Assembly: GCA_903832285.1 (NCBI GenBank)
Contig: CAILAY010000159.1
Span: 13,808 to 77,807 of the forward strand
DNA from: an uncultured beta proteobacterium
Lineage (GTDB): Bacteria; Pseudomonadota; Gammaproteobacteria; Burkholderiales; Burkholderiaceae_C
Direction: 5' to 3'
DNA length: 64,000 nucleotides
Part shown: positions 1 to 64,000 of the stretch, in pieces
Position numbering within the stretch: position 1 is the first letter of the stretch
Layout of the letters: the number at the start of each line of letters is the position of its first letter
The notes under the pieces: generated by a model
Database searches by the model: none
What the model saw: the letters and a program-made list of their open reading frames with translations, nothing else
What the model was told of the DNA's origin: nothing
Made by a program: the position numbers and the translations under genes

Positions 1-15
1 GAACGCCTGAGCGGA

Positions 16-333
16 TTACACCTGCATGTTCATGATGTCGTTGTACGCCTGCACCATGCGGTTGCGCACATTGAGCGTGGCCTGAAACCCGATCTGGGCT
101 TTCTGAATCGCCACCATGGTTTCTTCCAGGCTGACAGTGGGGTTTTCCAATTGCACTTGGCGCTGCAGGGCTTGCGCTTCATTCTGTGACGCACTCACGG
201 AATTGAGTGCACCCTTGAGAGCAGTGGAGAAGCCGGCGGAGGAGGCTTGCGGAGTAGGCGTGGTCAGGTTGCGCAACGCGGTCGCGGCGCGAAGCGGAGA
301 TTGAACGGAAACGGGCGACAGGCGCAGATCCAT
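16..333 (-). CDS. fliE: flagellar hook-basal body complex protein FliE
   Basis: 105-aa ORF with the conserved FliE C-terminus (..MVAIQKAQIGFQATLNVRNRMVQAYNDIMNMQV). Divergent from fliF, as in most flagellar loci. Confidence 0.9.
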   Translation of the reverse strand: MDLRLSPVSVQSPLRAATALRNLTTPTPQASSAGFSTALKGALNSVSASQNEAQALQRQVQLENPTVSLEETMVAIQKAQIGFQATLNVRNRMVQAYNDIMNMQV

Positions 334-513
334 GGTGTTCCTCCTGCTTGAGTGGTATCGCGTGAGAGTTGATCCTACCCGGCATCGCCGTTAAACGAGT
401 CTGCGAAATGGCGGGAAAACACCGGGCTTATTGGCCTAAAGCTTTGAAGCGATGCCAGAATAATGAGTCACGTCCCCGGTGCCTCCGGGCGCCCAGTTCA
501 CACGGAAATCAAG

Positions 514-2202
514 ATGTCAGCCCTTGCCGAAATACCCGCTCAATCTGCCGCTGCCTCCTTGAGCGGAAAACTGGGTGGCTTGCCGCGCGCCCAGATGCTG
601 CGCCTGGGTTTGGGCATCGTGGCCTTTTTGGCGGTGGTGATTGTCGGTGTGGTCATGGGACGCCAGGCTGAGTGGCGTGTACTGTATGCCAATCTTGCGG
701 ACAAGGATGGCGGCGCAGTGGTGGCGCAACTTTCGCAAATGAATGTGCCTTACCAATATGCGCCCGGCGGAGGCGCCATTCTGGTGCCCGCAGACAAGGT
801 CTACGACACGCGGCTGCGACTGGCTTCGCTGGGCTTGCCCAAGGGCTCTGTCACCGGCTTTGAACTGATGGATAGCAACCGTTTCGGGATGACGCAATTT
901 CAGGAACGGCTCACCTTTCAGCGTGGGCTCGAGGGTGAACTGACGCGCTCCATCCAGGCCCTGTCGTCGGTGCAGAGTGCTCGTGTGCACCTGGCGCTAC
1001 CGAACCAGAATGGCTTCTTCCGGGAGCAGCAAAAGCCCTCGGCTTCGGTGTTGGTGGGTCTGCAGCCCGGTCGCACACTGGATCGGGCCCAACTGGCCGG
1101 CATCATTCATCTCGTGTCATCGAGCGTGCCTGAGATGAGTCCGTCGGCGGTGTCTGTGCTGGACGACACCGGGAAGTTGCTGTCCAGCGCTTCAGACGGG
1201 ACCACCGGTGCGGTGGACGCACAGCAGTTGCAGTACGTGCAACAACTGGAGCAGCAGTACAACCGCCGCATTCTTGACATGCTGGAGCCCATGGTCGGGG
1301 CCAACAACGTGCGCGCGCAGGTCACGGCGGAAGTGGATTTTTCGCTGACCGAGTCCACCTCCGAGTCGCACAAACCGAATCAGGCGCCCGAAGTCGCCGC
1401 CATCCGCAGCCAGCAGGTGTCCGAAGCCGGCGCCGGTAATGCGGCCGCCACGCCGCCCACGGGTGTGCCGGGCGCCACCACGAACCAGCCGCCAGCGGCC
1501 TCCAGCGCGCCCATCAACGGCGCCTCGGCACCACTCGCGGCCGGCGGTGGCGGCGCACTTGCGACCGGCGCCAAGCGCGAATCCATCATCAACTATGAAG
1601 TGGACAAAACCACCCGGGTGGTGCGTGGCGCGACCGGTGTCATCAAACGCCTGAGCGCAGCGGTGGTGGTGAACTACATGACGAACCCGGAAGACAAGGG
1701 CAAGCCCGTGGCCAAACCATTGTCCGACCAGCAGATCGAAAAGATGACGGCGCTGGCACGCGAATCCATCGGCTTCAACAAGGACCGTGGTGACTCTGTG
1801 AATCTGATGAACGCACCCTTCGCCGTGGAAAAGACCAGTCTGGGCGAACTGCCGATCTGGCGCCAGCCCGAAGTGCAGGATCTGGCGCACAGCCTGGCCT
1901 GGCCGGTGGGAACCTTGCTCCTGGGCGCCCTGATGCTGATGGGTTTCGTGCGGCCCCTGCTCAAGGCGGTGGCGAGCAGGCCGACTGCCCAGCATGGGGC
2001 AGCGGCGGGCGGTCAACTTGACGCCGTTGTGGCCAACGACACGGCGCGACCGCAGCTTCCGCCGCCCATTAAAAGAGGTGAGCCGCAACCACCCACCGTG
2101 CATGAGCTGCGCCTGACGGATGCCCGACAACTGGCCAAGGACAATCCCATGGCGGTGGCAAATATTGTTAAATCGTGGGTCAATGGTGAGGCCGGTGCCT
2201 GA
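514..2202 (+). CDS. fliF: flagellar M-ring protein FliF
   Basis: N-terminal TM helix (LGLGIVAFLAVVIVGVV), YscJ/FliF-type periplasmic core, second TM helix (WPVGTLLLGALMLMGFV) and a C-terminal tail, followed by fliG. The ORF opens at 463. I chose ATG 514 (weak GGAAA upstream), so the start is uncertain. Confidence 0.9.
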   Translation: MSALAEIPAQSAAASLSGKLGGLPRAQMLRLGLGIVAFLAVVIVGVVMGRQAEWRVLYANLADKDGGAVVAQLSQMNVPYQYAPGGGAILVPADKVYDTRLRLASLGLPKGSVTGFELMDSNRFGMTQFQERLTFQRGLEGELTRSIQALSSVQSARVHLALPNQNGFFREQQKPSASVLVGLQPGRTLDRAQLAGIIHLVSSSVPEMSPSAVSVLDDTGKLLSSASDGTTGAVDAQQLQYVQQLEQQYNRRILDMLEPMVGANNVRAQVTAEVDFSLTESTSESHKPNQAPEVAAIRSQQVSEAGAGNAAATPPTGVPGATTNQPPAASSAPINGASAPLAAGGGGALATGAKRESIINYEVDKTTRVVRGATGVIKRLSAAVVVNYMTNPEDKGKPVAKPLSDQQIEKMTALARESIGFNKDRGDSVNLMNAPFAVEKTSLGELPIWRQPEVQDLAHSLAWPVGTLLLGALMLMGFVRPLLKAVASRPTAQHGAAAGGQLDAVVANDTARPQLPPPIKRGEPQPPTVHELRLTDARQLAKDNPMAVANIVKSWVNGEAGA

Positions 2203-2234
2203 CCGTTGCGGCAAAAGCTACTGACCTTCTGACC

Positions 2235-3230
2235 ATGGACGAGCAAGGACTCAACGACGCCGCCATCTTCCTGATGTCTCTGGGAGAGGAAGAAGCGGCG
2301 GCCGTGTTCAAACATTTCTCGCCCAAGGAAGTGCAGAAGCTGGGCGAGACCATTGCCAAAATCACGTCGGTTTCGCGCGAACGAGTGGACGATGTGGTGG
2401 GCAAGTTCGCGGTGGCGGCCGAGGCCCAGAGTCTGATCGTTTCGGATACCGGGAATTACGTCAGGGCCGTGCTCAAGCGCGCGCTGGGCGACGACAAGGC
2501 GTCACTGCTGATCGACCGTATCTTGCAGGGCGGGGACGTCTCCGGCATTGAAAGCCTGAAGTGGATGGACCCCTTTTCGGTGGCCGAACTCATGCGCAAC
2601 GAGCATCCGCAAATCGTGGCGGCGATTCTGGTGCATCTGGACTACGAACAGTCGTCAGCCGTGCTCAAACTTCTGGCTGACCGGCAGCGCAATGAGGTGC
2701 TGCTGCGCATCGCCACCATGGAAGGCATTCAGCCCATGGCGCTGAAGGATTTGAACGAGGTGCTGTTCAACGTGCTCGCCGGTGGCGACAAGGTGCGCAA
2801 GGCGTCCTTGGGCGGCATCAAGGCCACGGCGGAAATCGTGAATCTGCTGGGCAGCAATATCGAAGCGGTGGTGCTGGAGTCGATCCGCGCCCATGATCCG
2901 GATCTCGCACAAAAGATCACCGACAAGATGTTTGTCTTCGACGACATCATCAAACTGGACGACAAGGCGATCCAGTTGGTGCTCAAGGAGGTTTCCTCCG
3001 AGGCACTTATTCCCGCGCTCAAGGGCGCGTCGCCGGAGCTCAAGGAAAAGATCCTGGCCAACATGTCCACGCGCGCAGCCGACACCTTGCGCGAAGATCT
3101 GGATTCGCGTGGCCCGATGCGGCTGTCCGAAGTGGAGGCGCAGCAAAAGGAGATTCTCAAGACCGTGCGGCGCCTGGCCGACGAAGGTCAGATTGTGATT
3201 GGAGGCGGTGGTGAAGAAGCCTTCGTCTAG
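2235..3230 (+). CDS. fliG: flagellar motor switch protein FliG
   Basis: 331 aa of typical FliG length, with an N-terminal MSLGEEEAAAVFKHFSPKEVQKLG-type segment. Sits between fliF and fliH. Confidence 0.92.
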   Translation: MDEQGLNDAAIFLMSLGEEEAAAVFKHFSPKEVQKLGETIAKITSVSRERVDDVVGKFAVAAEAQSLIVSDTGNYVRAVLKRALGDDKASLLIDRILQGGDVSGIESLKWMDPFSVAELMRNEHPQIVAAILVHLDYEQSSAVLKLLADRQRNEVLLRIATMEGIQPMALKDLNEVLFNVLAGGDKVRKASLGGIKATAEIVNLLGSNIEAVVLESIRAHDPDLAQKITDKMFVFDDIIKLDDKAIQLVLKEVSSEALIPALKGASPELKEKILANMSTRAADTLREDLDSRGPMRLSEVEAQQKEILKTVRRLADEGQIVIGGGGEEAFV

Positions 3231-3921
3231 GGGTTCCATACACTCGCGCTTCGTTCCCAGCGAAGAAATCGACGCCGTCGCGCAATGGCATTTTTCTGCG
3301 GTCACGAGTGAAGTGATGGTAGAACGGCGCGCCGGCGCAACCCGCGTCGAGAGCGCGGCTCAGATGCTGAAGCTGGAGCAGGCCCGCGAAATCGCGCGCC
3401 AGGAAGGGCGCGAGGAGGGTTATGCCCGGGCCGGCGCGGAGGTGAAGCAGCAAATGGATGATTTCTACGAGCGTCAGGCGCATGCCACAGCCGAACGCCT
3501 GGCGCTTTGCGCCCAGGCGTTTGAGGCGCGCTGGGCCGCGGCCGAGCAGGCGCTGGCCCAAGGCGTGCTCGAGTTGTCGTGTGCGCTGGCGCGTCAGGTG
3601 GTGCGGCGTGAACTTGCCACCGACAGGAAGGCCCTGGAGCCTGTGATACGTGAGGCCCTGGGCTTGCTTGCGACCGATGCCCGCGCGATCGTGGTGCGCC
3701 TGCATCCGGCGGATTTCGGCCTGCTTGAGTCGGCGTTGCGTGAGTCTTTTGCTGGCGAGTCCCTGCTCTTCAGGCCCGACGCGGCCGTGCCCCCGGGTGG
3801 TTGCATGGTGGAGTCGGGCGGCATGACGGTGGATGGCACGCTGGAAAAACGTTGGGGGCGAACGGTTGCCATGCTGGGATTGAATGTCCCCTGGACCGAA
3901 GCGGAGGCCAGCGGTGCCTAA
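3199..3921 (+). CDS. fliH: flagellar assembly protein FliH
   Basis: 240-aa Ala/Glu/Arg-rich coiled-coil protein between fliG and fliI. C-terminal FliH/YscL-like part (..[32 protein letters not shown]). The listed start is a TTG overlapping the fliG end; in-frame GTGs lie at 3208 and 3211, so the start is uncertain. Confidence 0.8.
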
Positions 3922-5323
3922 CAGCAGCAGCCATTGGGAGCGTTTCATGCACGATGCGCAGCACCGGGTGGATTTGGGTTGCACGCTGGAAGCCCGTGGC
4001 ACGCTCACCCGTCTGACCGGCATGGTGCTGGAGGCCACCGGCATACGTGAACCCGTGGGCTCGCAGTGTCTGGTGACGATGGGCTCGCAGCCGGGGGTGC
4101 TGGCCGAGGTTGTCGGATTCTCCAGCGACCGTGCCTACCTCATGCCGGCGGGCGATGTGCACGGCCTGTCCAGCGGCGCCAGCGTGGCACCGACGGCGCC
4201 CTACATCCCTGCGCCGCGCCTGGGTGAAAGCGTGCCGCTGCCAATCAGTTACAGCGGTGGTCCGTTGCGGCTTCCCCTGGGCGACGGCTTGCTGGGCCGC
4301 GTGGTCGATTCCCAAGGCGCGCCGATGGACCACCTGGGGCCGCTGCTGAACGTCAAATCGCAGGCTCTGAACCGCGCCGCCATCAACGCCATGGACCGCG
4401 ACCCCGTGCGCGAAGTGCTGGACACCGGCATACGCGCCATCAATGCCCTGTTGACCGTGGGCCGTGGACAGCGCCTGGGCCTGTTCTCGGGGTCCGGCGT
4501 GGGCAAGAGCGTGTTGCTGGGCATGATGGCGCGCTACACCCGTGCCGATGTGATCGTGGTCGGTCTCATCGGCGAACGCGGACGCGAGGTCAAGGAGTTC
4601 ATCGAAGACATTCTGGGCGACGAGGGGCGCGCGCGCTCGGTTGTCGTGGCGGCCCCGGCGGACGCACCGCCGCTGTTGCGCATGCAGGGCGCAGCCTATG
4701 CGACGGCGGTGGCCGAATACTTTCGCGACAAGGGTCAGCACGTGCTGTTGCTGATGGATTCGCTTACACGCTACGCCATGGCGCAGCGCGAAATTGCCCT
4801 GGCCATCGGCGAGCCGCCCGCGACCAAGGGTTATCCACCATCCTGTTTTGCGCGCTTGCCCCAGTTGGTCGAGCGCAGTGGCAACGGTCTGAATGGTGTC
4901 GGATCGATCACGGCTTTTTATACCGTGCTGTCCGAAGGCGACGACCAGCAGGATCCGATTGCCGATGCGGCGCGCGCCATTCTGGACGGGCATGTCGTGC
5001 TCTCGCGTTCGCTGGCCGAGGCGGGGCACTTCCCGGCCATCGATATTGAGCAGTCAACCTCACGCGTGATGAACAACGTGGTTTCACGTCCCCAGTTCGA
5101 ATTGGCGCGGCGCTTTCGCGGGGTTCATTCCCGCTACGAGAAGAGCCGTGATCTGGTGCGCATTGGTGCCTACGTCAGTGGCTCAGATGCGGCGCTGGAC
5201 GAGGCGATCCGCTTCCATGACGCCATGAGCGGATTCCTGCAGCAGGACATGCATGTCAGCGCCTCTTTGCACGACAGCTTTTCGGGTATGGCACAGTCGC
5301 TCGAAGCAGGGGGTGCGACATGA
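3914..5323 (+). CDS. fliI: flagellum-specific ATPase FliI
   Basis: Walker A GSGVGKS, Walker B-type [13 protein letters not shown]1/T3SS ATPase fold. I prefer GTG 3914, which has a GGAGG 6 nt upstream and overlaps the fliH stop. That start keeps the conserved N-terminal [20 protein letters not shown] segment. The ORF opens at 3884. Confidence 0.93.
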
Positions 5324-5811
5324 CGGGTCTGTCCAGCATGCAACTCGCGGTTGAGATTGCCACTCGTGAGCGTGATCAGCTGCGCCAGGAACTCGCACGG
5401 GCGCAGGCGGCATGTGCAGGCGCACAGGAACAGTTCAACCAGCTCGAGGGCTACGCGCAGGAGACGCAGACGCGCTGGGTCGCGAAGTCGCAGATACAGT
5501 CCGCCCCCGAAGTCATGCGTCACTATTATCAATTCATGGACAAGCTGTACCACGCCATTGCGCTGCAGACCCAGGCGCTGCAAGAGGCGCAGCGGCGCTT
5601 GCAAGCGCAACAGGATTTGCTGCTGGAGGCCGAGTTCAAGCTCGCCAGTCGACAGACGGTACGCGACGACATGCGGCGTGCGGCGAGTGTGAAGCGCGGC
5701 AAGATTGAACAGAAGCAGTTCGATGAAATGGCGGCGCTTCAGCATCGCCAGAACCGGATAGAACACGAGCGCGAGGCATTGCGGGACAGGTCGCGCCCCG
5801 CGCTCAAATGA
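5320..5811 (+). CDS. fliJ: flagellar export chaperone FliJ
   Basis: 163-aa all-helical coiled-coil protein directly after fliI, with an ATGA start/stop overlap. Confidence 0.85.
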
Positions 5812-5886
5812 TGGTTAACGTGAAGGGTGGCAGGGCAGTCAGCAGTGGGGTCGTGCGCCACGCTGTCCCAACCGATTGGAGAAACC

Positions 5887-7428
5887 ATGAGTATTGAATG
5901 CACCTCGTTGCCCCAAGCCGGGCCGAGCGGATCTCGACCGCCGACCGCGGGCGCCGTGACGGGCCAGCAGGCCCGTGGATTCGCCGCCGTTTTGCAGGGA
6001 ATGGGCGACGCGACCCCGGCGGCAACGGCGACGACTCAGGCTCTGACATCGAATCCGGCGACCTCGGCCGCATCCGCGACCGCAACCGCAGTCGAAGCCA
6101 CAACCGGAGCCGCCCCCACAGCCGCAACAGCAGCAGCGGAGGCAGCCGCCGCCGCAACTGTGACAGCGAATGCAACGTCGGCGGAACCGGTGGGTCATGA
6201 ACCGGTGCCGAATCAGGATCAGGCAATCACCTTTGATGCGCGAGCACTGAGCGTTGTCGCCGTGGCGCCGGCGGCAAAGAAAACTGCGGACGTGCATGCC
6301 CCTGGCGTGGTGCCTGGCGCGGGTCCTGAAGGCGTTGCGCAGGCATTGCTGGCGCAGTTCCTGGGCCTGGCCGGAAGCCAAGGCACGCAGGCCACTGGCA
6401 CGGTTGCCGGGAGCGCAGCCATCATTGAGGGTGCCACGGGCAGCAACGGCATAGCGCGTGCTGATTTGGCGAAGACACCACAAACATCGACCACACAGCC
6501 CCTACCCGAAGGAACGGCTCCGCCTTCAAATTTTCCCATGGCAATGGCCAATGCCACGCCCGCACGGCCGTGGGAGGGGGGCCATTTGGCCCAGGCTGGA
6601 GGTGCAGAAGCGTCCAGTCCCGCAGGCGATACAGCAGGCGCTACGCGATGGTTTGCGAGCGCCAGAACGCAGGGGCAGATCCCGTGGCAATCGACCGTTG
6701 CCACGCAAATCGCTGCACCGCTTGCGACCCGGTCCGCAGCGCAGGAATCGCAGCTGCGCCAAATGGGCGGGCGAGATGCAAGCAACGAAGCCGCGACTCA
6801 GCCAGCGTCGATCTTGGGGAACAGCGCCACCACACCGGGACCGTTGGCGGCCCTGACTTCATCGGAGTCGACTGCAGGTGGCTCCGCCCGTCGTCGCTTC
6901 GGCGCCGAGGGCGGACCTGAAGTGACCCGCATGGACGCGCCAGCGTCGGCCGCGATGGGCGGCGCGGTGCTCGACTCGACCCAGACGGGCGTGGTGGCGG
7001 GCACGGCGACTTCCTCGGGACAAACGCTGGAACGCGCGGTCGCCGAGCAGGTGAAATACTGGATTTCCAACGATGTTCACAATGCCCAACTGAAGCTCGA
7101 CGGGCTGGGCCCGGAGTCCGTGCAGGTGAGTATTTCCATGTCTGGCAATCAGGCTCAGGTGGTCTTCAGGAGCGACCTTGCGCAAACACGGGAGTTGCTG
7201 GGCAACGCCATGGCGCAGCTCGATCAGATGCTGAATGCGCAGGGCCTCACGCTGTCGGGGGCCTGGGTGGGCAGTTCTGGCCAACAGGGACAGTTTGGTG
7301 CGCAATCCCAGTCGTCACAGGCAGCGCCACAGCGCACTACCACTGCACCGCAGGGGCAGGCGGTGGAACTCAGCGCACCCGCCAGAAGGAGCGCGCCCTC
7401 CGACCGTGCCGTGGACCTCTTTGTCTGA
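5887..7428 (+). CDS. fliK: flagellar hook-length control protein FliK
   Basis: Long Ala/Thr/Pro/Gly-rich low-complexity N-terminal part plus a FliK C-terminal domain (..VKYWISNDVHNAQLKLDGLGPESVQVSISMSGNQAQVVFRSD..). ATG 5887 is preceded by GGAGA. Sits after fliJ. Confidence 0.85.
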   Translation: MSIECTSLPQAGPSGSRPPTAGAVTGQQARGFAAVLQGMGDATPAATATTQALTSNPATSAASATATAVEATTGAAPTAATAAAEAAAAATVTANATSAEPVGHEPVPNQDQAITFDARALSVVAVAPAAKKTADVHAPGVVPGAGPEGVAQALLAQFLGLAGSQGTQATGTVAGSAAIIEGATGSNGIARADLAKTPQTSTTQPLPEGTAPPSNFPMAMANATPARPWEGGHLAQAGGAEASSPAGDTAGATRWFASARTQGQIPWQSTVATQIAAPLATRSAAQESQLRQMGGRDASNEAATQPASILGNSATTPGPLAALTSSESTAGGSARRRFGAEGGPEVTRMDAPASAAMGGAVLDSTQTGVVAGTATSSGQTLERAVAEQVKYWISNDVHNAQLKLDGLGPESVQVSISMSGNQAQVVFRSDLAQTRELLGNAMAQLDQMLNAQGLTLSGAWVGSSGQQGQFGAQSQSSQAAPQRTTTAPQGQAVELSAPARRSAPSDRAVDLFV

Positions 7429-7584
7429 GTCCATGCGCCGGCTTCGTCGCGGTCATGTCGCGGCGAAAGCGGCAGCTTTCAGGTCTTTTTCGGGCGTTCG
7501 CTTCCGCCGGGAGGGCGATAATGGCAGTGCGTGCAGCGGGACTTGCCGGTTGCTGCCGCCTATTCGATCAACCAAGGAACTGCC

Positions 7585-8175
7585 GTGTCTGCTCCCGCTG
7601 CTGCTGCCACCGAAGAAGCCCCATTTGCCAAACCCAAAAGGAGCAAGAAGCTGCTGATCATTGTGGCACTGGCGCTCGTGCTGGTGGCTGCAGCGGTGGG
7701 TGGCTGGGTCTTCTGGAGCAAACACAACGCGCCTGCGGATGAGGCCGATGCCGAGGAAGTTGCCGCTGCCCATGCCGCGGCCAAAGGGCCCCCGACTTTC
7801 CTGCCGCTGGAAAACATGGTGGTCAATCTGGCCGACCCCGGGGGTGAACGCATGGCGCAAATTGGCATCACCATTGAAATGGCGGACGCCCACTCGGCAG
7901 ACAAGGTCAAGCTGTATCTACCCAGCATACGCAGCGGAATCCTGATGCTGATTTCCCAGCGCACGTCGACCGAACTGCTGCAGCGCGAGGGCAAAGAAAA
8001 GCTGGCGGAAGACATCAAACTGGAGGTATCTCGACCGCTGGGTTTTGCCGTGGATACGCACGTTGCGAAGCCCGTCAAAAAAGAAAAGGCGGGAGGCAAG
8101 AAGAAGAAGGAAGCGGAGCCGGTCGAGGCCAATCCGGTGCAAGGCGTTCTCTTCTCCAGTTTCATCGTCCAGTGA
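7585..8175 (+). CDS. fliL: flagellar basal body-associated protein FliL
   Basis: Single TM helix (LLIIVALALVLVAAAVGGWVF) followed by a FliL core (FLPLENMVVNLAD..AQIGITIEM..LPSIRSGILMLISQ). GTG 7585 has AAGGA 7 nt upstream; the ORF opens at 7531. There is an unusual Lys-rich insertion (KKEKAGGKKKKE) near the C-terminus. Confidence 0.85.
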   Translation: MSAPAAAATEEAPFAKPKRSKKLLIIVALALVLVAAAVGGWVFWSKHNAPADEADAEEVAAAHAAAKGPPTFLPLENMVVNLADPGGERMAQIGITIEMADAHSADKVKLYLPSIRSGILMLISQRTSTELLQREGKEKLAEDIKLEVSRPLGFAVDTHVAKPVKKEKAGGKKKKEAEPVEANPVQGVLFSSFIVQ

Positions 8176-8197
8176 GCGACGCACAGGCGCACAGAAA

Positions 8198-9205
8198 ATG
8201 AGTGAATCCTTTCTTTCCCAGGAAGAGGTAGACGCACTGCTCGAAGGTGTGACCGGCGAGAGCCAGAAAGCGGTTGAGGAAGTCCACGCCAAGGGCGAGG
8301 CCCGTACCTACGATATTTCCAGCCAGGAACGTATCGTTCGCGGGCGCATGCCGACCATGGAAATTGTGAACGAGCGCTTCGCCCGGAATTTCCGGGTGGG
8401 GTTGTTCAACTTCATCCGACGCAGCCCGGAAATATCGGTCGGCCCGGTGACGGTGCACAAATACAGCGCCTTCCTGCGCGAGCTGGCGGTGCCGACCAAT
8501 TTCAACATCGTGGCGATCCGCCCATTGCGGGGCAGCGGCCTGATCGTATGCGAGCCCGCGCTTGTGTTTGGCGTGATCGACACCCTGTTCGGTGGTATTG
8601 GAAAGTTCCAGACTCGAATCGAGGGGAGGGACTTTTCCGCGACGGAGCAGCGGGTCATCAACCGGCTGGTGGACGTCGTCAGCGCTGAATACAAGAAGGC
8701 CTGGACCGGCATCTACCCCATGGAACTGGAATATCAGCGCTCAGAAATGCAGCCCCAGTTTGCCAACATCGCCACCCCCAGCGAGATTGTGGTGACCACG
8801 GCCTTTCAGTTGGAGATAGGCGACATCGCCGGCTCCATTCACATCTGCATGCCCTATGCGGCACTGGAGCCGATTCGCGATGTGCTCTACGCGTCCAGCC
8901 AGGGTGACTCGGTGGAGGTGGACCGCCGTTGGGTGAAGTTGCTGACACGCGAAATTCAGGCCGCACCGGTAACTCTGGTGGCCGAACTGGCGCGCACCCA
9001 TGCCACCGTGGAGCAGTTGCTGGCGATGAAGGCGGGGGACTTCATCGAGCTGGATCGGGAGCCAAAGATTCAAGCCAATATCGGTGGTGTGCCGGTTTTC
9101 GAATGCCAGTATGGGACCCACAACGCCAAGTACGCCGTACGCGTGGACAAGTGCCTCAGAGGCCACGATCTGATTGCTCCGGGAGATAAACATCATGTCA
9201 ACTGA
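8198..9205 (+). CDS. fliM: flagellar motor switch protein FliM
   Basis: N-terminal CheY-P-binding motif region (MSESFLSQEEVDALLEG) and a FliM middle domain. The ORF track extends to 8045, but that part overlaps fliL and is Arg/Ser-rich nonsense. Confidence 0.92.
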   Translation: MSESFLSQEEVDALLEGVTGESQKAVEEVHAKGEARTYDISSQERIVRGRMPTMEIVNERFARNFRVGLFNFIRRSPEISVGPVTVHKYSAFLRELAVPTNFNIVAIRPLRGSGLIVCEPALVFGVIDTLFGGIGKFQTRIEGRDFSATEQRVINRLVDVVSAEYKKAWTGIYPMELEYQRSEMQPQFANIATPSEIVVTTAFQLEIGDIAGSIHICMPYAALEPIRDVLYASSQGDSVEVDRRWVKLLTREIQAAPVTLVAELARTHATVEQLLAMKAGDFIELDREPKIQANIGGVPVFECQYGTHNAKYAVRVDKCLRGHDLIAPGDKHHVN

Positions 9206-9620
9206 CGACAACAAGCCAGCCGAAGAAGATCCCATGGCGGCATGGGCCGAGGCGCTGGAAGAGCAAAAGGGCGGCACCGACGGCGACCAGGGCGGCCCGC
9301 TGACGGGCGAAGCGGTGCGGCCGTTTACCACCTCGGCGGCGGATGCACCGCTGACCGATATTGATCGGGTGCTGGACATCCCGGTGCAGTTGTCGGTGGA
9401 GTTGGGACGCACCAAGGTACCCATCAAATACATCCTGCAGTTGGGTCAGGGTTCGGTGGTCGAACTCGACGCTCTGGCGGGGGAACCCATGGACGTGCTG
9501 GTCAACGGCTACCTTATCGCGCAAGGCGAGGTGGTGGTGGTGAACGACAAGTTCGGCATTCGATTGACCGATGTGGTGACGCCCTCGGAGCGGCTCAAAC
9601 GGGTCAGCAGAGGCGGTTGA
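9195..9620 (+). CDS. fliN: flagellar motor switch protein FliN
   Basis: C-terminal SpoA/FliN domain (IPVQLSVELGRTKVPIKYILQLGQGSVVELD..GEPMDVLVNGYLIAQGEVVVVNDKFGIRL). Confidence 0.92.
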   Translation: MSTDDNKPAEEDPMAAWAEALEEQKGGTDGDQGGPLTGEAVRPFTTSAADAPLTDIDRVLDIPVQLSVELGRTKVPIKYILQLGQGSVVELDALAGEPMDVLVNGYLIAQGEVVVVNDKFGIRLTDVVTPSERLKRVSRGG

Positions 9621-9623
9621 ATA

Positions 9624-9932
9624 GTGACTCAATCGATCATCACGGTCGTGATTTTTGTCGTGCTGCTGGCCTTGCTGCCGATGGCGGTGAAGCGCATCAC
9701 GCAACGGCGCTTGGGGGCCATGGGCGCGGAGCTGGCTTCATCCAAGCTGATTTCGGTGCTTGCGGTGGGACCCCAGCAGCGTGTCGTAACGGTTGAAGTG
9801 GGGCCCACAGGCGCGCGCACCTGGCTGGTGCTGGGCGTAACCCAACAAAGCATCACCACCCTGCACACCTTGACACCCGTAAGTCCACCTGTGGCCGACG
9901 CGGTGCCGTTCAGCGTGTCGCAGGTGAACTGA
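9624..9932 (+). CDS. fliO: flagellar biosynthetic protein FliO
   Basis: 102-aa protein with one N-terminal TM helix, placed between fliN and fliP. GTG start. Confidence 0.8.
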
Positions 9933-9933
9933 T

Positions 9934-10710
9934 ATGGCTCGTGTGATCGATCACATGCACCGCCGAACCAACACGCTGCGCTACCTGGGTGCGGCGATGC
10001 TGCTGCTGGCACTGGCGCCAGCGTGGGCGCAGACTGCGGGGCAGTTGCCGCTGCTGGTGGGCACGGGCGGTTCGGGCATGAGTTTTTCGGTGCCGATCCA
10101 GACGCTGCTGTTTTTTACCGCGCTCTCGTTCCTGCCGGCGATTTTGCTCATGATGACCGGCTTCACGCGCATCGTGATTGTGCTGTCGCTGCTGCGGCAA
10201 GCCCTCGGAACCCAGTCCGCACCCCCCAATCAGGTCATCATCGGCCTCTCCCTGTTCCTCACGTTTTTTGTCATGGGTCCGACCCTGGACCGCGTCTACC
10301 GCGATGCGTACGTACCCTACAGCACCAACGCCATGTCCTTTGAAGACGCGCTGGCCAAGGCAGAGACTCCGATGCGCGAATTCATGACCAAGCAGACGCG
10401 GCAATCGGACTTCGCACTCTTCGCCAAACTGGCCAAGCTGGACCCGGCGGCAACCCCTAAAGACGCGCCGATGCGTGTCATCATTCCAGCCTTTGTCACG
10501 AGCGAGCTCAAGTCGGCGTTCCAGATTGGTTTCATGATCTTCATTCCGTTTCTGGTGATCGACATGGTGGTGGCAAGCGTGCTGATGTCGCTGGGCATGA
10601 TGATGCTGTCTCCGGTGCTGGTGTCGCTGCCGTTCAAGCTCATGCTGTTTGTTTTGGCCGATGGCTGGAATCTGTTGATCGGTTCCCTGGCTGCGAGTTT
10701 TGTGCAATGA
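9934..10710 (+). CDS. fliP: flagellar type III export apparatus protein FliP
   Basis: Signal peptide followed by a polytopic FliP core (..[65 protein letters not shown]). Confidence 0.95.
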
Positions 10711-10976
10711 ATGCGCAGATGGTGTTGACGATGGGGCAAGAGGCCCTGACGCTGATGCTCATGGTGTCAGCGCCGGTGCTGGGGGTGGTGTTGGTGGTGG
10801 GCCTTTTGGTGAGCCTGTTCCAGGCGGTCACGCAGATCAACGAGGCAACTTTGTCGTTCGTCCCAAAGTTGATCGCGGCGGTGGCCGTGTTTGCCATCAC
10901 CGGTCCCTGGATGCTGAGCGTTCTGGTGGACTACATCCGCCGCACGATCGAGTCGATACCGAGCATGATGCTGTAG
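10707..10976 (+). CDS. fliQ: flagellar export apparatus protein FliQ
   Basis: 89 aa with two TM helices. ATGA overlap with fliP. Confidence 0.93.
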
Positions 10977-11039
10977 CGTGAAAGCACTCACTTCCATGAC
11001 GCGGTGCGCTTCGCAACCGAAGCATGAAAGTAGCGGCCC

Positions 11040-11807
11040 GTGATTACCTTGACAGAGGCGCAACTGAGCGCCTGGCTTTCACCCTTGCTGTGGCCCTTCT
11101 TCCGGGTGCTTGCCGTCTTTACCGCAGCTCCGGTCTTCTCCAATCGCGCCTTTCCCATGCGCTCCAAGGTCGGTCTGGCGCTGCTGGTGGCCCTGTGCGC
11201 ACAGCCCAGTTTGAACGGCCAACCACAGGTCAGTTTCATCGGGCCGCAGGCTCTGGAGACGCTGATTCAGCAAGTCGGCATCGGTCTGGCAATGGGTTTT
11301 GCGGTGCAGATCGTGTTTGCGGCGATGGAACTGGCGGGGGAATTGATCGGGTTGCAGATGGGCCTGAATTTCGCCACATTTTTCGACCCCTCCAGCCATA
11401 CCCAGTCCAGTGCCGTGTCGATCTTCTTCGGCCACATGACGGTGCTGTTGTTCATCGTGATGAACGGCCACCTGCTGGTGTTGCTGGCGGTGATCCGCAG
11501 CTTCGATGCGTTTCCAGTGGGCGGCAGCCTGATGCAGATGCTGGGTAAGGTCCGGCTCTTCGATCTCGGAGCCGAACTTTTCTCCAGCGCCCTGTGGATC
11601 GCCATGCCGATGATTGCCATGCTGCTGTTGGTCAATCTGACGCTGGGCATCATTTCCCGCGTTGCGCCGCAGATGAACATTTACGCCATCGGGTTTCCCG
11701 TGACGCTGACGGTGGGCCTGCTTGGCATCAGCGTGACGCTGCCGATGCTGGATCACCCGTATTCAGCCCTGTTCGCGCGGGCCATCGATCTGTTCGTGGC
11801 GCACTGA
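11040..11807 (+). CDS. fliR: flagellar export apparatus protein FliR
   Basis: 255-aa polytopic membrane protein after fliQ. GTG start. Confidence 0.92.
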   Translation: MITLTEAQLSAWLSPLLWPFFRVLAVFTAAPVFSNRAFPMRSKVGLALLVALCAQPSLNGQPQVSFIGPQALETLIQQVGIGLAMGFAVQIVFAAMELAGELIGLQMGLNFATFFDPSSHTQSSAVSIFFGHMTVLLFIVMNGHLLVLLAVIRSFDAFPVGGSLMQMLGKVRLFDLGAELFSSALWIAMPMIAMLLLVNLTLGIISRVAPQMNIYAIGFPVTLTVGLLGISVTLPMLDHPYSALFARAIDLFVAH

Positions 11808-11819
11808 ACCCGACTGCAA

Positions 11820-12449
11820 CTACACCAGGTTGTTGCGGATCGCGTACATGGTGATGTCCGCGTTGGTGGAGAGTTTGAGTTTTTCCAGGGCGCGGGCTCG
11901 GTACACGCTCACGGTCTTCGGGCTTAACGTCATTTCCTCGGCGATCTCGGAGAGCTTTTTTCCGGAGGCGATCTTCAGCACGGTCTGCAACTCACGTTCG
12001 GACAGCGTGGTGTGCGGCAGTTCCTGCATCGGATTGGAAAGGCTTTCCACCAGCATCTGCGCCACCTCGGGCGAGACGTATTTTCGCCCCTGCGCCAGTG
12101 CCCGCACCGCCACCGTCAACTGCGCCGGGTCGCCGGCCTTGTTCAGATAGCCGTGGGCCCCGGCGCGCAGGCATCGAATGGCGTACTGGTCTTCGGCAAA
12201 CATCGACACTACCAGCACCTTGATGGGAGACTTGGCGTCGGTCAGGCTTTCCAGTACTTCCAGGCCTCCACGGCCGGGCATGTTCAGGTCCAGCACCAGC
12301 ACATCGCAGGCCGCGCTGCGCAGGACCGCCCGCACTTCAGAGTAGCTTCCCGCTTCGCCTGTCACCTGGATGTCGACCGCTTCCGACAAGGTATCGCGTA
12401 TGCCGCGGCGGACAAAGGCGTGATCGTCGCAAATGACAACATGAATCAT
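11820..12449 (-). CDS. NarL/LuxR-family response regulator
   Basis: REC domain (VICDDH..DVLVLDLNMPG..KVLVVSMF..K) plus a LuxR-type HTH (LSERELQTVLKIASGKKLSEIAEEMTLSPKTVSVYRARALEKL). Confidence 0.9.
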   Translation of the reverse strand: MIHVVICDDHAFVRRGIRDTLSEAVDIQVTGEAGSYSEVRAVLRSAACDVLVLDLNMPGRGGLEVLESLTDAKSPIKVLVVSMFAEDQYAIRCLRAGAHGYLNKAGDPAQLTVAVRALAQGRKYVSPEVAQMLVESLSNPMQELPHTTLSERELQTVLKIASGKKLSEIAEEMTLSPKTVSVYRARALEKLKLSTNADITMYAIRNNLV

Positions 12450-12459
12450 GGTGACGCTT

Positions 12460-13560
12460 TCAATATTGTGTGGTCGATGTGGGATCGATCAGAGGTATGG
12501 AAACGATGACGGAGGTGCCGGCGCCCTCGTTATGGCTGACGTCGATCCAACCGCCCACGGTCTTGGCACGTTCGTGCAGCCCCTTGATGCCGAATGCACT
12601 GGGCTTTTCCAGATCTTCCTTGGCGATGCCGCGCCCATTGTCCGATATTTCCACGGTCAAAACGTTCTCGTGGTCCGAGACGTCGATGTTGACGGCCGAG
12701 CATTGTGCGTATTTGGAAATATTTGTCAGCGCCTCCTGAGCGGTACGGTAGGCCACAAGTTGCACTTCCTTGGAGGCATTCACCGTCTTCTCGGCAGCGC
12801 GCAGCGTGGTTTTGATGCCGGTGCGCTTCTCGAACCCCGTGGCCATCCACTGGATGGCGGCCACCAGGCCCTGGTCAAGCACTGCCGGGCGCAGGTCGCG
12901 CATGATGCGCTGACTCGCACCCAGCGCATGTTGCAGCATCTCGGTGGCGGCACTGATGTGCATCCGCGCGGCCTGATCGGTCGCGTGGCGTCCGAGCCAG
13001 GCCAGATCGAATTTCATCGCCGCCAGCGCGCCGCCGATATCGTCGTGGACCTCGCGCGCGATCGAGGCCCGCTCGCGCTCGATGCTGAGTTGCAGATGCG
13101 CGGTCAGTTCGGCCATGCGTTGCTGCGATGCGGCCAACTCGGCGTCGGCGCGGGCCTTGGCCAACCGCGTATCGCGCACTTCGATCGCGCGCCCTATCAC
13201 GTGCACCAGATTGCTCAGATTGTCCTTTAGTACATAGTCGTTGATGCCATGCTTCAATGCGTCCACGGCTGCGGTTTCGCCGATGGCCTGCGACAGCAGG
13301 ATGAACGGCGGTCGGCGCTCCAGTTCCTGCACTTCGCTCCAGGCGTCGATGGCGGTGAAATCAGCAAAGCGGTAGTCCGACAGGATGACATCGAAGTTGA
13401 CGGTGTCGATCTGATCGCAAAACTCCGTCAGCGTCTGGGCGCGAACCACGTCGAAGGTGCCGCCACTGCGGCGCAGGGCGAATTTCACGAGCTCATGATC
13501 GTGCTCGGACGACTCCAGATGCAGCAACCGGATGGGTCGAGTGTAGGAAGTGATCAGCAT
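12460..13560 (-). CDS. soluble hybrid sensor kinase: N-terminal receiver + HisKA_3 + HATPase_c
   Basis: REC-like N-terminus (IRLLHLESSEHD..FDVILSDYRF..FILLSQ..YVLKD), a coiled-coil linker, H-box IAREVHDDIGG and an ATP-binding domain (SDNGRGI..GIKGLHERAKTVGG). No TM segment. I chose ATG complement(13558-13560); the ORF opens at 13797. Confidence 0.85.
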   Translation of the reverse strand: MLITSYTRPIRLLHLESSEHDHELVKFALRRSGGTFDVVRAQTLTEFCDQIDTVNFDVILSDYRFADFTAIDAWSEVQELERRPPFILLSQAIGETAAVDALKHGINDYVLKDNLSNLVHVIGRAIEVRDTRLAKARADAELAASQQRMAELTAHLQLSIERERASIAREVHDDIGGALAAMKFDLAWLGRHATDQAARMHISAATEMLQHALGASQRIMRDLRPAVLDQGLVAAIQWMATGFEKRTGIKTTLRAAEKTVNASKEVQLVAYRTAQEALTNISKYAQCSAVNIDVSDHENVLTVEISDNGRGIAKEDLEKPSAFGIKGLHERAKTVGGWIDVSHNEGAGTSVIVSIPLIDPTSTTQY

Positions 13561-13787
13561 GGTCGGCCCCGATGATAAGTGCAGGGCCCGCACCAACCGA
13601 GACAATCGCCACGACTGGCCTGGGAATCCGGCGTAAATGTGCGGATGAAGCTTGTCTGCCCGTGTTTTCGTGGCTCGCTGGCTGGTATGCTTCAGGGTGG
13701 GCGGCCGCTGGGTGCAATCCTGCGGCGGCGCCAGCTTCTCGCGTCCCGAAACAAACAGTGTGCGGTGTTTAGTCCGATGGAGAAACA

Positions 13788-14306
13788 ATGCAGCCATTTC
13801 TGATGCAGCCGTCTGTGCCCTCGGTGCAGTTGCCGGTCATGGCGGTGGCTGAACTGCAGGATTCGCTGCTGGTGGTGATGCATGATCTGCAGCGGCTGGA
13901 GGGCTTGCTCAACCATGCTGGCGACAATCTGCTGGACCGGTTCACCGTGGCGAATCGGAGTCTGACCGCCCTTGCCAGCGGCGACGCCGCGGCGCTGGAA
14001 CTGGCGCGCAGCGCGCTTCAATCGGCAGTGACTGAATTGCAGTTTCAGGACATGGCATCGCAGTTGATCGTGCATACCACCAAGGTGGTGCAGGGCTGCG
14101 CGTTTCGACTCGCTGCCGAAGCCATGGGGCACGAGGAAGACGAAGACGCGGCCCCCTTCGGCGAGCCCGGGCATGACCGGCGGTTCTATTCGCGGGCGCA
14201 GGAAAACGAGCGGGCGACCGGCGACGAGTTCGGGAACCAGATTCCGGATCGACCCAACCCGGTGACGCAAAGCGAAATGGACGCCGGCTCCATCGAATTG
14301 TTTTAG
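13788..14306 (+). CDS. hypothetical protein, candidate short CheZ-like CheY-P phosphatase
   Basis: 172-aa helical acidic ORF with GGAGA before the ATG, 50 nt upstream of cheY. It carries ELQFQDMASQLI, which resembles the CheZ active-site motif (E. coli QDFQDLTGQVI, Asp and Gln four residues apart). Its C-terminus (SEMDAGSIELF) resembles the CheZ C-terminal CheY-binding peptide (..DDLLDSLGF). The functional call is inference. Confidence 0.4.
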   Translation: MQPFLMQPSVPSVQLPVMAVAELQDSLLVVMHDLQRLEGLLNHAGDNLLDRFTVANRSLTALASGDAAALELARSALQSAVTELQFQDMASQLIVHTTKVVQGCAFRLAAEAMGHEEDEDAAPFGEPGHDRRFYSRAQENERATGDEFGNQIPDRPNPVTQSEMDAGSIELF

Positions 14307-14355
14307 TCCAGACACCCGCCAATGATCTTCAGGTTTCTCTTAGTTGGAGCTTTTC

Positions 14356-14718
14356 ATGCATTCGATCCTCGCGGTTGATGATTCTGCGTCCATGCGCAAA
14401 ATGGTGTCCTTTACGCTCGCGGGAGCCGGTTATCACGTGGTCGAGGCGGTGGACGGGGAAGATGCATTCGAGAAAGCGGAGGCGTCGAATTTTGATCTGG
14501 TTCTGACAGACCAGAACATGCCGCGCCTGGATGGTTTGGGCTTGACCCGGAGATTGCGCGGCGACCCCCGCTTCAAATCAATTCCGATCCTGATCCTGAC
14601 GACAGAGTCCGGAGATTTGATGAAACAGGCAGGCCGTGCCGCGGGAGCGACCGGCTGGCTGGTCAAGCCTTTTGATCCAATCCGACTGCTTGACGTCATC
14701 AAAAAGGTCATCCGCTGA
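14356..14718 (+). CDS. cheY: chemotaxis response regulator CheY
   Basis: Single REC domain (ILAVDDSASMRK..DLVLTDQNMPRLDG..PILILTTES..GWLVKPF). GGAG lies 6 nt before ATG 14356. Confidence 0.93.
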   Translation: MHSILAVDDSASMRKMVSFTLAGAGYHVVEAVDGEDAFEKAEASNFDLVLTDQNMPRLDGLGLTRRLRGDPRFKSIPILILTTESGDLMKQAGRAAGATGWLVKPFDPIRLLDVIKKVIR

Positions 14719-14763
14719 TTCGGTTATCAGCAGACGGACGATTCGTTTTCTAAGGAGTTCAGC

Positions 14764-16839
14764 ATGAGCGAGATGCAACAGGAAAAGGCCGGAAGTGCCG
14801 CCGATTTCGATCTGAGCCAGTTCTATCAAATATTCTTTGAGGAAGCGGGCGAGAACCTGGACCACATGGAGCAGATGCTGCTCGATCTTGACCTGTCGGT
14901 AGTGGACGACGAGGAACTCAACGGAATATTCCGTTGTGCGCACTCGATCAAGGGAGGGGCCGCGACCTTCGGTTTCGCCGATGTGGCAGAACTGACGCAC
15001 CACATGGAGTCGCTGCTGGACAAGTTGCGGCGCCACGAACTTCAGCCCACGACGCCGATGGTGGATGCCTTGCTTGAATCGGCGGACGCCTCGCGCAGCC
15101 TGCTGGCCCGGCATCAGAGTGGCAGTGGCAGTGCGGTTCCCACCGCTGACCTGGTGCATCGCATCAGTGAATTGGCCGCCGGGCGTACGCTGGCCGCAAC
15201 TCCGAAGGTGGCGCCCGCGGCAGTTGCCGAGTCGATGATCGCGAAGACTACGAAGAGCACCCGGTCCCTGGAGATCCGGATCGGGCCGCTGGAGCACATT
15301 GAGCAGGCCGACGCCCTGAAGGAACTGTTTCGGGACATCCCCGGCCTGGGCAGTATCAGCGTGTTGCCCAGCCCACGCCCTGACGTGCGTCTGTTTGCGG
15401 TCGAGACCAGTTCATCGGACGAGGATTTGCTGGATCTTTTCGTGTTCCATGTGAGCAAGGATCAGGTCACCATCCGCTGCGTGGACGACGCGACGCCTGC
15501 CCCTGCTGCGGCGTCCACAGCGGAGGACAGTGATGCGGGTTTTGGTTTCTTCCCAGGTGCGCCCGGCGCGCCGGAATCACACCCCGCACCCGCCGCGGCC
15601 CCGCTGGCGGCGGCGGCACACGAGGCGACCGAGTCAAAGGGAAGTCCCAAGGGGGCCGCGAACAAGGCGCAACTCGAAGCCGCCACCATTCGGGTCGCAG
15701 TGAGCAAGGTTGACCAGTTGATCAATCTTGTGGGGGAACTGGTCATCACCCAGGCCATGCTGGCGCAGAACAGTCGCAGCCTGGATCCGGCTCTGAATCA
15801 ACAACTGATGGCCGGACTGGCCGATCTGGACCGGAACACCCGGGACTTGCAGGAATCAGTGATGTCGATACGCATGATTCCGATGTCGATCGTGTTCAGC
15901 CGCTTTCCGCGCATGCTGCGCGATCTGGCGAGCAAGCTTGGCAAGAAGGTCGAGATGGTGATGCAGGGCGAAGCCACGGAACTGGACAAGGGCCTGGTCG
16001 AAAAGATCACCGATCCTTTGACCCATCTGGTGCGCAACAGTTGCGACCACGGCATCGAAATGCCCGAAGTGCGCCTGGCCAATGGCAAGACCGCACACGG
16101 CACCATCACCCTGTCGGCAGCGCATCAGGGCGGCTCGATCGTGATTGAAGTGCGCGACGACGGTCGCGGCCTGTCGCGCGAGAAGATCCTGAACAAGGCG
16201 CGCGAACGCGGTCTGGATGTATCGGATCAGATGTCGGATCAGGACGTTTGGCAGCTTATTTTTGCCCCGGGTTTCTCTACGGCGGAGGTGGTCACCGATG
16301 TCTCTGGACGGGGTGTGGGCCTGGACGTGGTGGTGAGAAATATCACATCGCTCAACGGCACGGTGGAGATCGATTCTGCGGAAGGTCACGGCATGAAGGT
16401 GTCGGTGCGGCTGCCGTTGACCCTGGCCATCATGGACGGTATGTCGGTGGGAGTAGGGAATGAGGTCTATATCCTGCCGTTGTCTTCGGTGGTGGAATCC
16501 TTTCTGGTCAAGGCTGAGGCCGTCAGCACGGTGGGCCAGGGCTCGCAACTGGTCAAGGTGCGCGAAGAGTACATGCCGGTGATCGAACTGGAAAAAGTGT
16601 TTCAAGTGCCCCGCCTCGATCAGGAAAAGGCCAACACCATCATGGTGGTGGTTGAGGCCGAAGGCAGTCGGGCGGCGCTGCTGGTGGACGAACTCCTGGG
16701 ACAGCAACAGGTAGTGGTAAAGAACCTGGAATCAAACTACCGCAAGGTGCCCAATGTTTCGGGCGCCACCATTCTTGGCGATGGCAAAGTCGCCTTGATT
16801 CTTGATACAGCCGGATTGATTCGGCGCACCAGGCACTGA
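14764..16839 (+). CDS. cheA: chemotaxis histidine kinase CheA
   Basis: P1 HPt motif (FRCAHSIKGGAATFGF), a long Ala/Pro linker, a dimerisation/HATPase core (..HLVRNSCDHGIE..DDGRGL..GRGVGLDVV) and a C-terminal CheW-like P5 domain. Confidence 0.95.
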   Translation: MSEMQQEKAGSAADFDLSQFYQIFFEEAGENLDHMEQMLLDLDLSVVDDEELNGIFRCAHSIKGGAATFGFADVAELTHHMESLLDKLRRHELQPTTPMVDALLESADASRSLLARHQSGSGSAVPTADLVHRISELAAGRTLAATPKVAPAAVAESMIAKTTKSTRSLEIRIGPLEHIEQADALKELFRDIPGLGSISVLPSPRPDVRLFAVETSSSDEDLLDLFVFHVSKDQVTIRCVDDATPAPAAASTAEDSDAGFGFFPGAPGAPESHPAPAAAPLAAAAHEATESKGSPKGAANKAQLEAATIRVAVSKVDQLINLVGELVITQAMLAQNSRSLDPALNQQLMAGLADLDRNTRDLQESVMSIRMIPMSIVFSRFPRMLRDLASKLGKKVEMVMQGEATELDKGLVEKITDPLTHLVRNSCDHGIEMPEVRLANGKTAHGTITLSAAHQGGSIVIEVRDDGRGLSREKILNKARERGLDVSDQMSDQDVWQLIFAPGFSTAEVVTDVSGRGVGLDVVVRNITSLNGTVEIDSAEGHGMKVSVRLPLTLAIMDGMSVGVGNEVYILPLSSVVESFLVKAEAVSTVGQGSQLVKVREEYMPVIELEKVFQVPRLDQEKANTIMVVVEAEGSRAALLVDELLGQQQVVVKNLESNYRKVPNVSGATILGDGKVALILDTAGLIRRTRH

Positions 16840-16870
16840 CCGAGCGGACAATTATTCAGGAGAAATTTGT

Positions 16871-17362
16871 ATGGAAGTGATGGAAAGAAAAGACAACCTG
16901 GCCGCCGCTGACGGGGTACGCGAATACCTGACATTTCGCCTGGATCAGGAGGAATACGGCATCGATATCCTGAAAGTTCAGGAGATTCGTGGCTACGAAA
17001 CGCCGACCCGCATTGCCAACGCGCCGCCGTTTCTCAAGGGCGTGGTGAATCTGCGCGGCACCATTGTTCCGATCGTTGATATGCGGCTCAAGTTCAACTG
17101 CGCCAATGCCGAGTACGACAGCTTCACCGTGGTCATCATCCTTAATCTTGGCACACGCATAGTCGGGATCGTGGTGGACTCGGTAAGCGACGTGATGGAA
17201 TTGCCGGCGGGCAGCGTCAAGCCAGCGCCGGATGTGGAAAGCAGTCTGGACCCCGGCTGCATTGTCGGACTGGGATCGGTCGGTGACCGGATGCTGATCC
17301 TGCTTGATATTGGCAAGCTCATGGCGGGGTCCGACATGGGTTTGGGCGGCGACGCGGACTGA
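16871..17362 (+). CDS. cheW: chemotaxis coupling protein CheW
   Basis: 163 aa with a CheW domain (EYLTFRLDQEEYGIDILKVQEIRGYE..VVNLRGTIVPIVDMR). Confidence 0.93.
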   Translation: MEVMERKDNLAAADGVREYLTFRLDQEEYGIDILKVQEIRGYETPTRIANAPPFLKGVVNLRGTIVPIVDMRLKFNCANAEYDSFTVVIILNLGTRIVGIVVDSVSDVMELPAGSVKPAPDVESSLDPGCIVGLGSVGDRMLILLDIGKLMAGSDMGLGGDAD

Positions 17363-17377
17363 GCGTTTGCGCCTGAT

Positions 17378-18199
17378 ATGGATGCTTCCAGCGTACGCGA
17401 ATTCACCTGGACGAACGCCGATTTTGAGCGCGTGCAGGCGCTTATCTATCAGCGTGCGGGCATCCATTTGCACGATGGCAAACACGCCATGGTGTACAGC
17501 CGTTTATCGCGGCGCCTGCGAGACACCGGGCACACCAGCTTTCGCGAATACTTGAGTTGGTTGGAACAGCACGATGGCCCGGAATGGCAGGAATTCATCA
17601 ACGCGCTCACGACCAACCTGACCTCGTTTTTTCGCGAACAGCATCACTTCGAAATCCTGGCCGATCTGCTCAAATCGCGCCCTGCCACATCCCCCTGGCG
17701 GGCCTGGTGCAGCGCGGCCTCCACTGGCGAGGAGCCTTACTCCATCGTCATCACGGCATTGGAAACACTGGGTGCCGGCGCCGCCTTCAAGCTTTATGCC
17801 AGCGATATCGATTCCAAGGTGCTGGCGACTGCGGCGCAGGGGGTCTATCGCCTGGACGGCGCGAAGGGTTTGGGTCCCGCGAGAACGCAGCGGTTTTTTC
17901 TGCGTGGCAAGGGCAGCAATGAAGGCTTCCTGCGGGTCAGGCCAGAGTTGCCGCGCATGGTGGAATTTGGCAGCGTGAATCTGATCCTGGACAACTGGCC
18001 TTTTCGGGAGCCTTTCGATATCGTGTTTTGCCGCAATGTCATGATTTACTTTGATGCACCCACTCAGCGCAAGGTGCTGGAAAAGATTCATCGCGTCATG
18101 AAACCAGGCGGCATGCTGTTCGCCGGTCACTCCGAAAATTTCAGCGACTCCAAGGACCTGTTTGTGCTGCGTGGAAAGACGGTTTATGAGCGTTGCTAA
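17378..18199 (+). CDS. cheR: chemotaxis protein methyltransferase CheR
   Basis: CheR N-terminal helical domain plus SAM-methyltransferase core (WCSAASTGEEPYSI..FDIVFCRNVMIYFD). Confidence 0.93.
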   Translation: MDASSVREFTWTNADFERVQALIYQRAGIHLHDGKHAMVYSRLSRRLRDTGHTSFREYLSWLEQHDGPEWQEFINALTTNLTSFFREQHHFEILADLLKSRPATSPWRAWCSAASTGEEPYSIVITALETLGAGAAFKLYASDIDSKVLATAAQGVYRLDGAKGLGPARTQRFFLRGKGSNEGFLRVRPELPRMVEFGSVNLILDNWPFREPFDIVFCRNVMIYFDAPTQRKVLEKIHRVMKPGGMLFAGHSENFSDSKDLFVLRGKTVYERC

Positions 18200-18818
18200 T
18201 CCGGTTTCACGCATCGCGGAGCTCAAAGCCCAGGCGCGCAAGCCGGGTGAGGCCTCGTTCTTCTATTTCGATCCCAACTTCCAGTTCGACGCGGTCAAGG
18301 TGCTGCCGGGGGAGTACTTTGTCTCGAATGAAAACCTGCTCATCGTCACGGTTCTGGGTTCGTGCATCGCTGCCTGCATCTGGGATGCCCGGGCCCAGGT
18401 CGGCGGCATGAATCATTTCATGTTGCCGGACGGCGACGGCGACGGAGGCGGCCGCTACGGTTCCTACGCGATGGAATTGTTGATCAACGAGATGATGAAG
18501 AAGGGCGCACGGCGCGAATCCATGCAGGCCAAGGTGTTCGGCGGTGGCCAGGTGATGGCCTCGTTCACCTCCATGAATGTCGGCGAACGCAATACGAAAT
18601 TCGTGCTGGACTACTTGCACACGGAACGAATTCCCGTGATATCGCAGGACGTGCTGGACATCTATCCACGCAAAGTCTGTTACTTTCCACAAAACGGCAA
18701 AGCGATGGTCAAGCGACTCGCGCATGCCCACCCCGACAGGATCGAAGTCGAAGAGCGCAAGGGCAGTGCCGCTGCTGTCGTCAAGACGACTGCCGGCGGT
18801 TCCATCGATTTGTTTTAG
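18186..18818 (+). CDS. cheD: chemoreceptor glutamine deamidase CheD
   Basis: CheD family (..[32 protein letters not shown]). ATG 18186 overlaps the cheR end; the ORF opens at 18162. Confidence 0.9.
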
Positions 18819-18829
18819 GCAAGATTCGT

Positions 18830-19918
18830 ATGAAGAAAACCCGTGTCATTGTGGTCGACGATTCTGCGCTGGTGCGCAGTCTGTTGGCCGAAATCATCAA
18901 CCGGCAAAAAGACATGGAGTGCATCGGTACGGCCAACGATCCGCTGATTGCGCGCGAAATGATTCGCGAGATGAGTCCGGATGTAATCACGCTGGATGTC
19001 GAAATGCCAAAGATGGACGGGATTGAATTCCTGGGCCGATTGATGCGCCTGCGCCCCATGCCGGTAGTGATGATCTCGACGTTGACGGAGCAGGGCGCTG
19101 AAGTGACGCTCAGGGCGCTGGAACTGGGTGCGGTGGATTTCGTCGCCAAACCACGCATCGGCGTGGCTGGGGGCCTCAGCGAACTGGCGCAGGAAATTGT
19201 GGAGAAGATTCGCGTGGCCGCCGTGGCGCACGTGCGACGGGCGCCACCCGCGGCGGCGACGGGCGCCAAGCCCACGGATGCTGCGCAGCGTCATGTACCA
19301 AACCTGCTGGGCCGCATTTCGACCGAAAAATTGATTGCCATCGGGGCATCCACCGGTGGCACCGAAGCGGTCAGGGAAGTGCTGACGAAATTGCCGGCCG
19401 ATTCGCCCGGCATCGTCATCACCCAGCACATGCCGCCGGGTTTCACCAAGAGCTTTGCGGCGCGCCTGGATTCGCTGTGCGACATCGCAGTCAAGGAAGC
19501 GCAGGACGGCGAGCGCATTCTGCCGGGTCATGCTTATATCGCTCCCGGCGGCAAGCAATTTCACATCAACCGCAGCGGCGCCAACTATGTGGCTGTGGTG
19601 GACGACGGTGAACCCGTGAACCGGCACAAGCCCTCGGTCGAGGTACTGTTCAATTCGGTGGCGCAGTTTGCCGGACGCAACGCCTACGGCATCATGCTCA
19701 CCGGCATGGGCGGAGACGGCGCGCAAGCGATGCGCGAGATGAAAGACAAGGGCAGCTACAACTACGTGCAGGACGAAGCCAGTTGCATCGTGTTTGGCAT
19801 GCCGCGTGAAGCCATTGCGCACGGTGCTGCCGACGAGGTGTTGCCGTTAACCCAGATCGCGCCAGCGCTGATCGCAAGGCTCAACAGCGCGACCGATCGA
19901 TTGCACAGCCGGATTTAG
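18830..19918 (+). CDS. cheB: chemotaxis methylesterase/deamidase CheB
   Basis: REC domain ([25 protein letters not shown]) plus a CheB methylesterase domain ([25 protein letters not shown]). The ORF track extends to 18362, but that part overlaps cheD out of frame. Confidence 0.94.
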
Positions 19919-20433
19919 TCTTCGGGGAACCGAAGGTACATATGCATTTCGTCATGCAACTCACCATCGATGAAGAGGGCTCCAGGCTCGCGGCCGAATG
20001 CCTTGAAACCCGCAGACTCGTAGAGCCGGATGGCAGCGACGTTGTCGGCGTTGACACTGAGATTGACTTGCTTCACATCGGCAACTGAACGTGCCAAGCG
20101 CAACGCTTCGGCCAACAGAGCGCGGGCTATGCCCTTGTTCCTGGCGTGGGGTGCGACATTCATTCCCCAAATGAGCGCTTTGTGGGCGAGTTTTTTCGCG
20201 TTCTCCCTGCCCAGAGCGACAAGGCCTACCAGATTGTCGTCCTCGAATGCTCCGAACGGCCCACGGTCTGGTCTTATCGCTAGGCGAGCTTCAATAGTGG
20301 AGGCTGGAAAGGCTTTTTCTTCCTCGTAACTCGAACCAAAGGCCGATGGCGTTTCCATCAATCCAGCGAGCCGCAATTCCTGAAAGGCTGAAGCATCGGC
20401 GGGGGTAAGGCGACGTATTTGCATGAAGGACAT
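19915..20433 (-). CDS. GNAT-family N-acetyltransferase
   Basis: Acetyl-CoA-binding motif region (..[23 protein letters not shown]..) and GNAT length. Start (20433 or 20424) is uncertain; the ORF opens at 20514. Confidence 0.8.
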
Positions 20434-20525
20434 AGATGACTTGTTATGGTTCGCGAAATATGCTGACATTTCCCTCAGTGGGTGGCCGCGTACCACCATC
20501 AGCGGTGGGACCATCGAAAAATGAA

Positions 20526-22424
20526 TCAGCCCCGCGCTGACAGCACTTCCCAGCGCTCCAACGCGGCCATCAGTTCGGCATCGATCGCTCCGTCGCGCAC
20601 GTGCAGGGCGGCTGCGCCAGCGGCGTCACGCGTGTAGAGGCTGCCGTCTGCCAAGTCGGCGCGCAATTTGGTCTGTTCGGCTTCCAGCAACTCGATCAGT
20701 TTTGGCAAGGCTTCGAGTTCACGCTTCTCCTTGAACGAGAGCTTGGCGCGCGGCGCCTCGGTCTTCTGGGGCGCAGTTGCCGCACGTGCTTTCTCATTCA
20801 AGGCAACCGGCGCCGCACTCGATTCGGCCGCAGCCGCGGCCTGCTGGATCTCCCGCGCGCGGTGCGACTGGATCAGCCAGTCCTGCACACCGCCTTCGTA
20901 TTCGCGCCACAGTCCGTCGCCCTCAAACGCGATGGTGCTGGTCACGACATTGTCCAGAAAGGTTCGGTCGTGGCTCACCAGAAACACCGTGCCGTCGTAG
21001 TCCTGCAGCAGGTCTTCCAGCAATTCCAGCGTGTCGATGTCCAGGTCGTTCGTGGGCTCGTCCAGCACCAGCACATTCGCGGGTCGCGCAAACAGGCGCG
21101 CCAGCAGCAGCCGGTTGCGTTCTCCTCCCGACAGCGAGCGCACGGGCGAGCGCGCGCGCGCCGGGCTGAACAGGAAGTCGCCCAGATAGCTTTTGACGTG
21201 CTTGCGCTGGTTGCCGATCTCGATCCATTCGCTGCCCGGGCTGATGAAGTCTTCCAGCGTCGAGTCCAGATCCAGCGCATTGCGCATCTGATCGAAATAC
21301 GCCACTTGCAGATTCGCACCCTGGCGCAGGCGGCCAGCGTCGGCCTGCAACTCGCCCAGAATGAGTTTGAGCAGCGTCGTCTTGCCGGCGCCGTTGGGGC
21401 CCAACAGACCGATCTTGTCGCCGCGCAGAATGGTCGCGGAGAAGTTCTTGACGATGATCTTGTCGCCGAATGCCTTGCTCACGTGCGTGAGTTCGGCCAC
21501 GATCTTGCCGCTGCGCTGACCGGTCGCTACGTCCAGATTCACGCTGCCTTGCGCTTCGCGCCTGGCCGCGTGCTCGCTGCGCAATGTCTGAAGCTTGCTG
21601 ATGCGGCTTTGGCTACGCGTGCGGCGCGCCTCCACCCCTTTGCGGATCCAGATTTCCTCTTGCGCCAGCAGTTTGTCGGCCTTGGCGCTGATGACGGCTT
21701 CCTGTGCCATCTGCTCATCTTTCTGTAGCACGTAGCGTTCGAAGTTGCCGGGGTAGGACCGCAGCTTGCCGCGATCCAGTTCGACAATGCGGGTGGCAAC
21801 GCGGTTCAGGAAGCTGCGGTCGTGGGTGATGGTGACGATGCTGCCCTTGAAGTCCACCAGCAGGTCTTCCAGCCACTCGATCGAATCCAGATCCAGATGG
21901 TTGGTGGGTTCGTCCAGCAGCAGTACGTCGGGCTTGGCCACCAGCGCTTGCGCCAGCGCCACGCGCTTGCGCGTGCCGCCCGACAGCGTGCCGATCACAG
22001 CGTCCTTGTCCAGATGAAGTCGGTGCAGGGTTTCTTCCACGCGCTGTTCCCAGTTCCAGGCGTCCAGGTGCTCGATCTCGGACTGCAGGGCATCCAGGTC
22101 GGCGCCTTCGGCTGCTTCAAAATATTCCTCGCGCACGGCCATGGTCCGAGCCAGGCCAGCGCTGGCGGCGGCAAAGACGGTTGCATCCAGATCCAGCACG
22201 GGCTCTTGCGCGACAAAGGCAATGCGCAGGCCCTGCTGGGTCTGCAGCACCCCGTCGTCGGGTTTTTCCATGCCGCCGACGATCTTCAGCAGGGACGACT
22301 TGCCGGCACCGTTGCGCCCGATCAGGCCTACGCGTTCAGTGGTTTCCAGGGCGAAGTCGGTGTGATCCAGGAGTGCGACATGGCCGAAGGCGAGTTGCGC
22401 GTTTAACAGGGTAATGAGGGCCAT
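20526..22424 (-). CDS. uup: ABC-F family ATPase (Uup-like)
   Basis: Two ABC cassettes (GRNGAGKSS.. and GPNGAGKTT.., LSGG signatures x2), no TM domain, and a C-terminal coiled-coil tail. About 630 aa when started at MALITLLNAQLAFG (complement 22422-22424). Confidence 0.85.
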   Translation of the reverse strand: MALITLLNAQLAFGHVALLDHTDFALETTERVGLIGRNGAGKSSLLKIVGGMEKPDDGVLQTQQGLRIAFVAQEPVLDLDATVFAAASAGLARTMAVREEYFEAAEGADLDALQSEIEHLDAWNWEQRVEETLHRLHLDKDAVIGTLSGGTRKRVALAQALVAKPDVLLLDEPTNHLDLDSIEWLEDLLVDFKGSIVTITHDRSFLNRVATRIVELDRGKLRSYPGNFERYVLQKDEQMAQEAVISAKADKLLAQEEIWIRKGVEARRTRSQSRISKLQTLRSEHAARREAQGSVNLDVATGQRSGKIVAELTHVSKAFGDKIIVKNFSATILRGDKIGLLGPNGAGKTTLLKLILGELQADAGRLRQGANLQVAYFDQMRNALDLDSTLEDFISPGSEWIEIGNQRKHVKSYLGDFLFSPARARSPVRSLSGGERNRLLLARLFARPANVLVLDEPTNDLDIDTLELLEDLLQDYDGTVFLVSHDRTFLDNVVTSTIAFEGDGLWREYEGGVQDWLIQSHRAREIQQAAAAAESSAAPVALNEKARAATAPQKTEAPRAKLSFKEKRELEALPKLIELLEAEQTKLRADLADGSLYTRDAAGAAALHVRDGAIDAELMAALERWEVLSARG

Positions 22425-22503
22425 AAATATTTCTGAAATCGGGTCTATAAGTATCGCTGGCTTTACCATTGACCTTTTATAGCAAGTTCCAGGGCGCCAA
22501 ACC

Positions 22504-23295
22504 ATGTCTGACATTCTCGAAAAGATCGTCGCCGTCAAACGCGAAGAAGTCGCTGCTGCGAAAAATCGCAAGCCCCTTGAAGTGGTGCGCGCCGACGCCT
22601 GGTCCCGTGTTCTGACACGCGATTTTGTCGCCGCCATGCGCAGCAAGATCGCTGCAGGTCAGGCGGCCGTGATCGCTGAAATCAAGAAAGCCAGCCCGTC
22701 CAAAGGCGTGATGCGCGCTGACTTCATTCCCGCCGACATCGCGCAAAGCTACGCTGAAAATGGCGCAGCCTGTTTGTCGGTACTCACCGATCAGCAGTTC
22801 TTCCAGGGCAGCGTGGACTACCTCAAGCAGGCCCGCGCGTCCTGCGATCTGCCGGTGCTGCGCAAGGACTTCATCGTGGACGCTTACCAGATCTACGAGT
22901 CGCGTGTGATGGGTGCCGATGCGATTCTGCTGATTGCCGCGTGTCTGGACGATACCCAGATGGCCGACTTCGAGGCCCACGCTCGTGCCCTGGACATGGC
23001 GGTGCTGGTGGAGGTGCATGACCGAGATGAACTGATGCGCGCGCTGAAGCTCAAGACGCCGCTGCTCGGCATCAACAACCGCAACCTGCGCACGTTCGAG
23101 GTCAATCTCGAGACCACACTGAGCCTGCTGGGTGACGTCCCCAAGGATCGGCTGCTGGTGACCGAGAGCGGCGTGCGCACCCGCGCCGATGTGCAGCGCA
23201 TGCGGGCCGCCAACGTCGATGCCTTCCTGGTGGGCGAGGCCTTCATGCGCGCCGCCGATCCGGGAGAAGCTCTGGCAGAGTTGTTCGGTGATTGA
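22504..23295 (+). CDS. trpC: indole-3-glycerol phosphate synthase
   Basis: 263 aa with typical IGPS motifs ([43 protein letters not shown]). Confidence 0.93.
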
Positions 23296-23998
23296 CCCAC
23301 CCGCGCTGTCCGAATGGCGGCCGAGTGCCTGGCCGGTCGCCGACGACTGGCGCGGCGTGGTGGACGCCTTCCTGCGAAAGCCGGAAGGACTGCAACTGGC
23401 AGAGTTCGTGACGCACCGGATTGCTGCTGGCGCCACCATCTATCCGGTGCAGCCCCTGTTGGCCCTGGCTTTGACGCCGCTGTCACAAGTCAAGGTCGTG
23501 ATCATCGGGCAGGATCCGTATCACGGCCCGGAGCAGGCGCAGGGGCTGGCGTTTTCAGTGGCGCCCGGGTTGCGGGTGCCGCCGTCGCTGCGCAACATCT
23601 ACAAGGAATTGCAGCGCGACCTGGGTCTGGCACCTGCCTCCAACGGTTGCCTCAGACGCTGGGCGAGGCAGGGCGTGCTGTTGCTCAACACCTGCCTGAG
23701 TGTCGAGGACGCGCAGCCGGGCAGTCACGCCGGGCGCGGCTGGGAGGTGCTGACGGACGAAATTGTGCGCACGGTGGAGCAGCAGCACGATCAGGTGGTG
23801 TTCCTGCTTTGGGGTGCACACGCGCAAAGGAAACAAGCTTTGCTGGAGAAGAGTGCAGCCGCTGGCCGCGTCCTGCTTGCCAACCATCCCTCGCCGTTGT
23901 CGGCCACGCGTGGGCCGGTGCCATTCATCGGCTGCGGTCACTTTGGCCGGGCCAACAGTCTGCTGGAAGATTGGGGCCGCGGCGGAATCAAATGGTGA
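23288..23998 (+). CDS. ung: uracil-DNA glycosylase (family 1)
   Basis: Motifs [10 protein letters not shown] (water-activating loop) and [10 protein letters not shown] (Leu-intercalation loop region). I propose GTG 23288, which overlaps the trpC stop; the ORF opens at 23189 inside trpC. Confidence 0.88.
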
Positions 23999-24470
23999 GA
24001 CCCGAATCGGCCCCGAAGCCGTTTTGGCGCCAGGCCTCAAACACCGTCACGGCCACCGCGTTGGACAGATTCAGGCTGCGTTGACCCGAAATCATCGGTA
24101 GCTTGAGTTGCTGATCGAGCGGTAGCGCCGCCCGCAGGTCGCTCGGCAGGCCACGCGTCTCGGAACCGAACACCAGCCAGTCGCCGCGAACAAACGTCAC
24201 ATCATGCACAACCCGGGTGCCACGCGTGGTGAGGGCAAACAGGCGCTGCTGCGCGGGTTGCTCGGCGTCCAGAAAACGCGACCAATCGGCATGGCGCTTG
24301 ACCCGGGCGTACTCGTGGTAATCCAGACCGGCACGCTTCAACTGCTTGTCGTCCATGGAAAATCCCAGCGGTTCAATCAGGTGCAGCGTGCAGCCGGTGT
24401 TGGCCGCGAGGCGAATGATGTTGCCGGTATTGGGTGGAATCTCTGGCTGAACCAGAACGATATGAAACAT
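23988..24470 (-). CDS. trmL: tRNA (cytidine/uridine-2'-O)-methyltransferase TrmL (SpoU/TrmH class)
   Basis: 160 aa, MFHIVLVQPEIPPNTGNIIRLAANTGCTLHLIEPLGF..SLNLSNAVAV. Confidence 0.9.
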   Translation of the reverse strand: MFHIVLVQPEIPPNTGNIIRLAANTGCTLHLIEPLGFSMDDKQLKRAGLDYHEYARVKRHADWSRFLDAEQPAQQRLFALTTRGTRVVHDVTFVRGDWLVFGSETRGLPSDLRAALPLDQQLKLPMISGQRSLNLSNAVAVTVFEAWRQNGFGADSGLTI

Positions 24471-24488
24471 GGTGGGATTTTCGTATAC

Positions 24489-25193
24489 CTATTCAGGCGC
24501 ATCGGTGCGCGCCAGCACCAGCGCGGTGATGTGCGCAGCGCCGGCCTGGCGCAGGGCACTGGCGGCGGCGTAGAGCGAGGCGCCGCTGGTCATGACATCA
24601 TCCACGAGCACCACGCGCGCGCCTGCCAGACTGGCGACCAGCGCGGGTTCAGCCGCGAAAGCGCCCATGACGTTGCGCAGGCGCTCGGCACGCTTGAGTT
24701 CGCTTTGCGCCGACGTCTCACGGATGCGCAGTAGCAGATCGGCGCGCGTCTTGTCCGGGGCCAGTTGACGGGCCAGCAACAGCGCCTGGTTGAAGCCGCG
24801 CTGACGCAGCCGTGCCGGTGCCAAGGGCATGGGCAGCACGCAATCGGACTGCTCCAGTGCGGGTTCGACCCAGGGTGCGCTGCGCATCAGTGTGGCGAAC
24901 GTCGCGACCCAACCAGTGCGCGCATGAAATTTGAAACCTGAGATGCAGTCCGACCACGGATAGGCGTAACTCAGGGCGGCGAGGCAGGCGTCCACAGGCG
25001 GTGGATCCTTCAGGCAAGCGCCGCACTGCGAAATGCCTTCGGCTACGGGCAGGGCGCAGCGCCTGCAGCGATGCCGGGGCTGCGCAAACCGGGTCACGCA
25101 GGCCTCGCACACGGGCTGTGAGGGCCAGGCATGGCAGACTAAGCACTCGCTGGGCACGCGCGCGGCGACCTGGCTGATCAGGTGACGAAACAT
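24489..25193 (-). CDS. comF: ComF-family protein (phosphoribosyltransferase-like)
   Basis: N-terminal Cys-rich zinc-finger region (CLVCH..CEAC..CRRC..CGAC) and a C-terminal PRTase motif (VVLVDDVMTSGAS). Confidence 0.88.
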   Translation of the reverse strand: MFRHLISQVAARVPSECLVCHAWPSQPVCEACVTRFAQPRHRCRRCALPVAEGISQCGACLKDPPPVDACLAALSYAYPWSDCISGFKFHARTGWVATFATLMRSAPWVEPALEQSDCVLPMPLAPARLRQRGFNQALLLARQLAPDKTRADLLLRIRETSAQSELKRAERLRNVMGAFAAEPALVASLAGARVVLVDDVMTSGASLYAAASALRQAGAAHITALVLARTDAPE

Positions 25194-25290
25194 GGAGTCA
25201 ATATACTCACCACGCCATTGGCCTGGAAGAATTACTTTCGTGACTCGGGACGATTCGCCACCGACGATTGAAGCGTTCGCCGTTTACCAC

Positions 25291-26208
25291 ATGACTATCC
25301 CATCCGACGCTACGCCACCCACCATCGACCCGACCGCTGCGGCGCGTTGGCATCTCGCCGCGCCTGCATCGTCACCCTGGTTGCACGAGGAAGTTGCCAG
25401 GCGCATGGAGCAGCGACTGCAGTGGATCAAGCTACGGCCGCAGGCGTGGTGTCATTGGGATGCCGTGCGTGGCGGTTTGCAGGCGCATGAGTTGGTGCGC
25501 CGGCATTACCCAAAGGCACAGGTCTACGTGCATGAGACTGCAGCACAACGCGCCACGGCCGCGCAACGGGCCCTGCGCCCTGGCGTCTTGAGCCCTGCGC
25601 GCTGGCTGGCATCGGCACAGCATTTTCAGGTGCCGCCTGACTCCAGCGTGCAGATGCTGTGGGCCAACATGGCGCTGCATCTGAGTGCCCAGCCGCAGCA
25701 GTTGCTTGCGCGGTGGCATCGCGCGCTGGCGACCGACGGTTTTCTGATGTTCTCCTGTCTGGGGCCCGACACAGCGCGCGAGTTGCGCGAGGTCTATCGC
25801 GACCAGGGTTGGCCTGCCAGTGGTCATGAATTCACGGATATGCATGATTGGGGCGACATGTTGATGCAAGCCGGTTTCGCCGAGCCGGTGATGGACATGG
25901 AGCGCATCGTGCTGACCTATGACAGCCCCGATCGCCTGCTGAGCGAACTGCGCTCCCTTGGGCGCAATCTGCATCCGGCACGATTTCCAGGTCTGCGCGG
26001 GCGCGGTTGGGTTCAGCAACTCGAGCGCGCGCTGGCACAAAAGCTCACCCAGGCTGATGGTGCGCGGTTGGGTTTGACGTTCGAAGTGATCTATGGCCAT
26101 GCGCTCAAACCGGCACCCCGGTCGCCAGTTCGTGACAGCACCAGCGTATCGCTGCAGGAGATGCGCGCTGCGCTGGCACGAGGAAATAAATTGTCGCGCG
26201 GGCTGTGA
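25291..26208 (+). CDS. SAM-dependent methyltransferase, BioC-like
   Basis: Class-I methyltransferase-like layout (..VQMLWANMALHL..LLARWHRALATDGFLMFSCLGPDT..) divergent from comF, an adjacency I recall for biotin genes. Start is uncertain (ORF opens at 25192). The specific BioC assignment is inference. Confidence 0.55.
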   Translation: MTIPSDATPPTIDPTAAARWHLAAPASSPWLHEEVARRMEQRLQWIKLRPQAWCHWDAVRGGLQAHELVRRHYPKAQVYVHETAAQRATAAQRALRPGVLSPARWLASAQHFQVPPDSSVQMLWANMALHLSAQPQQLLARWHRALATDGFLMFSCLGPDTARELREVYRDQGWPASGHEFTDMHDWGDMLMQAGFAEPVMDMERIVLTYDSPDRLLSELRSLGRNLHPARFPGLRGRGWVQQLERALAQKLTQADGARLGLTFEVIYGHALKPAPRSPVRDSTSVSLQEMRAALARGNKLSRGL

Positions 26209-26315
26209 GGCACAGCATCACCGGTAGAATCGCGGGTTTTTCGCACCCTTGGTGTGGGTGAGCAGTGCCGTCGGTGCACGGTATCAGGCGTGGCTGGTGA
26301 AATATGGAAGGCGAT

Positions 26316-26549
26316 ATGGCTGAGATATTGCAGGGTCTGCGCGGCTGGCTGATGATCGTCTGTCTTGTCATCTTCGCTCTGGTCTTTGGCGTGATGATCT
26401 ACTCGATATGGAAGCATCACCGCAGCGGCGTGGGGGACAGAAGCAACTTTCATGGCTCGGTCTTAGTGGAGATTTGCTGGGCTCTCGCGCCCGTTGTGAT
26501 CGTGGTGCTGTTGGTGTGGCCGACCACCCGGATCATATGGAGTCCATAA
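26316..26549 (+). CDS. two-TM mini-protein resembling the transmembrane hairpin of cytochrome oxidase subunit II
   Basis: Contains TM1, then YSIWKHHRS..FHGSVLVEICWALAPVVIVVLLVWP, which matches the canonical COX2 N-terminal pattern (fH..lEi.W..iP). It has no CuA domain. It lies 138 nt upstream of full-length coxB. GGAAGG precedes ATG 26316; the ORF opens at 26304. Confidence 0.6.
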   Translation: MAEILQGLRGWLMIVCLVIFALVFGVMIYSIWKHHRSGVGDRSNFHGSVLVEICWALAPVVIVVLLVWPTTRIIWSP

Positions 26550-26686
26550 GCCGAAACGCGATGAGACGCTCGAAACGACGAGTGGGTATTCGGGTTTTGC
26601 CGGGGCAAATATGGCCGGACGACCCGCTAAACTAGCGACCCTGGCGACGGTGTACCAGCGTTCAGCAACAAAAAGGACAGTGATTT

Positions 26687-27832
26687 ATGCGAGGCTTGAA
26701 ACAATTAGGCTTGGGAATAATGGCGGCGCTGGGATCGGCGGTCGTGCTGGCCAACTATTCCTGGAATTTCCCGGAACCGGTCACGCCGATCGCCCGCGAA
26801 ACGCTGCACGTGCACAACCTGTTCATGGTCGTGATTCTGCTGATCTTTTTCAGCGTGCTGGCAATCATGCTGTATTCCTTCTGGTCGCACCGCAAGTCGC
26901 GTGGCCAGAAGGCGGCGGATTTTGTAGGGCCGAAATCAAACAAGCAATGGTTCTGGGTGCTGCTGCCCTTTGCCTGCTTGCTGGTCCTGGACTACGGGAT
27001 CTTCGGCATCCCGGCATTTCATGCTGTTCACATGTACGAGGATACCCGTACCGATGCCGATCTGGTCGTGAAGGTCACCGGCAGTCAATGGTTGTGGCAG
27101 TACGAATACCCGTCCGAGGGAGTCAGGTTCAACAGTCGCCTGGTGACTCCGCGTGCACAGATTGACAACAAGGAACCCAAGGGTCAGAACTACCTTCTGG
27201 AAGTGGACAACCCGCTGGTTTTGCCCGTCGGTAAAAAGATCCGCTTCATCACTACTTCCAATGACGTCATCCACAGCTGGTGGGTGCCGGCGTTCGGCGT
27301 CAAGCGTGATGCGGTTCCCGGTTTCCTGCGTGAGTTCTGGGCGACCATAGAAAAGCCGGGTATTTACCGCGGCCAGTGTTCTGAGCTGTGCGGCAAGGAG
27401 CACGGGTTCATGCCGGTGGTGGTGAAAGTTGTGTCGCAGGAGGACTTCAAGGCCTGGTTGGCCGAGAAGAAGGGCAGCGTCGCGAGTGCCGCTGTGGATG
27501 ATGGCAAGCCGCTGTCGCTGGACGAGATGAAGGCCAAGGGCGAAAAGATATATGTCACCACGTGCATCCCCTGTCATCAAGCCAATGGCATGGGAATTCC
27601 CGGCGCGTTCCCTCCGCTTAATGGTTCGAAGGTGGCGACTGGACCGGTTGATGTGCACATCAAGACGGTGCTCAATGGAGGTCGTCCTGGCACCGCCATG
27701 GTTGCTTTCGGCAAACAATTGAGCAACGCGGACATTGCTGCGGTCATCACTTACGAGCGCAACGCCTGGGACAACAAGACGGGCGACGTGGTGCAGAGTG
27801 CACAGGTCGCGGCACTCAAGGGTGCGCCCTGA
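26687..27832 (+). CDS. coxB: cytochrome c oxidase subunit II with fused C-terminal cytochrome c domain
   Basis: CuA site (..VIHSWWVPAFG..CSELCGKEHGFMP) and a C-terminal CIPCH heme-c motif with downstream Met. Confidence 0.95.
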   Translation: MRGLKQLGLGIMAALGSAVVLANYSWNFPEPVTPIARETLHVHNLFMVVILLIFFSVLAIMLYSFWSHRKSRGQKAADFVGPKSNKQWFWVLLPFACLLVLDYGIFGIPAFHAVHMYEDTRTDADLVVKVTGSQWLWQYEYPSEGVRFNSRLVTPRAQIDNKEPKGQNYLLEVDNPLVLPVGKKIRFITTSNDVIHSWWVPAFGVKRDAVPGFLREFWATIEKPGIYRGQCSELCGKEHGFMPVVVKVVSQEDFKAWLAEKKGSVASAAVDDGKPLSLDEMKAKGEKIYVTTCIPCHQANGMGIPGAFPPLNGSKVATGPVDVHIKTVLNGGRPGTAMVAFGKQLSNADIAAVITYERNAWDNKTGDVVQSAQVAALKGAP

Positions 27833-27848
27833 GTTGTCCGGCATGGCC

Positions 27849-27921
27849 AATCAGTTTAATCAGTTGAGGACAGAGCTTGCGCGCTGCGCGTAGCTACGGT
27901 CTGTCCCGCAAGTAATCAGTT
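27849..27921. repeat. three copies of AATCAGTT flanking an imperfect GC-rich hairpin in the coxB-ctaD spacer
   Basis: AATCAGTT occurs at 27849-27856, 27858-27865 and 27914-27921. The hairpin arms are GGACAG 27868-27873 and CTGTCC 27901-27906, with internal AGC/GCT and GCGC pairing. Read directly from the sequence. Confidence 0.7.
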
Positions 27922-27943
27922 ATTCAGAACTAAGGAGTTGCCC

Positions 27944-29548
27944 ATGGCACACGATTTGGCACACGACCTGCCCCATGCTGGCGCCCACGAGGCCCATCAT
28001 CCGACGGGGTGGATGCGGTGGATTGAAACCACCAACCACAAGGACATCGGCGTGATGTACCTGATCTTTGCTATCACCATGTTGTTGATAGGTGGTTCCA
28101 TGATTCTGGCTGTTCGGGCCGAGCTGTTTCAACCGGGCCTGCAGTTCATGCAGCCCGAGTTTTTCAACCAGCTCATTACGCTGCACGGACTGATCATGGT
28201 GTTCGGATTTGCCATGCCCGCTGCAACCGGATTGGCAAACTTCATGCTGCCCATGGTGCTGGGTGCGCCGGACATGGCCTTGCCCCGTCTGAACAACTGG
28301 GGCTTCTGGATTCTGCCGCCCGCGGCCGTGATGCTGGTGTTGCCGTTCTTCCTCGGGCTCGCAGGCGTCGGGCCTGGCGCGGTGGATACCGGGTGGACCA
28401 TGTACGCCCCGCTGTCCATACAAAGTGGCTGGGGCATGGACTTCGCGGTATTCGCAGTGCACATGCTGGGTGTGTCTTCGATCCTGGGTTCGATCAACGT
28501 GATCGTCACGATCCTGAACATGCGCGCTCCGGGCATGACCTTGATGAAGATGCCGCTGTTTGCGCACGGCTTCCTCATGACTGCGATTCTGCTCATCACC
28601 ATCATGCCGGTACTTGCTGGCGGCGTCACGATGGTGCTGATGGACAGGCACTTCGGCACCCACTTCTTCAACGCCGCCGGTGGTGGAGACCCGGTACTTT
28701 GGCAACACATCTTCTGGTTCATGGGTCACCCTGAGGTGTATGTGTTGTTCCTGCCGATCGCGGGCGCCATTCCGCACGTGTTGTCGACCTTCTCCAGAAA
28801 ACCCACCTACGGCTATCGTGCCCAGGTGTATTCAATGTGGGGCATTGCCATTTTGTCGGTCGTGGTCTGGGCGCACCACATGTTCACCAGTGGCATGTCC
28901 ACTGGTGGCCAACTCTATTTCATGTACAGCACGATGTTGATTTCGCTGCCGCTGGCCGTGCTGTTCTTTTGCTGGATCGCCACCCTTTGGCGTGGCTCGC
29001 TGACCTTTGAAACTCCGATGCTGTTTGCCATTGGGTTCGTGGTGCTGTTTGGTTGGGGTGGTTTGACGGGTCTGGTGTTGGCCGATGCGGCCGCTGATCC
29101 GCAGTACCACAACGCCTATTTCCTGGTGGCCCATTTCCACTACGCGCTCTATCCGACAACCGTGTTGGGCGCCATGGCGGCGATCTATTACTGGTTGCCA
29201 AAATGGACCGGCCACATGCTGGACCAGCGCCTCGGGAAGTGGCACTTCTGGATGGCCATCGTGGGATTCAACATGACCTTCATTCCGCAGTTCCTGGTCG
29301 GACTGGCTGGCATGCCACGTCGCATTCCTGACTACCCCTTGATGTTCACGGAATGGAACATGCTGTCCACCGTGGGTGCTTTCATTTTGGGCGTGTCGCA
29401 CCTGGTCTTCATCTACAACGTGATCAAGTGCATACGTGGTGGCGAGAAGGCGCAGGACAAGGCTTGGGAAGGCGCGCGTGGTCTGGAGTGGACGGTGCCG
29501 TCGCCCGCGCCTTATCACACGTTCGAGACGCAACCCACGATCGAGTGA
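27944..29548 (+). CDS. ctaD: cytochrome c oxidase subunit I
   Basis: Heme-copper oxidase subunit I motifs (..WFFGHPEVY-type FWFMGHPEVYVLFLP, ..VWAHHMF.., ..HFHYAL..). AAGGAG lies 6 nt before ATG 27944; the ORF track starts at TTG 27938. Confidence 0.96.
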   Translation: MAHDLAHDLPHAGAHEAHHPTGWMRWIETTNHKDIGVMYLIFAITMLLIGGSMILAVRAELFQPGLQFMQPEFFNQLITLHGLIMVFGFAMPAATGLANFMLPMVLGAPDMALPRLNNWGFWILPPAAVMLVLPFFLGLAGVGPGAVDTGWTMYAPLSIQSGWGMDFAVFAVHMLGVSSILGSINVIVTILNMRAPGMTLMKMPLFAHGFLMTAILLITIMPVLAGGVTMVLMDRHFGTHFFNAAGGGDPVLWQHIFWFMGHPEVYVLFLPIAGAIPHVLSTFSRKPTYGYRAQVYSMWGIAILSVVVWAHHMFTSGMSTGGQLYFMYSTMLISLPLAVLFFCWIATLWRGSLTFETPMLFAIGFVVLFGWGGLTGLVLADAAADPQYHNAYFLVAHFHYALYPTTVLGAMAAIYYWLPKWTGHMLDQRLGKWHFWMAIVGFNMTFIPQFLVGLAGMPRRIPDYPLMFTEWNMLSTVGAFILGVSHLVFIYNVIKCIRGGEKAQDKAWEGARGLEWTVPSPAPYHTFETQPTIE

Positions 29549-29569
29549 AGCGACACCACGGAACGCCGC

Positions 29570-29716
29570 ATGAGCCTGCCTGAATCAAGCAAGAAGGTCG
29601 CCGACAGCGACGAGTGGACCCGCAGGCGCGCGTCCAACGTGCGCCTGGGTTTGATCCTGGGCGGCGTGGTGCTGGCGCTGTTTCTGATTGCCATATGGAA
29701 GTACCGACCGCTATGA
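29570..29716 (+). CDS. small single-TM protein (cytochrome oxidase small assembly protein-like)
   Basis: My own translation gives MSLPESSKKVADSDEWTRRRASNVRLGLILGGVVLALFLIAIWKYRPL (48 aa). This is below the ORF-track cutoff. Its stop overlaps the ctaG start (ATGA at 29713-29716). Position between ctaD and ctaG. Confidence 0.6.
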   Translation: MSLPESSKKVADSDEWTRRRASNVRLGLILGGVVLALFLIAIWKYRPL

Positions 29717-30264
29717 CACCGCAGGCGACTTTGGCTCGCCAGCGGGACAACCAGCGACTCGGAATGAAGCTTGGGTTGGTGGCACTGTTTTTTGTCGGAT
29801 TTGGTTTTGCCATGGTTCCGATGTACGACGTGATCTGCAAGTGGACGGGGATCAACGGCAGGACGAACGCGACCGCGATCGCGCTCGACAAGAACACCCA
29901 GGTGGATGCATCCCGTTGGGTGAATGTGGAGTTCCTGAGTCATTCCATGCCGGGCGTCGGCCTGGAGTTTGCACCCGAGCAGTTCACGATGCGCGTGCAT
30001 CCGGGGGCTGTTATTCACACCAGCTATCTGGCAAAAAACCTGGGCGATCGGGAATTTGTCGGGCAGGCTGTGCCGAGCATTACGCCCGCAGTGGCGGCGG
30101 CACATTTTCAGAAGATTGAGTGTTTTTGCTTTACGCAACAAAAGTTCAAGCCGCACGAGCAGCGCAGCATGCCGGTGGTATTTGTGGTCAGCCCGGAGTT
30201 GGATAAGGATCTGGGGACCATCACGCTGTCCTACACCTTCTTCGAGGCGGTGAAGGCAAGTTAG
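29713..30264 (+). CDS. ctaG: cytochrome c oxidase assembly protein CtaG/Cox11
   Basis: N-terminal TM helix plus a Cox11 domain with the CFCF copper motif (IECFCFTQQ). The ORF opens at 29614; I chose ATG 29713. Confidence 0.92.
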   Translation: MTPQATLARQRDNQRLGMKLGLVALFFVGFGFAMVPMYDVICKWTGINGRTNATAIALDKNTQVDASRWVNVEFLSHSMPGVGLEFAPEQFTMRVHPGAVIHTSYLAKNLGDREFVGQAVPSITPAVAAAHFQKIECFCFTQQKFKPHEQRSMPVVFVVSPELDKDLGTITLSYTFFEAVKAS

Positions 30265-30283
30265 TTTTTAGAAGGAAAGAAAC

Positions 30284-31147
30284 ATGAGCACACCCTCCAC
30301 GTCCGATGCCAAGCGGCACTATTTTGTTCCGGCCGCCAGTCACTACTCAACGTTCCTGTCGTGGGGCATCTTTCTGCTGGCGGCGGGCTTTGTTTTCCGT
30401 CTGAATGGTGTTCCACCCGGACTGTGGAGCATGTTGCTCGGCGCGGCACTCATCGTCTATGTGATCGTGGGCTGGTTTGGCGAAGTGATTCGTGAAAGCA
30501 TCAGCGGCATCTATACCAAATGGGAGGACCGCTCTTATCGAATTGGCATGCTGTGGTTCATTTTCTCCGAAGTCATGTTCTTCGCATGTTTCTTCGGCTC
30601 CCTGTTCTATCTGCGGCGCATTTCACTGCCGGAGTTGGGCGGTTACGAGGCGGGCTATACGCCGTGGGTTGGCTTTACCGGAGCTTGGCCCAGTAGCGGT
30701 CCCATTGGTGAGAAATTCACGGCCATGAGTCCGTGGGGCCTGCCCTTGTTGAACACCTTCCTGCTGGTCTCCTCGAGCGTGACTGTGACCTGGGCACACT
30801 GGGGGCTATTGAAAAACAAGCGTTCCCAACTGAACCTGGGCCTGGCACTGACCGTTGCACTGGGTTCGCTTTTCATCGGACTTCAGGCCACCGAGTACGT
30901 GCATGCTTATCACGAACTTGGGTTGAACCTGGGTGCGGGAGTCTATGGTGCCACCTTCTTCATTCTCACCGGCTTTCACGGACTGCACGTGACGCTGGGC
31001 AGCATCATGTTGCTGGTGATGCTGGGCCGGGGCCTGAAAGGGCACTTCTCCGAACACAACCACTTCGCCTTTGAGGCTGTGGCCTGGTACTGGCACTTCG
31101 TGGATGTGGTCTGGATCGTCTTGTTCGTCTTCGTCTACATTCTCTAA
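30284..31147 (+). CDS. ctaE: cytochrome c oxidase subunit III
   Basis: 287-aa polytopic protein with COX3 motifs (..GATFFILTGFHGLHVTLG..AVAWYWHFVDVVW). Confidence 0.95.
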   Translation: MSTPSTSDAKRHYFVPAASHYSTFLSWGIFLLAAGFVFRLNGVPPGLWSMLLGAALIVYVIVGWFGEVIRESISGIYTKWEDRSYRIGMLWFIFSEVMFFACFFGSLFYLRRISLPELGGYEAGYTPWVGFTGAWPSSGPIGEKFTAMSPWGLPLLNTFLLVSSSVTVTWAHWGLLKNKRSQLNLGLALTVALGSLFIGLQATEYVHAYHELGLNLGAGVYGATFFILTGFHGLHVTLGSIMLLVMLGRGLKGHFSEHNHFAFEAVAWYWHFVDVVWIVLFVFVYIL

Positions 31148-31174
31148 GCTCTGCAGCCCGGCAACCGGACCGAT

Positions 31175-31387
31175 CTAGTTCAGTCCAGCTGCGGGAATGA
31201 AGCCGAAATACAGTCCTGCCAGAAGCACCATAAGCAGGCCCATCGAGAGCGCAACGCGTACCGTCAATGCCTTGACGACGCTGTCCCGTTTGGACTTGTC
31301 GTCGTTGCGCAGCAGCATGGCCAGCGCGCTGAACAGGCTGATGACGATCAAAGCCAGTAGTGCGAGGATGAGAATCTTTGTCAGCAT
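31175..31387 (-). CDS. twin-TM small membrane protein (DUF2909-like) of cox clusters
   Basis: 70 aa with two TM helices separated by a basic loop (RNDDKSKRD). A strong AGGAGG precedes the ATG on the minus strand. Confidence 0.7.
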   Translation of the reverse strand: MLTKILILALLALIVISLFSALAMLLRNDDKSKRDSVVKALTVRVALSMGLLMVLLAGLYFGFIPAAGLN

Positions 31388-31436
31388 GGTGCCTCCTGGA
31401 AATGTGTTGCATCATTATCCGTTTTGATCCCGGCCC

Positions 31437-32195
31437 ATGCAAGAACTGCGCTTCCGACCCCGACTGATTCCCACCCTGGCCACGGCTTGCCTGATGGGTC
31501 TGTTCGTCTATCTGGGCCTGTGGCAGGCGGGCAAGGGAGAGCGGCTGCTGGCCGAGCGCGAATTGTTTGCAGCACGCGCCCGGTTGGGGTCGCTGCGCGT
31601 CACGGGTTCGCTGGTAGAGCCCGAGGCTTTGCGTGACGCACCAATTGCTGTACGCGGACGCTTCGAGCCGGAAAAGGGTTTCTTCATCGACAACCGGCAG
31701 GAGAATGGCCAGCCGGGCCTGCATGTGGTGACACCGTTGAAGATCGAGGACAGTGAGACCCGGATCCTGGTGAATCGCGGTTGGGTCGGCTGGCCCCACG
31801 GTCGAACAACGCTGCCGCAGGTGCCGGCGCCCGAAGGCGTAGTCGAGGTCAGCGGCATCGCCAGCGTGCCGGTGGTGAAAAATTTCCTGCTGATGCCGAT
31901 GCACGCGGAAGCGCGCACGCAACTCTGGATGCAGATGGATATAAAGCGGTTTTCGCAGCAGGTACCGTACGCGGTGCAACCCGTGGTGCTGCTGCAAAGC
32001 GGCAATGAAGTGCACGACGGACTGATTCGCAACTGGCAGCCGCCGGAAGACCGTGTCCCCATGCACCAAAGCTATTCCCTGCAATGGTTCGGTATGGCCG
32101 CGGCGTTGTTGGTGTTCTACGGCTATGCCAGCGTCAGCGTGAACGAGGGAACTATCATCACTCGGGGCTCCTTGCCGACGAAGCATGAGAATTGA
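31437..32195 (+). CDS. SURF1-family cytochrome oxidase biogenesis protein
   Basis: N-terminal TM helix followed by LGLWQAGKGERL.., ..GLHVVTPL..ILVNRGWV.. and a C-terminal TM helix (YSLQWFGMAAALLVFYG). This is the classic SURF1 pattern. Confidence 0.9.
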   Translation: MQELRFRPRLIPTLATACLMGLFVYLGLWQAGKGERLLAERELFAARARLGSLRVTGSLVEPEALRDAPIAVRGRFEPEKGFFIDNRQENGQPGLHVVTPLKIEDSETRILVNRGWVGWPHGRTTLPQVPAPEGVVEVSGIASVPVVKNFLLMPMHAEARTQLWMQMDIKRFSQQVPYAVQPVVLLQSGNEVHDGLIRNWQPPEDRVPMHQSYSLQWFGMAAALLVFYGYASVSVNEGTIITRGSLPTKHEN

Positions 32196-32232
32196 CAAGG
32201 CCATCAAAACATGATTTCAACAGGCGCAAAAA

Positions 32233-32940
32233 TTGACCAATAGCAGCATCACTCCCGATACGCGGCCTGCGTTGCAGCCAGGTGAAGCACTGGAATTTAT
32301 GGTGCACTCGTTGCCTTCGGCACAGGAAGCTGTGTCAACGGCAGCACCGATAAACGGCCGTTGGAAGATGCTGGCCATCATGCTGGTGTGTTCGATGCCG
32401 GTGATCGCCGCCTACTTTGCGTACTACGTGGTGCGTCCGCAGGGCCGCGCTGGCTTCGGCGAATTGATCGAGCCGGTGCGCGCGGTGCCGGGCAAGGCGG
32501 GGCTCACGCTGGATGGCGCCGCCAGGCCATTGTCTGCACTTCAAGGGCATTGGCTGCTGGCGGCAGTGGCGGGTGGTGCCTGCCCCGACGAATGTCAGCA
32601 GCGCCTGTTGCTGATACGCCAGCTGCGGGCGACGCTGGGTCATGACAAGGAGCGTGTGGACTGGGTTTGGTTGGTCAGCGATCAAGCTCCGGTGGACCCG
32701 GGATTGCTCAAGGGACTGCAGGATGCGGTGGTGCTGCGTATCGACCCGCCGACCCTGCAGCAGTGGTTTGTAGCGCCGCCAGGCCACACCCTGAACCAAT
32801 ACCTGTTCGTCGTCGATCCACTGGGCAATGCGATGCTGCGTTTTCCCGGGCAATTCGATGCGGCTGGTGCTAGCAAGGTGCGTCGTGATCTGGAACCCCT
32901 GTTGCGCGCATCGGCCACCTGGGATCAACAAAGCCGCTGA
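32233..32940 (+). CDS. membrane-anchored SCO-like thioredoxin-fold protein (divergent)
   Basis: One TM helix (MLAIMLVCSMPVIAAYFAYYVV). It has a CPDEC motif with the same C-x3-C spacing as the CPDVC of the bona fide SCO1 at 34965. A downstream His context (GHTLNQYLFVVDPLGN) parallels the SCO1 segment DHSAGSYVFDPEG. Start is uncertain (TTG 32233 or ATG 32299). Confidence 0.5.
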   Translation: MTNSSITPDTRPALQPGEALEFMVHSLPSAQEAVSTAAPINGRWKMLAIMLVCSMPVIAAYFAYYVVRPQGRAGFGELIEPVRAVPGKAGLTLDGAARPLSALQGHWLLAAVAGGACPDECQQRLLLIRQLRATLGHDKERVDWVWLVSDQAPVDPGLLKGLQDAVVLRIDPPTLQQWFVAPPGHTLNQYLFVVDPLGNAMLRFPGQFDAAGASKVRRDLEPLLRASATWDQQSR

Positions 32941-34079
32941 TGCCAGTCACCATGCAAGCGCAAGCCCTGTATGACCTGTCACCTCTTTGGCGCGTGCTCC
33001 TGGTGGGCGCGGCGGTGGCGTTGTTGCCGCTGCTCTGGGTGTTCAGGCGCAACCGCACGTCGACCCGTCGCCTGCAGGCGTTGACGGTGCTGACGTTGTT
33101 CCTGAGTTTCGACCTGGTGTTGTTTGGCGCGTTTACCCGTTTGACCGACTCCGGTCTGGGTTGCCCGGATTGGCCTGGCTGTTATGGCCAGAGTTCGCCG
33201 CTGGAAGCACACAGCCAGATCGCGAGTGCGCAATCAGCCATGCCCACGGGCCCGGTGACGCATGGCAAAGCCTGGATTGAAATGCTGCATCGCTATTTGG
33301 CAACGGCGGTGGGCGGGCTCATTCTCGCGCTTACCCTGTGGCATTGGCGGCGCCGAAGCCAAGCGCCGAATGCCATTGAAAGCATCAGTCCCTGGTGGCC
33401 CCTGGGGACACTTGTCTGGGTCTGCGTGCAGGGTGCGTTTGGCGCCCTGACCGTGACCATGAAACTGTTTCCTGCAATCGTTACTTTGCACCTGCTCGGG
33501 GGTCTGCTGTTGCTGGCCCTGCTGACAGTACAGGCGACGAGCCTATCGCAGAACCATGAAGGGCGGCGGCCTCCGGAGGTGACGGGCGCAGAGCGCGGCT
33601 GGGTCTGGAGCGTGTTGATCCTGGTGTCGTTGCAGTCTGCGCTGGGTGCCTGGGTCAGCACCAATTACGCGGTGCTGGCCTGCGCTGAATTCCCCAAGTG
33701 TCAGGGCGCCTGGTGGCCGCTGATGGACTTTTCCTCCGGCTTCACTTTGTGGCGCGAACTGGGCATGACGGCAGATGGCAAGTTTCTCGGATTCGAAGCA
33801 TTGACCGCCATCCATGTCGTGCACCGACTATTTGCCTTGGCGGTGTTCGTTGCATTGGTCGGTTTGGGTTGGAGGCTGTGGCGAAGCGTCGCCCTGCATG
33901 CGCAGTCGCGCTGGCTGCTGGCCCTGGCCGCGGCACAGTTCGCCACCGGTTTGAGCAACGTGGTGCTGGGCTGGCCTTTGGCGTCCGCAGTGCTGCACAC
34001 CGGCGGCGCGGCAGCTCTGGTGGTGGTGCTGGTATGGACTCTGAACATGTGCGGCAGCTCGCAGCAGGGACGGGCATGA
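32940..34079 (+). CDS. ctaA: heme A synthase CtaA/COX15
   Basis: Polytopic protein with ..[19 protein letters not shown].. and conserved His-containing helices (MLHRYLA.., TLHLLGG.., HVVHRLFA.., VLHTGGAA). The start overlaps the upstream stop (TGATG). Confidence 0.9.
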
Positions 34080-34957
34080 GGCACAGCGTCATGATCTTCA
34101 AACAGTACTACGCGCTGGCCAAGCCGCGCGTCATTCAACTGATCGTTTTCTGCGCCATGATCGGCATGGTGCTGGCGGTGCCGGGTGTCCCCAGTGGTGC
34201 CCAGATATGGCAGGCGGCGATGGCGTGTCTGGGCATCTGGCTCGTGGCCGGTGCCGCGGCCGCTTTCAATTGCCTGGTGGAAAAAGGTATCGACGCAAAG
34301 ATGCGTCGCACGGCCTGGCGCCCCACCGCCAGGGGCGAACTCAGCGACTGGCAGGCACTGAGCTTTTCGCTCGTGTTGTGTGCGGCCGGTTCCGTGCTGC
34401 TCTATGTTTGTGTGAACCCGCTCACCATGTGGCTGACATTCGCCACCTTTGTGGGTTACGCCGTCGTCTACACCGTCATCCTCAAGCCCCTGACTCCGCA
34501 GAACATCGTGATCGGTGGTGCCTCGGGCGCCATGCCGCCGCTGCTGGGTTGGGCTGCGATGACGGGTGGCGTCGGGCCCGAGGCGATGATCCTGTTTCTC
34601 ATTATTTTCCTCTGGACGCCGCCGCATTTTTGGGCACTGGCACTGTACCGCGTTGAAGACTACCGAAAGTCCGGCCTGCCCATGCTGCCCGTGACGCATG
34701 GCAACGAATTCACACGGCTCCAGGTTTTCCTGTACACGCTGTTGCTGTTTGCCGCCTGCCTCATGCCTTTTGTTTACGGTATGAGTTCGTGGCTGTATTT
34801 GCTGGTTGCCGCAGTCCTGAGTTTGGGCTTTTGCGCCCATGCGTTCTGGCTGTGGCAGGAATACTCCGACGCATTGGCGCGGCGCACATTTCGGTTTTCA
34901 CTGATCCACTTGAGTGTGCTCTTTGCCGCGCTGCTGCTGGATCACTATCTTCTCTGA
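34076..34957 (+). CDS. ctaB: protoheme IX farnesyltransferase (heme O synthase)
   Basis: UbiA prenyltransferase family (..[32 protein letters not shown]..). ATGA overlap with ctaA. The ORF track extends spuriously to 33698. Confidence 0.93.
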
Positions 34958-34964
34958 GGACATC

Positions 34965-35576
34965 ATGAAATTGCTTTTCACTTTGAGATCGGTTGCGCGC
35001 CGGGCAATCTTGGCGCTGGCAGCGAGCTCGCTTTTTGCGCTGCCCGGCTGCTCCGGGGACAAGCCCAAGTTCAATGCCATCGATGTCACCGGCGCCGACT
35101 ACGCACGCGATTTCCAGCTTACCGATCACAACGGACAGCCGCGCAGCCTGAAGGACTTCAAGGGCAAGGTCGTGGTCATGTTTTTTGGCTACACGCAATG
35201 CCCGGACGTGTGCCCCGCATCCATGGTGGAATTGGCCGAAGTGAAGAAATTGCTGGGGCCGCAAGGCGACCGGCTGCAAGGCCTGTTCGTCACCCTCGAT
35301 CCGGAGCGCGACAAGCCCGAAATGCTCAAGGCCTACATGGCGAACTTTGATCCAGCTTTTCTGGCCTTGTACACCTCCGTGGACAAGTTGCCAGAGGTGG
35401 CCAAGGAGTTCAAGATCTACTACAAGAAAGTGGATGGACCCACGGCTACGAGTTACACCCTGGACCATTCAGCAGGCAGTTACGTTTTTGATCCTGAAGG
35501 GCGCGTGCGGTTGTTCGTACGCTACGGCAGCGGGGCCACTTCGGTCGCCGCTGACATCAAGCAGTTGTTGAAGTAG
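34965..35576 (+). CDS. SCO1/SenC copper chaperone
   Basis: Lipoprotein-like signal (LFALPGC), the CPDVCP motif and a conserved His (LDHSAGSYVFDPEG). GAGGA precedes ATG 34965. Confidence 0.92.
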   Translation: MKLLFTLRSVARRAILALAASSLFALPGCSGDKPKFNAIDVTGADYARDFQLTDHNGQPRSLKDFKGKVVVMFFGYTQCPDVCPASMVELAEVKKLLGPQGDRLQGLFVTLDPERDKPEMLKAYMANFDPAFLALYTSVDKLPEVAKEFKIYYKKVDGPTATSYTLDHSAGSYVFDPEGRVRLFVRYGSGATSVAADIKQLLK

Positions 35577-35594
35577 CGCGGGTAAAAGCGCTAC
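35573..35594. terminator. hairpin between convergent SCO1 and rpoH (possible bidirectional terminator)
   Basis: GTAGCGC (35573-35579) and GCGCTAC (35588-35594) form a 7-bp stem with an 8-nt loop. The stem overlaps the SCO1 stop codon. There is no clear U-tract. Confidence 0.3.
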
Positions 35595-35621
35595 GCGCAA
35601 TTTGGCCGCCGCGCAGTCAAC

Positions 35622-36563
35622 TCAAGCGTATTCAGCCAGCACCTTTTTCATCTTCTTCATGGCGGCGACTTCAATCTGGCGGATGCGTTCAGCGCTTACG
35701 CCGTAGACTGCCGCCAGTTCGTGCAGCGTCATCCCGCCCGAGCCGTTGTCGTTCACCTTGAGCCAGCGCTCCTGAACGATGGTGCGGCTTCGATCATCCA
35801 GTTCATTCAAGGCCATGGCAATGCCGTCGCTGGCAAGCAGGTCGCGCTGGTGCGACTCGATCACCGCGGTGGGTTCGTGCCTTGCGTCGGCGAGATAGGC
35901 GATTGGGCCGAAGCCCTCCTCGCCATCCTCGTTGGGTCCGGGGTCAAGCATGACGTCGCCGCCGGACAATCGCGTCTCCATCTCGATCACATCCTCGCGT
36001 TTTACCTTGAGATCGCGCGCCATGGACTCGATCTCGGATTCGTTCAGGGTGTCGCGGTGGGTCGCCTCATTTCCAGCCGCAGCGTCGGCTTTGAAGCTCT
36101 GCTTCATGGAGCGCAGGTTGAAGAACAGCTTGCGTTGGGATTTGGTCGTGGCCACTTTGACCATGCGCCAGTTCTTCAGGATGTATTCGTGGATCTCGGC
36201 CTTTATCCAGTGCAGCGCATAGCTCACCAGTCGCACACCGTGGTCCGGGTCGAAGCGGCGAACCGCCTTCATCAGGCCCACGTTGCCCTCCTGAATCAGA
36301 TCGCCATGAGGCAGACCGTAGCCGAGGTATTGGCGGGCTACCGATACCACCAGACGCAAATGGGATAGCACCAGTTTCCCGGCAGCCTCCACATCGTTGT
36401 CGGCCCGCATCTTGCGCGCAAACTCCTGTTCCTGCTCCAGCGTCAGCATGGGCAGGCGGTTCACAGCCGAGATGTAGGCATCCAGGTTGCCAAGCGGCGG
36501 CACCAAGGCCCAAGGGTTGACCAAGGCAAGCGCGGAAGTTGATGTGCCAGAGAGGGCTGTCAT
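35622..36563 (-). CDS. rpoH: RNA polymerase sigma-32 factor RpoH
   Basis: Sigma-70 family regions 2-4 with the RpoH-box-like segment (QRKLFFNLRSMK) and region 2.4/4.2 motifs. Confidence 0.94.
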   Translation of the reverse strand: MTALSGTSTSALALVNPWALVPPLGNLDAYISAVNRLPMLTLEQEQEFARKMRADNDVEAAGKLVLSHLRLVVSVARQYLGYGLPHGDLIQEGNVGLMKAVRRFDPDHGVRLVSYALHWIKAEIHEYILKNWRMVKVATTKSQRKLFFNLRSMKQSFKADAAAGNEATHRDTLNESEIESMARDLKVKREDVIEMETRLSGGDVMLDPGPNEDGEEGFGPIAYLADARHEPTAVIESHQRDLLASDGIAMALNELDDRSRTIVQERWLKVNDNGSGGMTLHELAAVYGVSAERIRQIEVAAMKKMKKVLAEYA

Positions 36564-36602
36564 GCCAGAACTCCTAAGTTTGGGTACATGGTCGCTATAT
36601 TA

Positions 36603-36623
36603 GCACTCTATCGAATAGAGTGC
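36603..36623. promoter_or_regulatory. 9-bp inverted repeat in the rpoH upstream/leader region
   Basis: GCACTCTAT-cga-ATAGAGTGC, located 40-60 nt upstream of the rpoH ATG (complement 36561-36563). Read directly. Function unknown. Confidence 0.4.
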
Positions 36624-36774
36624 CAAAGGCGGCCAAAATCCGGCGGTTTCATCTGCCGGCGCAGGTTCAGAAACTCACTCACAGTAATTGATTGGTATCA
36701 ATTTTAAATATGCTGCGCAAAGACAAAGTAATGTGTAGAATCAGCCCTACTCCCATAACTACGAAAGTATTACC

Positions 36775-37332
36775 ATGCTGAAATATCTTTCCTCCGGAGA
36801 GCAATCCCGCTTCTCCGAGCTGCAGGGCAAATTGGCCCAGTTCCTGATTACTGATGCGGAACAAAAGGAACTGTCGGCGCTGGTCAGCAAGGCCCAGAAT
36901 ACCGCGGCTGAGAGAATCAGGGCGATTGAATCCGTCCGACAATTGATCACCGAAAATGCAATAGATATTCAGTCGATATTCTCTGCGGAAATCATCCGAC
37001 GCGCTGCAGCCGATGTTTCGGGTCCCCGTGCCGGCGGTGGGAAGAACCGCAACCAGCCAAAAACAACCAAACCGGTCAGCCGCACTGAGCAAGTGCTAAT
37101 CCAGGTCAAGCTGGACAAAAGTGCTGGCGCTCCCAGCCGCTACAAAAAGGGCCAAAAATTGGGTAAATTCGTGTCGCGCAATTTCAAGCAATTGGATGCG
37201 GGTGGGCAGTTGGTGGAAAACCTGTTGAAATATGCGACACCCTTGGGCAAGACCTATTTTTCCACGCCCGAAGGCAAAGCTGAGCTGGACGCCTTCGCAC
37301 AATTTGTGCGCAAGACTCCGGTGAATTCATGA
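36775..37332 (+). CDS. hypothetical protein with H-NS-like N-terminal coiled coil and a basic linker
   Basis: 185 aa in a locally AT-rich patch. The N-terminal segment (AERIRAIESVRQLITENAIDIQSIF) resembles the oligomerisation helix of betaproteobacterial H-NS-type proteins. It is followed by a Gly/Lys/Arg linker (GPRAGGGKNRNQPKTTKP). The C-terminal part lacks the TWxGRGR motif. Function is inferred only. Confidence 0.3.
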   Translation: MLKYLSSGEQSRFSELQGKLAQFLITDAEQKELSALVSKAQNTAAERIRAIESVRQLITENAIDIQSIFSAEIIRRAAADVSGPRAGGGKNRNQPKTTKPVSRTEQVLIQVKLDKSAGAPSRYKKGQKLGKFVSRNFKQLDAGGQLVENLLKYATPLGKTYFSTPEGKAELDAFAQFVRKTPVNS

Positions 37333-37432
37333 ACCTGTATTAGCCGACGAATAACAGCAGCATGGTCGACGACTTGAGCGGGGCGCCATCAGTGCGTCGC
37401 GCTTCTGCACAGTCTCGCAGAATGCCCAAGAG

Positions 37433-38509
37433 ATGACCTCTTCTGCCACGACCCCTATGGGGCAACCGCGCCTGACCTCGCTCTCGCACGGTGGCGGTTG
37501 CGGCTGCAAGATTGCGCCGGGCGTGTTGTCCGAGATCCTGCGCGGCAGCAGCGCCATGCTGATGCCGCCTGAACTGCTGGTGGGCATCGAGACTTCGGAC
37601 GACGCCGCGGTCTACAAGCTCAACGAAGAGCAGGCACTGATCGCCACCACCGACTTCTTCATGCCCATCGTCGATGACCCGTTTGATTTCGGTCGCATCG
37701 CCGCCACCAACGCCATCTCCGACGTCTACGCCATGGGTGGCACACCCATCATGGCGTTGGCCCTGGTGGGCATGCCTATCAGCGTGCTGTCCATCGAGAC
37801 CATCGGCAAGATCCTGGACGGTGGCCAGTCCGTGTGTCGCGCCGCGGGGATTCCGATTGCGGGCGGTCACACCATCGATTCGGTTGAACCCATCTACGGC
37901 CTGGTGGCGCTGGGTCTGGTGCATCCGAAGCGCGTTAAGCGCAATGCCGATGCAAAGGTCGGCGACCGCGTCATTCTGGGCAAACCACTGGGCGTTGGAA
38001 TCCTGTCGGCGGCGCTAAAGAAAGAAAAGTTGAGCGCTGATGGCTATGCACTGATGATTGCCGTCACGACCCAACTCAACACTCCCGGCCCAGATCTGGC
38101 CGCGCTTGACGGCGTGCACGCGCTCACCGACGTCACCGGTTTTGGACTGGCCGGTCACACGCTCGAACTGGCACGCGGCGCGCACTGCGCCGTGCACATT
38201 GACTGGGCACGGGTGCCGTTGATCGCCGGTGTGCGTGACCTGGCGGCGCAGGGCTTGGTAACGGGTGCCTCGGGTCGAAACTGGGGCGCCTATGGCGCTG
38301 ATGTGCACATGTCCCAGAGTCTGGACGCGACCGATCAGGCGCTGCTGAGCGACCCGCAGACCAGCGGCGGGCTGCTCGTAAGCTGCGCGCCCGAAGCGGT
38401 GCCCGAGGTGCTGGCGACTTTTGCCCGGCATGGTTTTGCGTCTGCCGCAGAGATCGGGACAGTGCGGGCGCTGCACGGCGCACAGCGTCCGAGCCTGACG
38501 GTGGAATAG
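37433..38509 (+). CDS. selD: selenide, water dikinase (selenophosphate synthetase), Cys-type
   Basis: N-terminal SHGGGCGCKIAPG motif (TGC Cys codon, not TGA) and a PurM-like fold (..TTDFFMPIVDDPFDFGRIAATNAISDVYAMGG..). Confidence 0.93.
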   Translation: MTSSATTPMGQPRLTSLSHGGGCGCKIAPGVLSEILRGSSAMLMPPELLVGIETSDDAAVYKLNEEQALIATTDFFMPIVDDPFDFGRIAATNAISDVYAMGGTPIMALALVGMPISVLSIETIGKILDGGQSVCRAAGIPIAGGHTIDSVEPIYGLVALGLVHPKRVKRNADAKVGDRVILGKPLGVGILSAALKKEKLSADGYALMIAVTTQLNTPGPDLAALDGVHALTDVTGFGLAGHTLELARGAHCAVHIDWARVPLIAGVRDLAAQGLVTGASGRNWGAYGADVHMSQSLDATDQALLSDPQTSGGLLVSCAPEAVPEVLATFARHGFASAAEIGTVRALHGAQRPSLTVE

Positions 38510-38518
38510 CTTCGTTGC

Positions 38519-38546
38519 GCTGTGGTGTGGCGGCAACCACCACAGC
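38519..38546 (+). terminator. hairpin just after selD
   Basis: GCTGTGGTG (38519-38527) and CACCACAGC (38538-38546) form a 9-bp stem with a 10-nt loop, starting 10 nt after the selD stop. The nearest T-run (38573-38577) is too far away to be a canonical U-tract. Confidence 0.4.
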
Positions 38547-38592
38547 CAAAAGAATTCGAAAATTTTTGTCATCAATGCGGAAATCAGTTATA

Positions 38593-38628
38593 TTTCGCCA
38601 AAATGTAAACCTTTACATTTTGGCGAAA
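38593..38628. promoter_or_regulatory. 36-bp perfect palindrome, candidate LacI-family operator
   Basis: TTTCGCCAAAATGTAAA-cc-TTTACATTTTGGCGAAA, with 17-bp perfect arms, 56 nt upstream of the LacI-family gene start. The core TGTAAAC/GTTTACA is typical of LacI/GalR-type operators. Confidence 0.6.
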
Positions 38629-38683
38629 CAGGGCTCTTTGGCCCTCCACGAACTGCCCCATTGGGTGCTGCGAGACACGAAAA

Positions 38684-39721
38684 ATGCCCGTTACGATCAA
38701 GGACGTTGCACGCGAGGCGAAGGTCTCGGTCGCGACCGTGTCACGCGCCCTCAACGGGCTGGACAGCGTGACCGTCAAGACGCGGGATCGGGTGATGAAG
38801 GTTGCGGCAGAAATGCACTTCATTCCGTCGAGTGCCGCGCGCAGCCTGATTTCCCGGCGCACGCAAACGATCGGCGTGTTGCTGCCGGACCTGTACGGTG
38901 AGTTCTTCTCTGAATTGATTCGCGGCATCGACCAGGCGGCACGTGCGCACGGCCTGCATTTGTTGATCTCCAGCACCCGCGGTGACGCTGCCGAAGCCGC
39001 TGCAGTCATGAAATCGCTGCATGGTCGCGTCGACGGTCTGCTGGTCATGTCCCCGCACGCGGACGCCGAGTTCCTGTCCCGCAATCTGCCCCGCAACCTG
39101 CCTGCCGTACTCATGAGTAGCCGCGCCACAGGCGGCGTTTTGCCATCGTTCAGTGTCGACAATTACGGCGGCGCGGTGTCGATGATGCGCCACCTGGTCG
39201 GGCGTGGTCATAGCCGCATTGCCATGATCAACGGACCAGAACACAACTTTGATGCACAGGAGCGCCTGCGCGGCTATCGCGATGCCATGGCGCAGTTGGT
39301 GCCGGGCACCGAAGAGCTTGTGCTGCAGGGCGATTTTTCCGAAGAGTCTGGCTGGCGCACGGGAAACCAGATTCTTGCCTTGGCGCAACGCCCCACGGCG
39401 GTTTTTGCGGCCAACGACATGATGGCCATCGGTTGCCTGTTTGCGCTGAACGAAGCCGGTGTGCAGGTGCCCGGTGAAATCGCCCTGGCCGGTTTTGACG
39501 ACATTCCGATTGCGCGTTTTGTATCGCCTCCCTTGACCACGGTGCGCGTACGTATTGCAGAGTTGGGGTCCATGGCGCTGGAACGTCTGGCCATGGGCAT
39601 TGAACACCCTGAGCGCATGTCGGCGTCCCCACAGACGTTGCGCTGCGAACTGGTGGTGCGGAGTTCCTGCGGGCGACCGCAGGAGGGGTTGGTATTGGTG
39701 GGTTCAACAAAAGTCCGGTAA
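38684..39721 (+). CDS. LacI-family transcriptional regulator
   Basis: N-terminal HTH (MPVTIKDVAREAKVSVATVSRALNG) plus a periplasmic-binding-protein-like sugar-binding core. Confidence 0.93.
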   Translation: MPVTIKDVAREAKVSVATVSRALNGLDSVTVKTRDRVMKVAAEMHFIPSSAARSLISRRTQTIGVLLPDLYGEFFSELIRGIDQAARAHGLHLLISSTRGDAAEAAAVMKSLHGRVDGLLVMSPHADAEFLSRNLPRNLPAVLMSSRATGGVLPSFSVDNYGGAVSMMRHLVGRGHSRIAMINGPEHNFDAQERLRGYRDAMAQLVPGTEELVLQGDFSEESGWRTGNQILALAQRPTAVFAANDMMAIGCLFALNEAGVQVPGEIALAGFDDIPIARFVSPPLTTVRVRIAELGSMALERLAMGIEHPERMSASPQTLRCELVVRSSCGRPQEGLVLVGSTKVR

Positions 39722-39747
39722 ATCGTGATTTCAACAGGAGAAAAACA

Positions 39748-42579
39748 GTGAGACAACATTTCAAAATGCACAGATTCAGCAAGACCATCATCGCCGGCCT
39801 GATCACTGGCGGTGCCCTGCTGACGCAACCGGCGTTCGCTCAACTGAGCAGTGCCACCATTCGCGGGCAAATCACTCAGGCCGGAGCCCCGGCCACGACG
39901 CCGGTACAAATTGTCGCCACCAACAAGGCCACCGGCGTGGCGCATAAGGCGACCGCAAGGGCCGACGGGACCTATGTCCTGCTCGGCTTGCCGCCGGGCA
40001 GCTACGCCATCAGCGTGGTGGGTTCCAAGGAGACGTCGCAGGAAGTGACGGTGCAGGTGGGGGAAACCGCTTCTGTCGATCTGGCCTTGGCGGGTGCATC
40101 CGGGGCGACGCTGGACCGAGTCGAGGTCGTTGGTTCACTGCAACGCAAGGACGTGAAGAACTCCGAGGTCGGCACCAGTGTGTCACCCAAACAGATGGAC
40201 TCGCTACCTCAGATCACGCGCAACTTCCTGTCCTTCGCCGATCTGGCGCCGGGTGTGCGCTTTGAAACTGATCAGGTTTCGGGCTTCACGAAGATGCAAA
40301 GCGGCGCTCAAAGCGCGGACCACGTGAACGTGTTTGTCGACGGTGTCAGCCAGAAGAACTACGTTCTGACCGGTGGTGTATCGGGCCAGGACAGCAGCCG
40401 TGGCAACCCCTTTCCGCAGGCAGCCGTGGCTGAATACAAGGTCATCTCGCAGAACTACAAGGCAGAGTTTGATCAGGTCAGTAGCGCCGCCATCATCGCG
40501 GTATCCAAGACCGGTGGCAACGAAACGCATGGTGAAGCCTTTTGGGATCACACTGGCAGCAGTCTGACAAAAATGGACCCGTTCCAGCAAAAGGCGGCAG
40601 CAGCGGGAACACCGCGGCCTTCTTACAGCCAGGATCAATATGGTTTTAGCGTGGGTGGCCCGATCGTCGAGGACAAGATCCACTACTTCGTCAGCTACGA
40701 AGCCAAGGACAATACCAATCCGCGCCAAGTCTCGATGCAAAACCTGAGCGGCGTCGGAGGGGTAGTCCCGGCCCTGATCGCCGCAGAACAGGGATCTTCA
40801 ACGAACAGGTTCAAGGAGGACTTGCTGTTCGGCAAGATCGACTGGCAGTTGTCAGATGATCAGAGTCTGGAAATCACCGCCAAGTACCGCTCCGAAAAAG
40901 ACGCAGGGCTGCCGGAAAACTGGTCACTTAGCGGGATCAGCAATACCAAGGACAGATCCAATGACGAAACTCGGTTGGACGTGCGGCACGTGCTGACGCG
41001 CGACAACTGGTTGAACGAAGCCCACCTGGGCTATGAGCATTCCAACTGGAATCCACATCCAACAATCAACGCTCCCCTGATCCAGTACAAGACCACCGGA
41101 TGGGGCGATATCATCTGGACCGGCGGAAGCCCGGACTTGCAGAACAAAGGGCAAACGGCAACGCTGTTGCAGGACGATCTGACCTATACCGGCATTGCGA
41201 CGCACACGCTCAAGACGGGTGTCAAACTGAAGATCGCTGAATTCGACATGTCCGGTACGCAGAATGCGGTGGTGAACATGGCGCGCTTCATTCAGCCCGA
41301 CGGTACGGTCAATCAAACACTGAACCCGGACGTCATCTTCAGCCCGGCAACAGCACCCGTCAAAGCGAAATTCAAAGACAACCAGTTCGGCATTTACCTG
41401 CAGGACGACTGGCAGGTGAGCAAGCAGACGGAACTCAATCTCGGCGTGCGCTGGGATTACGAGGACAACATGCTGAATAACAAGTATGTCATGCCGGCAG
41501 ACCGTGTGGCAGCGTTGATGGGCCCAGATACCCGCGCCGGAGCGGCACCAGGCCAGACCTACGCCCAATCCTTGGCCAAGGGCGGCATCAATATCAGTGA
41601 CTACATCGGGACTGGCAATCGCAAGTCATTCACCGGCGCCATCCAACCGCGACTCGGCACGTCGTATGACATCACGGGCGACAAGGGTTCGGTGCTGTTT
41701 GCGGGCTGGGGTCGCGCCTACGACCGCACATTGGCAAACAACACGCTGGATGAACTCAGCAAGAACATGGCGGCGAACGGTGAAATTTGGGGCATCAAGA
41801 ACAACGTCAAGATGCCGTTCACCGATCAGTTCAGCGTGGGTCTGCGCCAGAAATTGGGGAACTGGAACGGTGAAGTGACTTACACCAAATCACAACAGTT
41901 CAATCAATTTGTGCTGTTCTCGGGCAACCGCGATCCGAACGGCGGCTTTGGTGGCTCTGGCCCGGCAGATCCGCTCTGGGGCGGAGCACCCGGGTTCGGC
42001 AATCTGGTGCTCGGTGACTTCACCGGAAAGACCCGCACGCAGACCATCTTCCTGAAGGCTGACAAGCCATACACCAAGACGTCCGGTTGGGGCACAACCA
42101 TCGCGTATACCAACAGCAAGGGTGAAACGACCAACGCCGAGGGGACGACCGATGTGTTCTCGTGGACTTCGGGTCCCGGAGGCAAGTTTGCAGGCACCGG
42201 TCTGCATGCGAGCAACGACGTGGAGCGTCACCGTGTGGTCGCGACGGGCATCGTGGACATTCCCTATGGCTTCCTGCTGTCGGGCAAGCTGACCTGGGGC
42301 TCGGGGTTGAACTACACCTACATGGATTGCTCGGCGGGTTGCGCCTGGTTCCACGACAAAACGCAGGCCTCGACCACGCAACTTGACGCCGGAGTGTCCA
42401 AGGAATTCGCGCTGCCTGGGAAGACCCGGATCGTGGCCCGAGTTGACGTCATCAACCTGCTCAATGCCAACAACTGGGGCGCCTACGATCGGTTCCCTTG
42501 GGACTCGACATATCAACAGCCGACAGGAATGTCGGGCCCGATGCGCACCATCAAACTGGGCCTAAAATTCCTCTTCTAG
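39748..42579 (+). CDS. TonB-dependent outer-membrane receptor with N-terminal carboxypeptidase-regulatory-like domain
   Basis: Signal peptide (..TQPAFAQ), CarbopepD_reg-like segment (ATIRGQIT..DGTYVLLGLPPGSYAISV), plug (LDRVEVVGS..), a long beta-barrel and a terminal aromatic residue (..LGLKFLF). AGGAG lies 7 nt before GTG 39748. Confidence 0.9.
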   Translation: MRQHFKMHRFSKTIIAGLITGGALLTQPAFAQLSSATIRGQITQAGAPATTPVQIVATNKATGVAHKATARADGTYVLLGLPPGSYAISVVGSKETSQEVTVQVGETASVDLALAGASGATLDRVEVVGSLQRKDVKNSEVGTSVSPKQMDSLPQITRNFLSFADLAPGVRFETDQVSGFTKMQSGAQSADHVNVFVDGVSQKNYVLTGGVSGQDSSRGNPFPQAAVAEYKVISQNYKAEFDQVSSAAIIAVSKTGGNETHGEAFWDHTGSSLTKMDPFQQKAAAAGTPRPSYSQDQYGFSVGGPIVEDKIHYFVSYEAKDNTNPRQVSMQNLSGVGGVVPALIAAEQGSSTNRFKEDLLFGKIDWQLSDDQSLEITAKYRSEKDAGLPENWSLSGISNTKDRSNDETRLDVRHVLTRDNWLNEAHLGYEHSNWNPHPTINAPLIQYKTTGWGDIIWTGGSPDLQNKGQTATLLQDDLTYTGIATHTLKTGVKLKIAEFDMSGTQNAVVNMARFIQPDGTVNQTLNPDVIFSPATAPVKAKFKDNQFGIYLQDDWQVSKQTELNLGVRWDYEDNMLNNKYVMPADRVAALMGPDTRAGAAPGQTYAQSLAKGGINISDYIGTGNRKSFTGAIQPRLGTSYDITGDKGSVLFAGWGRAYDRTLANNTLDELSKNMAANGEIWGIKNNVKMPFTDQFSVGLRQKLGNWNGEVTYTKSQQFNQFVLFSGNRDPNGGFGGSGPADPLWGGAPGFGNLVLGDFTGKTRTQTIFLKADKPYTKTSGWGTTIAYTNSKGETTNAEGTTDVFSWTSGPGGKFAGTGLHASNDVERHRVVATGIVDIPYGFLLSGKLTWGSGLNYTYMDCSAGCAWFHDKTQASTTQLDAGVSKEFALPGKTRIVARVDVINLLNANNWGAYDRFPWDSTYQQPTGMSGPMRTIKLGLKFLF

Positions 42580-42597
42580 GCTGAATCACTGGGCCTC

Positions 42598-42627
42598 CCG
42601 CAGTGACGATCATTTTCGTCACTGCGG
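42598..42627 (+). terminator. hairpin after the TonB-dependent receptor gene
   Basis: CCGCAGTGACGA (42598-42609) and TCGTCACTGCGG (42616-42627) form a 12-bp perfect stem with a 6-nt loop. No U-tract follows. It may be a partial terminator or an mRNA-processing element. Confidence 0.4.
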
Positions 42628-42794
42628 CGGTCGCCCTGACAGAGTTTGATGTCCAAACCTGGAAGGGGTTGTGTGCCCTGACGCCCGCAGTCATCGATTT
42701 GCGCAGCCCGTGGCGGGAAGTACCATCAGCCTCATGATCGCCATGCCCAGTCATCTTTCGGGCAAGCGATCCGTTGCGCTCTTCAACATATTCT

Positions 42795-44297
42795 ATGAAC
42801 GTCCAAACCCGCCAACCCTGGCTGATCGCGCCGCTGGTCACGTTGCTGATTGCCGGCCTTTTGGGCGGCTGCGTGGGCGGTTGCAGCAGCTCTGGCGGCG
42901 GGGCCACAACCAGCACGCCGGGCACGCCAGCCGCGCTGCTTCCGCCTCCCCTGCCGATCCCCGCGCCGCCGTTGCCCGCGCTGTTTGACGACCTGCAAAA
43001 AAGCACGTTCAACTTTTTCTGGGACACGGCCAATCCGGTCAACGGCATGGTGCCCGACCGCTGGCCCAATCCGCCGTTTGCCAGCATTGCCTCCGTGGGT
43101 TTTGCGCTCACCGCCTATGGGGTTGGAGTCGAACGCGGCTACATCACGCGCTCTCAGGCCCGGGACCGCACGCTGACCACGGTGCGCTTTTTCCGCGATG
43201 CGCCGCAGGGCCCAGAAGCCACCGGCAAATCCGGCTACAAGGGGTTTTTCTATCACTTTCTGGACATGACTACAGGCGCTCGGTTTGACAAGACCGAACT
43301 CTCCACCGTGGACACTTCGCTGCTGCTGGCGGGCTTGCTGTTTTCCCAGTCCTACTTCGACGGCGCTGACGCGCAGGAGACGGAAATCCGCGCTGCGGTG
43401 GACACAATTGCGGGTCGCGTGGATTGGGCCTGGGCGCAGCAAAATCATGCGCCCAAAGTGAGCATGGGCTGGTTGCCTGAAAGCGGTTATATCAACGCGG
43501 ACTGGGCTGGTTACAACGAAGCCATGCTGGTGGTCCTGATGGGGTTGGCCTCGCCGACGCAGCCTTTGGCCGCGTCGGTCTGGACCGATCTGACTGCCAC
43601 TTACGACGCCGATTGGAGTCGCACGCAGGGCTACGACTACCTCAGCTTTCAGGCGCTGTTTGTGCACCAGTTCACGCACCTGTGGGTGGATTTTCGCAGC
43701 ATCCAGGACGCGTACATCAAGGGCCGAGGAATCGACTATTTCGAGAACAGTCGCCGTGCCACTTATGCACAACGCGCCTACGCCATCGCCAATCCCTTGC
43801 ATTGCAAAGGCTATGGCGCCAACATATGGGGCATCAGTGCCAGTGACGGACCGGGGGATCTCAAAGTGGTTGACTATGCGGGGCAGCAGCGCCAGTTCAA
43901 GGACTATTTTTCGCGCGGCGTTGGTTTGCCTGATCCGTTTGACGACTGCACCATCGCACCCTCGGCGGCTACCTCGTCGCTACCTTTTGCGCCCGAGTTG
44001 GTGATTCCTGCGGTGCAGGAGATGCAGCAAACTTACGGTGCCACGCTCTACGCCCAGTACGGATTTCTTGAGGCCTTCAATCCGAGCTTTGTCGACATCC
44101 AGGCCACGCTGAGCAACGGGCGCGTGGCGCCGGGTTTTGGCTGGGTGGACACCGCCTATGTGGGCATCGACCAAGGACCGATGGTGGGCATGATCGAAAA
44201 CTATCGCAGCGACTTCGTCTGGCGCACGATGCGCAAGAACACCAACCTGCGGCGTGCCTTGCTAAGCGCCGGGTTCAGCGGCGGCTGGCTGAACTGA
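42795..44297 (+). CDS. lipoprotein, glucoamylase-like (PF10091-type) protein, candidate GH144 endo-beta-1,2-glucanase
   Basis: Lipobox (LLIAGLLGGC) followed by a Ser/Gly/Pro linker. The core (..FNFFWDTANPVNGMVPDRW..SIASVGFALTAYGV..GFFYHFLDM..ELSTVDTSLLLAG..) matches my memory of the 'putative glucoamylase' domain family that includes the characterised Chitinophaga GH144 enzyme. Family assignment is not verified by search. Confidence 0.6.
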   Translation: MNVQTRQPWLIAPLVTLLIAGLLGGCVGGCSSSGGGATTSTPGTPAALLPPPLPIPAPPLPALFDDLQKSTFNFFWDTANPVNGMVPDRWPNPPFASIASVGFALTAYGVGVERGYITRSQARDRTLTTVRFFRDAPQGPEATGKSGYKGFFYHFLDMTTGARFDKTELSTVDTSLLLAGLLFSQSYFDGADAQETEIRAAVDTIAGRVDWAWAQQNHAPKVSMGWLPESGYINADWAGYNEAMLVVLMGLASPTQPLAASVWTDLTATYDADWSRTQGYDYLSFQALFVHQFTHLWVDFRSIQDAYIKGRGIDYFENSRRATYAQRAYAIANPLHCKGYGANIWGISASDGPGDLKVVDYAGQQRQFKDYFSRGVGLPDPFDDCTIAPSAATSSLPFAPELVIPAVQEMQQTYGATLYAQYGFLEAFNPSFVDIQATLSNGRVAPGFGWVDTAYVGIDQGPMVGMIENYRSDFVWRTMRKNTNLRRALLSAGFSGGWLN

Positions 44298-44299
44298 AG

Positions 44300-45586
44300 A
44301 TGCTGGCGCCACGCCGCTTTCTGGCGCGCTTGTCCGGCTCCATCGGCCTGGCGTGCCTGTTGGCGTTGGCCGCATGTGCGCCCCGGCAGGAAACGGTGAG
44401 CTTCTGGGCCATGGGGCGCGAGGGCGAAGTCGTGGCCGAACTGTTGCCCGAGTTTGAACGCACACATCCCGGTATCAAGGTGGTGGTGCAGCAATTACCC
44501 TGGACCGCTGCACACGAAAAATTGTTGACCGCGTTTGCTGGCGATGCCACCCCTGACGTGGCGCAGTTGGGCAACACCTGGATTCCGGAGATGGCCGCGC
44601 TGGGTGCATTGGAACCATTGCGGCCGCGCGTTGCAACCTCGAGCGTGATTGTGCAGACCGATTACTTCCCAGGCATCTGGGACACCAATGTGATCGGCGG
44701 CGAAGTCTTCGGCGTGCCCTGGTATGTGGACACACGGCTGCTGTTTTATCGCAAGGATCTGCTGGCGCAGGCGGGCTTCACCGCACCGCCCTCAACCTGG
44801 GACGAATGGCGAAAGATGCTGGCCGCGATCAAGGGCAAGGCGGGAGCAGAGCGTTACGCGGTGCTGCTGCCCGTGAACGAGTTCGAACCGCTGCTGGTGC
44901 TGGGATTGCAGCAGGGCGCGCCGCTGCTGCGCGACGACGGACGTTGGGGAAATTTTCGCAGCGACGACTTCCGCAAGGCATTGGGTTTTTACCGCGAGAT
45001 GTTCGAGCGCGGCTGGGCGCCGGCCATGACCAACAACCAGATCGCGAATCTATACACTGAGTTTGGTCGTGGCTACTTTTCTTTCTACGTCTCGGGTCCG
45101 TGGAACATCGGCGAGTTCAAACGCCGTTTGCCAACCGAACAGCAAGACCAATGGATGACGGCCCCCATGCCGGGGCCGGAGGGACCGGGCGCGTCCACTG
45201 CAGGCGGCTCCAGTCTGGCTGTTTTCAAGGCGTCCAGGCACAAGGCGCAGGCCTGGGCGCTGGTGGAATATTTGTCCAGTCCGGCAGTGCAAGAGCGCTT
45301 TCACGCGCTCACGGGAAACCTGCCGCCACGTCGTTCCGTGTGGGCCACAGCAGCCCTGGCGAACGATGTCTATGCGCAGGCATTTCGAGCGCAACTGGAG
45401 CGGGTCAAGCCCTCGCCCAAGGTGCCCGAATGGGAGCGCATCGCCAACGAAATGCAGTTGCTCGCGGCTCAGGTGGTGCACGGCAAGCTCACGGTGGACC
45501 AGGCCGTGACGGAACTGGACGCAAGAGTGGATGCCTTCCTCGAAAAGCGTCGCTGGATGCTGAAGCAGGGGGGTGCCAAACCATGA
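44300..45586 (+). CDS. ABC transporter sugar-binding lipoprotein (CUT1 family)
   Basis: Lipobox (LLALAAC) and an extracellular solute-binding family-1 pattern (..VSFWAMGREGE..LPWTAAHEKLLTAFAGD..PDVAQLGNTW..). Confidence 0.9.
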   Translation: MLAPRRFLARLSGSIGLACLLALAACAPRQETVSFWAMGREGEVVAELLPEFERTHPGIKVVVQQLPWTAAHEKLLTAFAGDATPDVAQLGNTWIPEMAALGALEPLRPRVATSSVIVQTDYFPGIWDTNVIGGEVFGVPWYVDTRLLFYRKDLLAQAGFTAPPSTWDEWRKMLAAIKGKAGAERYAVLLPVNEFEPLLVLGLQQGAPLLRDDGRWGNFRSDDFRKALGFYREMFERGWAPAMTNNQIANLYTEFGRGYFSFYVSGPWNIGEFKRRLPTEQQDQWMTAPMPGPEGPGASTAGGSSLAVFKASRHKAQAWALVEYLSSPAVQERFHALTGNLPPRRSVWATAALANDVYAQAFRAQLERVKPSPKVPEWERIANEMQLLAAQVVHGKLTVDQAVTELDARVDAFLEKRRWMLKQGGAKP

Positions 45587-46473
45587 AACGACATCTGCCA
45601 ATCCGTGTCGCGGCCTGGGGTTTTGTCGGTCCGGCGCTACTCTCCATCGCCGCATTTTTCGTGTTGCCGGTGTTGGCGGCGCTGGCCTTGAGCGTGACGG
45701 ACTTCGACCTGTACGCTCTGGCTGATTTGCGCAACCTGCGCTTTGTCGCACTGGACAACTATCTTGCGCTGCTGCACAAGCCGCTGTTCTGGCAGGCGCT
45801 GGGTAACACCGCATACTTTGTCGTCGTGGGTGTGCCGCTGTCCATTGTTGCGTCGCTCGCCTGTGCCTTGTTGCTGCACTCCAAACTGGCGCGCTTCAAG
45901 CCGTTTTTTCGCACCGCGCTGTTTGCCCCGGTGGTCACCACCGTGGTCGCCGTGGCCGTGATCTGGCGCTATCTTTTCCATGTGCGCTACGGCCTGCTGA
46001 ACTACGGTCTCGGTGGATTGGGCATCGGTCCGATCGACTGGCTGGGTGATCCGCACTGGTCCATGCCCACCATCATCCTGTTCGCCGTGTGGAAGAACTT
46101 TGGCTACAACATGATCATCTTTCTGGCCTCACTGCAAAGCGTGCCGGAAGACCTGTACGAGGCCGCCCGCATCGACGGTGCAAACGCGGTCGAGCAGTTC
46201 TGGCACATCACCCTGCCGATGCTGGGGCCAACCCTTTTGATGGTCAGCATCATGACCATGGCGGGCTATTTCCAGATGTTTGCCGAGCCCTACGTGATGA
46301 CACAGGGCGGTCCGCTGCAAAGCACCTACAGCGTGCTGTATCTGATGTACGACGAAGGCTTCAAGTGGTGGAACCTGGGTTTCGCCTCTTCGGTGGCGTT
46401 TGTGTTGTTCGCCATGATGCTGGTGCTGACGCACGGCCTGCTGTGGTTTGCGCGGCGCAAGGGGGCATTGTGA
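45583..46473 (+). CDS. ABC sugar transporter permease (MalF/UgpA-like)
   Basis: Six-TM BPD_transp_1 protein with the EAA loop (YEAARIDGANAVEQFWHITLPML). ATGA overlap with the binding-protein gene. Confidence 0.92.
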   Translation: MKRHLPIRVAAWGFVGPALLSIAAFFVLPVLAALALSVTDFDLYALADLRNLRFVALDNYLALLHKPLFWQALGNTAYFVVVGVPLSIVASLACALLLHSKLARFKPFFRTALFAPVVTTVVAVAVIWRYLFHVRYGLLNYGLGGLGIGPIDWLGDPHWSMPTIILFAVWKNFGYNMIIFLASLQSVPEDLYEAARIDGANAVEQFWHITLPMLGPTLLMVSIMTMAGYFQMFAEPYVMTQGGPLQSTYSVLYLMYDEGFKWWNLGFASSVAFVLFAMMLVLTHGLLWFARRKGAL

Positions 46474-46484
46474 AATCGCGTGCC

Positions 46485-47303
46485 ATGAAGCAACCGGTTG
46501 CCACCGCCATCGTCAACGGTCTGCTCATCGGCATTGCGACGGTGAGCCTGGCACCGCTGTTGTGGATGCTGTCGGTGTCGTTCATGGTGGCGGGCGAGGC
46601 CAGCACGTTTCCGCCGCCGCTGTTGCCGGCGCACGCCACGCTCGCCAACTACCGCGAGTTGTTCGAGCACGCCGGTATGGGCCGCTACTTCCTGAACAGC
46701 ACTTTGCTGGCGAGCGCTGTGACCCTGATCTCGCTGCTGTTCAACGTGATGGCCGGCTACGCCTTCGCCAAGCTGCCGTTTCCCGGACGCGAACCGATCT
46801 TCAAGGCCATGCTGGCGGCGTTGGTGATTCCGGGGCAGGTGGCCATGATGCCGCTGTTCCTGATGCTGAAGAACATGGGACTGGTGAATACTTATGGCGG
46901 CATTTTGATTCCGGGCCTGGCCAGCATCTTCGGCATATTTCTGGTGCGCCAATACGCGCGTACGATCCCCGATGACTTGCTGGAGGCGGCGCGCATCGAC
47001 GGCGCCAGTGAGTCCCGCATCTTCTTCAGCATCGTGCTCCCGCTACTCAAACCGGTGCTGGTGACCTTGGCGATCTTCACCTTCCTGGGTTGCTGGAACG
47101 ATTTCATGTGGCCGCTGATCGTGCTCACCGACAGCGACCTGCACACCTTGCCGGTGGCATTGTCGGCGTTGTCGCGTGAGCACGTGCAGGACAACGAATT
47201 GATGATGGCGGGCTCGGTGGTGACCGTGCTGCCCGTGCTGGCGCTGTTCCTCGTGATGCAGCGCTACTACATCCAGGGTTTGCTGATGGGGAGCGTGAAG
47301 TGA
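46485..47303 (+). CDS. ABC sugar transporter permease (MalG/UgpE-like)
   Basis: EAA loop (LEAARIDGASESRIFFSIVLPLL). An alternative GTG start at 46470 overlaps the upstream stop. Confidence 0.92.
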   Translation: MKQPVATAIVNGLLIGIATVSLAPLLWMLSVSFMVAGEASTFPPPLLPAHATLANYRELFEHAGMGRYFLNSTLLASAVTLISLLFNVMAGYAFAKLPFPGREPIFKAMLAALVIPGQVAMMPLFLMLKNMGLVNTYGGILIPGLASIFGIFLVRQYARTIPDDLLEAARIDGASESRIFFSIVLPLLKPVLVTLAIFTFLGCWNDFMWPLIVLTDSDLHTLPVALSALSREHVQDNELMMAGSVVTVLPVLALFLVMQRYYIQGLLMGSVK

Positions 47304-50300
47304 TGCTGTGGCGGGTGGCGGTGTGGGCCGCGTTGGCTCTGGCAGGTGCGATGCCAGCCGCGCGAGCGCAGCCAGTCGAAGTGGGAACAGGCCGCTTGCT
47401 GGACAACTTCGAAGACATCACGCCGTGGAGCGCCAGCGCTTCCGATCAGGTCAAGGCCACGCTGCGCCAGGTGGATGGCGTCAAGGGTCGGGCGCTGTGT
47501 CTGGACTACGATTTCAATGGTGTTGCGGGCTACGCTTTCGCACGGCGCGCCCTGCCTCTGGATTTTCCCGAGAACTACCGCTTCGACTTGCAGGTTCGCG
47601 GTGACGGTCTGAGCAATCAGCTGGAAGTCAAGTGGGTGGACGCCAGCGGCGACAACGTCTGGTGGGCCCGGCGGCGCGACTACACGCCGAGCACCGAGTG
47701 GCAGCCATGGGCCATCAAGAAGCGCCACATTGACTTGGCCTGGGGACCGACCTCAGACAAGCAGTTGCGCCGCACGGCGTCGATGGAACTGGTGGTGTCC
47801 AGCGGCAAGGGAGGTGGGCGCGGCTCGCTCTGCTTCGACGAGTTGCACTTCACCACCTTGCCAGCGCCCAGCGGCGCGGCTGACGCTCCCGTCATCAGCG
47901 CGGCGGCGGCAAGTCTTGCCGATGCCGCGCAGGTGCGGGTGGACCTGGGCCAGCCGCGTGAGTTTGGCGGCGTGGTGTTGCACTGGTCGGCGCAGGCTGC
48001 AGCGTCGCGCTACGACGTGCAGTTTTCCAACGACCAGGAGCACTGGATAACGGTACGCAGCGTGCAGCAAGCAGCGGGTCGGGATCAGTACGTGCTGCTG
48101 CCTGAATCCGAAACACGATTCCTGCGTTTGTTGCTTCATGACGCCGCGACAGTCGCCCCAAAGCTTGACAGCATCGAAGTGCGCGACGTGGCCTTCGGCG
48201 CCAGCCCCAATGCCTTCTTTCAGGTCATAGCCAAAGAATCTGCGCCGGGCCTTTATCCGCGCGGGTTTTCCGGTCAACAACCGTATTGGACGCTGGTGGG
48301 TGTGGATGGCGGCAGCGATTCCGGCTTGATTGGCGAAGACGGCGCCATCGAGGTGGGCAAAGGCGGTTTTTCCATCGAGCCCTTTCTGATTACCGGTCCC
48401 GGTGCGGCCGGACGCGTGACCTGGGCGCAGGTGCGCGCGACGCAGACCTTGCAGGAGGGCTATCTGCCCATTCCCACGGTGCACTGGCAGTATCAGGACC
48501 TCGCACTGGACGTCACGGCCGTTGCCTCTGGCAGCACGCAGCAAGCACAACTGCTGGGCCGCTACACGCTGGTCAACCGTGGCAGCAAGGCGCGCAGCTT
48601 CAAGCTGGTGCTGGCGTTGCGACCGTTCCAGGTGAATCCGCCGATGCAGTTTCTCAATACGCCCGGCGGCGTCAGCGACATCCACTCCATCGCATGGGAT
48701 CGGCAGGCGGTATCGGTCAATGGCCAGCGTCGCGTCTGGCCGCTGGAAGTGCCGGACGCCTTTGCTTCTTCGGGCTTCCAGGCCGGGCACATCTTGGACA
48801 AAGTGGAGCGCTCCAGCAGCAACGCTGCGCAAAGTCTGAATGATGATTTTGGCTATGCCAGTGGCGCGCTCGTCTACCAGGTCACGCTGCCGCCGCACGG
48901 GCGAAAGACCTTCCATTTGCTGATGCCGTTGTACGGCGCGGTGCAGCTTCCTCCCGATGCCCGACGCAGTGCACGTTGGGCCGAACAACAGCACAAGGTC
49001 GTCGCCGATGCCTGGCGCGAAAAGCTCAATCGCGTCAGCTTGCAAGTGCCCGTTGCGGGGCAGCATGTGGCGGACACTTTGCGCTCTTCGCTGGCGCACA
49101 TGCTGATGTCGCGCGACGGTCCCGCGCTGCAACCAGGCACGCGTTCCTATGCGCGCTCCTGGATTCGCGACGGCGCGATGATGGTTGAAGGCCTGCTGCG
49201 TCTGGGGCAGAACCGCGTGGCCAGCGATTTCGTCGAGTGGTTCGCGCCGTACCAATTCGACAGCGGCAAGGTGCCGTGTTGCGTGGACAAGCGTGGCGCC
49301 GATCCGGTGCCGGAAAACGACAGCCACGGCGAGTTGATTTTTGCCATCGCCGAGCTCTACCGCTACACCCACGACAGTGCCCAACTGGAGCGCCTGTGGC
49401 CGCACGTGGAGCGTGCCGCGAACTACCTGGAGACGCTGCGCCAGAGCGAACGCAACCCACAAAATCGCGCGGGCGAAAGAGCCGGCTTCTGGGGCATGAT
49501 GCCAGCGTCCATCAGCCACGAAGGCTATTCGGCCAAGCCCATGCATTCGTACTGGGACAACTTCTGGTCACTGCGCGGCTTCAAGGACGCAGCGTTCATT
49601 GCCGATGTGCTGGGACATGCCGCGGCGGGAAAACGCATCGCTGCAGAACGCGATGAATTCCGGCGCGAGTTGCATCAGTCGCTTGCCCTGACCGCGCAAC
49701 GGCACCAGATCGACTACCTTCCCGGTGCGGCCGAACTCGGAGATTTCGACGCCACCTCCAGCACCGTGGCGCTGTCCCCCGGCGGCGAGCAATCGCGTCT
49801 GGATCCGGAGCTGTTTAAGGGCACGTTCGAGCGCTATTGGAACAACTTCGTTGCGCGCCGCGACGGTCCCGCGGACTGGGAAGACTACACGCCGTATGAA
49901 CTGCGCACGGTGGGATCGATGCTGCGCCTGGGGCAGGCCGGGCGTGCCCACGAAGCTCTGACGTTTTTCTTTGGGGACCAGCGCCCGCAGGGCTGGAACC
50001 AGTGGGCCGAAGTGGTGGGACGCGAGGTGCGCCAGCCGCGCTTTGTGGGCGACATGCCGCACACCTGGATCTCCAGCGACTACGTGCGATCGGCGCTCGA
50101 CATGTTCGCGTACGAGCGGGAAGACGATCAGGCGCTGGTGCTGGCGGCCGGCATCCCCGTGGCCTGGATGCAGGGCAGCGGCGTCGCCGTCTCGGGTCTG
50201 CGCACGTCCTGCGGCACTTTGGGATACCGCCTGCGTTTAGTACGCGGTCAACTGCATCTGGATCTGCAGCCGGGGGTGACCTTGCCTGCGGGTGGCCTTG

Positions 50301-50398
50301 TGTTTCAATGGCCTGGCAAAACCAGGCCGCCGCAGGCCATGGTGAACGGCAGACCGTTGCCGTGGGATGGGATGACACTGAGGGTGTTGTCCATTTGA
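47300..50398 (+). CDS. secreted 1032-aa multidomain protein: CBM/discoidin-like domains + beta-sandwich + GH15-like (alpha/alpha)6 domain; family unassigned
   Basis: Signal peptide (WAALALAGAMPAARAQ) and an F5/8-type-C-like segment (VRVDLGQPREFGGVVLHWSAQAAASRYDVQFSNDQEHWITV..RFLRLLL). The C-terminal region carries six-hairpin-type motifs (SYARSWIRDGAMMVEGL; PENDSHGELIFAIAELY; ISHEGYS; GDMPHTW). The start overlaps the permease stop. Confidence 0.55.
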   Translation: MMLWRVAVWAALALAGAMPAARAQPVEVGTGRLLDNFEDITPWSASASDQVKATLRQVDGVKGRALCLDYDFNGVAGYAFARRALPLDFPENYRFDLQVRGDGLSNQLEVKWVDASGDNVWWARRRDYTPSTEWQPWAIKKRHIDLAWGPTSDKQLRRTASMELVVSSGKGGGRGSLCFDELHFTTLPAPSGAADAPVISAAAASLADAAQVRVDLGQPREFGGVVLHWSAQAAASRYDVQFSNDQEHWITVRSVQQAAGRDQYVLLPESETRFLRLLLHDAATVAPKLDSIEVRDVAFGASPNAFFQVIAKESAPGLYPRGFSGQQPYWTLVGVDGGSDSGLIGEDGAIEVGKGGFSIEPFLITGPGAAGRVTWAQVRATQTLQEGYLPIPTVHWQYQDLALDVTAVASGSTQQAQLLGRYTLVNRGSKARSFKLVLALRPFQVNPPMQFLNTPGGVSDIHSIAWDRQAVSVNGQRRVWPLEVPDAFASSGFQAGHILDKVERSSSNAAQSLNDDFGYASGALVYQVTLPPHGRKTFHLLMPLYGAVQLPPDARRSARWAEQQHKVVADAWREKLNRVSLQVPVAGQHVADTLRSSLAHMLMSRDGPALQPGTRSYARSWIRDGAMMVEGLLRLGQNRVASDFVEWFAPYQFDSGKVPCCVDKRGADPVPENDSHGELIFAIAELYRYTHDSAQLERLWPHVERAANYLETLRQSERNPQNRAGERAGFWGMMPASISHEGYSAKPMHSYWDNFWSLRGFKDAAFIADVLGHAAAGKRIAAERDEFRRELHQSLALTAQRHQIDYLPGAAELGDFDATSSTVALSPGGEQSRLDPELFKGTFERYWNNFVARRDGPADWEDYTPYELRTVGSMLRLGQAGRAHEALTFFFGDQRPQGWNQWAEVVGREVRQPRFVGDMPHTWISSDYVRSALDMFAYEREDDQALVLAAGIPVAWMQGSGVAVSGLRTSCGTLGYRLRLVRGQLHLDLQPGVTLPAGGLVFQWPGKTRPPQAMVNGRPLPWDGMTLRVLSI

Positions 50399-50444
50399 GG
50401 TTTTCAGTTTTCTCTCGAAGGTGGGTTTCAGCATTGGACAGTCC

Positions 50445-52421
50445 ATGACAAGACGCAATTGGTTGCCGGCTTCGTTGCTGTTGGCAATCCATGGCGCTGC
50501 CGCGCTGGCCGATCCGCTGCCGGTGCAGGCTTTCTTTTCCAAACCCGCGATAGGCGTTGTTTCGCTGTCGCCGTCGGGAAAGACACTGGCGGCAACACTG
50601 CTGGGCGGGCGCGGCCGCATGGAACTGGCGATTGCCGATCTCGATCAGCAGCCCTTGAAGTTCAAGACAGCCGCGTGGCTGCGCGACTACGATGTCGCCG
50701 ATGTCTCGTGGGTCAATGAAAAGCGCATGGTCTTCCAGGCCTACGACTCGCAGGCAGGCAGTTGGGCTGGAGTTTCCGGTCTTTGGGCTGTCGATGCCGA
50801 CGGCGAAAACGGGAAGCTCCTGATCGACCCCAAGTACGGCGGCTATCGGCTCATGGCAACCAAGTCAACAAACGTGTTGCCCGGCGAATGGGCGCTGTTT
50901 TCGACGTTGACCGACGGAACGGACGATGTCTTGATCGCAGAGTTGCCGGCATACAACTCGCGACTCGAGACGGTGACGCTGGCCAGGCTCAATACGCGCA
51001 TGGTCTGGCCGGTGCGTCTGACCAGTGATGCGCCGGATGGAGCTTACAACTGGATCGTTGACGGCAAAGGAATTCCGCGCTGGGTCGAGAGCTTCGCCGA
51101 TATGAAGCGGCACATCTTTGAACGCACTCAGGACCGCTGGAGGGAGGTCGCCAGTTTCGATGCGACTCGCCCGGTCGGTTGGGCCCCGCGCTTCTTGATC
51201 GAAGACCAGTTGTTTGTCGCGGCCGAATCGGGTTCAAGCGTTGGTTCGCGTTTGACGCTGTTCGACGCTGGCAGCGCCGCGCCAGGCGCGGTGCCGATTC
51301 TTGCGGCCCCTGGGTTTGACGTAGGGAACAATGCTCACCCGCTGATCGACGCGGACAGCAAGCGACTGCTCGGATGGCGCTACACGCTGGACTCCGTCTA
51401 CACGCGGTGGATCGACGCAACGATGCTCAAGGCACAGGCTCTTATCGATGATGAAATTCCCCAGCACATCAATCTGATTCATTGCCAATCATGTCTTAGT
51501 GCGAAGCGCTGGCTCGTGTCCAGCATTTCTGATCGAGATCCAACAGCTTATTCGATCTTCGAGCCCGCCACGGGGCGACTCCAGGCCATCGGCAGTCCCT
51601 ATCCGCAGATACTCCCCAAAGACTTGGGAGCGCGCAGTTTTCACCGGATCAAGGCGCGGGACGGCGCTGATTTGCCGGTGTACATGACCCTGCCGGGAGG
51701 CTCCTCCGTCAAGAATCTTCCGGCGGTGGTGCTGGTCCACGGCGGGCCCTGGTCTCGTACGAGACTCGAATTCGGCATGGTGGCGCAGTTCCTCGCGTCG
51801 CGTGGCTACGTCGTTATCGAACCCGAATTTCGTGGCAGCACCGGCTATGGCACGGCGCATTTTGTCGCAGGCTGGCGCCAATGGGGGCTGGCGATGGAAG
51901 ATGACTTGCAGGACGCCCTGCAATGGGCCATCGGCAACGGTTGGGTGGATGGTCGGCGCGTCTGCATCATGGGCGCCAGCTATGGTGGCTATGCGGCCTT
52001 GATGGGCGTGGTGCAGCACCCTGGCAGCTATCGCTGCGCCATCAGCTGGGTTGGCGTGACCGACCTGCCGGAGTTGCTGAAAAATGATCGTTTCAGTTGG
52101 GGCGCAAAGGATGTCACCACCGTGATAGAAGAACTTTCCATCGGTGATCCCGAACTTCAGCGGGACAAGCTCAAGCAAACTTCACCGGTGTTCCGTGCCG
52201 CCGCTATTCATGTGCCCGTGTTGGCAGCCTGGGGCAAGGATGATCTGCGCGTGCCGATCGAACAGGGACGTGATTTCCGGGATGCGGCAAAACGCGCGGG
52301 TGTCGATCTGGAATATGTCGAATACGCCGAAGAAGGTCACAACTGGCTCAAGGCGGAGACGTCCATCGATTTCTTCACCCGCGTCGAGAAGCTGCTGGCG
52401 CGCACCATCGGACAAAAGTGA
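50445..52421 (+). CDS. secreted S9-family (prolyl oligopeptidase-type) alpha/beta serine hydrolase
   Basis: Signal peptide (LLLAIHGAAALA) and an N-terminal propeller-like region. Catalytic residues: GASYGGY (Ser), GKDDLRVP (Asp), EGHNW (His). Confidence 0.85.
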   Translation: MTRRNWLPASLLLAIHGAAALADPLPVQAFFSKPAIGVVSLSPSGKTLAATLLGGRGRMELAIADLDQQPLKFKTAAWLRDYDVADVSWVNEKRMVFQAYDSQAGSWAGVSGLWAVDADGENGKLLIDPKYGGYRLMATKSTNVLPGEWALFSTLTDGTDDVLIAELPAYNSRLETVTLARLNTRMVWPVRLTSDAPDGAYNWIVDGKGIPRWVESFADMKRHIFERTQDRWREVASFDATRPVGWAPRFLIEDQLFVAAESGSSVGSRLTLFDAGSAAPGAVPILAAPGFDVGNNAHPLIDADSKRLLGWRYTLDSVYTRWIDATMLKAQALIDDEIPQHINLIHCQSCLSAKRWLVSSISDRDPTAYSIFEPATGRLQAIGSPYPQILPKDLGARSFHRIKARDGADLPVYMTLPGGSSVKNLPAVVLVHGGPWSRTRLEFGMVAQFLASRGYVVIEPEFRGSTGYGTAHFVAGWRQWGLAMEDDLQDALQWAIGNGWVDGRRVCIMGASYGGYAALMGVVQHPGSYRCAISWVGVTDLPELLKNDRFSWGAKDVTTVIEELSIGDPELQRDKLKQTSPVFRAAAIHVPVLAAWGKDDLRVPIEQGRDFRDAAKRAGVDLEYVEYAEEGHNWLKAETSIDFFTRVEKLLARTIGQK

Positions 52422-52451
52422 CGCGCGCGGTGCCACCGCTTGGCGCGGACG

Positions 52452-55400
52452 CTAGCCCAGCAGCACGCGCAGGCGATGGATCGCGCCGTCCTTGAGCAGC
52501 GCCACTGCCACGACATCTGGGGTGCACGCAACGCTGGCATCGTCCAGCGTTGCCGATACAACGCCCTGAGCCCTGCGCTGCGGGTTGGTGACCTCGATCT
52601 CGTAGCGGGTGCCGTCACCCAGCCGATAACGCATCGTGTAGCCCGGCCAATCGTCTGGAATTCGGGGCGCCAGTCGCAGCGTGTTGCCGCCTTCGATGGA
52701 GAAGCCCAACAGGGATTCGATCGCCACGCGGAACATCCAGCCAGCCGATCCCGTGTACCAGGTCCAGCCGCCACGGCCCACGTGCGGCGCCACGCCGTAG
52801 ATGTCGGCGGCGATCACGTAGGGTTCGACCTTGTAGCGGTCCGCGTCAGCGGCATGGCTGCTGTGGCTGATGGGGCTGAGCATCTTCAGCAACTGCGCGG
52901 CGCGCTCACGCCGTCCGGCCATGGCCATGGCCTTCACCACCCACAGCGCAGCGTGGGTGTACTGGCCGCCGTTCTCGCGCACGCCCGCGACGTAGCCCTT
53001 GATGTAGCCGGGATCGTGCGGCGTGTTCTCGAACGGCGGCGTGAGCAGCCGGATCAGCTTGTCATCATCGTTGATGAGATGTTGTTCCAGCGCGTCCAGC
53101 GCCTTGTCTGCGCGCTCGGACGGGGCCACGCCGGAGATGATGGCCCAGGCCTGCGCCAGGGCGTCGATCTTGCATTCGTCGCTGTCCCTGGAACCCAGTG
53201 GAGCGCCGTTGTCGTACCAGGCACGCCGGTACCAGTCGCCGTCCCAGCCCGAGTCGTTCAGCGCCAGCAACAGGTCCGCGCGATGCTTCCGGTACCTTGA
53301 GGCACGGGCACGGTCGCTGCGCGTATCGCACCATGGCAGGAAGTCGCCCAGGATGGTGTAGAGGAAGAAGCCCATCCACACGCTTTCACCTTGGCCTTCC
53401 CGCCCGACGCGGCTCATGCCGTCGTTCCAGTCGCCGCAACCGAACAAGGGAAGGCCGTGCACCCCCCGGGCGAGCGAACGGTCAATCGCGCGGCAGCAAT
53501 GCTCATACACGTCGGCGCTTTCACCCGAGTCGCTGGGCTGCAGATAGCGTTCGTCTTCTTCCGTGGCCAGGAATTCGGCACTGACAAACCGGGCCTGCTC
53601 CTGCATCACGCTGTCGTCACCGGTGGTGTTGATGTAGTAGGCGGCAAGGTAGGGCAGCCACAGCAGGTCGTCGGCAAAGCGCGTACGCATACCTTTGCTC
53701 AAGGGCGGGTGCCACCAGTGCAGCACGTCGCCTTCGACAAACTGGTGTGCAGCGTTGATCAGGATTTGCTGGCGCGTCAGATCGGGGCGCAGGTAGATGA
53801 GCGAGGCCGCGTCCTGCAACTGGTCGCGAAAACCGTAGGCCCCACCCGACTGGTAGAACGCCGTGCGGCCCCACATGCGGCACGCCAGATTCTGGTATGG
53901 CAGCCAGCCATTGACCATGATGTCGATCTCTCGGCAGGGCGTTTCGATCTGCATGCCGCCCACCAAATCGTGCCAGAACTCGCGTACCTGCGACAGCGCG
54001 GCGTCGACGGCACCGGGAACCCTGAGGCGCGCAAGCAGTGGCGCCAGTTCGGCCTCATCACTGACCTCACCCAGGAAGAAACTCAACTCGCCCGTCTCGC
54101 CGGGGGAGATGTCGAGCGTGGCGTGCAAAGCGGCACAGGGCTGGCTTCCGATGGCCTGATTCAGCGGGCCGCCGCGACGCACGGCCTGCGGCGCGGCCAT
54201 GCTGCCGGGTTGCCCCAAAAATGCGGCTCGATCTGCGGCCCAACTCAGGCTTTCAGTCTGATCGACGGCGGCGAAGGCCACGCGCTGGGCAAACGCACCC
54301 GCTTGTGGGTTGCGGGCGCACAGCGCCGCGACGTCGCGGTCGAATGCAACGCTGACATCGGCTTGCGTGGCCTCGGGTGCGACGCCCAGCACCCAGCGGT
54401 TAAAGCCGTAGACCGAGAGCCTGCGCGTCTTTGTGCCGGTGTTCTTCAGGCGCAGGCGCAGCACGCGAACCGGATCATGTTGCGGCACGAACATGCAGGC
54501 TTCCTGCTCCAGTCCGTGTGCGTGCAGGTACCAGGTGGAATAGCCAAAACCATGGCGCACCTCGTAGTCCGCGCTCGCCGGCGCCGGACCCGGCAGGGGC
54601 GACCAGAAGGCGCCCGAGTCGTCGTCGCGCACATAACAGGCATCGTCATGGGTATCGCTGATGGGGTCGTTGCTCCAGGGCGTCAAGCGGTGCTCGCGGC
54701 TGTTGCCCGCCCACATCGTGCCCGCGCCTTTTTCACTCACGACTACGCCACACAGGGGATTGGCCAACACATTGGTCCAGGGCATCGGCGGCAGCTTCAG
54801 ACCCGCGGCGCCCTGGTGTGGCAGGCGGATGACGTATTCGCTGCCGTCGGCACTGAAGCCACCGTAACCATTGAAGAATTGCAGTGCCTCGGGCGTCACG
54901 CCCGTACCGGGCTCGGCCGCAAAGGGCTGCTGCGTTGGCAGCGTCCCGCGCTGATCGCCTGCGCCCTGACTCAGGTCCGCCCAAACGCTGTCCGGAGGTG
55001 GCGCTGTGGCCGGATCCTTTGGCGCACCGCTTGCCTTTGCCTGCGCAAACAGCGACCTCACGTCAAGCGCTGACCAGCTGACTGCGGCTTGCAGCAAGCC
55101 GGCGCGATCGGGCGCAACGCCCAGGGCAAAGCACAGCGTCTGCGACTCGCCAGGCGCCAATGTGATGACGGTGCGAAGCGCCAGCGCGGGGTCCAGCACA
55201 TTGCCCGTGCTGCCACTGAGACGCGTGTTGTCCGCGAGCGCCACCGGGGCGCTGCAGTCGCGCCCACGGCCGATGAAACGAGCGCGCTCACTCTCCCACT
55301 CCGTAACCCTGTTCTGCAGCAGCGTCATCGCCACGCAGGGATGGTTTTCGGTGTTGCTGCGTGCACGGCGCTTGGCCAGCAACGTTTGCACATCGGGATG

Positions 55401-55874
55401 CCATTCGGTCTGCACGAAGAGCTTGGAGAAGGCGGGGTGACCGGCGTGATCAGCAGGGTCGTTCAGCACCACTTCGAGATAGCTCGTGACTTCGATGCGG
55501 CGCTCACTTTGGCCGTGATTGTCCAGGCGCACGCGGCGCAGTTCCAGCAATCCATCCGGGCTCAGGCAGATGTCGGTGCGCGAGGCGACGCCGTGGTGCG
55601 TGCGTCGAATGCTCGCCACAGCGCCGGAAATCGTCACCTCGCCCGCGCTTTGCCCGGGCACCGGGGAGGCGGAGGCGGTCCAGATTTGGCGATCGTCCAG
55701 ATCGCGCAGGTAGACGAACCAGCCACCATTCTCTTGCACGCTATCGGGTTTCCATGCGTTGAGCAGATAGTCGCCATAGGCGGAAAAACCGGCACCTCGT
55801 GCGGTCAGGAAAACGCGGTAGTCGGCGCTGCAGAGCCAGAGCGGCGCGTGATGCTTCGTAGGGGTCGTTGCCAC
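52452..55874 (-). CDS. GH94-family glycoside phosphorylase, candidate 1,2-beta-oligoglucan phosphorylase
   Basis: 1140 aa with no signal peptide. GH94 hallmarks are present: GGAYGFRDQLQD, HWWHPP, GCGDWNDGM (catalytic Asp context) and GGQYTHAALW. Its length and its GH144-like neighbour favour the long sophoro-oligosaccharide phosphorylase type over the roughly 800-aa cellobiose or chitobiose phosphorylases. Substrate is inference. Confidence 0.7.
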   Translation of the reverse strand: MATTPTKHHAPLWLCSADYRVFLTARGAGFSAYGDYLLNAWKPDSVQENGGWFVYLRDLDDRQIWTASASPVPGQSAGEVTISGAVASIRRTHHGVASRTDICLSPDGLLELRRVRLDNHGQSERRIEVTSYLEVVLNDPADHAGHPAFSKLFVQTEWHPDVQTLLAKRRARSNTENHPCVAMTLLQNRVTEWESERARFIGRGRDCSAPVALADNTRLSGSTGNVLDPALALRTVITLAPGESQTLCFALGVAPDRAGLLQAAVSWSALDVRSLFAQAKASGAPKDPATAPPPDSVWADLSQGAGDQRGTLPTQQPFAAEPGTGVTPEALQFFNGYGGFSADGSEYVIRLPHQGAAGLKLPPMPWTNVLANPLCGVVVSEKGAGTMWAGNSREHRLTPWSNDPISDTHDDACYVRDDDSGAFWSPLPGPAPASADYEVRHGFGYSTWYLHAHGLEQEACMFVPQHDPVRVLRLRLKNTGTKTRRLSVYGFNRWVLGVAPEATQADVSVAFDRDVAALCARNPQAGAFAQRVAFAAVDQTESLSWAADRAAFLGQPGSMAAPQAVRRGGPLNQAIGSQPCAALHATLDISPGETGELSFFLGEVSDEAELAPLLARLRVPGAVDAALSQVREFWHDLVGGMQIETPCREIDIMVNGWLPYQNLACRMWGRTAFYQSGGAYGFRDQLQDAASLIYLRPDLTRQQILINAAHQFVEGDVLHWWHPPLSKGMRTRFADDLLWLPYLAAYYINTTGDDSVMQEQARFVSAEFLATEEDERYLQPSDSGESADVYEHCCRAIDRSLARGVHGLPLFGCGDWNDGMSRVGREGQGESVWMGFFLYTILGDFLPWCDTRSDRARASRYRKHRADLLLALNDSGWDGDWYRRAWYDNGAPLGSRDSDECKIDALAQAWAIISGVAPSERADKALDALEQHLINDDDKLIRLLTPPFENTPHDPGYIKGYVAGVRENGGQYTHAALWVVKAMAMAGRRERAAQLLKMLSPISHSSHAADADRYKVEPYVIAADIYGVAPHVGRGGWTWYTGSAGWMFRVAIESLLGFSIEGGNTLRLAPRIPDDWPGYTMRYRLGDGTRYEIEVTNPQRRAQGVVSATLDDASVACTPDVVAVALLKDGAIHRLRVLLG

Positions 55875-55928
55875 GGAGATTGACTTCAGTTGTAGGCGCT
55901 GGGAAAAGAGGTGCTGAGCGGAGAGGTG

Positions 55929-57296
55929 CTAGCGCTCGGCTGTCGGTTCGCCCAGCGCGCGGCCACCCGTTGCAATGACGCGCGAGTAGTAATGGGCGCT
56001 GTCCTTGGGCGTACGCTGCTGCGTCTGCAGGTTCACGTGGACCAGGCCGAAGCGTTTGGAAAATCCATGCGACCACTCCAGGTTATCCAGCAGCGACCAT
56101 GCGAAATAGCCGCGCAGATTCACTCCCTGAGCCATGGCCTGATGCAGCGCCTGCAGGTGCTTTTTTAGATATGCCACACGCAGCGGATCACACAGTTGTC
56201 CCTCTTCGGCCACCGGAGGGTCGTAAAAGGCGGAGCCGTTTTCCGTCACATACAGCGGCAGATCGCCATAGCGGTGTTTCAGCCAGAGCAGGGTGTCGGT
56301 CAGACCCTGCGGATAAACCTCCCAGCCGGTTTCCGTGATGGTCGCGTGCGACTGACGCACCGGCGAGGCCCTCACTGGCCAGGCGTTTTCATCGTGCCGG
56401 TTTACGCTTCGCGTGTAGTAATTCACACCCAGAAAATCGATGGGTTGGCGGATCAGGTCCATGTCGGCCTGAGGCCAGACCGGCCAGGCTGCGCCGAAGA
56501 TTTCCGTCATTTCCTGCGGGTAGCACCCCAGCAGGGCGGGGTCAAGGTACTGCCGGTTCATATAGGCATCAGCGCGCTGGGTCGCTGCCAGATCGGCCTC
56601 GGCGCTGGATGCCGGATGCTTGGGTTCGATGTTCACGACCAGGCCAATCTGATGCTTGCCAATAGCCCTGTACGCCTGCACTGCGGCTCCGTGGGAGCGC
56701 ATCAGATGGTGCGTGGCAATCGGTGCCTCGTACAGGTTGCGGTGTCCCGGTGCCAGCGTACCGTGCAGATAGCCGCCATCCGTGACGACCCAGGGTTCAT
56801 TCAATGTGCACCACAGCTTCACCCGGTCATCTAGCGTGCGGAACATCAGGGCGGCGTAGTCGGCGAACCAGTGCGCGCTATCCGGATTGAGCCAGCCACC
56901 ACGGTTGTCCAGCGCCTCGGGCAGATCCCAATGGTAGAGGGTGGCCATGGGCTGGATGCCGTGGGCCAACAGGCAATCGACGAGGCGTTCGTAGAAATCC
57001 AGTCCCCTCGCGTTGACGCGCCCCGTGCCGTCGGGCAAAACACGACCCCAGGCGATGCTGAAGCGATACGCCTGCAGTCCCAGCTTGTGCATGAGGGCGA
57101 CATCCGATTCGAAGCGGCGGTAGTGGTCACAAGCCACATCGCCCGTGTCGCCGTGCGTGATCATGCCGGGTGTGTGGGCAAACCGCTGCCAGATGCTGGG
57201 CCCCGCGCCATCGGCGGTGGGCGAGCCTTCAATCTGGTAGGCCGAGGTGGCACTGCCCCACAAGAACGAGTCCGGAAACTGGAAATCAGTGGCCAT
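55929..57296 (-). CDS. GH1 beta-glucosidase
   Basis: FPDSFLWGSATSAYQIEG at the N-terminus, acid/base TLNEP and nucleophile YVTENG. I chose the start at MATDFQFP (complement 57294-57296); the ORF opens at 57410. Confidence 0.93.
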   Translation of the reverse strand: MATDFQFPDSFLWGSATSAYQIEGSPTADGAGPSIWQRFAHTPGMITHGDTGDVACDHYRRFESDVALMHKLGLQAYRFSIAWGRVLPDGTGRVNARGLDFYERLVDCLLAHGIQPMATLYHWDLPEALDNRGGWLNPDSAHWFADYAALMFRTLDDRVKLWCTLNEPWVVTDGGYLHGTLAPGHRNLYEAPIATHHLMRSHGAAVQAYRAIGKHQIGLVVNIEPKHPASSAEADLAATQRADAYMNRQYLDPALLGCYPQEMTEIFGAAWPVWPQADMDLIRQPIDFLGVNYYTRSVNRHDENAWPVRASPVRQSHATITETGWEVYPQGLTDTLLWLKHRYGDLPLYVTENGSAFYDPPVAEEGQLCDPLRVAYLKKHLQALHQAMAQGVNLRGYFAWSLLDNLEWSHGFSKRFGLVHVNLQTQQRTPKDSAHYYSRVIATGGRALGEPTAER

Positions 57297-57326
57297 CAGG
57301 ATGCGATCGTGCGAATTGGATGGAAA

Positions 57327-57344
57327 AATGTAAACGTTATCATT
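57327..57344. promoter_or_regulatory. second LacI-type operator-like site upstream of the GH1-GH94 operon
   Basis: AATGTAAACGTTATCATT lies 31-48 nt upstream of the GH1 start. The extended 11-mer AAAATGTAAAC (57325-57335) is identical to 38600-38610 in the palindrome upstream of the LacI gene. Confidence 0.5.
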
Positions 57345-57437
57345 CCAAGGATAGCAGATCAAATTGCGATTTGGGCGAGATCTTTCGACAAGGGCGAAAC
57401 TTTCCCGCATCCGGGACCCGCAGGGCGCCGTGACAAG

Positions 57438-57806
57438 TTAGGCGCGTTGGCGCCAGGCGCGGGGCGTGGTCTTCATGCGCGCCCGAAACTCGCGGTTGAA
57501 ATGGGAACTGGTCCTGAAGCCGCAATCTGCGGCAATGGTGGCTACCGGCAGGGTCGGTTCCCGCAATAGCACACAGGCCTCGGCACAGCGCAGGTCGTTT
57601 ACGTAATGGGTATAGGTCTTGCCGGTTTCCCGCTGGAAGAACCGGCTGAAGGCGGCCGGTGATCGCAATACCGCGCCTTGCCAGGCTTGCCAGTGGTTGC
57701 AAAGTGCCCAGTGCCGGAACCGCTGCCTGCTCTTTTTTTTACTCGCATGCCTGAAGCATTCGAAAATTGGGTAAGCGGGTGCACATTGATGGTCATTGGC
57801 GGCCAC
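57438..57806 (-). pseudogene. AraC-family regulator remnant (C-terminal HTH only)
   Basis: Only the C-terminal ~75 aa look AraC-like (SPAAFSRFFQRETGKTYTHYVNDLRCAEACVLL..VATIAADCGFRTSSHFNREFRARMKTTPRAWRQ). The N-terminal ~45 aa are nonsense, and there is no room for a ligand-binding domain before the next genes. Confidence 0.6.
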
Positions 57807-57821
57807 ATTCTTGCCGATTCA

Positions 57822-58088
57822 ATGACTACACTGCGGCGCATGGTGGCAGGCTTCAAGCGCAAATTCAATCTGACTGGCGCGGCAACGGTGTGGGCCGCGT
57901 GGATGGTGCCGGTGCACGCCCAGGAAATGCCGATCCCAGCACCGTCCTACACGAGCCGCGCGGCTACCGAACTTCGCGGCGTGTTCGAGGCGAGCGAGCG
58001 GGACTGGCGCAACGGTGCCGTGATCTATCAGGTGCTGGTGGACCGGTTCGCGCCGTCGGCCCAACTCGAACAAAAGCGCGTCCAGTAG
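57822..58088 (+). pseudogene. truncated 5' fragment of a secreted GH13 alpha-amylase-family gene
   Basis: 88 aa: a signal peptide (..AAWMVPVHAQE) followed by the GH13 N-terminal signature (WRNGAVIYQVLVDRFAPS), then a stop after ~10 more residues. No catalytic regions are present. Confidence 0.55.
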
Positions 58089-58095
58089 CAACACC

Positions 58096-59742
58096 ATGAA
58101 CACATCGAGTCCAGACTGGTGGCGAGGCGCCACGATCTATCAGATCTACCCGCGCAGCTTCGCCGACACCAATGGCGACGGCGTTGGTGACCTGAACGGC
58201 ATCACGCAGCATCTGGACTACGTGGCCAGCCTGGGCGTGGATGGCGTCTGGATTTCACCTTTCTATCCCTCGCCCATGCGCGACTTTGGCTACGACGTAC
58301 AGGACTACCGCGGCGTTGATCCACTCTTCGGCACGCTGGCAGACTTTGATGCCCTGGTGGACCGCGCCCATGCGCTGCACCTCAAGGTGATCATCGACCA
58401 GGTGTGGTCGCACACGGCATTGGAGCATCCATGGTTCGAGCAGAGCCGCCAAAGCCGCGACAACCCCAAGGCCGATTGGTATGTATGGGCCGACGCCAGG
58501 GCCGACGGATCACCGCCGAGCAACTGGCAGAGCTGGATGGGTGGGCCCACATGGACCTGGGACGTGCGTCGCCAGCAGTATTACCTGCACAATTTTTTGC
58601 CGCAGATGCCCGACCTCAACCTGCATTGCCCGGCGGTTCAGGACGCGCTGCTCGAAGTGGGCCGCTTCTGGCTCGAGCGCGGCGTGGATGGATTCAGGCT
58701 GGACACAGCCAACTACTACTGCCACGACCGCAGCTTCACCGACAACCCGCCACAACCCCCCGAGCGCCGCGGCGATTTGCCTGCCTCCATGCAGCAACAC
58801 CTGCACAATATTTGCCAACCCGAGACGCTGGTTTTCCTGCAGCGGGTGCGCCAGCTGACGGACAGCTTCGATGCGCGCATGACCGTGGCGGAGATCGGCT
58901 CGGCCAACAACCTGGAGCGCATGCTGCAATACACGCGTGGCGAGCAGCGGCTGCACACTGCCTACTCCTTTGTGCTGCTGGGCGATCAGCCCATGCCTTG
59001 CGATCTTGCCGATTTGATGAAGCCCTGGCAGCAGGGCGAAGAGGGACTGGCGTCATGGCCATCCTGGGCGCTGTCCAACCACGACGCCATGCGCGTTGCC
59101 AGTCGCTGGGCCCGGGGCGACGACGCAAGAACCCGGCAGTTGCTGGCGTTGCTGGTGTGCCTGCGGGGCACGCTCTTTCTCTACCAGGGGGAAGAGCTGG
59201 GCCTGGCGCAGTCGGATGTGCCGCTGGCACACATTCAGGACCCCGTTGGCAAGGCGCATTGGCCGCGCAACAAGGGGCGTGATGGCTGTCGCACGCCCAT
59301 GCCGTGGGAGTCAGATGCGCCCCATGCCGGCTTCAGCAGCTCGACCCCCTGGCTTCCTCTGGATGCTGCGCAGGTGGCACGCGCGGTCAACGTGCAGGAG
59401 CAGGATCGTGAATCGTGCCTGCAATTGACACGCCGTCTGCTGGGTCTGCGCCGCGCACACGCGGCTCTGCGTCTGGGGCAGTTTGAAGTCCTGCGGGCCG
59501 ACGACAGACTGCTCGTGGTATTGCGGCACTGCGCGGGCGACGCCGTGCTGTGCAGCTTCAACTTGGGCGATCAGGCCGAGACCGTCTCGCTGCCTGCTGT
59601 CTGCGCAGACATCGAACAGGTTCTGGCGCTGGGACAGGTTGAGCAGTGCGGGCAGCAACTCCATCTGGGTCCCTGGGCGGTGATGATTTCGCTGCTGCCC
59701 AACGCGACCGAAAACAGCATCGATCAAGGAGCTTTGTCATGA
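58096..59742 (+). CDS. GH13 alpha-glucosidase (oligo-1,6-glucosidase/AglA-like), cytoplasmic
   Basis: WWRGATIYQIYPRSFAD, DGVWISPFY, KVIIDQVWSHT, nucleophile GVDGFRLDTANYY, acid/base VAEIGS and LSNHDAMR. No signal peptide. Confidence 0.92.
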   Translation: MNTSSPDWWRGATIYQIYPRSFADTNGDGVGDLNGITQHLDYVASLGVDGVWISPFYPSPMRDFGYDVQDYRGVDPLFGTLADFDALVDRAHALHLKVIIDQVWSHTALEHPWFEQSRQSRDNPKADWYVWADARADGSPPSNWQSWMGGPTWTWDVRRQQYYLHNFLPQMPDLNLHCPAVQDALLEVGRFWLERGVDGFRLDTANYYCHDRSFTDNPPQPPERRGDLPASMQQHLHNICQPETLVFLQRVRQLTDSFDARMTVAEIGSANNLERMLQYTRGEQRLHTAYSFVLLGDQPMPCDLADLMKPWQQGEEGLASWPSWALSNHDAMRVASRWARGDDARTRQLLALLVCLRGTLFLYQGEELGLAQSDVPLAHIQDPVGKAHWPRNKGRDGCRTPMPWESDAPHAGFSSSTPWLPLDAAQVARAVNVQEQDRESCLQLTRRLLGLRRAHAALRLGQFEVLRADDRLLVVLRHCAGDAVLCSFNLGDQAETVSLPAVCADIEQVLALGQVEQCGQQLHLGPWAVMISLLPNATENSIDQGALS

Positions 59743-60650
59743 AAAAAATGCGCCTGCTTTTCTTCGCCCTGCTGGGTCTTGTTCTGAGCGCGCTGGTACG
59801 AGCCCAGCCGGTGCCTCAAGTGGCAAGCGGCAGCATCCAGCGGCTGGAGAACTTTCCATCGAAATACGTGGCTGCGCGTCACATCGACGTCTGGTTGCCG
59901 GACGGCTACACGGCGACCAAACGCTACAACGTGCTTTACATGCAGGACGGTCAAGGCTTGTTCGATCCCAGCGCAACCTGGTTCAAGAAGGCCTGGCACG
60001 TGGACATCACGCTGGCGCGGCTGATGCACGAAGGGCGCATTGCCGACACCATCGTCGTGGGCATTGCGAACACGGGCAAGTCGCGCTGGGCAGAATACTT
60101 TCCGGAAAAATTCCTGCCCTGGGTGAGCGAACCCGTGCGGCGCGAATTCATGGCGAAGTGGATGGACATGACGCCCATGGCTGATGCCTATCTGCGCTTC
60201 ATGGTGGAGGAACTCAAGCCGGCAATCGACCAGCGCTTCTCGACCCGGCCGGAGCGCGAACACACCTTCGTCATGGGCTCGAGCATGGGGGGGCTGATTT
60301 CGATCTATGCGATGAATGAATACCCGCAGGTCTTTGGTGGTGCGGCGGGCTTGTCCACACATTGGGTCGGAACCTTTGAGCCGAACTCGGCTTTGCCGTT
60401 GGCGGCTTTCAATTACCTGCGGGAGCATCTGGCCGATCCCCTGAGTCACCGCATTTACATGGACCGTGGCACGGTCGAACTCGACGCGATCTATGGCACT
60501 TACCAGAGCTTCGTGGACGAGATCGTGCGCGACCGTGGCTACGACGCGAGCAACTCCATGTCGCGGGTTTTTGCCGGGGAAGGGCACAACGAAGATGCCT
60601 GGGCCAAGAGGCTGGACATTGCGTTGCTGTTCCTGCTGGGCCCGCACTGA
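59739..60650 (+). CDS. secreted esterase-D/'putative esterase' family alpha/beta hydrolase
   Basis: Signal peptide (LLFFALLGLVLSALVRAQ) and nucleophile elbow GSSMGG. ATGA overlap with the alpha-glucosidase gene. Confidence 0.8.
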   Translation: MKKMRLLFFALLGLVLSALVRAQPVPQVASGSIQRLENFPSKYVAARHIDVWLPDGYTATKRYNVLYMQDGQGLFDPSATWFKKAWHVDITLARLMHEGRIADTIVVGIANTGKSRWAEYFPEKFLPWVSEPVRREFMAKWMDMTPMADAYLRFMVEELKPAIDQRFSTRPEREHTFVMGSSMGGLISIYAMNEYPQVFGGAAGLSTHWVGTFEPNSALPLAAFNYLREHLADPLSHRIYMDRGTVELDAIYGTYQSFVDEIVRDRGYDASNSMSRVFAGEGHNEDAWAKRLDIALLFLLGPH

Positions 60651-60673
60651 AACCCGCCTCAATCCCTCTTGCC

Positions 60674-62596
60674 ATGTCTGCATCCGCGCCCGTTAACCGC
60701 AGCGCCTTTTCCAAGCTGCGAATCACCCAGATCAAGCCACAGGGCTGGGTCCGGGAATTCCTTTGCCGCCAGCAGTCGGGACTCACCGGCAATATCGCGG
60801 TCGCCGGTTACCCCTTCAACACTTGCCTTTGGGCCGGGGAAAAGATGGAAGGTTCACCCACCGCGTGGTGGCCCTACGAGCAGACCGCCTATTTTCTCGA
60901 CGGCGCATTGCGTCTGGGCCATTTGCTGGATGACGCTGAACTGCTGCAGCTGGTGCGCAGCAATTTCGACTACGTGCGCCGGCACGTCCTCGACTCCGGG
61001 CGCTTCCGCACGGAACTCAGCGAGCGCTACCGGCACTGGCCCTACGCCAGTTTCAACCGGGCCCTGATGTGCGAGCACGAGGTCACGGCAGACGCAGGCA
61101 TCGTCGAGCTGCTGCATCGCCACTACCTCACGTTTGCGGCGGCAGATTTTGCGGATGTGCTGGAACTGGCCAATGTGGAGCAACTTTGCTGGCTCTACGA
61201 GAAGACTTCGGACCCGCGCATGCTGGCTATGGCCGAGGCGGCCTATGCGTTGTTTTGCGCTGAGCCACGGTACCGGAATTGGGCCAGCGGCGATATCGAT
61301 TTTCACGCCGCGAACGGACCGGACACGCACGGCGTCGTGTATCTGGAACTCGTCAAGATACCGGCCTTGCTGTATCGCGCGAGCGGCAACGCCGCCTATC
61401 TGGAGGACGCGATTCAGGGTGTACAAACCATGGAGCGCCATCACCTGCTGGTGTCGGGTCTGCCCAGTTCCACTGAACATTTCGCAGGCAAAGCAGCCAA
61501 CGCTGCAACCGAGACCTGCAACACGGCAACGGTCCCTTACAGCTACGGCGTGCTGATGCAGATCACGGGCCACGCGCACTATGCCGATGCGATCGAAAAG
61601 GCGGTCTTCAACGGTGGCCTGGGGGCGATCAGCAAGGACTTTCGCGCGCACCAGTATTTTTCGGCACCCAATCAGGCCGTGTGTACGCTCGACTCCAATC
61701 CCTTCGGCCACCACAGTGCGCGCATGGCTTACCTGCCGGGTCACGACGTGGCGTGCTGCACCGGCAACGTGAATCGCTTCATGCCGTATTTCGTCGAACA
61801 GATGTGGTTGGCGACACCGGACCATGGGCTGGCGGCGGCGCTGCTGGGGCCCAGCACCGTGGTGGCGAAAGTGGGCGTCGAAGGTACTGAGGTGACGATT
61901 GAGGAACTGACCGACTATCCGTTTTCGGAGACCGTCGATTTCAAGATCAAACTCGCGGCACCCACATGGTTTGCGCTGTCGATCCGGATCCCGGCATGGT
62001 GCAGGAAGCCCGAGCTTTGGCTCAACCGTAAGCCTGTGTTGCCGTCGCCTGCCGCGGGGGAGTTCTATCGCTTCGATCGGATCTTTGAAGATGCGGACCA
62101 GATCACGCTGAAGGTCCCGATGGAGGTGAATCTCAGCGCGTGGCCTGACGATGGCGTCGCAGTGGAGCGCGGTCCCCTGGTCTACAGCCTGCCGATCCAG
62201 TCAAAGGACGAAGTGATTGCGGATCGCGCCCGGGCCAGCGCGCAATTTCCCGCCATTGCAAGAGCGCCAGTTCAGCCATGGAATTACGCACTGGACCTCA
62301 ACGGGGGTGCCCCAAAAGTCAAGAGCGCCGAAACTGCTGCACAGTCGAATTACCCTTGGGATCATCCTCCGGTGAAGATCGAGGTGCCGGTCCGCCGGGT
62401 TCCCGCGTGGATACTGAAGACCTACTTTGACGACAGGCTTGGAGTGCCGGTGACAACGACGCCATCGTTTCCCGATTCGATCGGCTCCTTCGGTGAACCG
62501 GAGATCATTGAACTCGTGCCCCTTGGCAGCACGCTGCTGCGGATCACGGTGTTCCCGACCCACCGGTGCCGGACATCCGAAGTGGCTCGCGATTGA
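60674..62596 (+). CDS. GH127-like (DUF1680, beta-L-arabinofuranosidase family) protein, cytoplasmic
   Basis: 640 aa. ETC (in ATETCNTATV) and a CC pair (HDVACCTGNVNR) match the Glu-x-Cys...Cys-Cys zinc/nucleophile arrangement that I recall for GH127 HypBA1. No signal peptide. Confidence 0.7.
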   Translation: MSASAPVNRSAFSKLRITQIKPQGWVREFLCRQQSGLTGNIAVAGYPFNTCLWAGEKMEGSPTAWWPYEQTAYFLDGALRLGHLLDDAELLQLVRSNFDYVRRHVLDSGRFRTELSERYRHWPYASFNRALMCEHEVTADAGIVELLHRHYLTFAAADFADVLELANVEQLCWLYEKTSDPRMLAMAEAAYALFCAEPRYRNWASGDIDFHAANGPDTHGVVYLELVKIPALLYRASGNAAYLEDAIQGVQTMERHHLLVSGLPSSTEHFAGKAANAATETCNTATVPYSYGVLMQITGHAHYADAIEKAVFNGGLGAISKDFRAHQYFSAPNQAVCTLDSNPFGHHSARMAYLPGHDVACCTGNVNRFMPYFVEQMWLATPDHGLAAALLGPSTVVAKVGVEGTEVTIEELTDYPFSETVDFKIKLAAPTWFALSIRIPAWCRKPELWLNRKPVLPSPAAGEFYRFDRIFEDADQITLKVPMEVNLSAWPDDGVAVERGPLVYSLPIQSKDEVIADRARASAQFPAIARAPVQPWNYALDLNGGAPKVKSAETAAQSNYPWDHPPVKIEVPVRRVPAWILKTYFDDRLGVPVTTTPSFPDSIGSFGEPEIIELVPLGSTLLRITVFPTHRCRTSEVARD

Positions 62597-62620
62597 ATCG
62601 CGCTCGAGTGAGGTATCCCC

Positions 62621-63427
62621 ATGAACCCGTCATTTCAGAGTCCAAGTTTCTCGTCCACCTGCCTTGATGGGCGTACTGCGCTGATAACAGGAGGCAGCGG
62701 TGCATTGGGGCAGGTGATGGTGGCTCGACTGCTGGCCCATGGCGCACGGGTCGTGAACCTCGATCCTTGTGCGTTTCCCCTGGCCCTGCCACTTCCGCTT
62801 CGGGCTCGACTCGTGTCGGCGCCGGTCGATATTACGGATGAGCGGGCGGTGACAGAGTTCTTCGAGCAATCCTGCGTCGTGGACGGCAGGCCTCATGTTC
62901 CTGATACCGTAATTTGCCACGCGGGCACGGTATTGCCGGGCGGCTTTGCGAACTACAGCTATACGGATTGGAAGAAGACATTCGAACTCAACCTGAACGC
63001 CCACTTTCTTGTCTGCCGTGCTGCGTTGCCGCTGCTGCATCAGACCGCCACAGCAGAACGTCCGGCGCGCCTGCTCTTCACTTCATCGTGGGTAGGACAA
63101 GTTCCCTGGCCCGGCAACGGCGCGTATTCGCCAAGCAAGGCGGCGATCGACATGTTTGCCAAAGGACTGGCCAGGGAACTTGCGGATCAACACATCCGGG
63201 TCAACGTGCTGGCGCCTGGTATTGTGGGTGCGGGCATGGCCCTCAAGCAGTGGAACGAGGATCCGAGCTACCGGCAACGGGCAAGGCTTGCGATTCCGGT
63301 GGGTCAGCTCCAGACTGCAGAATCGGTGGCGGACGCAACGCTGTTCCTGTGCAGCCGCGCCAGCGACTACATGACCGGCGCGACCCTGCTCGTCGACGGC
63401 GGCGCCTCGCTGTATCCCATGATCTGA
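62621..63427 (+). CDS. SDR-family oxidoreductase
   Basis: TGGSGALG cofactor motif and catalytic YSPSK. 268 aa. Confidence 0.88.
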   Translation: MNPSFQSPSFSSTCLDGRTALITGGSGALGQVMVARLLAHGARVVNLDPCAFPLALPLPLRARLVSAPVDITDERAVTEFFEQSCVVDGRPHVPDTVICHAGTVLPGGFANYSYTDWKKTFELNLNAHFLVCRAALPLLHQTATAERPARLLFTSSWVGQVPWPGNGAYSPSKAAIDMFAKGLARELADQHIRVNVLAPGIVGAGMALKQWNEDPSYRQRARLAIPVGQLQTAESVADATLFLCSRASDYMTGATLLVDGGASLYPMI

Positions 63428-63481
63428 ACGGCGGCTCCGCTGATTAAACCTCACCCATTTCATTCACATCAAAGGCCAGAA

Positions 63482-63838
63482 ATGATACCGCTCCAGGTGC
63501 GCAAATTCGACGCAAGTCAACTCGTCGGCGAGGACTACTATCTGCCGACCGAAAAGCTGATTGCCGGCAACCCCAAGCAGACGCTGTACAAGCATTACTC
63601 GGATGCCAGCGGCAAGTTCTTCACCGGTGTCTGGCAAAGCGAGGCGGGCAAGTGGCACGTCCAGTACAGCGAAGAGGAATACTGCCAACTGCAGCAGGGG
63701 ATAAGCATCATCACCGATCACGAAGGCAATGCGGTCACCGTAAGCGCGGGCGAAAGCTTCGTCATTCCCCGAGGCTTTATCGGCACCTGGGAGGTGGTGG
63801 AACCGACGAAGAAAATCTACGTCGTGTACGAGCCTTAA
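63482..63838 (+). CDS. small cupin-domain protein (DUF861/EutQ-like)
   Basis: 118 aa with a C-terminal cupin barrel pattern (..GKWHVQYSEEEYCQLQQGISIITDHEGNAVTVSAGESFVIPRGFIGTWEV). Confidence 0.65.
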   Translation: MIPLQVRKFDASQLVGEDYYLPTEKLIAGNPKQTLYKHYSDASGKFFTGVWQSEAGKWHVQYSEEEYCQLQQGISIITDHEGNAVTVSAGESFVIPRGFIGTWEVVEPTKKIYVVYEP

Positions 63839-64000
63839 GCCAGAATAGGCGACCCGAGCCCGCTGCACGCCGTGCAAGGAATGCGCTGAGGCAGCTGATC
63901 CGGCTGAAACTTTGCGGTTCGGGCGCACATCTCAAGCAAAACATTCACAACCCTTGCTAAGTCCTTAATTCGAAAGAAGATTTTGCTTTGTGCAACATCC

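Follow-up and report, generated by a model that had tools for sequence, protein, structure and literature searches.

Gene content and organisation of the locus

The window (the whole stretch of DNA that was analysed, 64 kb) carries a string of co-oriented genes on the forward strand for a LacI-family repressor, a TonB-dependent receptor, a GH144 protein, an ABC importer, a 1032-aa protein (P1032) and a secreted S9-family hydrolase. This string is convergent with a GH94-GH1 operon on the reverse strand (Table 1). The earlier note on this DNA had described the same gene string and two-gene operon, and all ten genes were found with the positions, strands and sizes given there. Forward-strand genes adjoin or share 4-base overlaps, with the start of permease 1 overlapping the stop of the binding-protein gene. 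Signal peptides or lipoboxes are present on the receptor, the GH144 protein, the binding protein and P1032, and none is present on the GH94 and GH1 proteins.

Table 1. Genes and predicted regulatory features of the locus, in window coordinates.
Feature	Position	Strand	Details
Sigma-70-like promoter (candidate)	38566..38594	+	TTGTCA, 17 nt spacer, TATATT; before lacI
Operator O1 (predicted)	38600..38621 (core 38603-38618)		Palindrome AAAATGTAAACCTTTACATTTT; upstream of lacI
LacI-family repressor	38684..39721	+	345 aa; PF00356 E 2.3e-17, PF13377 E 3.3e-38
Oar-type TonB-dependent outer-membrane receptor (TBDR)	39748..42579	+	943 aa; orthologue class of XCC2208
Stem-loop, strong, 12 bp	42598..42627	+	Just past receptor stop codon; no U-tract
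GH144 endo-beta-1,2-glucanase, lipoprotein (predicted)	42795..44297	+	500 aa; Pro-rich tether; lipobox LLGGC; PF10091
CUT1 solute-binding lipoprotein (SBP), predicted sophoro-oligosaccharide binder	44300..45586	+	428 aa; lipobox LAAC; PF01547 E 4.4e-46
ABC permease 1	45583..46473	+	296 aa; PF00528 E 1.1e-17; UgpA/MalF-like (NCBIfam)
ABC permease 2	46470..47303	+	277 aa; PF00528 E 1.1e-20; UgpE/MalG-like (NCBIfam)
P1032, periplasmic multidomain protein	47300..50398	+	1031/1032 aa; orthologue class of XCC2203
Secreted S9-family serine hydrolase	50445..52421	+	658 aa; PF00326 E 1.3e-37; GASYG serine motif
Free-standing Cgs-type GH94 phosphorylase, cytoplasmic (predicted)	52452..55874	-	1140 aa; PF06165, PF17167
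GH1 beta-glucosidase, cytoplasmic (predicted)	55929..57296	-	455 aa from Met39; long ORF to 57410
Operator O2 (predicted)	57328..57343		ATGTAAACGTTATCAT; about 32 bp upstream of GH1 start

A CUT locus combines a receptor, an inner-membrane transporter, a carbohydrate-degrading enzyme and a sugar regulator in one locus (Blanvillain 2007; PMC1790865), and all four lie next to each other here. No SusD-like protein occurs among the ten scanned gene products, and thus the SusC/SusD pair of a Bacteroidota-type PUL is missing. A GH13 gene without an operator match lies 0.7 kb beyond GH1.

Regulatory elements

A 16-bp LacI-type palindrome is confined to the fronts of the two operons. Matches to ATGTAAACGTTTACAT with up to three mismatches number two in the 64 kb (O1 and O2) against 0.02 expected, a count reached by 0 of 100 shuffles. 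Since the palindrome stands only upstream of lacI and GH1, both convergent operons appear to form one regulon. The candidate promoter directly upstream of O1 agrees with the consensus at 10 of 12 positions in a consensus scan.

Most related loci have the O1 motif 45-90 bp in front of lacI, and many have a site equivalent to O2 before GH1, including some in which kilobases separate GH1 from the core. In these relatives, conservation of the operator motif extends to sites upstream of the receptor gene, the GH144 gene and malK in addition to those at lacI and GH1. O2 falls inside the long GH1 open reading frame and one assembly calls a 455-aa protein, which together favour the short start at Met39. 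The stem-loop behind the receptor gene may act in partial termination or transcript stabilisation; the RNA fold of 42578-42660 has an energy of -37.2 kcal/mol (z -4.4), equalled by 0 of 200 shuffles.

Proteins that indicate a probable substrate

The protein at 42795, which had been expected to belong to GH144, matches PF10091 (E 1.6e-73; 247.3 bits, cutoff 27), the structure of the Xanthomonas enzyme XcSGL (8xul; XCC2207) with E 1.9e-181 and CpSGL (5gzh) with E 3.8e-39. Residues of the SGL clan are kept at E242 (GYNEAM), F289 (QALFVHQ) and Y371 (FKDYFSRG), equivalent to E239, F286 and Y367 of XcSGL; positions were read off a HMMER alignment with 8xul, and the choice of residues follows the published study (PMC12102758). 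In sequence the protein corresponds to XcSGL at orthologue level, and it is predicted to be an endo-beta-1,2-glucanase. XcSGL is an endo-glucanase by its 2025 characterisation: Sop7 spans its cleft, and the beta-1,2-glucan that it cuts has to be polymeric. Of the glucans tested it acted on beta-1,2-glucan alone, with no activity towards CM-cellulose, barley glucan, lichenan or laminarin (PMC12102758).

Among characterised proteins, the binding protein is closest to Lin1841, the Listeria binder of sophoro-oligosaccharides (Sop3-5). The two align end to end (E 4.7e-66, 227 bits), the PDB match that follows Lin1841 falls to 3.8e-37, and the maltose- and trehalose/maltose-binding proteins listed reach at most 118 bits. 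The ABC sugar-binding protein 3uor, which we take to be the Xanthomonas citri 'MalE', matches with E 4.6e-162. Of the parts of a CUT1 importer, the locus encodes the binding protein and both permeases. A gene for a MalK-type ABC ATPase is missing both from the 64 kb of the window and from the Rhodoferax locus, but 42 of the 80 related loci have one, preceded by the operator.

The protein at 52452-55874, expected to be GH94, matches PF06165 (E 2.3e-133, split over two segments) as well as PF17167 (E 7.5e-118), in agreement with the supersandwich and catalytic (alpha/alpha)6 domains of that family, and the three motifs quoted for it earlier are all present (HWWHPP at residue 719, GCGDWNDG at 812, GGQYTHAA at 969). 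Judged from sequence comparison, the characterised protein that lies by far nearest to it is cyclic glucan synthase (Cgs; 8rf9), through its beta-1,2-glucan phosphorylase module, with E 8.9e-246 and 821.9 bits in two stretches. Residues 10-259 correspond to Cgs 1540-1794 (GP1) and residues 313-1099 to Cgs 2009-2788 (GP2-3), so that the three GP subdomains align over nearly all of the window protein. The catalytic Asp is kept as D815 in GCGDWNDG, aligned with the GGDWNDG of Cgs, in which the catalytic residue is D2528. Scores drop to about 266 bits for cellobiose and chitobiose phosphorylases, 68 for laminaribiose phosphorylase and 39 for cellodextrin phosphorylase; the cellobiose/chitobiose-type enzymes lack the extra N-terminal GP1 subdomain.

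The earlier proposal of a beta-1,2 phosphorylase thus stands by way of the Cgs clade, but not by way of the Listeria/Lachnoclostridium SOGP clade (Lin1839/LpSOGP, EC 2.4.1.333) that it had named, to which the match (5h3z, E 1.5e-4, 23 bits) lies below those to the cellodextrin and laminaribiose phosphorylases. The three-subdomain layout resembles that of LpSOGP at fold level only. A literature search found no characterised free-standing Cgs-type GH94 enzyme.

The GH1 protein matches PF00232 (E 7.8e-159) and TIGR03356 (602.1 bits, curated cutoff 478.5) and contains the NEP acid/base (TLNEPW) and ENG nucleophile (VTENG) motifs. Its best PDB matches are deposited as generic beta-glucosidases only. 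A GH1 enzyme associated with beta-1,2-glucan has precedent in SGR_2426 of Streptomyces griseus (PMC12369401), which was not among the best 60 PDB matches of the window protein.

Receptor and P1032

The receptor is of the Oar type with a CarboxypepD_reg domain (PF13620, E 3.4e-10), followed by matches to PF25183 (E 1e-49) and PF00593 (E 5.1e-12); the barrel was recognised, and the signal peptide ends in AFA-Q. The plug domain gave a weak match (17.7 bits, cutoff 23.9), and a TonB-box-like TLDRVEV, located by eye, resembles the TLDAVQV of XCC2208, for which the same atypical plug and TonB-box features are recorded.

P1032 is the new element of the system, with two CBM-like domains joined to a six-hairpin catalytic fold that has no solved or characterised relative. 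Behind its signal peptide lie a CBM11-like beta-sandwich (residues 32-186), a CBM32 (198-295), a beta-supersandwich (330-545), an (alpha/alpha)6 barrel (558-936) and a C-terminal beta-sandwich (937-1030), as seen in AF2 models with pLDDT 85-86 and pTM 0.82-0.89. The best Foldseek matches were GH94 and GH15 enzymes, with TM 0.5-0.6 and 9-14% identity, a likeness at superfold level only. Searches of the PDB with the single sequence and with a 49-sequence profile matched only the CBM domains and gave no relative of the catalytic part. Scores against PF17389 (17.7 bits, cutoff 24.5) and the GH15-like TIGR01577 (31.6, cutoff 820.7) fell below both cutoffs, and the catalytic region significantly matched neither an established family of glycoside hydrolases or phosphorylases in Pfam and NCBIfam nor a solved structure.

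Conservation of the locus

At least 591 species genomes, chiefly from Xanthomonadales and Burkholderiales, contain the core order LacI-TBDR-GH144-SBP-permease-permease-P1032, and many carriers of the locus are plant-associated. Among the 60 related loci with enough flanking sequence, the genes for GH144, the binding protein and both permeases lie 5' of the P1032 gene in every one and are colinear in 59, and a LacI gene heads 46; the P1032 gene is always 3' of the GH144 and ABC genes. In a close relative the convergent operon reads GH1-glucokinase-GH94. The gene overlaps and abutment, the palindrome at the operon fronts and this recurring core order together indicate that the arrangement is not due to chance.

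The S9 hydrolase gene is probably co-transcribed with the genes upstream of it in the window. None of the 80 related loci has it, nor do two close relatives (L083 and L084), and it is therefore better regarded as a lineage-specific passenger than as the part of the system that the earlier note had made of it.

Proposed function

The observed gene content, homologies, common operator, conserved synteny and predicted compartments form a setting in which the locus is likely a single LacI-controlled regulon through which beta-1,2-glucans, and sophoro-oligosaccharides formed from them, are captured and broken down. Beta-1,2-glucan is indicated as the substrate by three independent proteins, and the XcSGL match of the GH144 protein, the Lin1841 match of the binding protein and the Cgs-type GH94 bear out the same reading in the earlier note. 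Most likely the host, a freshwater betaproteobacterium, obtains the glucan from other bacteria, which would release it in linear, cyclic or osmoregulated periplasmic form.

For the route we infer substrates, order of steps, inducer and the role of P1032. The Oar-type receptor would carry the glucan or large oligosaccharides into the periplasm, where the membrane-tethered GH144 enzyme would cut the glucan to short sophoro-oligosaccharides and the soluble P1032 would handle a substrate or linkage beyond the reach of GH144. From the lipoprotein binding protein, sophoro-oligosaccharides would pass to the permease pair, powered by a MalK-type ATPase whose gene lies elsewhere. In the cytoplasm, the GH94 enzyme would release alpha-glucose-1-phosphate by phosphorolysis from the non-reducing end, and GH1 would convert the leftover sophorose and short oligomers to glucose. 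Imported oligosaccharide would lift LacI repression at both operators. Of the complete route claimed earlier, the receptor, GH144, binding protein, permeases, GH94 and GH1 are in place, but the ABC ATPase lies outside the locus. As the P1032 step is tentative, the route may also be incomplete or partly wrong.

Alternative explanations

The same genes could serve the cell to turn over or recycle beta-1,2-glucans of its own, whether periplasmic or secreted (e.g., after osmotic upshift), with the receptor retrieving leakage only. GH144 and P1032 are predicted to be periplasmic, the GH144 of Dyella and Duganella is predicted to be a soluble Sec protein and not a surface lipoprotein, and the Xylella locus XF2445-2449 (P1032 orthologue, permeases, binding protein and GH144) has neither receptor nor LacI. 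Xanthomonadales and Burkholderiales, in which the locus is abundant, both include producers of alpha-1,6-closed beta-1,2-glucans. However, a TonB-dependent receptor with a substrate-relieved repressor is the standard CUT layout for nutrient scavenging, and the window holds no glucan synthesis gene, which makes recycling as the purpose of the locus unlikely. The two uses are not mutually exclusive, and any periplasmic glucans that the cell itself makes would also be open to attack by a periplasmic GH144.

Three further readings change the substrate. Very improbable is a system for beta-1,2-linked glucosides (plant flavonoid or saponin sophorosides, or sophorolipids), from which P1032 would free sophorose or strip the aglycone. 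Natural sophoro-oligosaccharides are reported mainly as sophorosides, P1032 joins carbohydrate-binding modules to an exo-type fold class, and the plant association of many carriers would suit such substrates; yet XcSGL is an endo-glucanase that spans Sop7 and requires the polymer, a Cgs-type phosphorylase works on oligomer chains, and the conserved core gives no evidence of aglycone-handling genes. Slightly less credible again is a cellodextrin, laminarin or chitin-oligomer system built on a cellobiose/chitobiose-type phosphorylase and GH1, as might be read from the automatic names of GH94 homologues, which include 'cellobiose phosphorylase' and 'N,N'-diacetylchitobiose phosphorylase', and from the generic labels of the GH1 matches. 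Against it stand the score of 822 bits to Cgs and 266 to cellobiose phosphorylase, the extra GP1 subdomain, the inactivity of the GH144 orthologue on the corresponding beta-glucans (CM-cellulose, barley glucan, lichenan, laminarin) and a locus with no cellulase, laminarinase or chitinase. Least probable of all is an importer for maltodextrin, trehalose or another alpha-glucan, as historical gene names imply: Xanthomonas orthologues are annotated malE/lacF/lacG, PF10091 is titled 'putative glucoamylase', P1032 has its weak GH15-like signal, and the GH13 gene is close by. Maltose, however, does not induce the XCC2208 receptor gene (ratio 1.03), PF10091 is GH144 with activity of the close orthologue detected on beta-1,2-glucan alone, and the binding protein scores far higher with Lin1841 than with the maltose-type binders listed. 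The substrates of GH94 and GH1 are beta-glucosides, and the GH13 gene is without the operator.

Comparison with known systems

The earlier note knew of no description of such an architecture in a betaproteobacterium, and novelty in this sense was not borne out, given that a Xanthomonas counterpart was listed in 2007 and that a 2022 paper put forward a like route for Ignavibacterium album. XCC2203-2209 was recorded as a 'putative partial CUT locus' with its substrate unassigned and both enzymes 'hypothetical' (Blanvillain 2007; PMC1790865, Table S3). Like the window, it contains LacI, an Oar-type receptor, GH144, a binding protein, two permeases and a large hypothetical protein, an order seen directly in other Xanthomonas species. 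Loci of Xanthomonas species share 57-59% identity with the window in GH144, 58-62% in the binding protein, about 51% in P1032 and 35-40% in the receptor, and the operator motif is the same. In contrast to the convergent GH94-GH1 operon of the window, none of the Xanthomonadales loci examined has GH94 within 10 kb, and their GH1 and MalK ATPase genes are kilobases off or missing from the flank; the S9 hydrolase is an extra of the window.

The beta-1,2-glucanase cluster IALB_1177-1187 of Ignavibacterium album, for which the route was speculative (Kobayashi et al. 2022; PMC8861115), likewise combines GH144, a TonB-dependent transporter and an ABC importer with a Lin1841 homologue. IALB_1177 is described as homologous to the phosphorylase domain at the C-terminus of cyclic glucan synthase (PMC8861115), which the window GH94 also resembles. 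That cluster belongs to another phylum, carries a GH35 transglucosylase and a GH3 homologue without GH1, and no P1032-family member was reported.

In Listeria innocua, lin1838-1841 supports the same sequence of sophoro-oligosaccharide ABC import, phosphorolysis and beta-glucosidase action with the SOGP Lin1839, the GH3 Lin1840 and the homologous binding protein Lin1841. This Gram-positive system differs in having neither receptor nor GH144, a GH3 instead of a GH1 glucosidase and a phosphorylase from a GH94 clade barely detectable from the window protein. The Streptomyces griseus cluster SGR_2422-2427 (PMC12369401) shares with the window the link of a GH1 to a beta-1,2-glucanase and an ABC importer of the Lin1841 type, whereas its glucanase is GH193 and it lacks a receptor, a phosphorylase and P1032.

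Phosphate-dependent control of beta-1,2 chain length by the Cgs phosphorylase module is experimentally established (PMC10901819). The GH94 protein of the window differs from Cgs as a soluble, stand-alone enzyme without the transmembrane, glycosyltransferase and cyclase parts, and without the Rossmann-fold-like (RFL) insertion of roughly 165 residues that Cgs has at the GP1/GP2 boundary. The contexts also differ, being catabolic for the window enzyme and biosynthetic for Cgs.

Gene content and genomic setting

The source organism is Comamonadaceae-like and uncultured, and is represented by metagenome contigs. An earlier note had listed a co-oriented gene string facing a convergent pair encoding GH1 and GH94 proteins; ORF listing and Pfam and NCBIfam scans found every listed gene where the note had placed it, and the GH94 motifs that it had named are all present in the 1140-aa protein. 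Independent gene calls from identical metagenome contigs match the window coordinates of the locus genes.

Features of the locus and of the genes directly beyond it (positions in the window; residue numbers for protein parts)
Feature	Position	Strand	Evidence or remark
Putative operator O1	38600-38621		before lacI
LacI regulator	38684-39721	+	ORF listing, Pfam and NCBIfam scans
Oar-type TonB-dependent receptor, 943 aa	39748-42579	+	CarboxypepD_reg domain and barrel
Stem-loop	42598-42627		perfect 12-bp stem, straight after receptor stop codon
PF10091/GH144 protein	42795-44297	+	Pfam
CUT1 binding protein	44300-45586	+	
Two permeases	45583-46473 and 46470-47303	+	
P1032 (1032 aa)	47300-50398	+	
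P1032, predicted N-terminal part	signal peptide; CBM11-like sandwich 32-186; CBM32 198-295		AlphaFold model
P1032, predicted rest	beta-supersandwich 330-545; (alpha/alpha)6 barrel 558-936; C-terminal sandwich 937-1030		AlphaFold model
S9 hydrolase	50445-52421	+	
GH94 protein, 1140 aa	52452-55874	-	convergent with + strand genes
GH1 beta-glucosidase	55929-57296, or to 57410 from longer start	-	convergent with + strand genes
Putative operator O2	57328-57343		~32 bp upstream of Met39 of the GH1 ORF
76-aa ORF	57438-57668	-	between GH1 and GH13 genes; PF12833, E 7.4e-22
GH13 alpha-glucosidase-like protein	58096-59742	+	
Esterase	59646-60650	+	overlaps GH13 gene
GH127-like / aceric-acid-hydrolase-like protein	60674-62596	+	

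The receptor plug domain gave only a sub-threshold match. Inspection of N-termini predicted lipoboxes in the GH144 protein (LLGGC, with a Pro-rich tether after it) and the binding protein (LAAC), and Sec signal peptides in the receptor, P1032 (the secreted 1032-aa protein) and the S9 hydrolase; no signal was found at the N-termini of GH94 and GH1.

The upstream context (window 1-38509) is ordinary chromosomal, with flagellar (FliF, FliI, FliK) and chemotaxis (CheA, CheB) genes and with genes for an ABC-F protein, SelD, an RpoH-like sigma factor and, together with CtaA/CtaB, an aa3-type cytochrome oxidase. No signs of mobile elements were seen in this stretch, and the GC content of the locus (~0.58-0.66 in 2-kb windows) falls inside the range of the remaining window. 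An Rfam scan of 38000-58500 for structured RNAs returned zero matches. The 76-aa ORF beyond GH1 consists of an AraC-family C-terminal HTH alone and resembles what is left of a truncated regulator of that family. Just past GH1 lies a second carbohydrate gene group (58096-62596, + strand), in front of which no copy of the LacI operator was found.

Pointers to beta-1,2-glucan

On sequence comparison, the GH144 protein, the binding protein and the GH94 protein are three independent pointers to beta-1,2-glucan. The GH144 assignment, predicted in the earlier note, was borne out by PF10091 and by a PDB sequence search, in which XcSGL (XCC2207; PDB 8xul) matched with an E-value of 1.9e-181 and the remaining GH144 structures with ~1e-39 to 1e-50. 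XCC2207 was demonstrated in 2025 to be a beta-1,2-glucanase; none of the other glucans tested gave activity, and the enzyme was crystallised with the sophoro-oligosaccharide Sop7 (PMC12102758). The clan-defining XcSGL residues E239, F286 and Y367 align with E242, F289 and Y371 of the window protein.

The best PDB match of the binding protein is 3uor, an ABC sugar-binding protein (E 4.6e-162), which we take to be the ligand-free 'MalE' of Xanthomonas citri. The second is Lin1841 of Listeria, which binds Sop3-5 and aligns end to end (E 4.7e-66); all later matches have E-values of 3.8e-37 or worse.

For GH94, the earlier note had argued from the 1,2-beta-oligoglucan phosphorylases (SOGP) of Listeria. 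In a bit-score ranking against PDB chains, which is not a phylogeny, cellobiose/chitobiose phosphorylases (~266 bits), laminaribiose phosphorylase (68) and cellodextrin phosphorylase (39) all scored above LpSOGP of Lachnoclostridium (5h3z; 23 bits, E 1.5e-4); the window enzyme has next to no sequence kinship with the SOGP enzymes, and a Listeria-type SOGP identity was ruled out. The nearest clade is that of the cyclic glucan synthase Cgs (PDB 8rf9), and the beta-1,2 argument is retained by this route in place of the SOGP one. Residues 10-259 of GH94 match Cgs 1540-1794, and residues 313-1099 match Cgs 2009-2788; these Cgs stretches form subdomains GP1 and GP2-GP3 of a phosphorylase module whose shortening of beta-1,2 chains depends on phosphate (PMC10901819). 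The Rossmann-fold-like insertion of Cgs (1847-2012; PMC10901819) is lacking in the window protein, where it corresponds to an alignment gap, and the catalytic D2528 of Cgs aligns with D815 in GCGDWNDG.

At E <= 1e-20 there are at least 3,204 free-standing Cgs-type GH94 proteins, to which automatic annotation gives conflicting names ('cyclic beta-1,2-glucan synthetase', 'chitobiose phosphorylase', 'cellobiose phosphorylase', 'GH36-type'). A literature search found no biochemical characterisation of such a protein; the function of IALB_1177 was given as prediction only by Kobayashi et al. (PMC8861115). Homologues P0121-P0240 fall into two length classes of free-standing Cgs-type proteins, one of about 1,120-1,210 aa covering 97-100% of the query and one of about 1,180-1,340 aa covering 71-79%; the longer class may keep an insertion at the site of the Cgs Rossmann-like subdomain. 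The free-standing proteins may be catabolic sophoro-oligosaccharide phosphorylases, a candidate second novelty.

The 1032-aa protein

CBM32 (F5/8 type C) is the sole domain of P1032 above Pfam thresholds. Its catalytic region has no Pfam or NCBIfam family, with GH78-hairpin and GH15-like signals sub-threshold, and PDB searches with the single sequence and with a 49-sequence profile found no relative of this region, matching only CBM32 and the CBM11-like domain. AlphaFold modelled the protein with good confidence, the full length with pLDDT 85.4 and pTM 0.82, and residues 296-1032 with pLDDT 86.5 and pTM 0.89. Foldseek placed the model in the superfold common to GH94 phosphorylases, GH15 glucoamylase, glucodextranase and dextran dextrinase, and GH116, GH65, GH63 and GH78, with TM-scores of 0.5-0.6 at most and 9-14% identity. 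The catalytic region alone retrieved 2,663 clusters at 50% identity (E <= 1e-3), most of which carry the same N-terminal extension. Its invariant residues include a SWIRDG motif, and ten invariant acidic residues (D624, E672, D674, E741, D753, D815, D817, E867, E904 and D918) are placed on the barrel loops. The motif is reminiscent of the sugar-binding WxRD motif of GH15, a lead only.

We conclude that P1032, whose orthologue class includes XCC2203, XAC2307 and XF2445, acts on carbohydrates in the periplasm as an enzyme of an unclassified family and is linked in function to GH144. With somewhat less than even confidence, it is proposed to be the founding member of a new family of glycoside hydrolases (or transglycosylases) specialised in beta-1,2-glucan metabolism, which would do what GH144 cannot. 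Candidates for this activity are the opening or trimming of alpha-1,6-closed glucans, the removal of beta-1,6 branches and the exo-processing of long or cyclic chains. Both Xanthomonadales and Burkholderiales include known producers of alpha-1,6-closed beta-1,2-glucans, and given the synteny with GH144 in these orders, P1032 could be the missing enzyme for breaking down these virulence-linked glucans.

Distribution and synteny

P1032 has 2,184 scored homologues at E <= 1e-5, and a scan of one genome per species confirmed the locus in at least 591 species genomes. Most carriers belong either to the Xanthomonadales (Xanthomonas, Stenotrophomonas, Lysobacter, Pseudoxanthomonas, Luteimonas and Dyella) or to the Burkholderiales (Rhodoferax, at 70% identity, and Duganella). 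Synteny was sampled in the best 80 of the at least 591 loci, 60 of which have at least 9 kb upstream. All 60 contain GH144, the binding protein and both permeases (colinear in 59), 50 the receptor, and 46 the receptor plus LacI. Within the 10-kb flank, GH1 was found in 29 of the 60 and GH94 in six, all Burkholderiales, so that its absence from Xanthomonadales means 'not nearby', not genome-wide. In Duganella the order continues from the 1032-aa protein to GH1, GH94 and malK.

The S9 hydrolase, which had been counted as a component, is ruled out as part of the system: none of the 80 related loci has its gene, nor do the two closer relatives. One of these two relatives has a convergent GH1-glucokinase-GH94 operon, which fits an output of glucose plus glucose-1-phosphate. 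The proposed ABC importer stands for the binding protein and the two permeases; its ATPase has no gene in the window by tblastn with a MalK query from a related locus, and a MalK-type gene occurs in 42 of the 80 loci. One related locus, on a 693-kb scaffold labelled Nocardiopsis yanglingensis strain A18 (JBJNRH010000001.1), comprises the full Gram-negative set including a TonB-dependent receptor and shares 84-90% DNA identity with Stenotrophomonas loci across 14-19 kb; this assembly is probably contaminated or mislabelled.

A shared putative operator

O1 is a near-perfect palindrome, AAAATGTAAACCTTTACATTTT, directly downstream of a promoter-like TTGTCA-17-TATATT; promoter and terminator scans were overall no better than background, and this site next to O1 is noted only. 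O2, before GH1, is a close copy, ATGTAAACGTTATCAT. They are the sole matches in 64 kb at three or fewer mismatches (0.02 expected; none of 100 shuffles gave two or more). The position of O2 favours the 455-aa GH1 start, which is also called in one assembly. In related loci the same motif precedes lacI, the receptor gene, GH144 and GH1, also where 3-10 kb separate GH1 from the core. The operator shared by both fronts indicates that the two convergent operons are a single LacI regulon, with binding predicted from the motif.

In Xanthomonas translucens (17737-20737 of its locus) the operator has a MalK-type ATPase gene on one side and a divergent zwf-glucokinase (glk)-edd operon on the other, and the Xanthomonadales regulator may thus also reach Entner-Doudoroff genes. 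The stem-loop after the receptor gene (-37.2 kcal/mol, z -4.4) has no U-tract and may uncouple receptor from enzyme expression. In many Xanthomonadales loci the receptor-GH144 intergenic region holds an operator copy in its place.

Proposed route and alternative explanations

From the observed gene content, homologies, operator and synteny, and the predicted compartments, we infer a route in which the TonB-dependent receptor would import the glucan and GH144 would cut it in the periplasm. A periplasmic site is favoured over one at the surface because the GH144 of Dyella and Duganella is a soluble protein of the Sec type. P1032 would process something beyond the reach of GH144, and the lipoprotein binder and permeases, powered by an unlinked MalK, would bring in sophoro-oligosaccharides. 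GH94 would then yield glucose-1-phosphate, GH1 would complete the breakdown of sophorose, and an oligosaccharide would act as inducer of the regulon.

The glucan could be the carrier's own, recycled rather than scavenged; this agrees with most of the data and is compatible with scavenging. Import of alpha-glucan, which the 'malE' label would suggest, conflicts with what the nearest characterised relatives act on or bind, and with the absence of maltose induction of the receptor gene XCC2208. That gene was induced by none of polygalacturonate, maltose, arabinose, xylan, xylose, sucrose and glucose (PMC1790865), a pattern that would suit a substrate of non-plant origin and speaks against the label. 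The nearest characterised relatives likewise contradict use of cellodextrin, laminarin or chitin, and use of sophorosides finds no support in the conserved core.

Significance and comparison with known systems

In Agrobacterium, Brucella, Xanthomonas and many others, beta-1,2-glucans serve as osmoprotectants in the periplasm and as factors in the interaction with hosts; the consumption of these glucans by other bacteria is, to our knowledge, known from a few enzymes only. The analysis gives a likely substrate to a locus without assignment in Xanthomonas since 2007 and present in at least 591 species genomes, and the shared operator delimits its regulon. Two enzyme targets are singled out: P1032, which is large, conserved and periplasmic and lacks characterised relatives, and the free-standing form of the Cgs phosphorylase module, which is widespread. 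If the route is right, soil, water and plant carriers can live on, or recycle, glucans of a class that serves pathogens as a virulence factor. Sophoro-oligosaccharide enzymes are also of use in synthesis.

The earlier note knew of no description of this architecture for a betaproteobacterium; the core is already in the 2007 Xanthomonas catalogue, where both enzymes are entered as hypothetical proteins and counterparts are given in X. citri (XAC2307-2313), Xylella (XF2445-2449, without receptor or LacI) and Sphingopyxis (Blanvillain 2007, Table S3; PMC1790865). A literature search for XCC2203-2206, XCC2209 or a described proteobacterial beta-1,2-glucan locus returned only this catalogue and the 2025 XcSGL paper, which names gene clusters once, in its introduction, and TonB nowhere (PMC12102758). 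Xylella fastidiosa, a reduced-genome pathogen, keeps GH144, the binding protein, the two permeases and the P1032 orthologue but has neither the receptor nor the LacI gene, which hints at a role independent of outer-membrane uptake. A route of like logic was proposed earlier, as speculation, for Ignavibacterium album (PMC8861115), and the first GH1 tied to beta-1,2-glucan was reported from Streptomyces in 2025 (PMC12369401). Set against this earlier work, the window system is a proteobacterial version of a known type of system; its substrate assignment follows from recent work, and the unexplained pieces are the P1032 family and the stand-alone Cgs-type phosphorylase.
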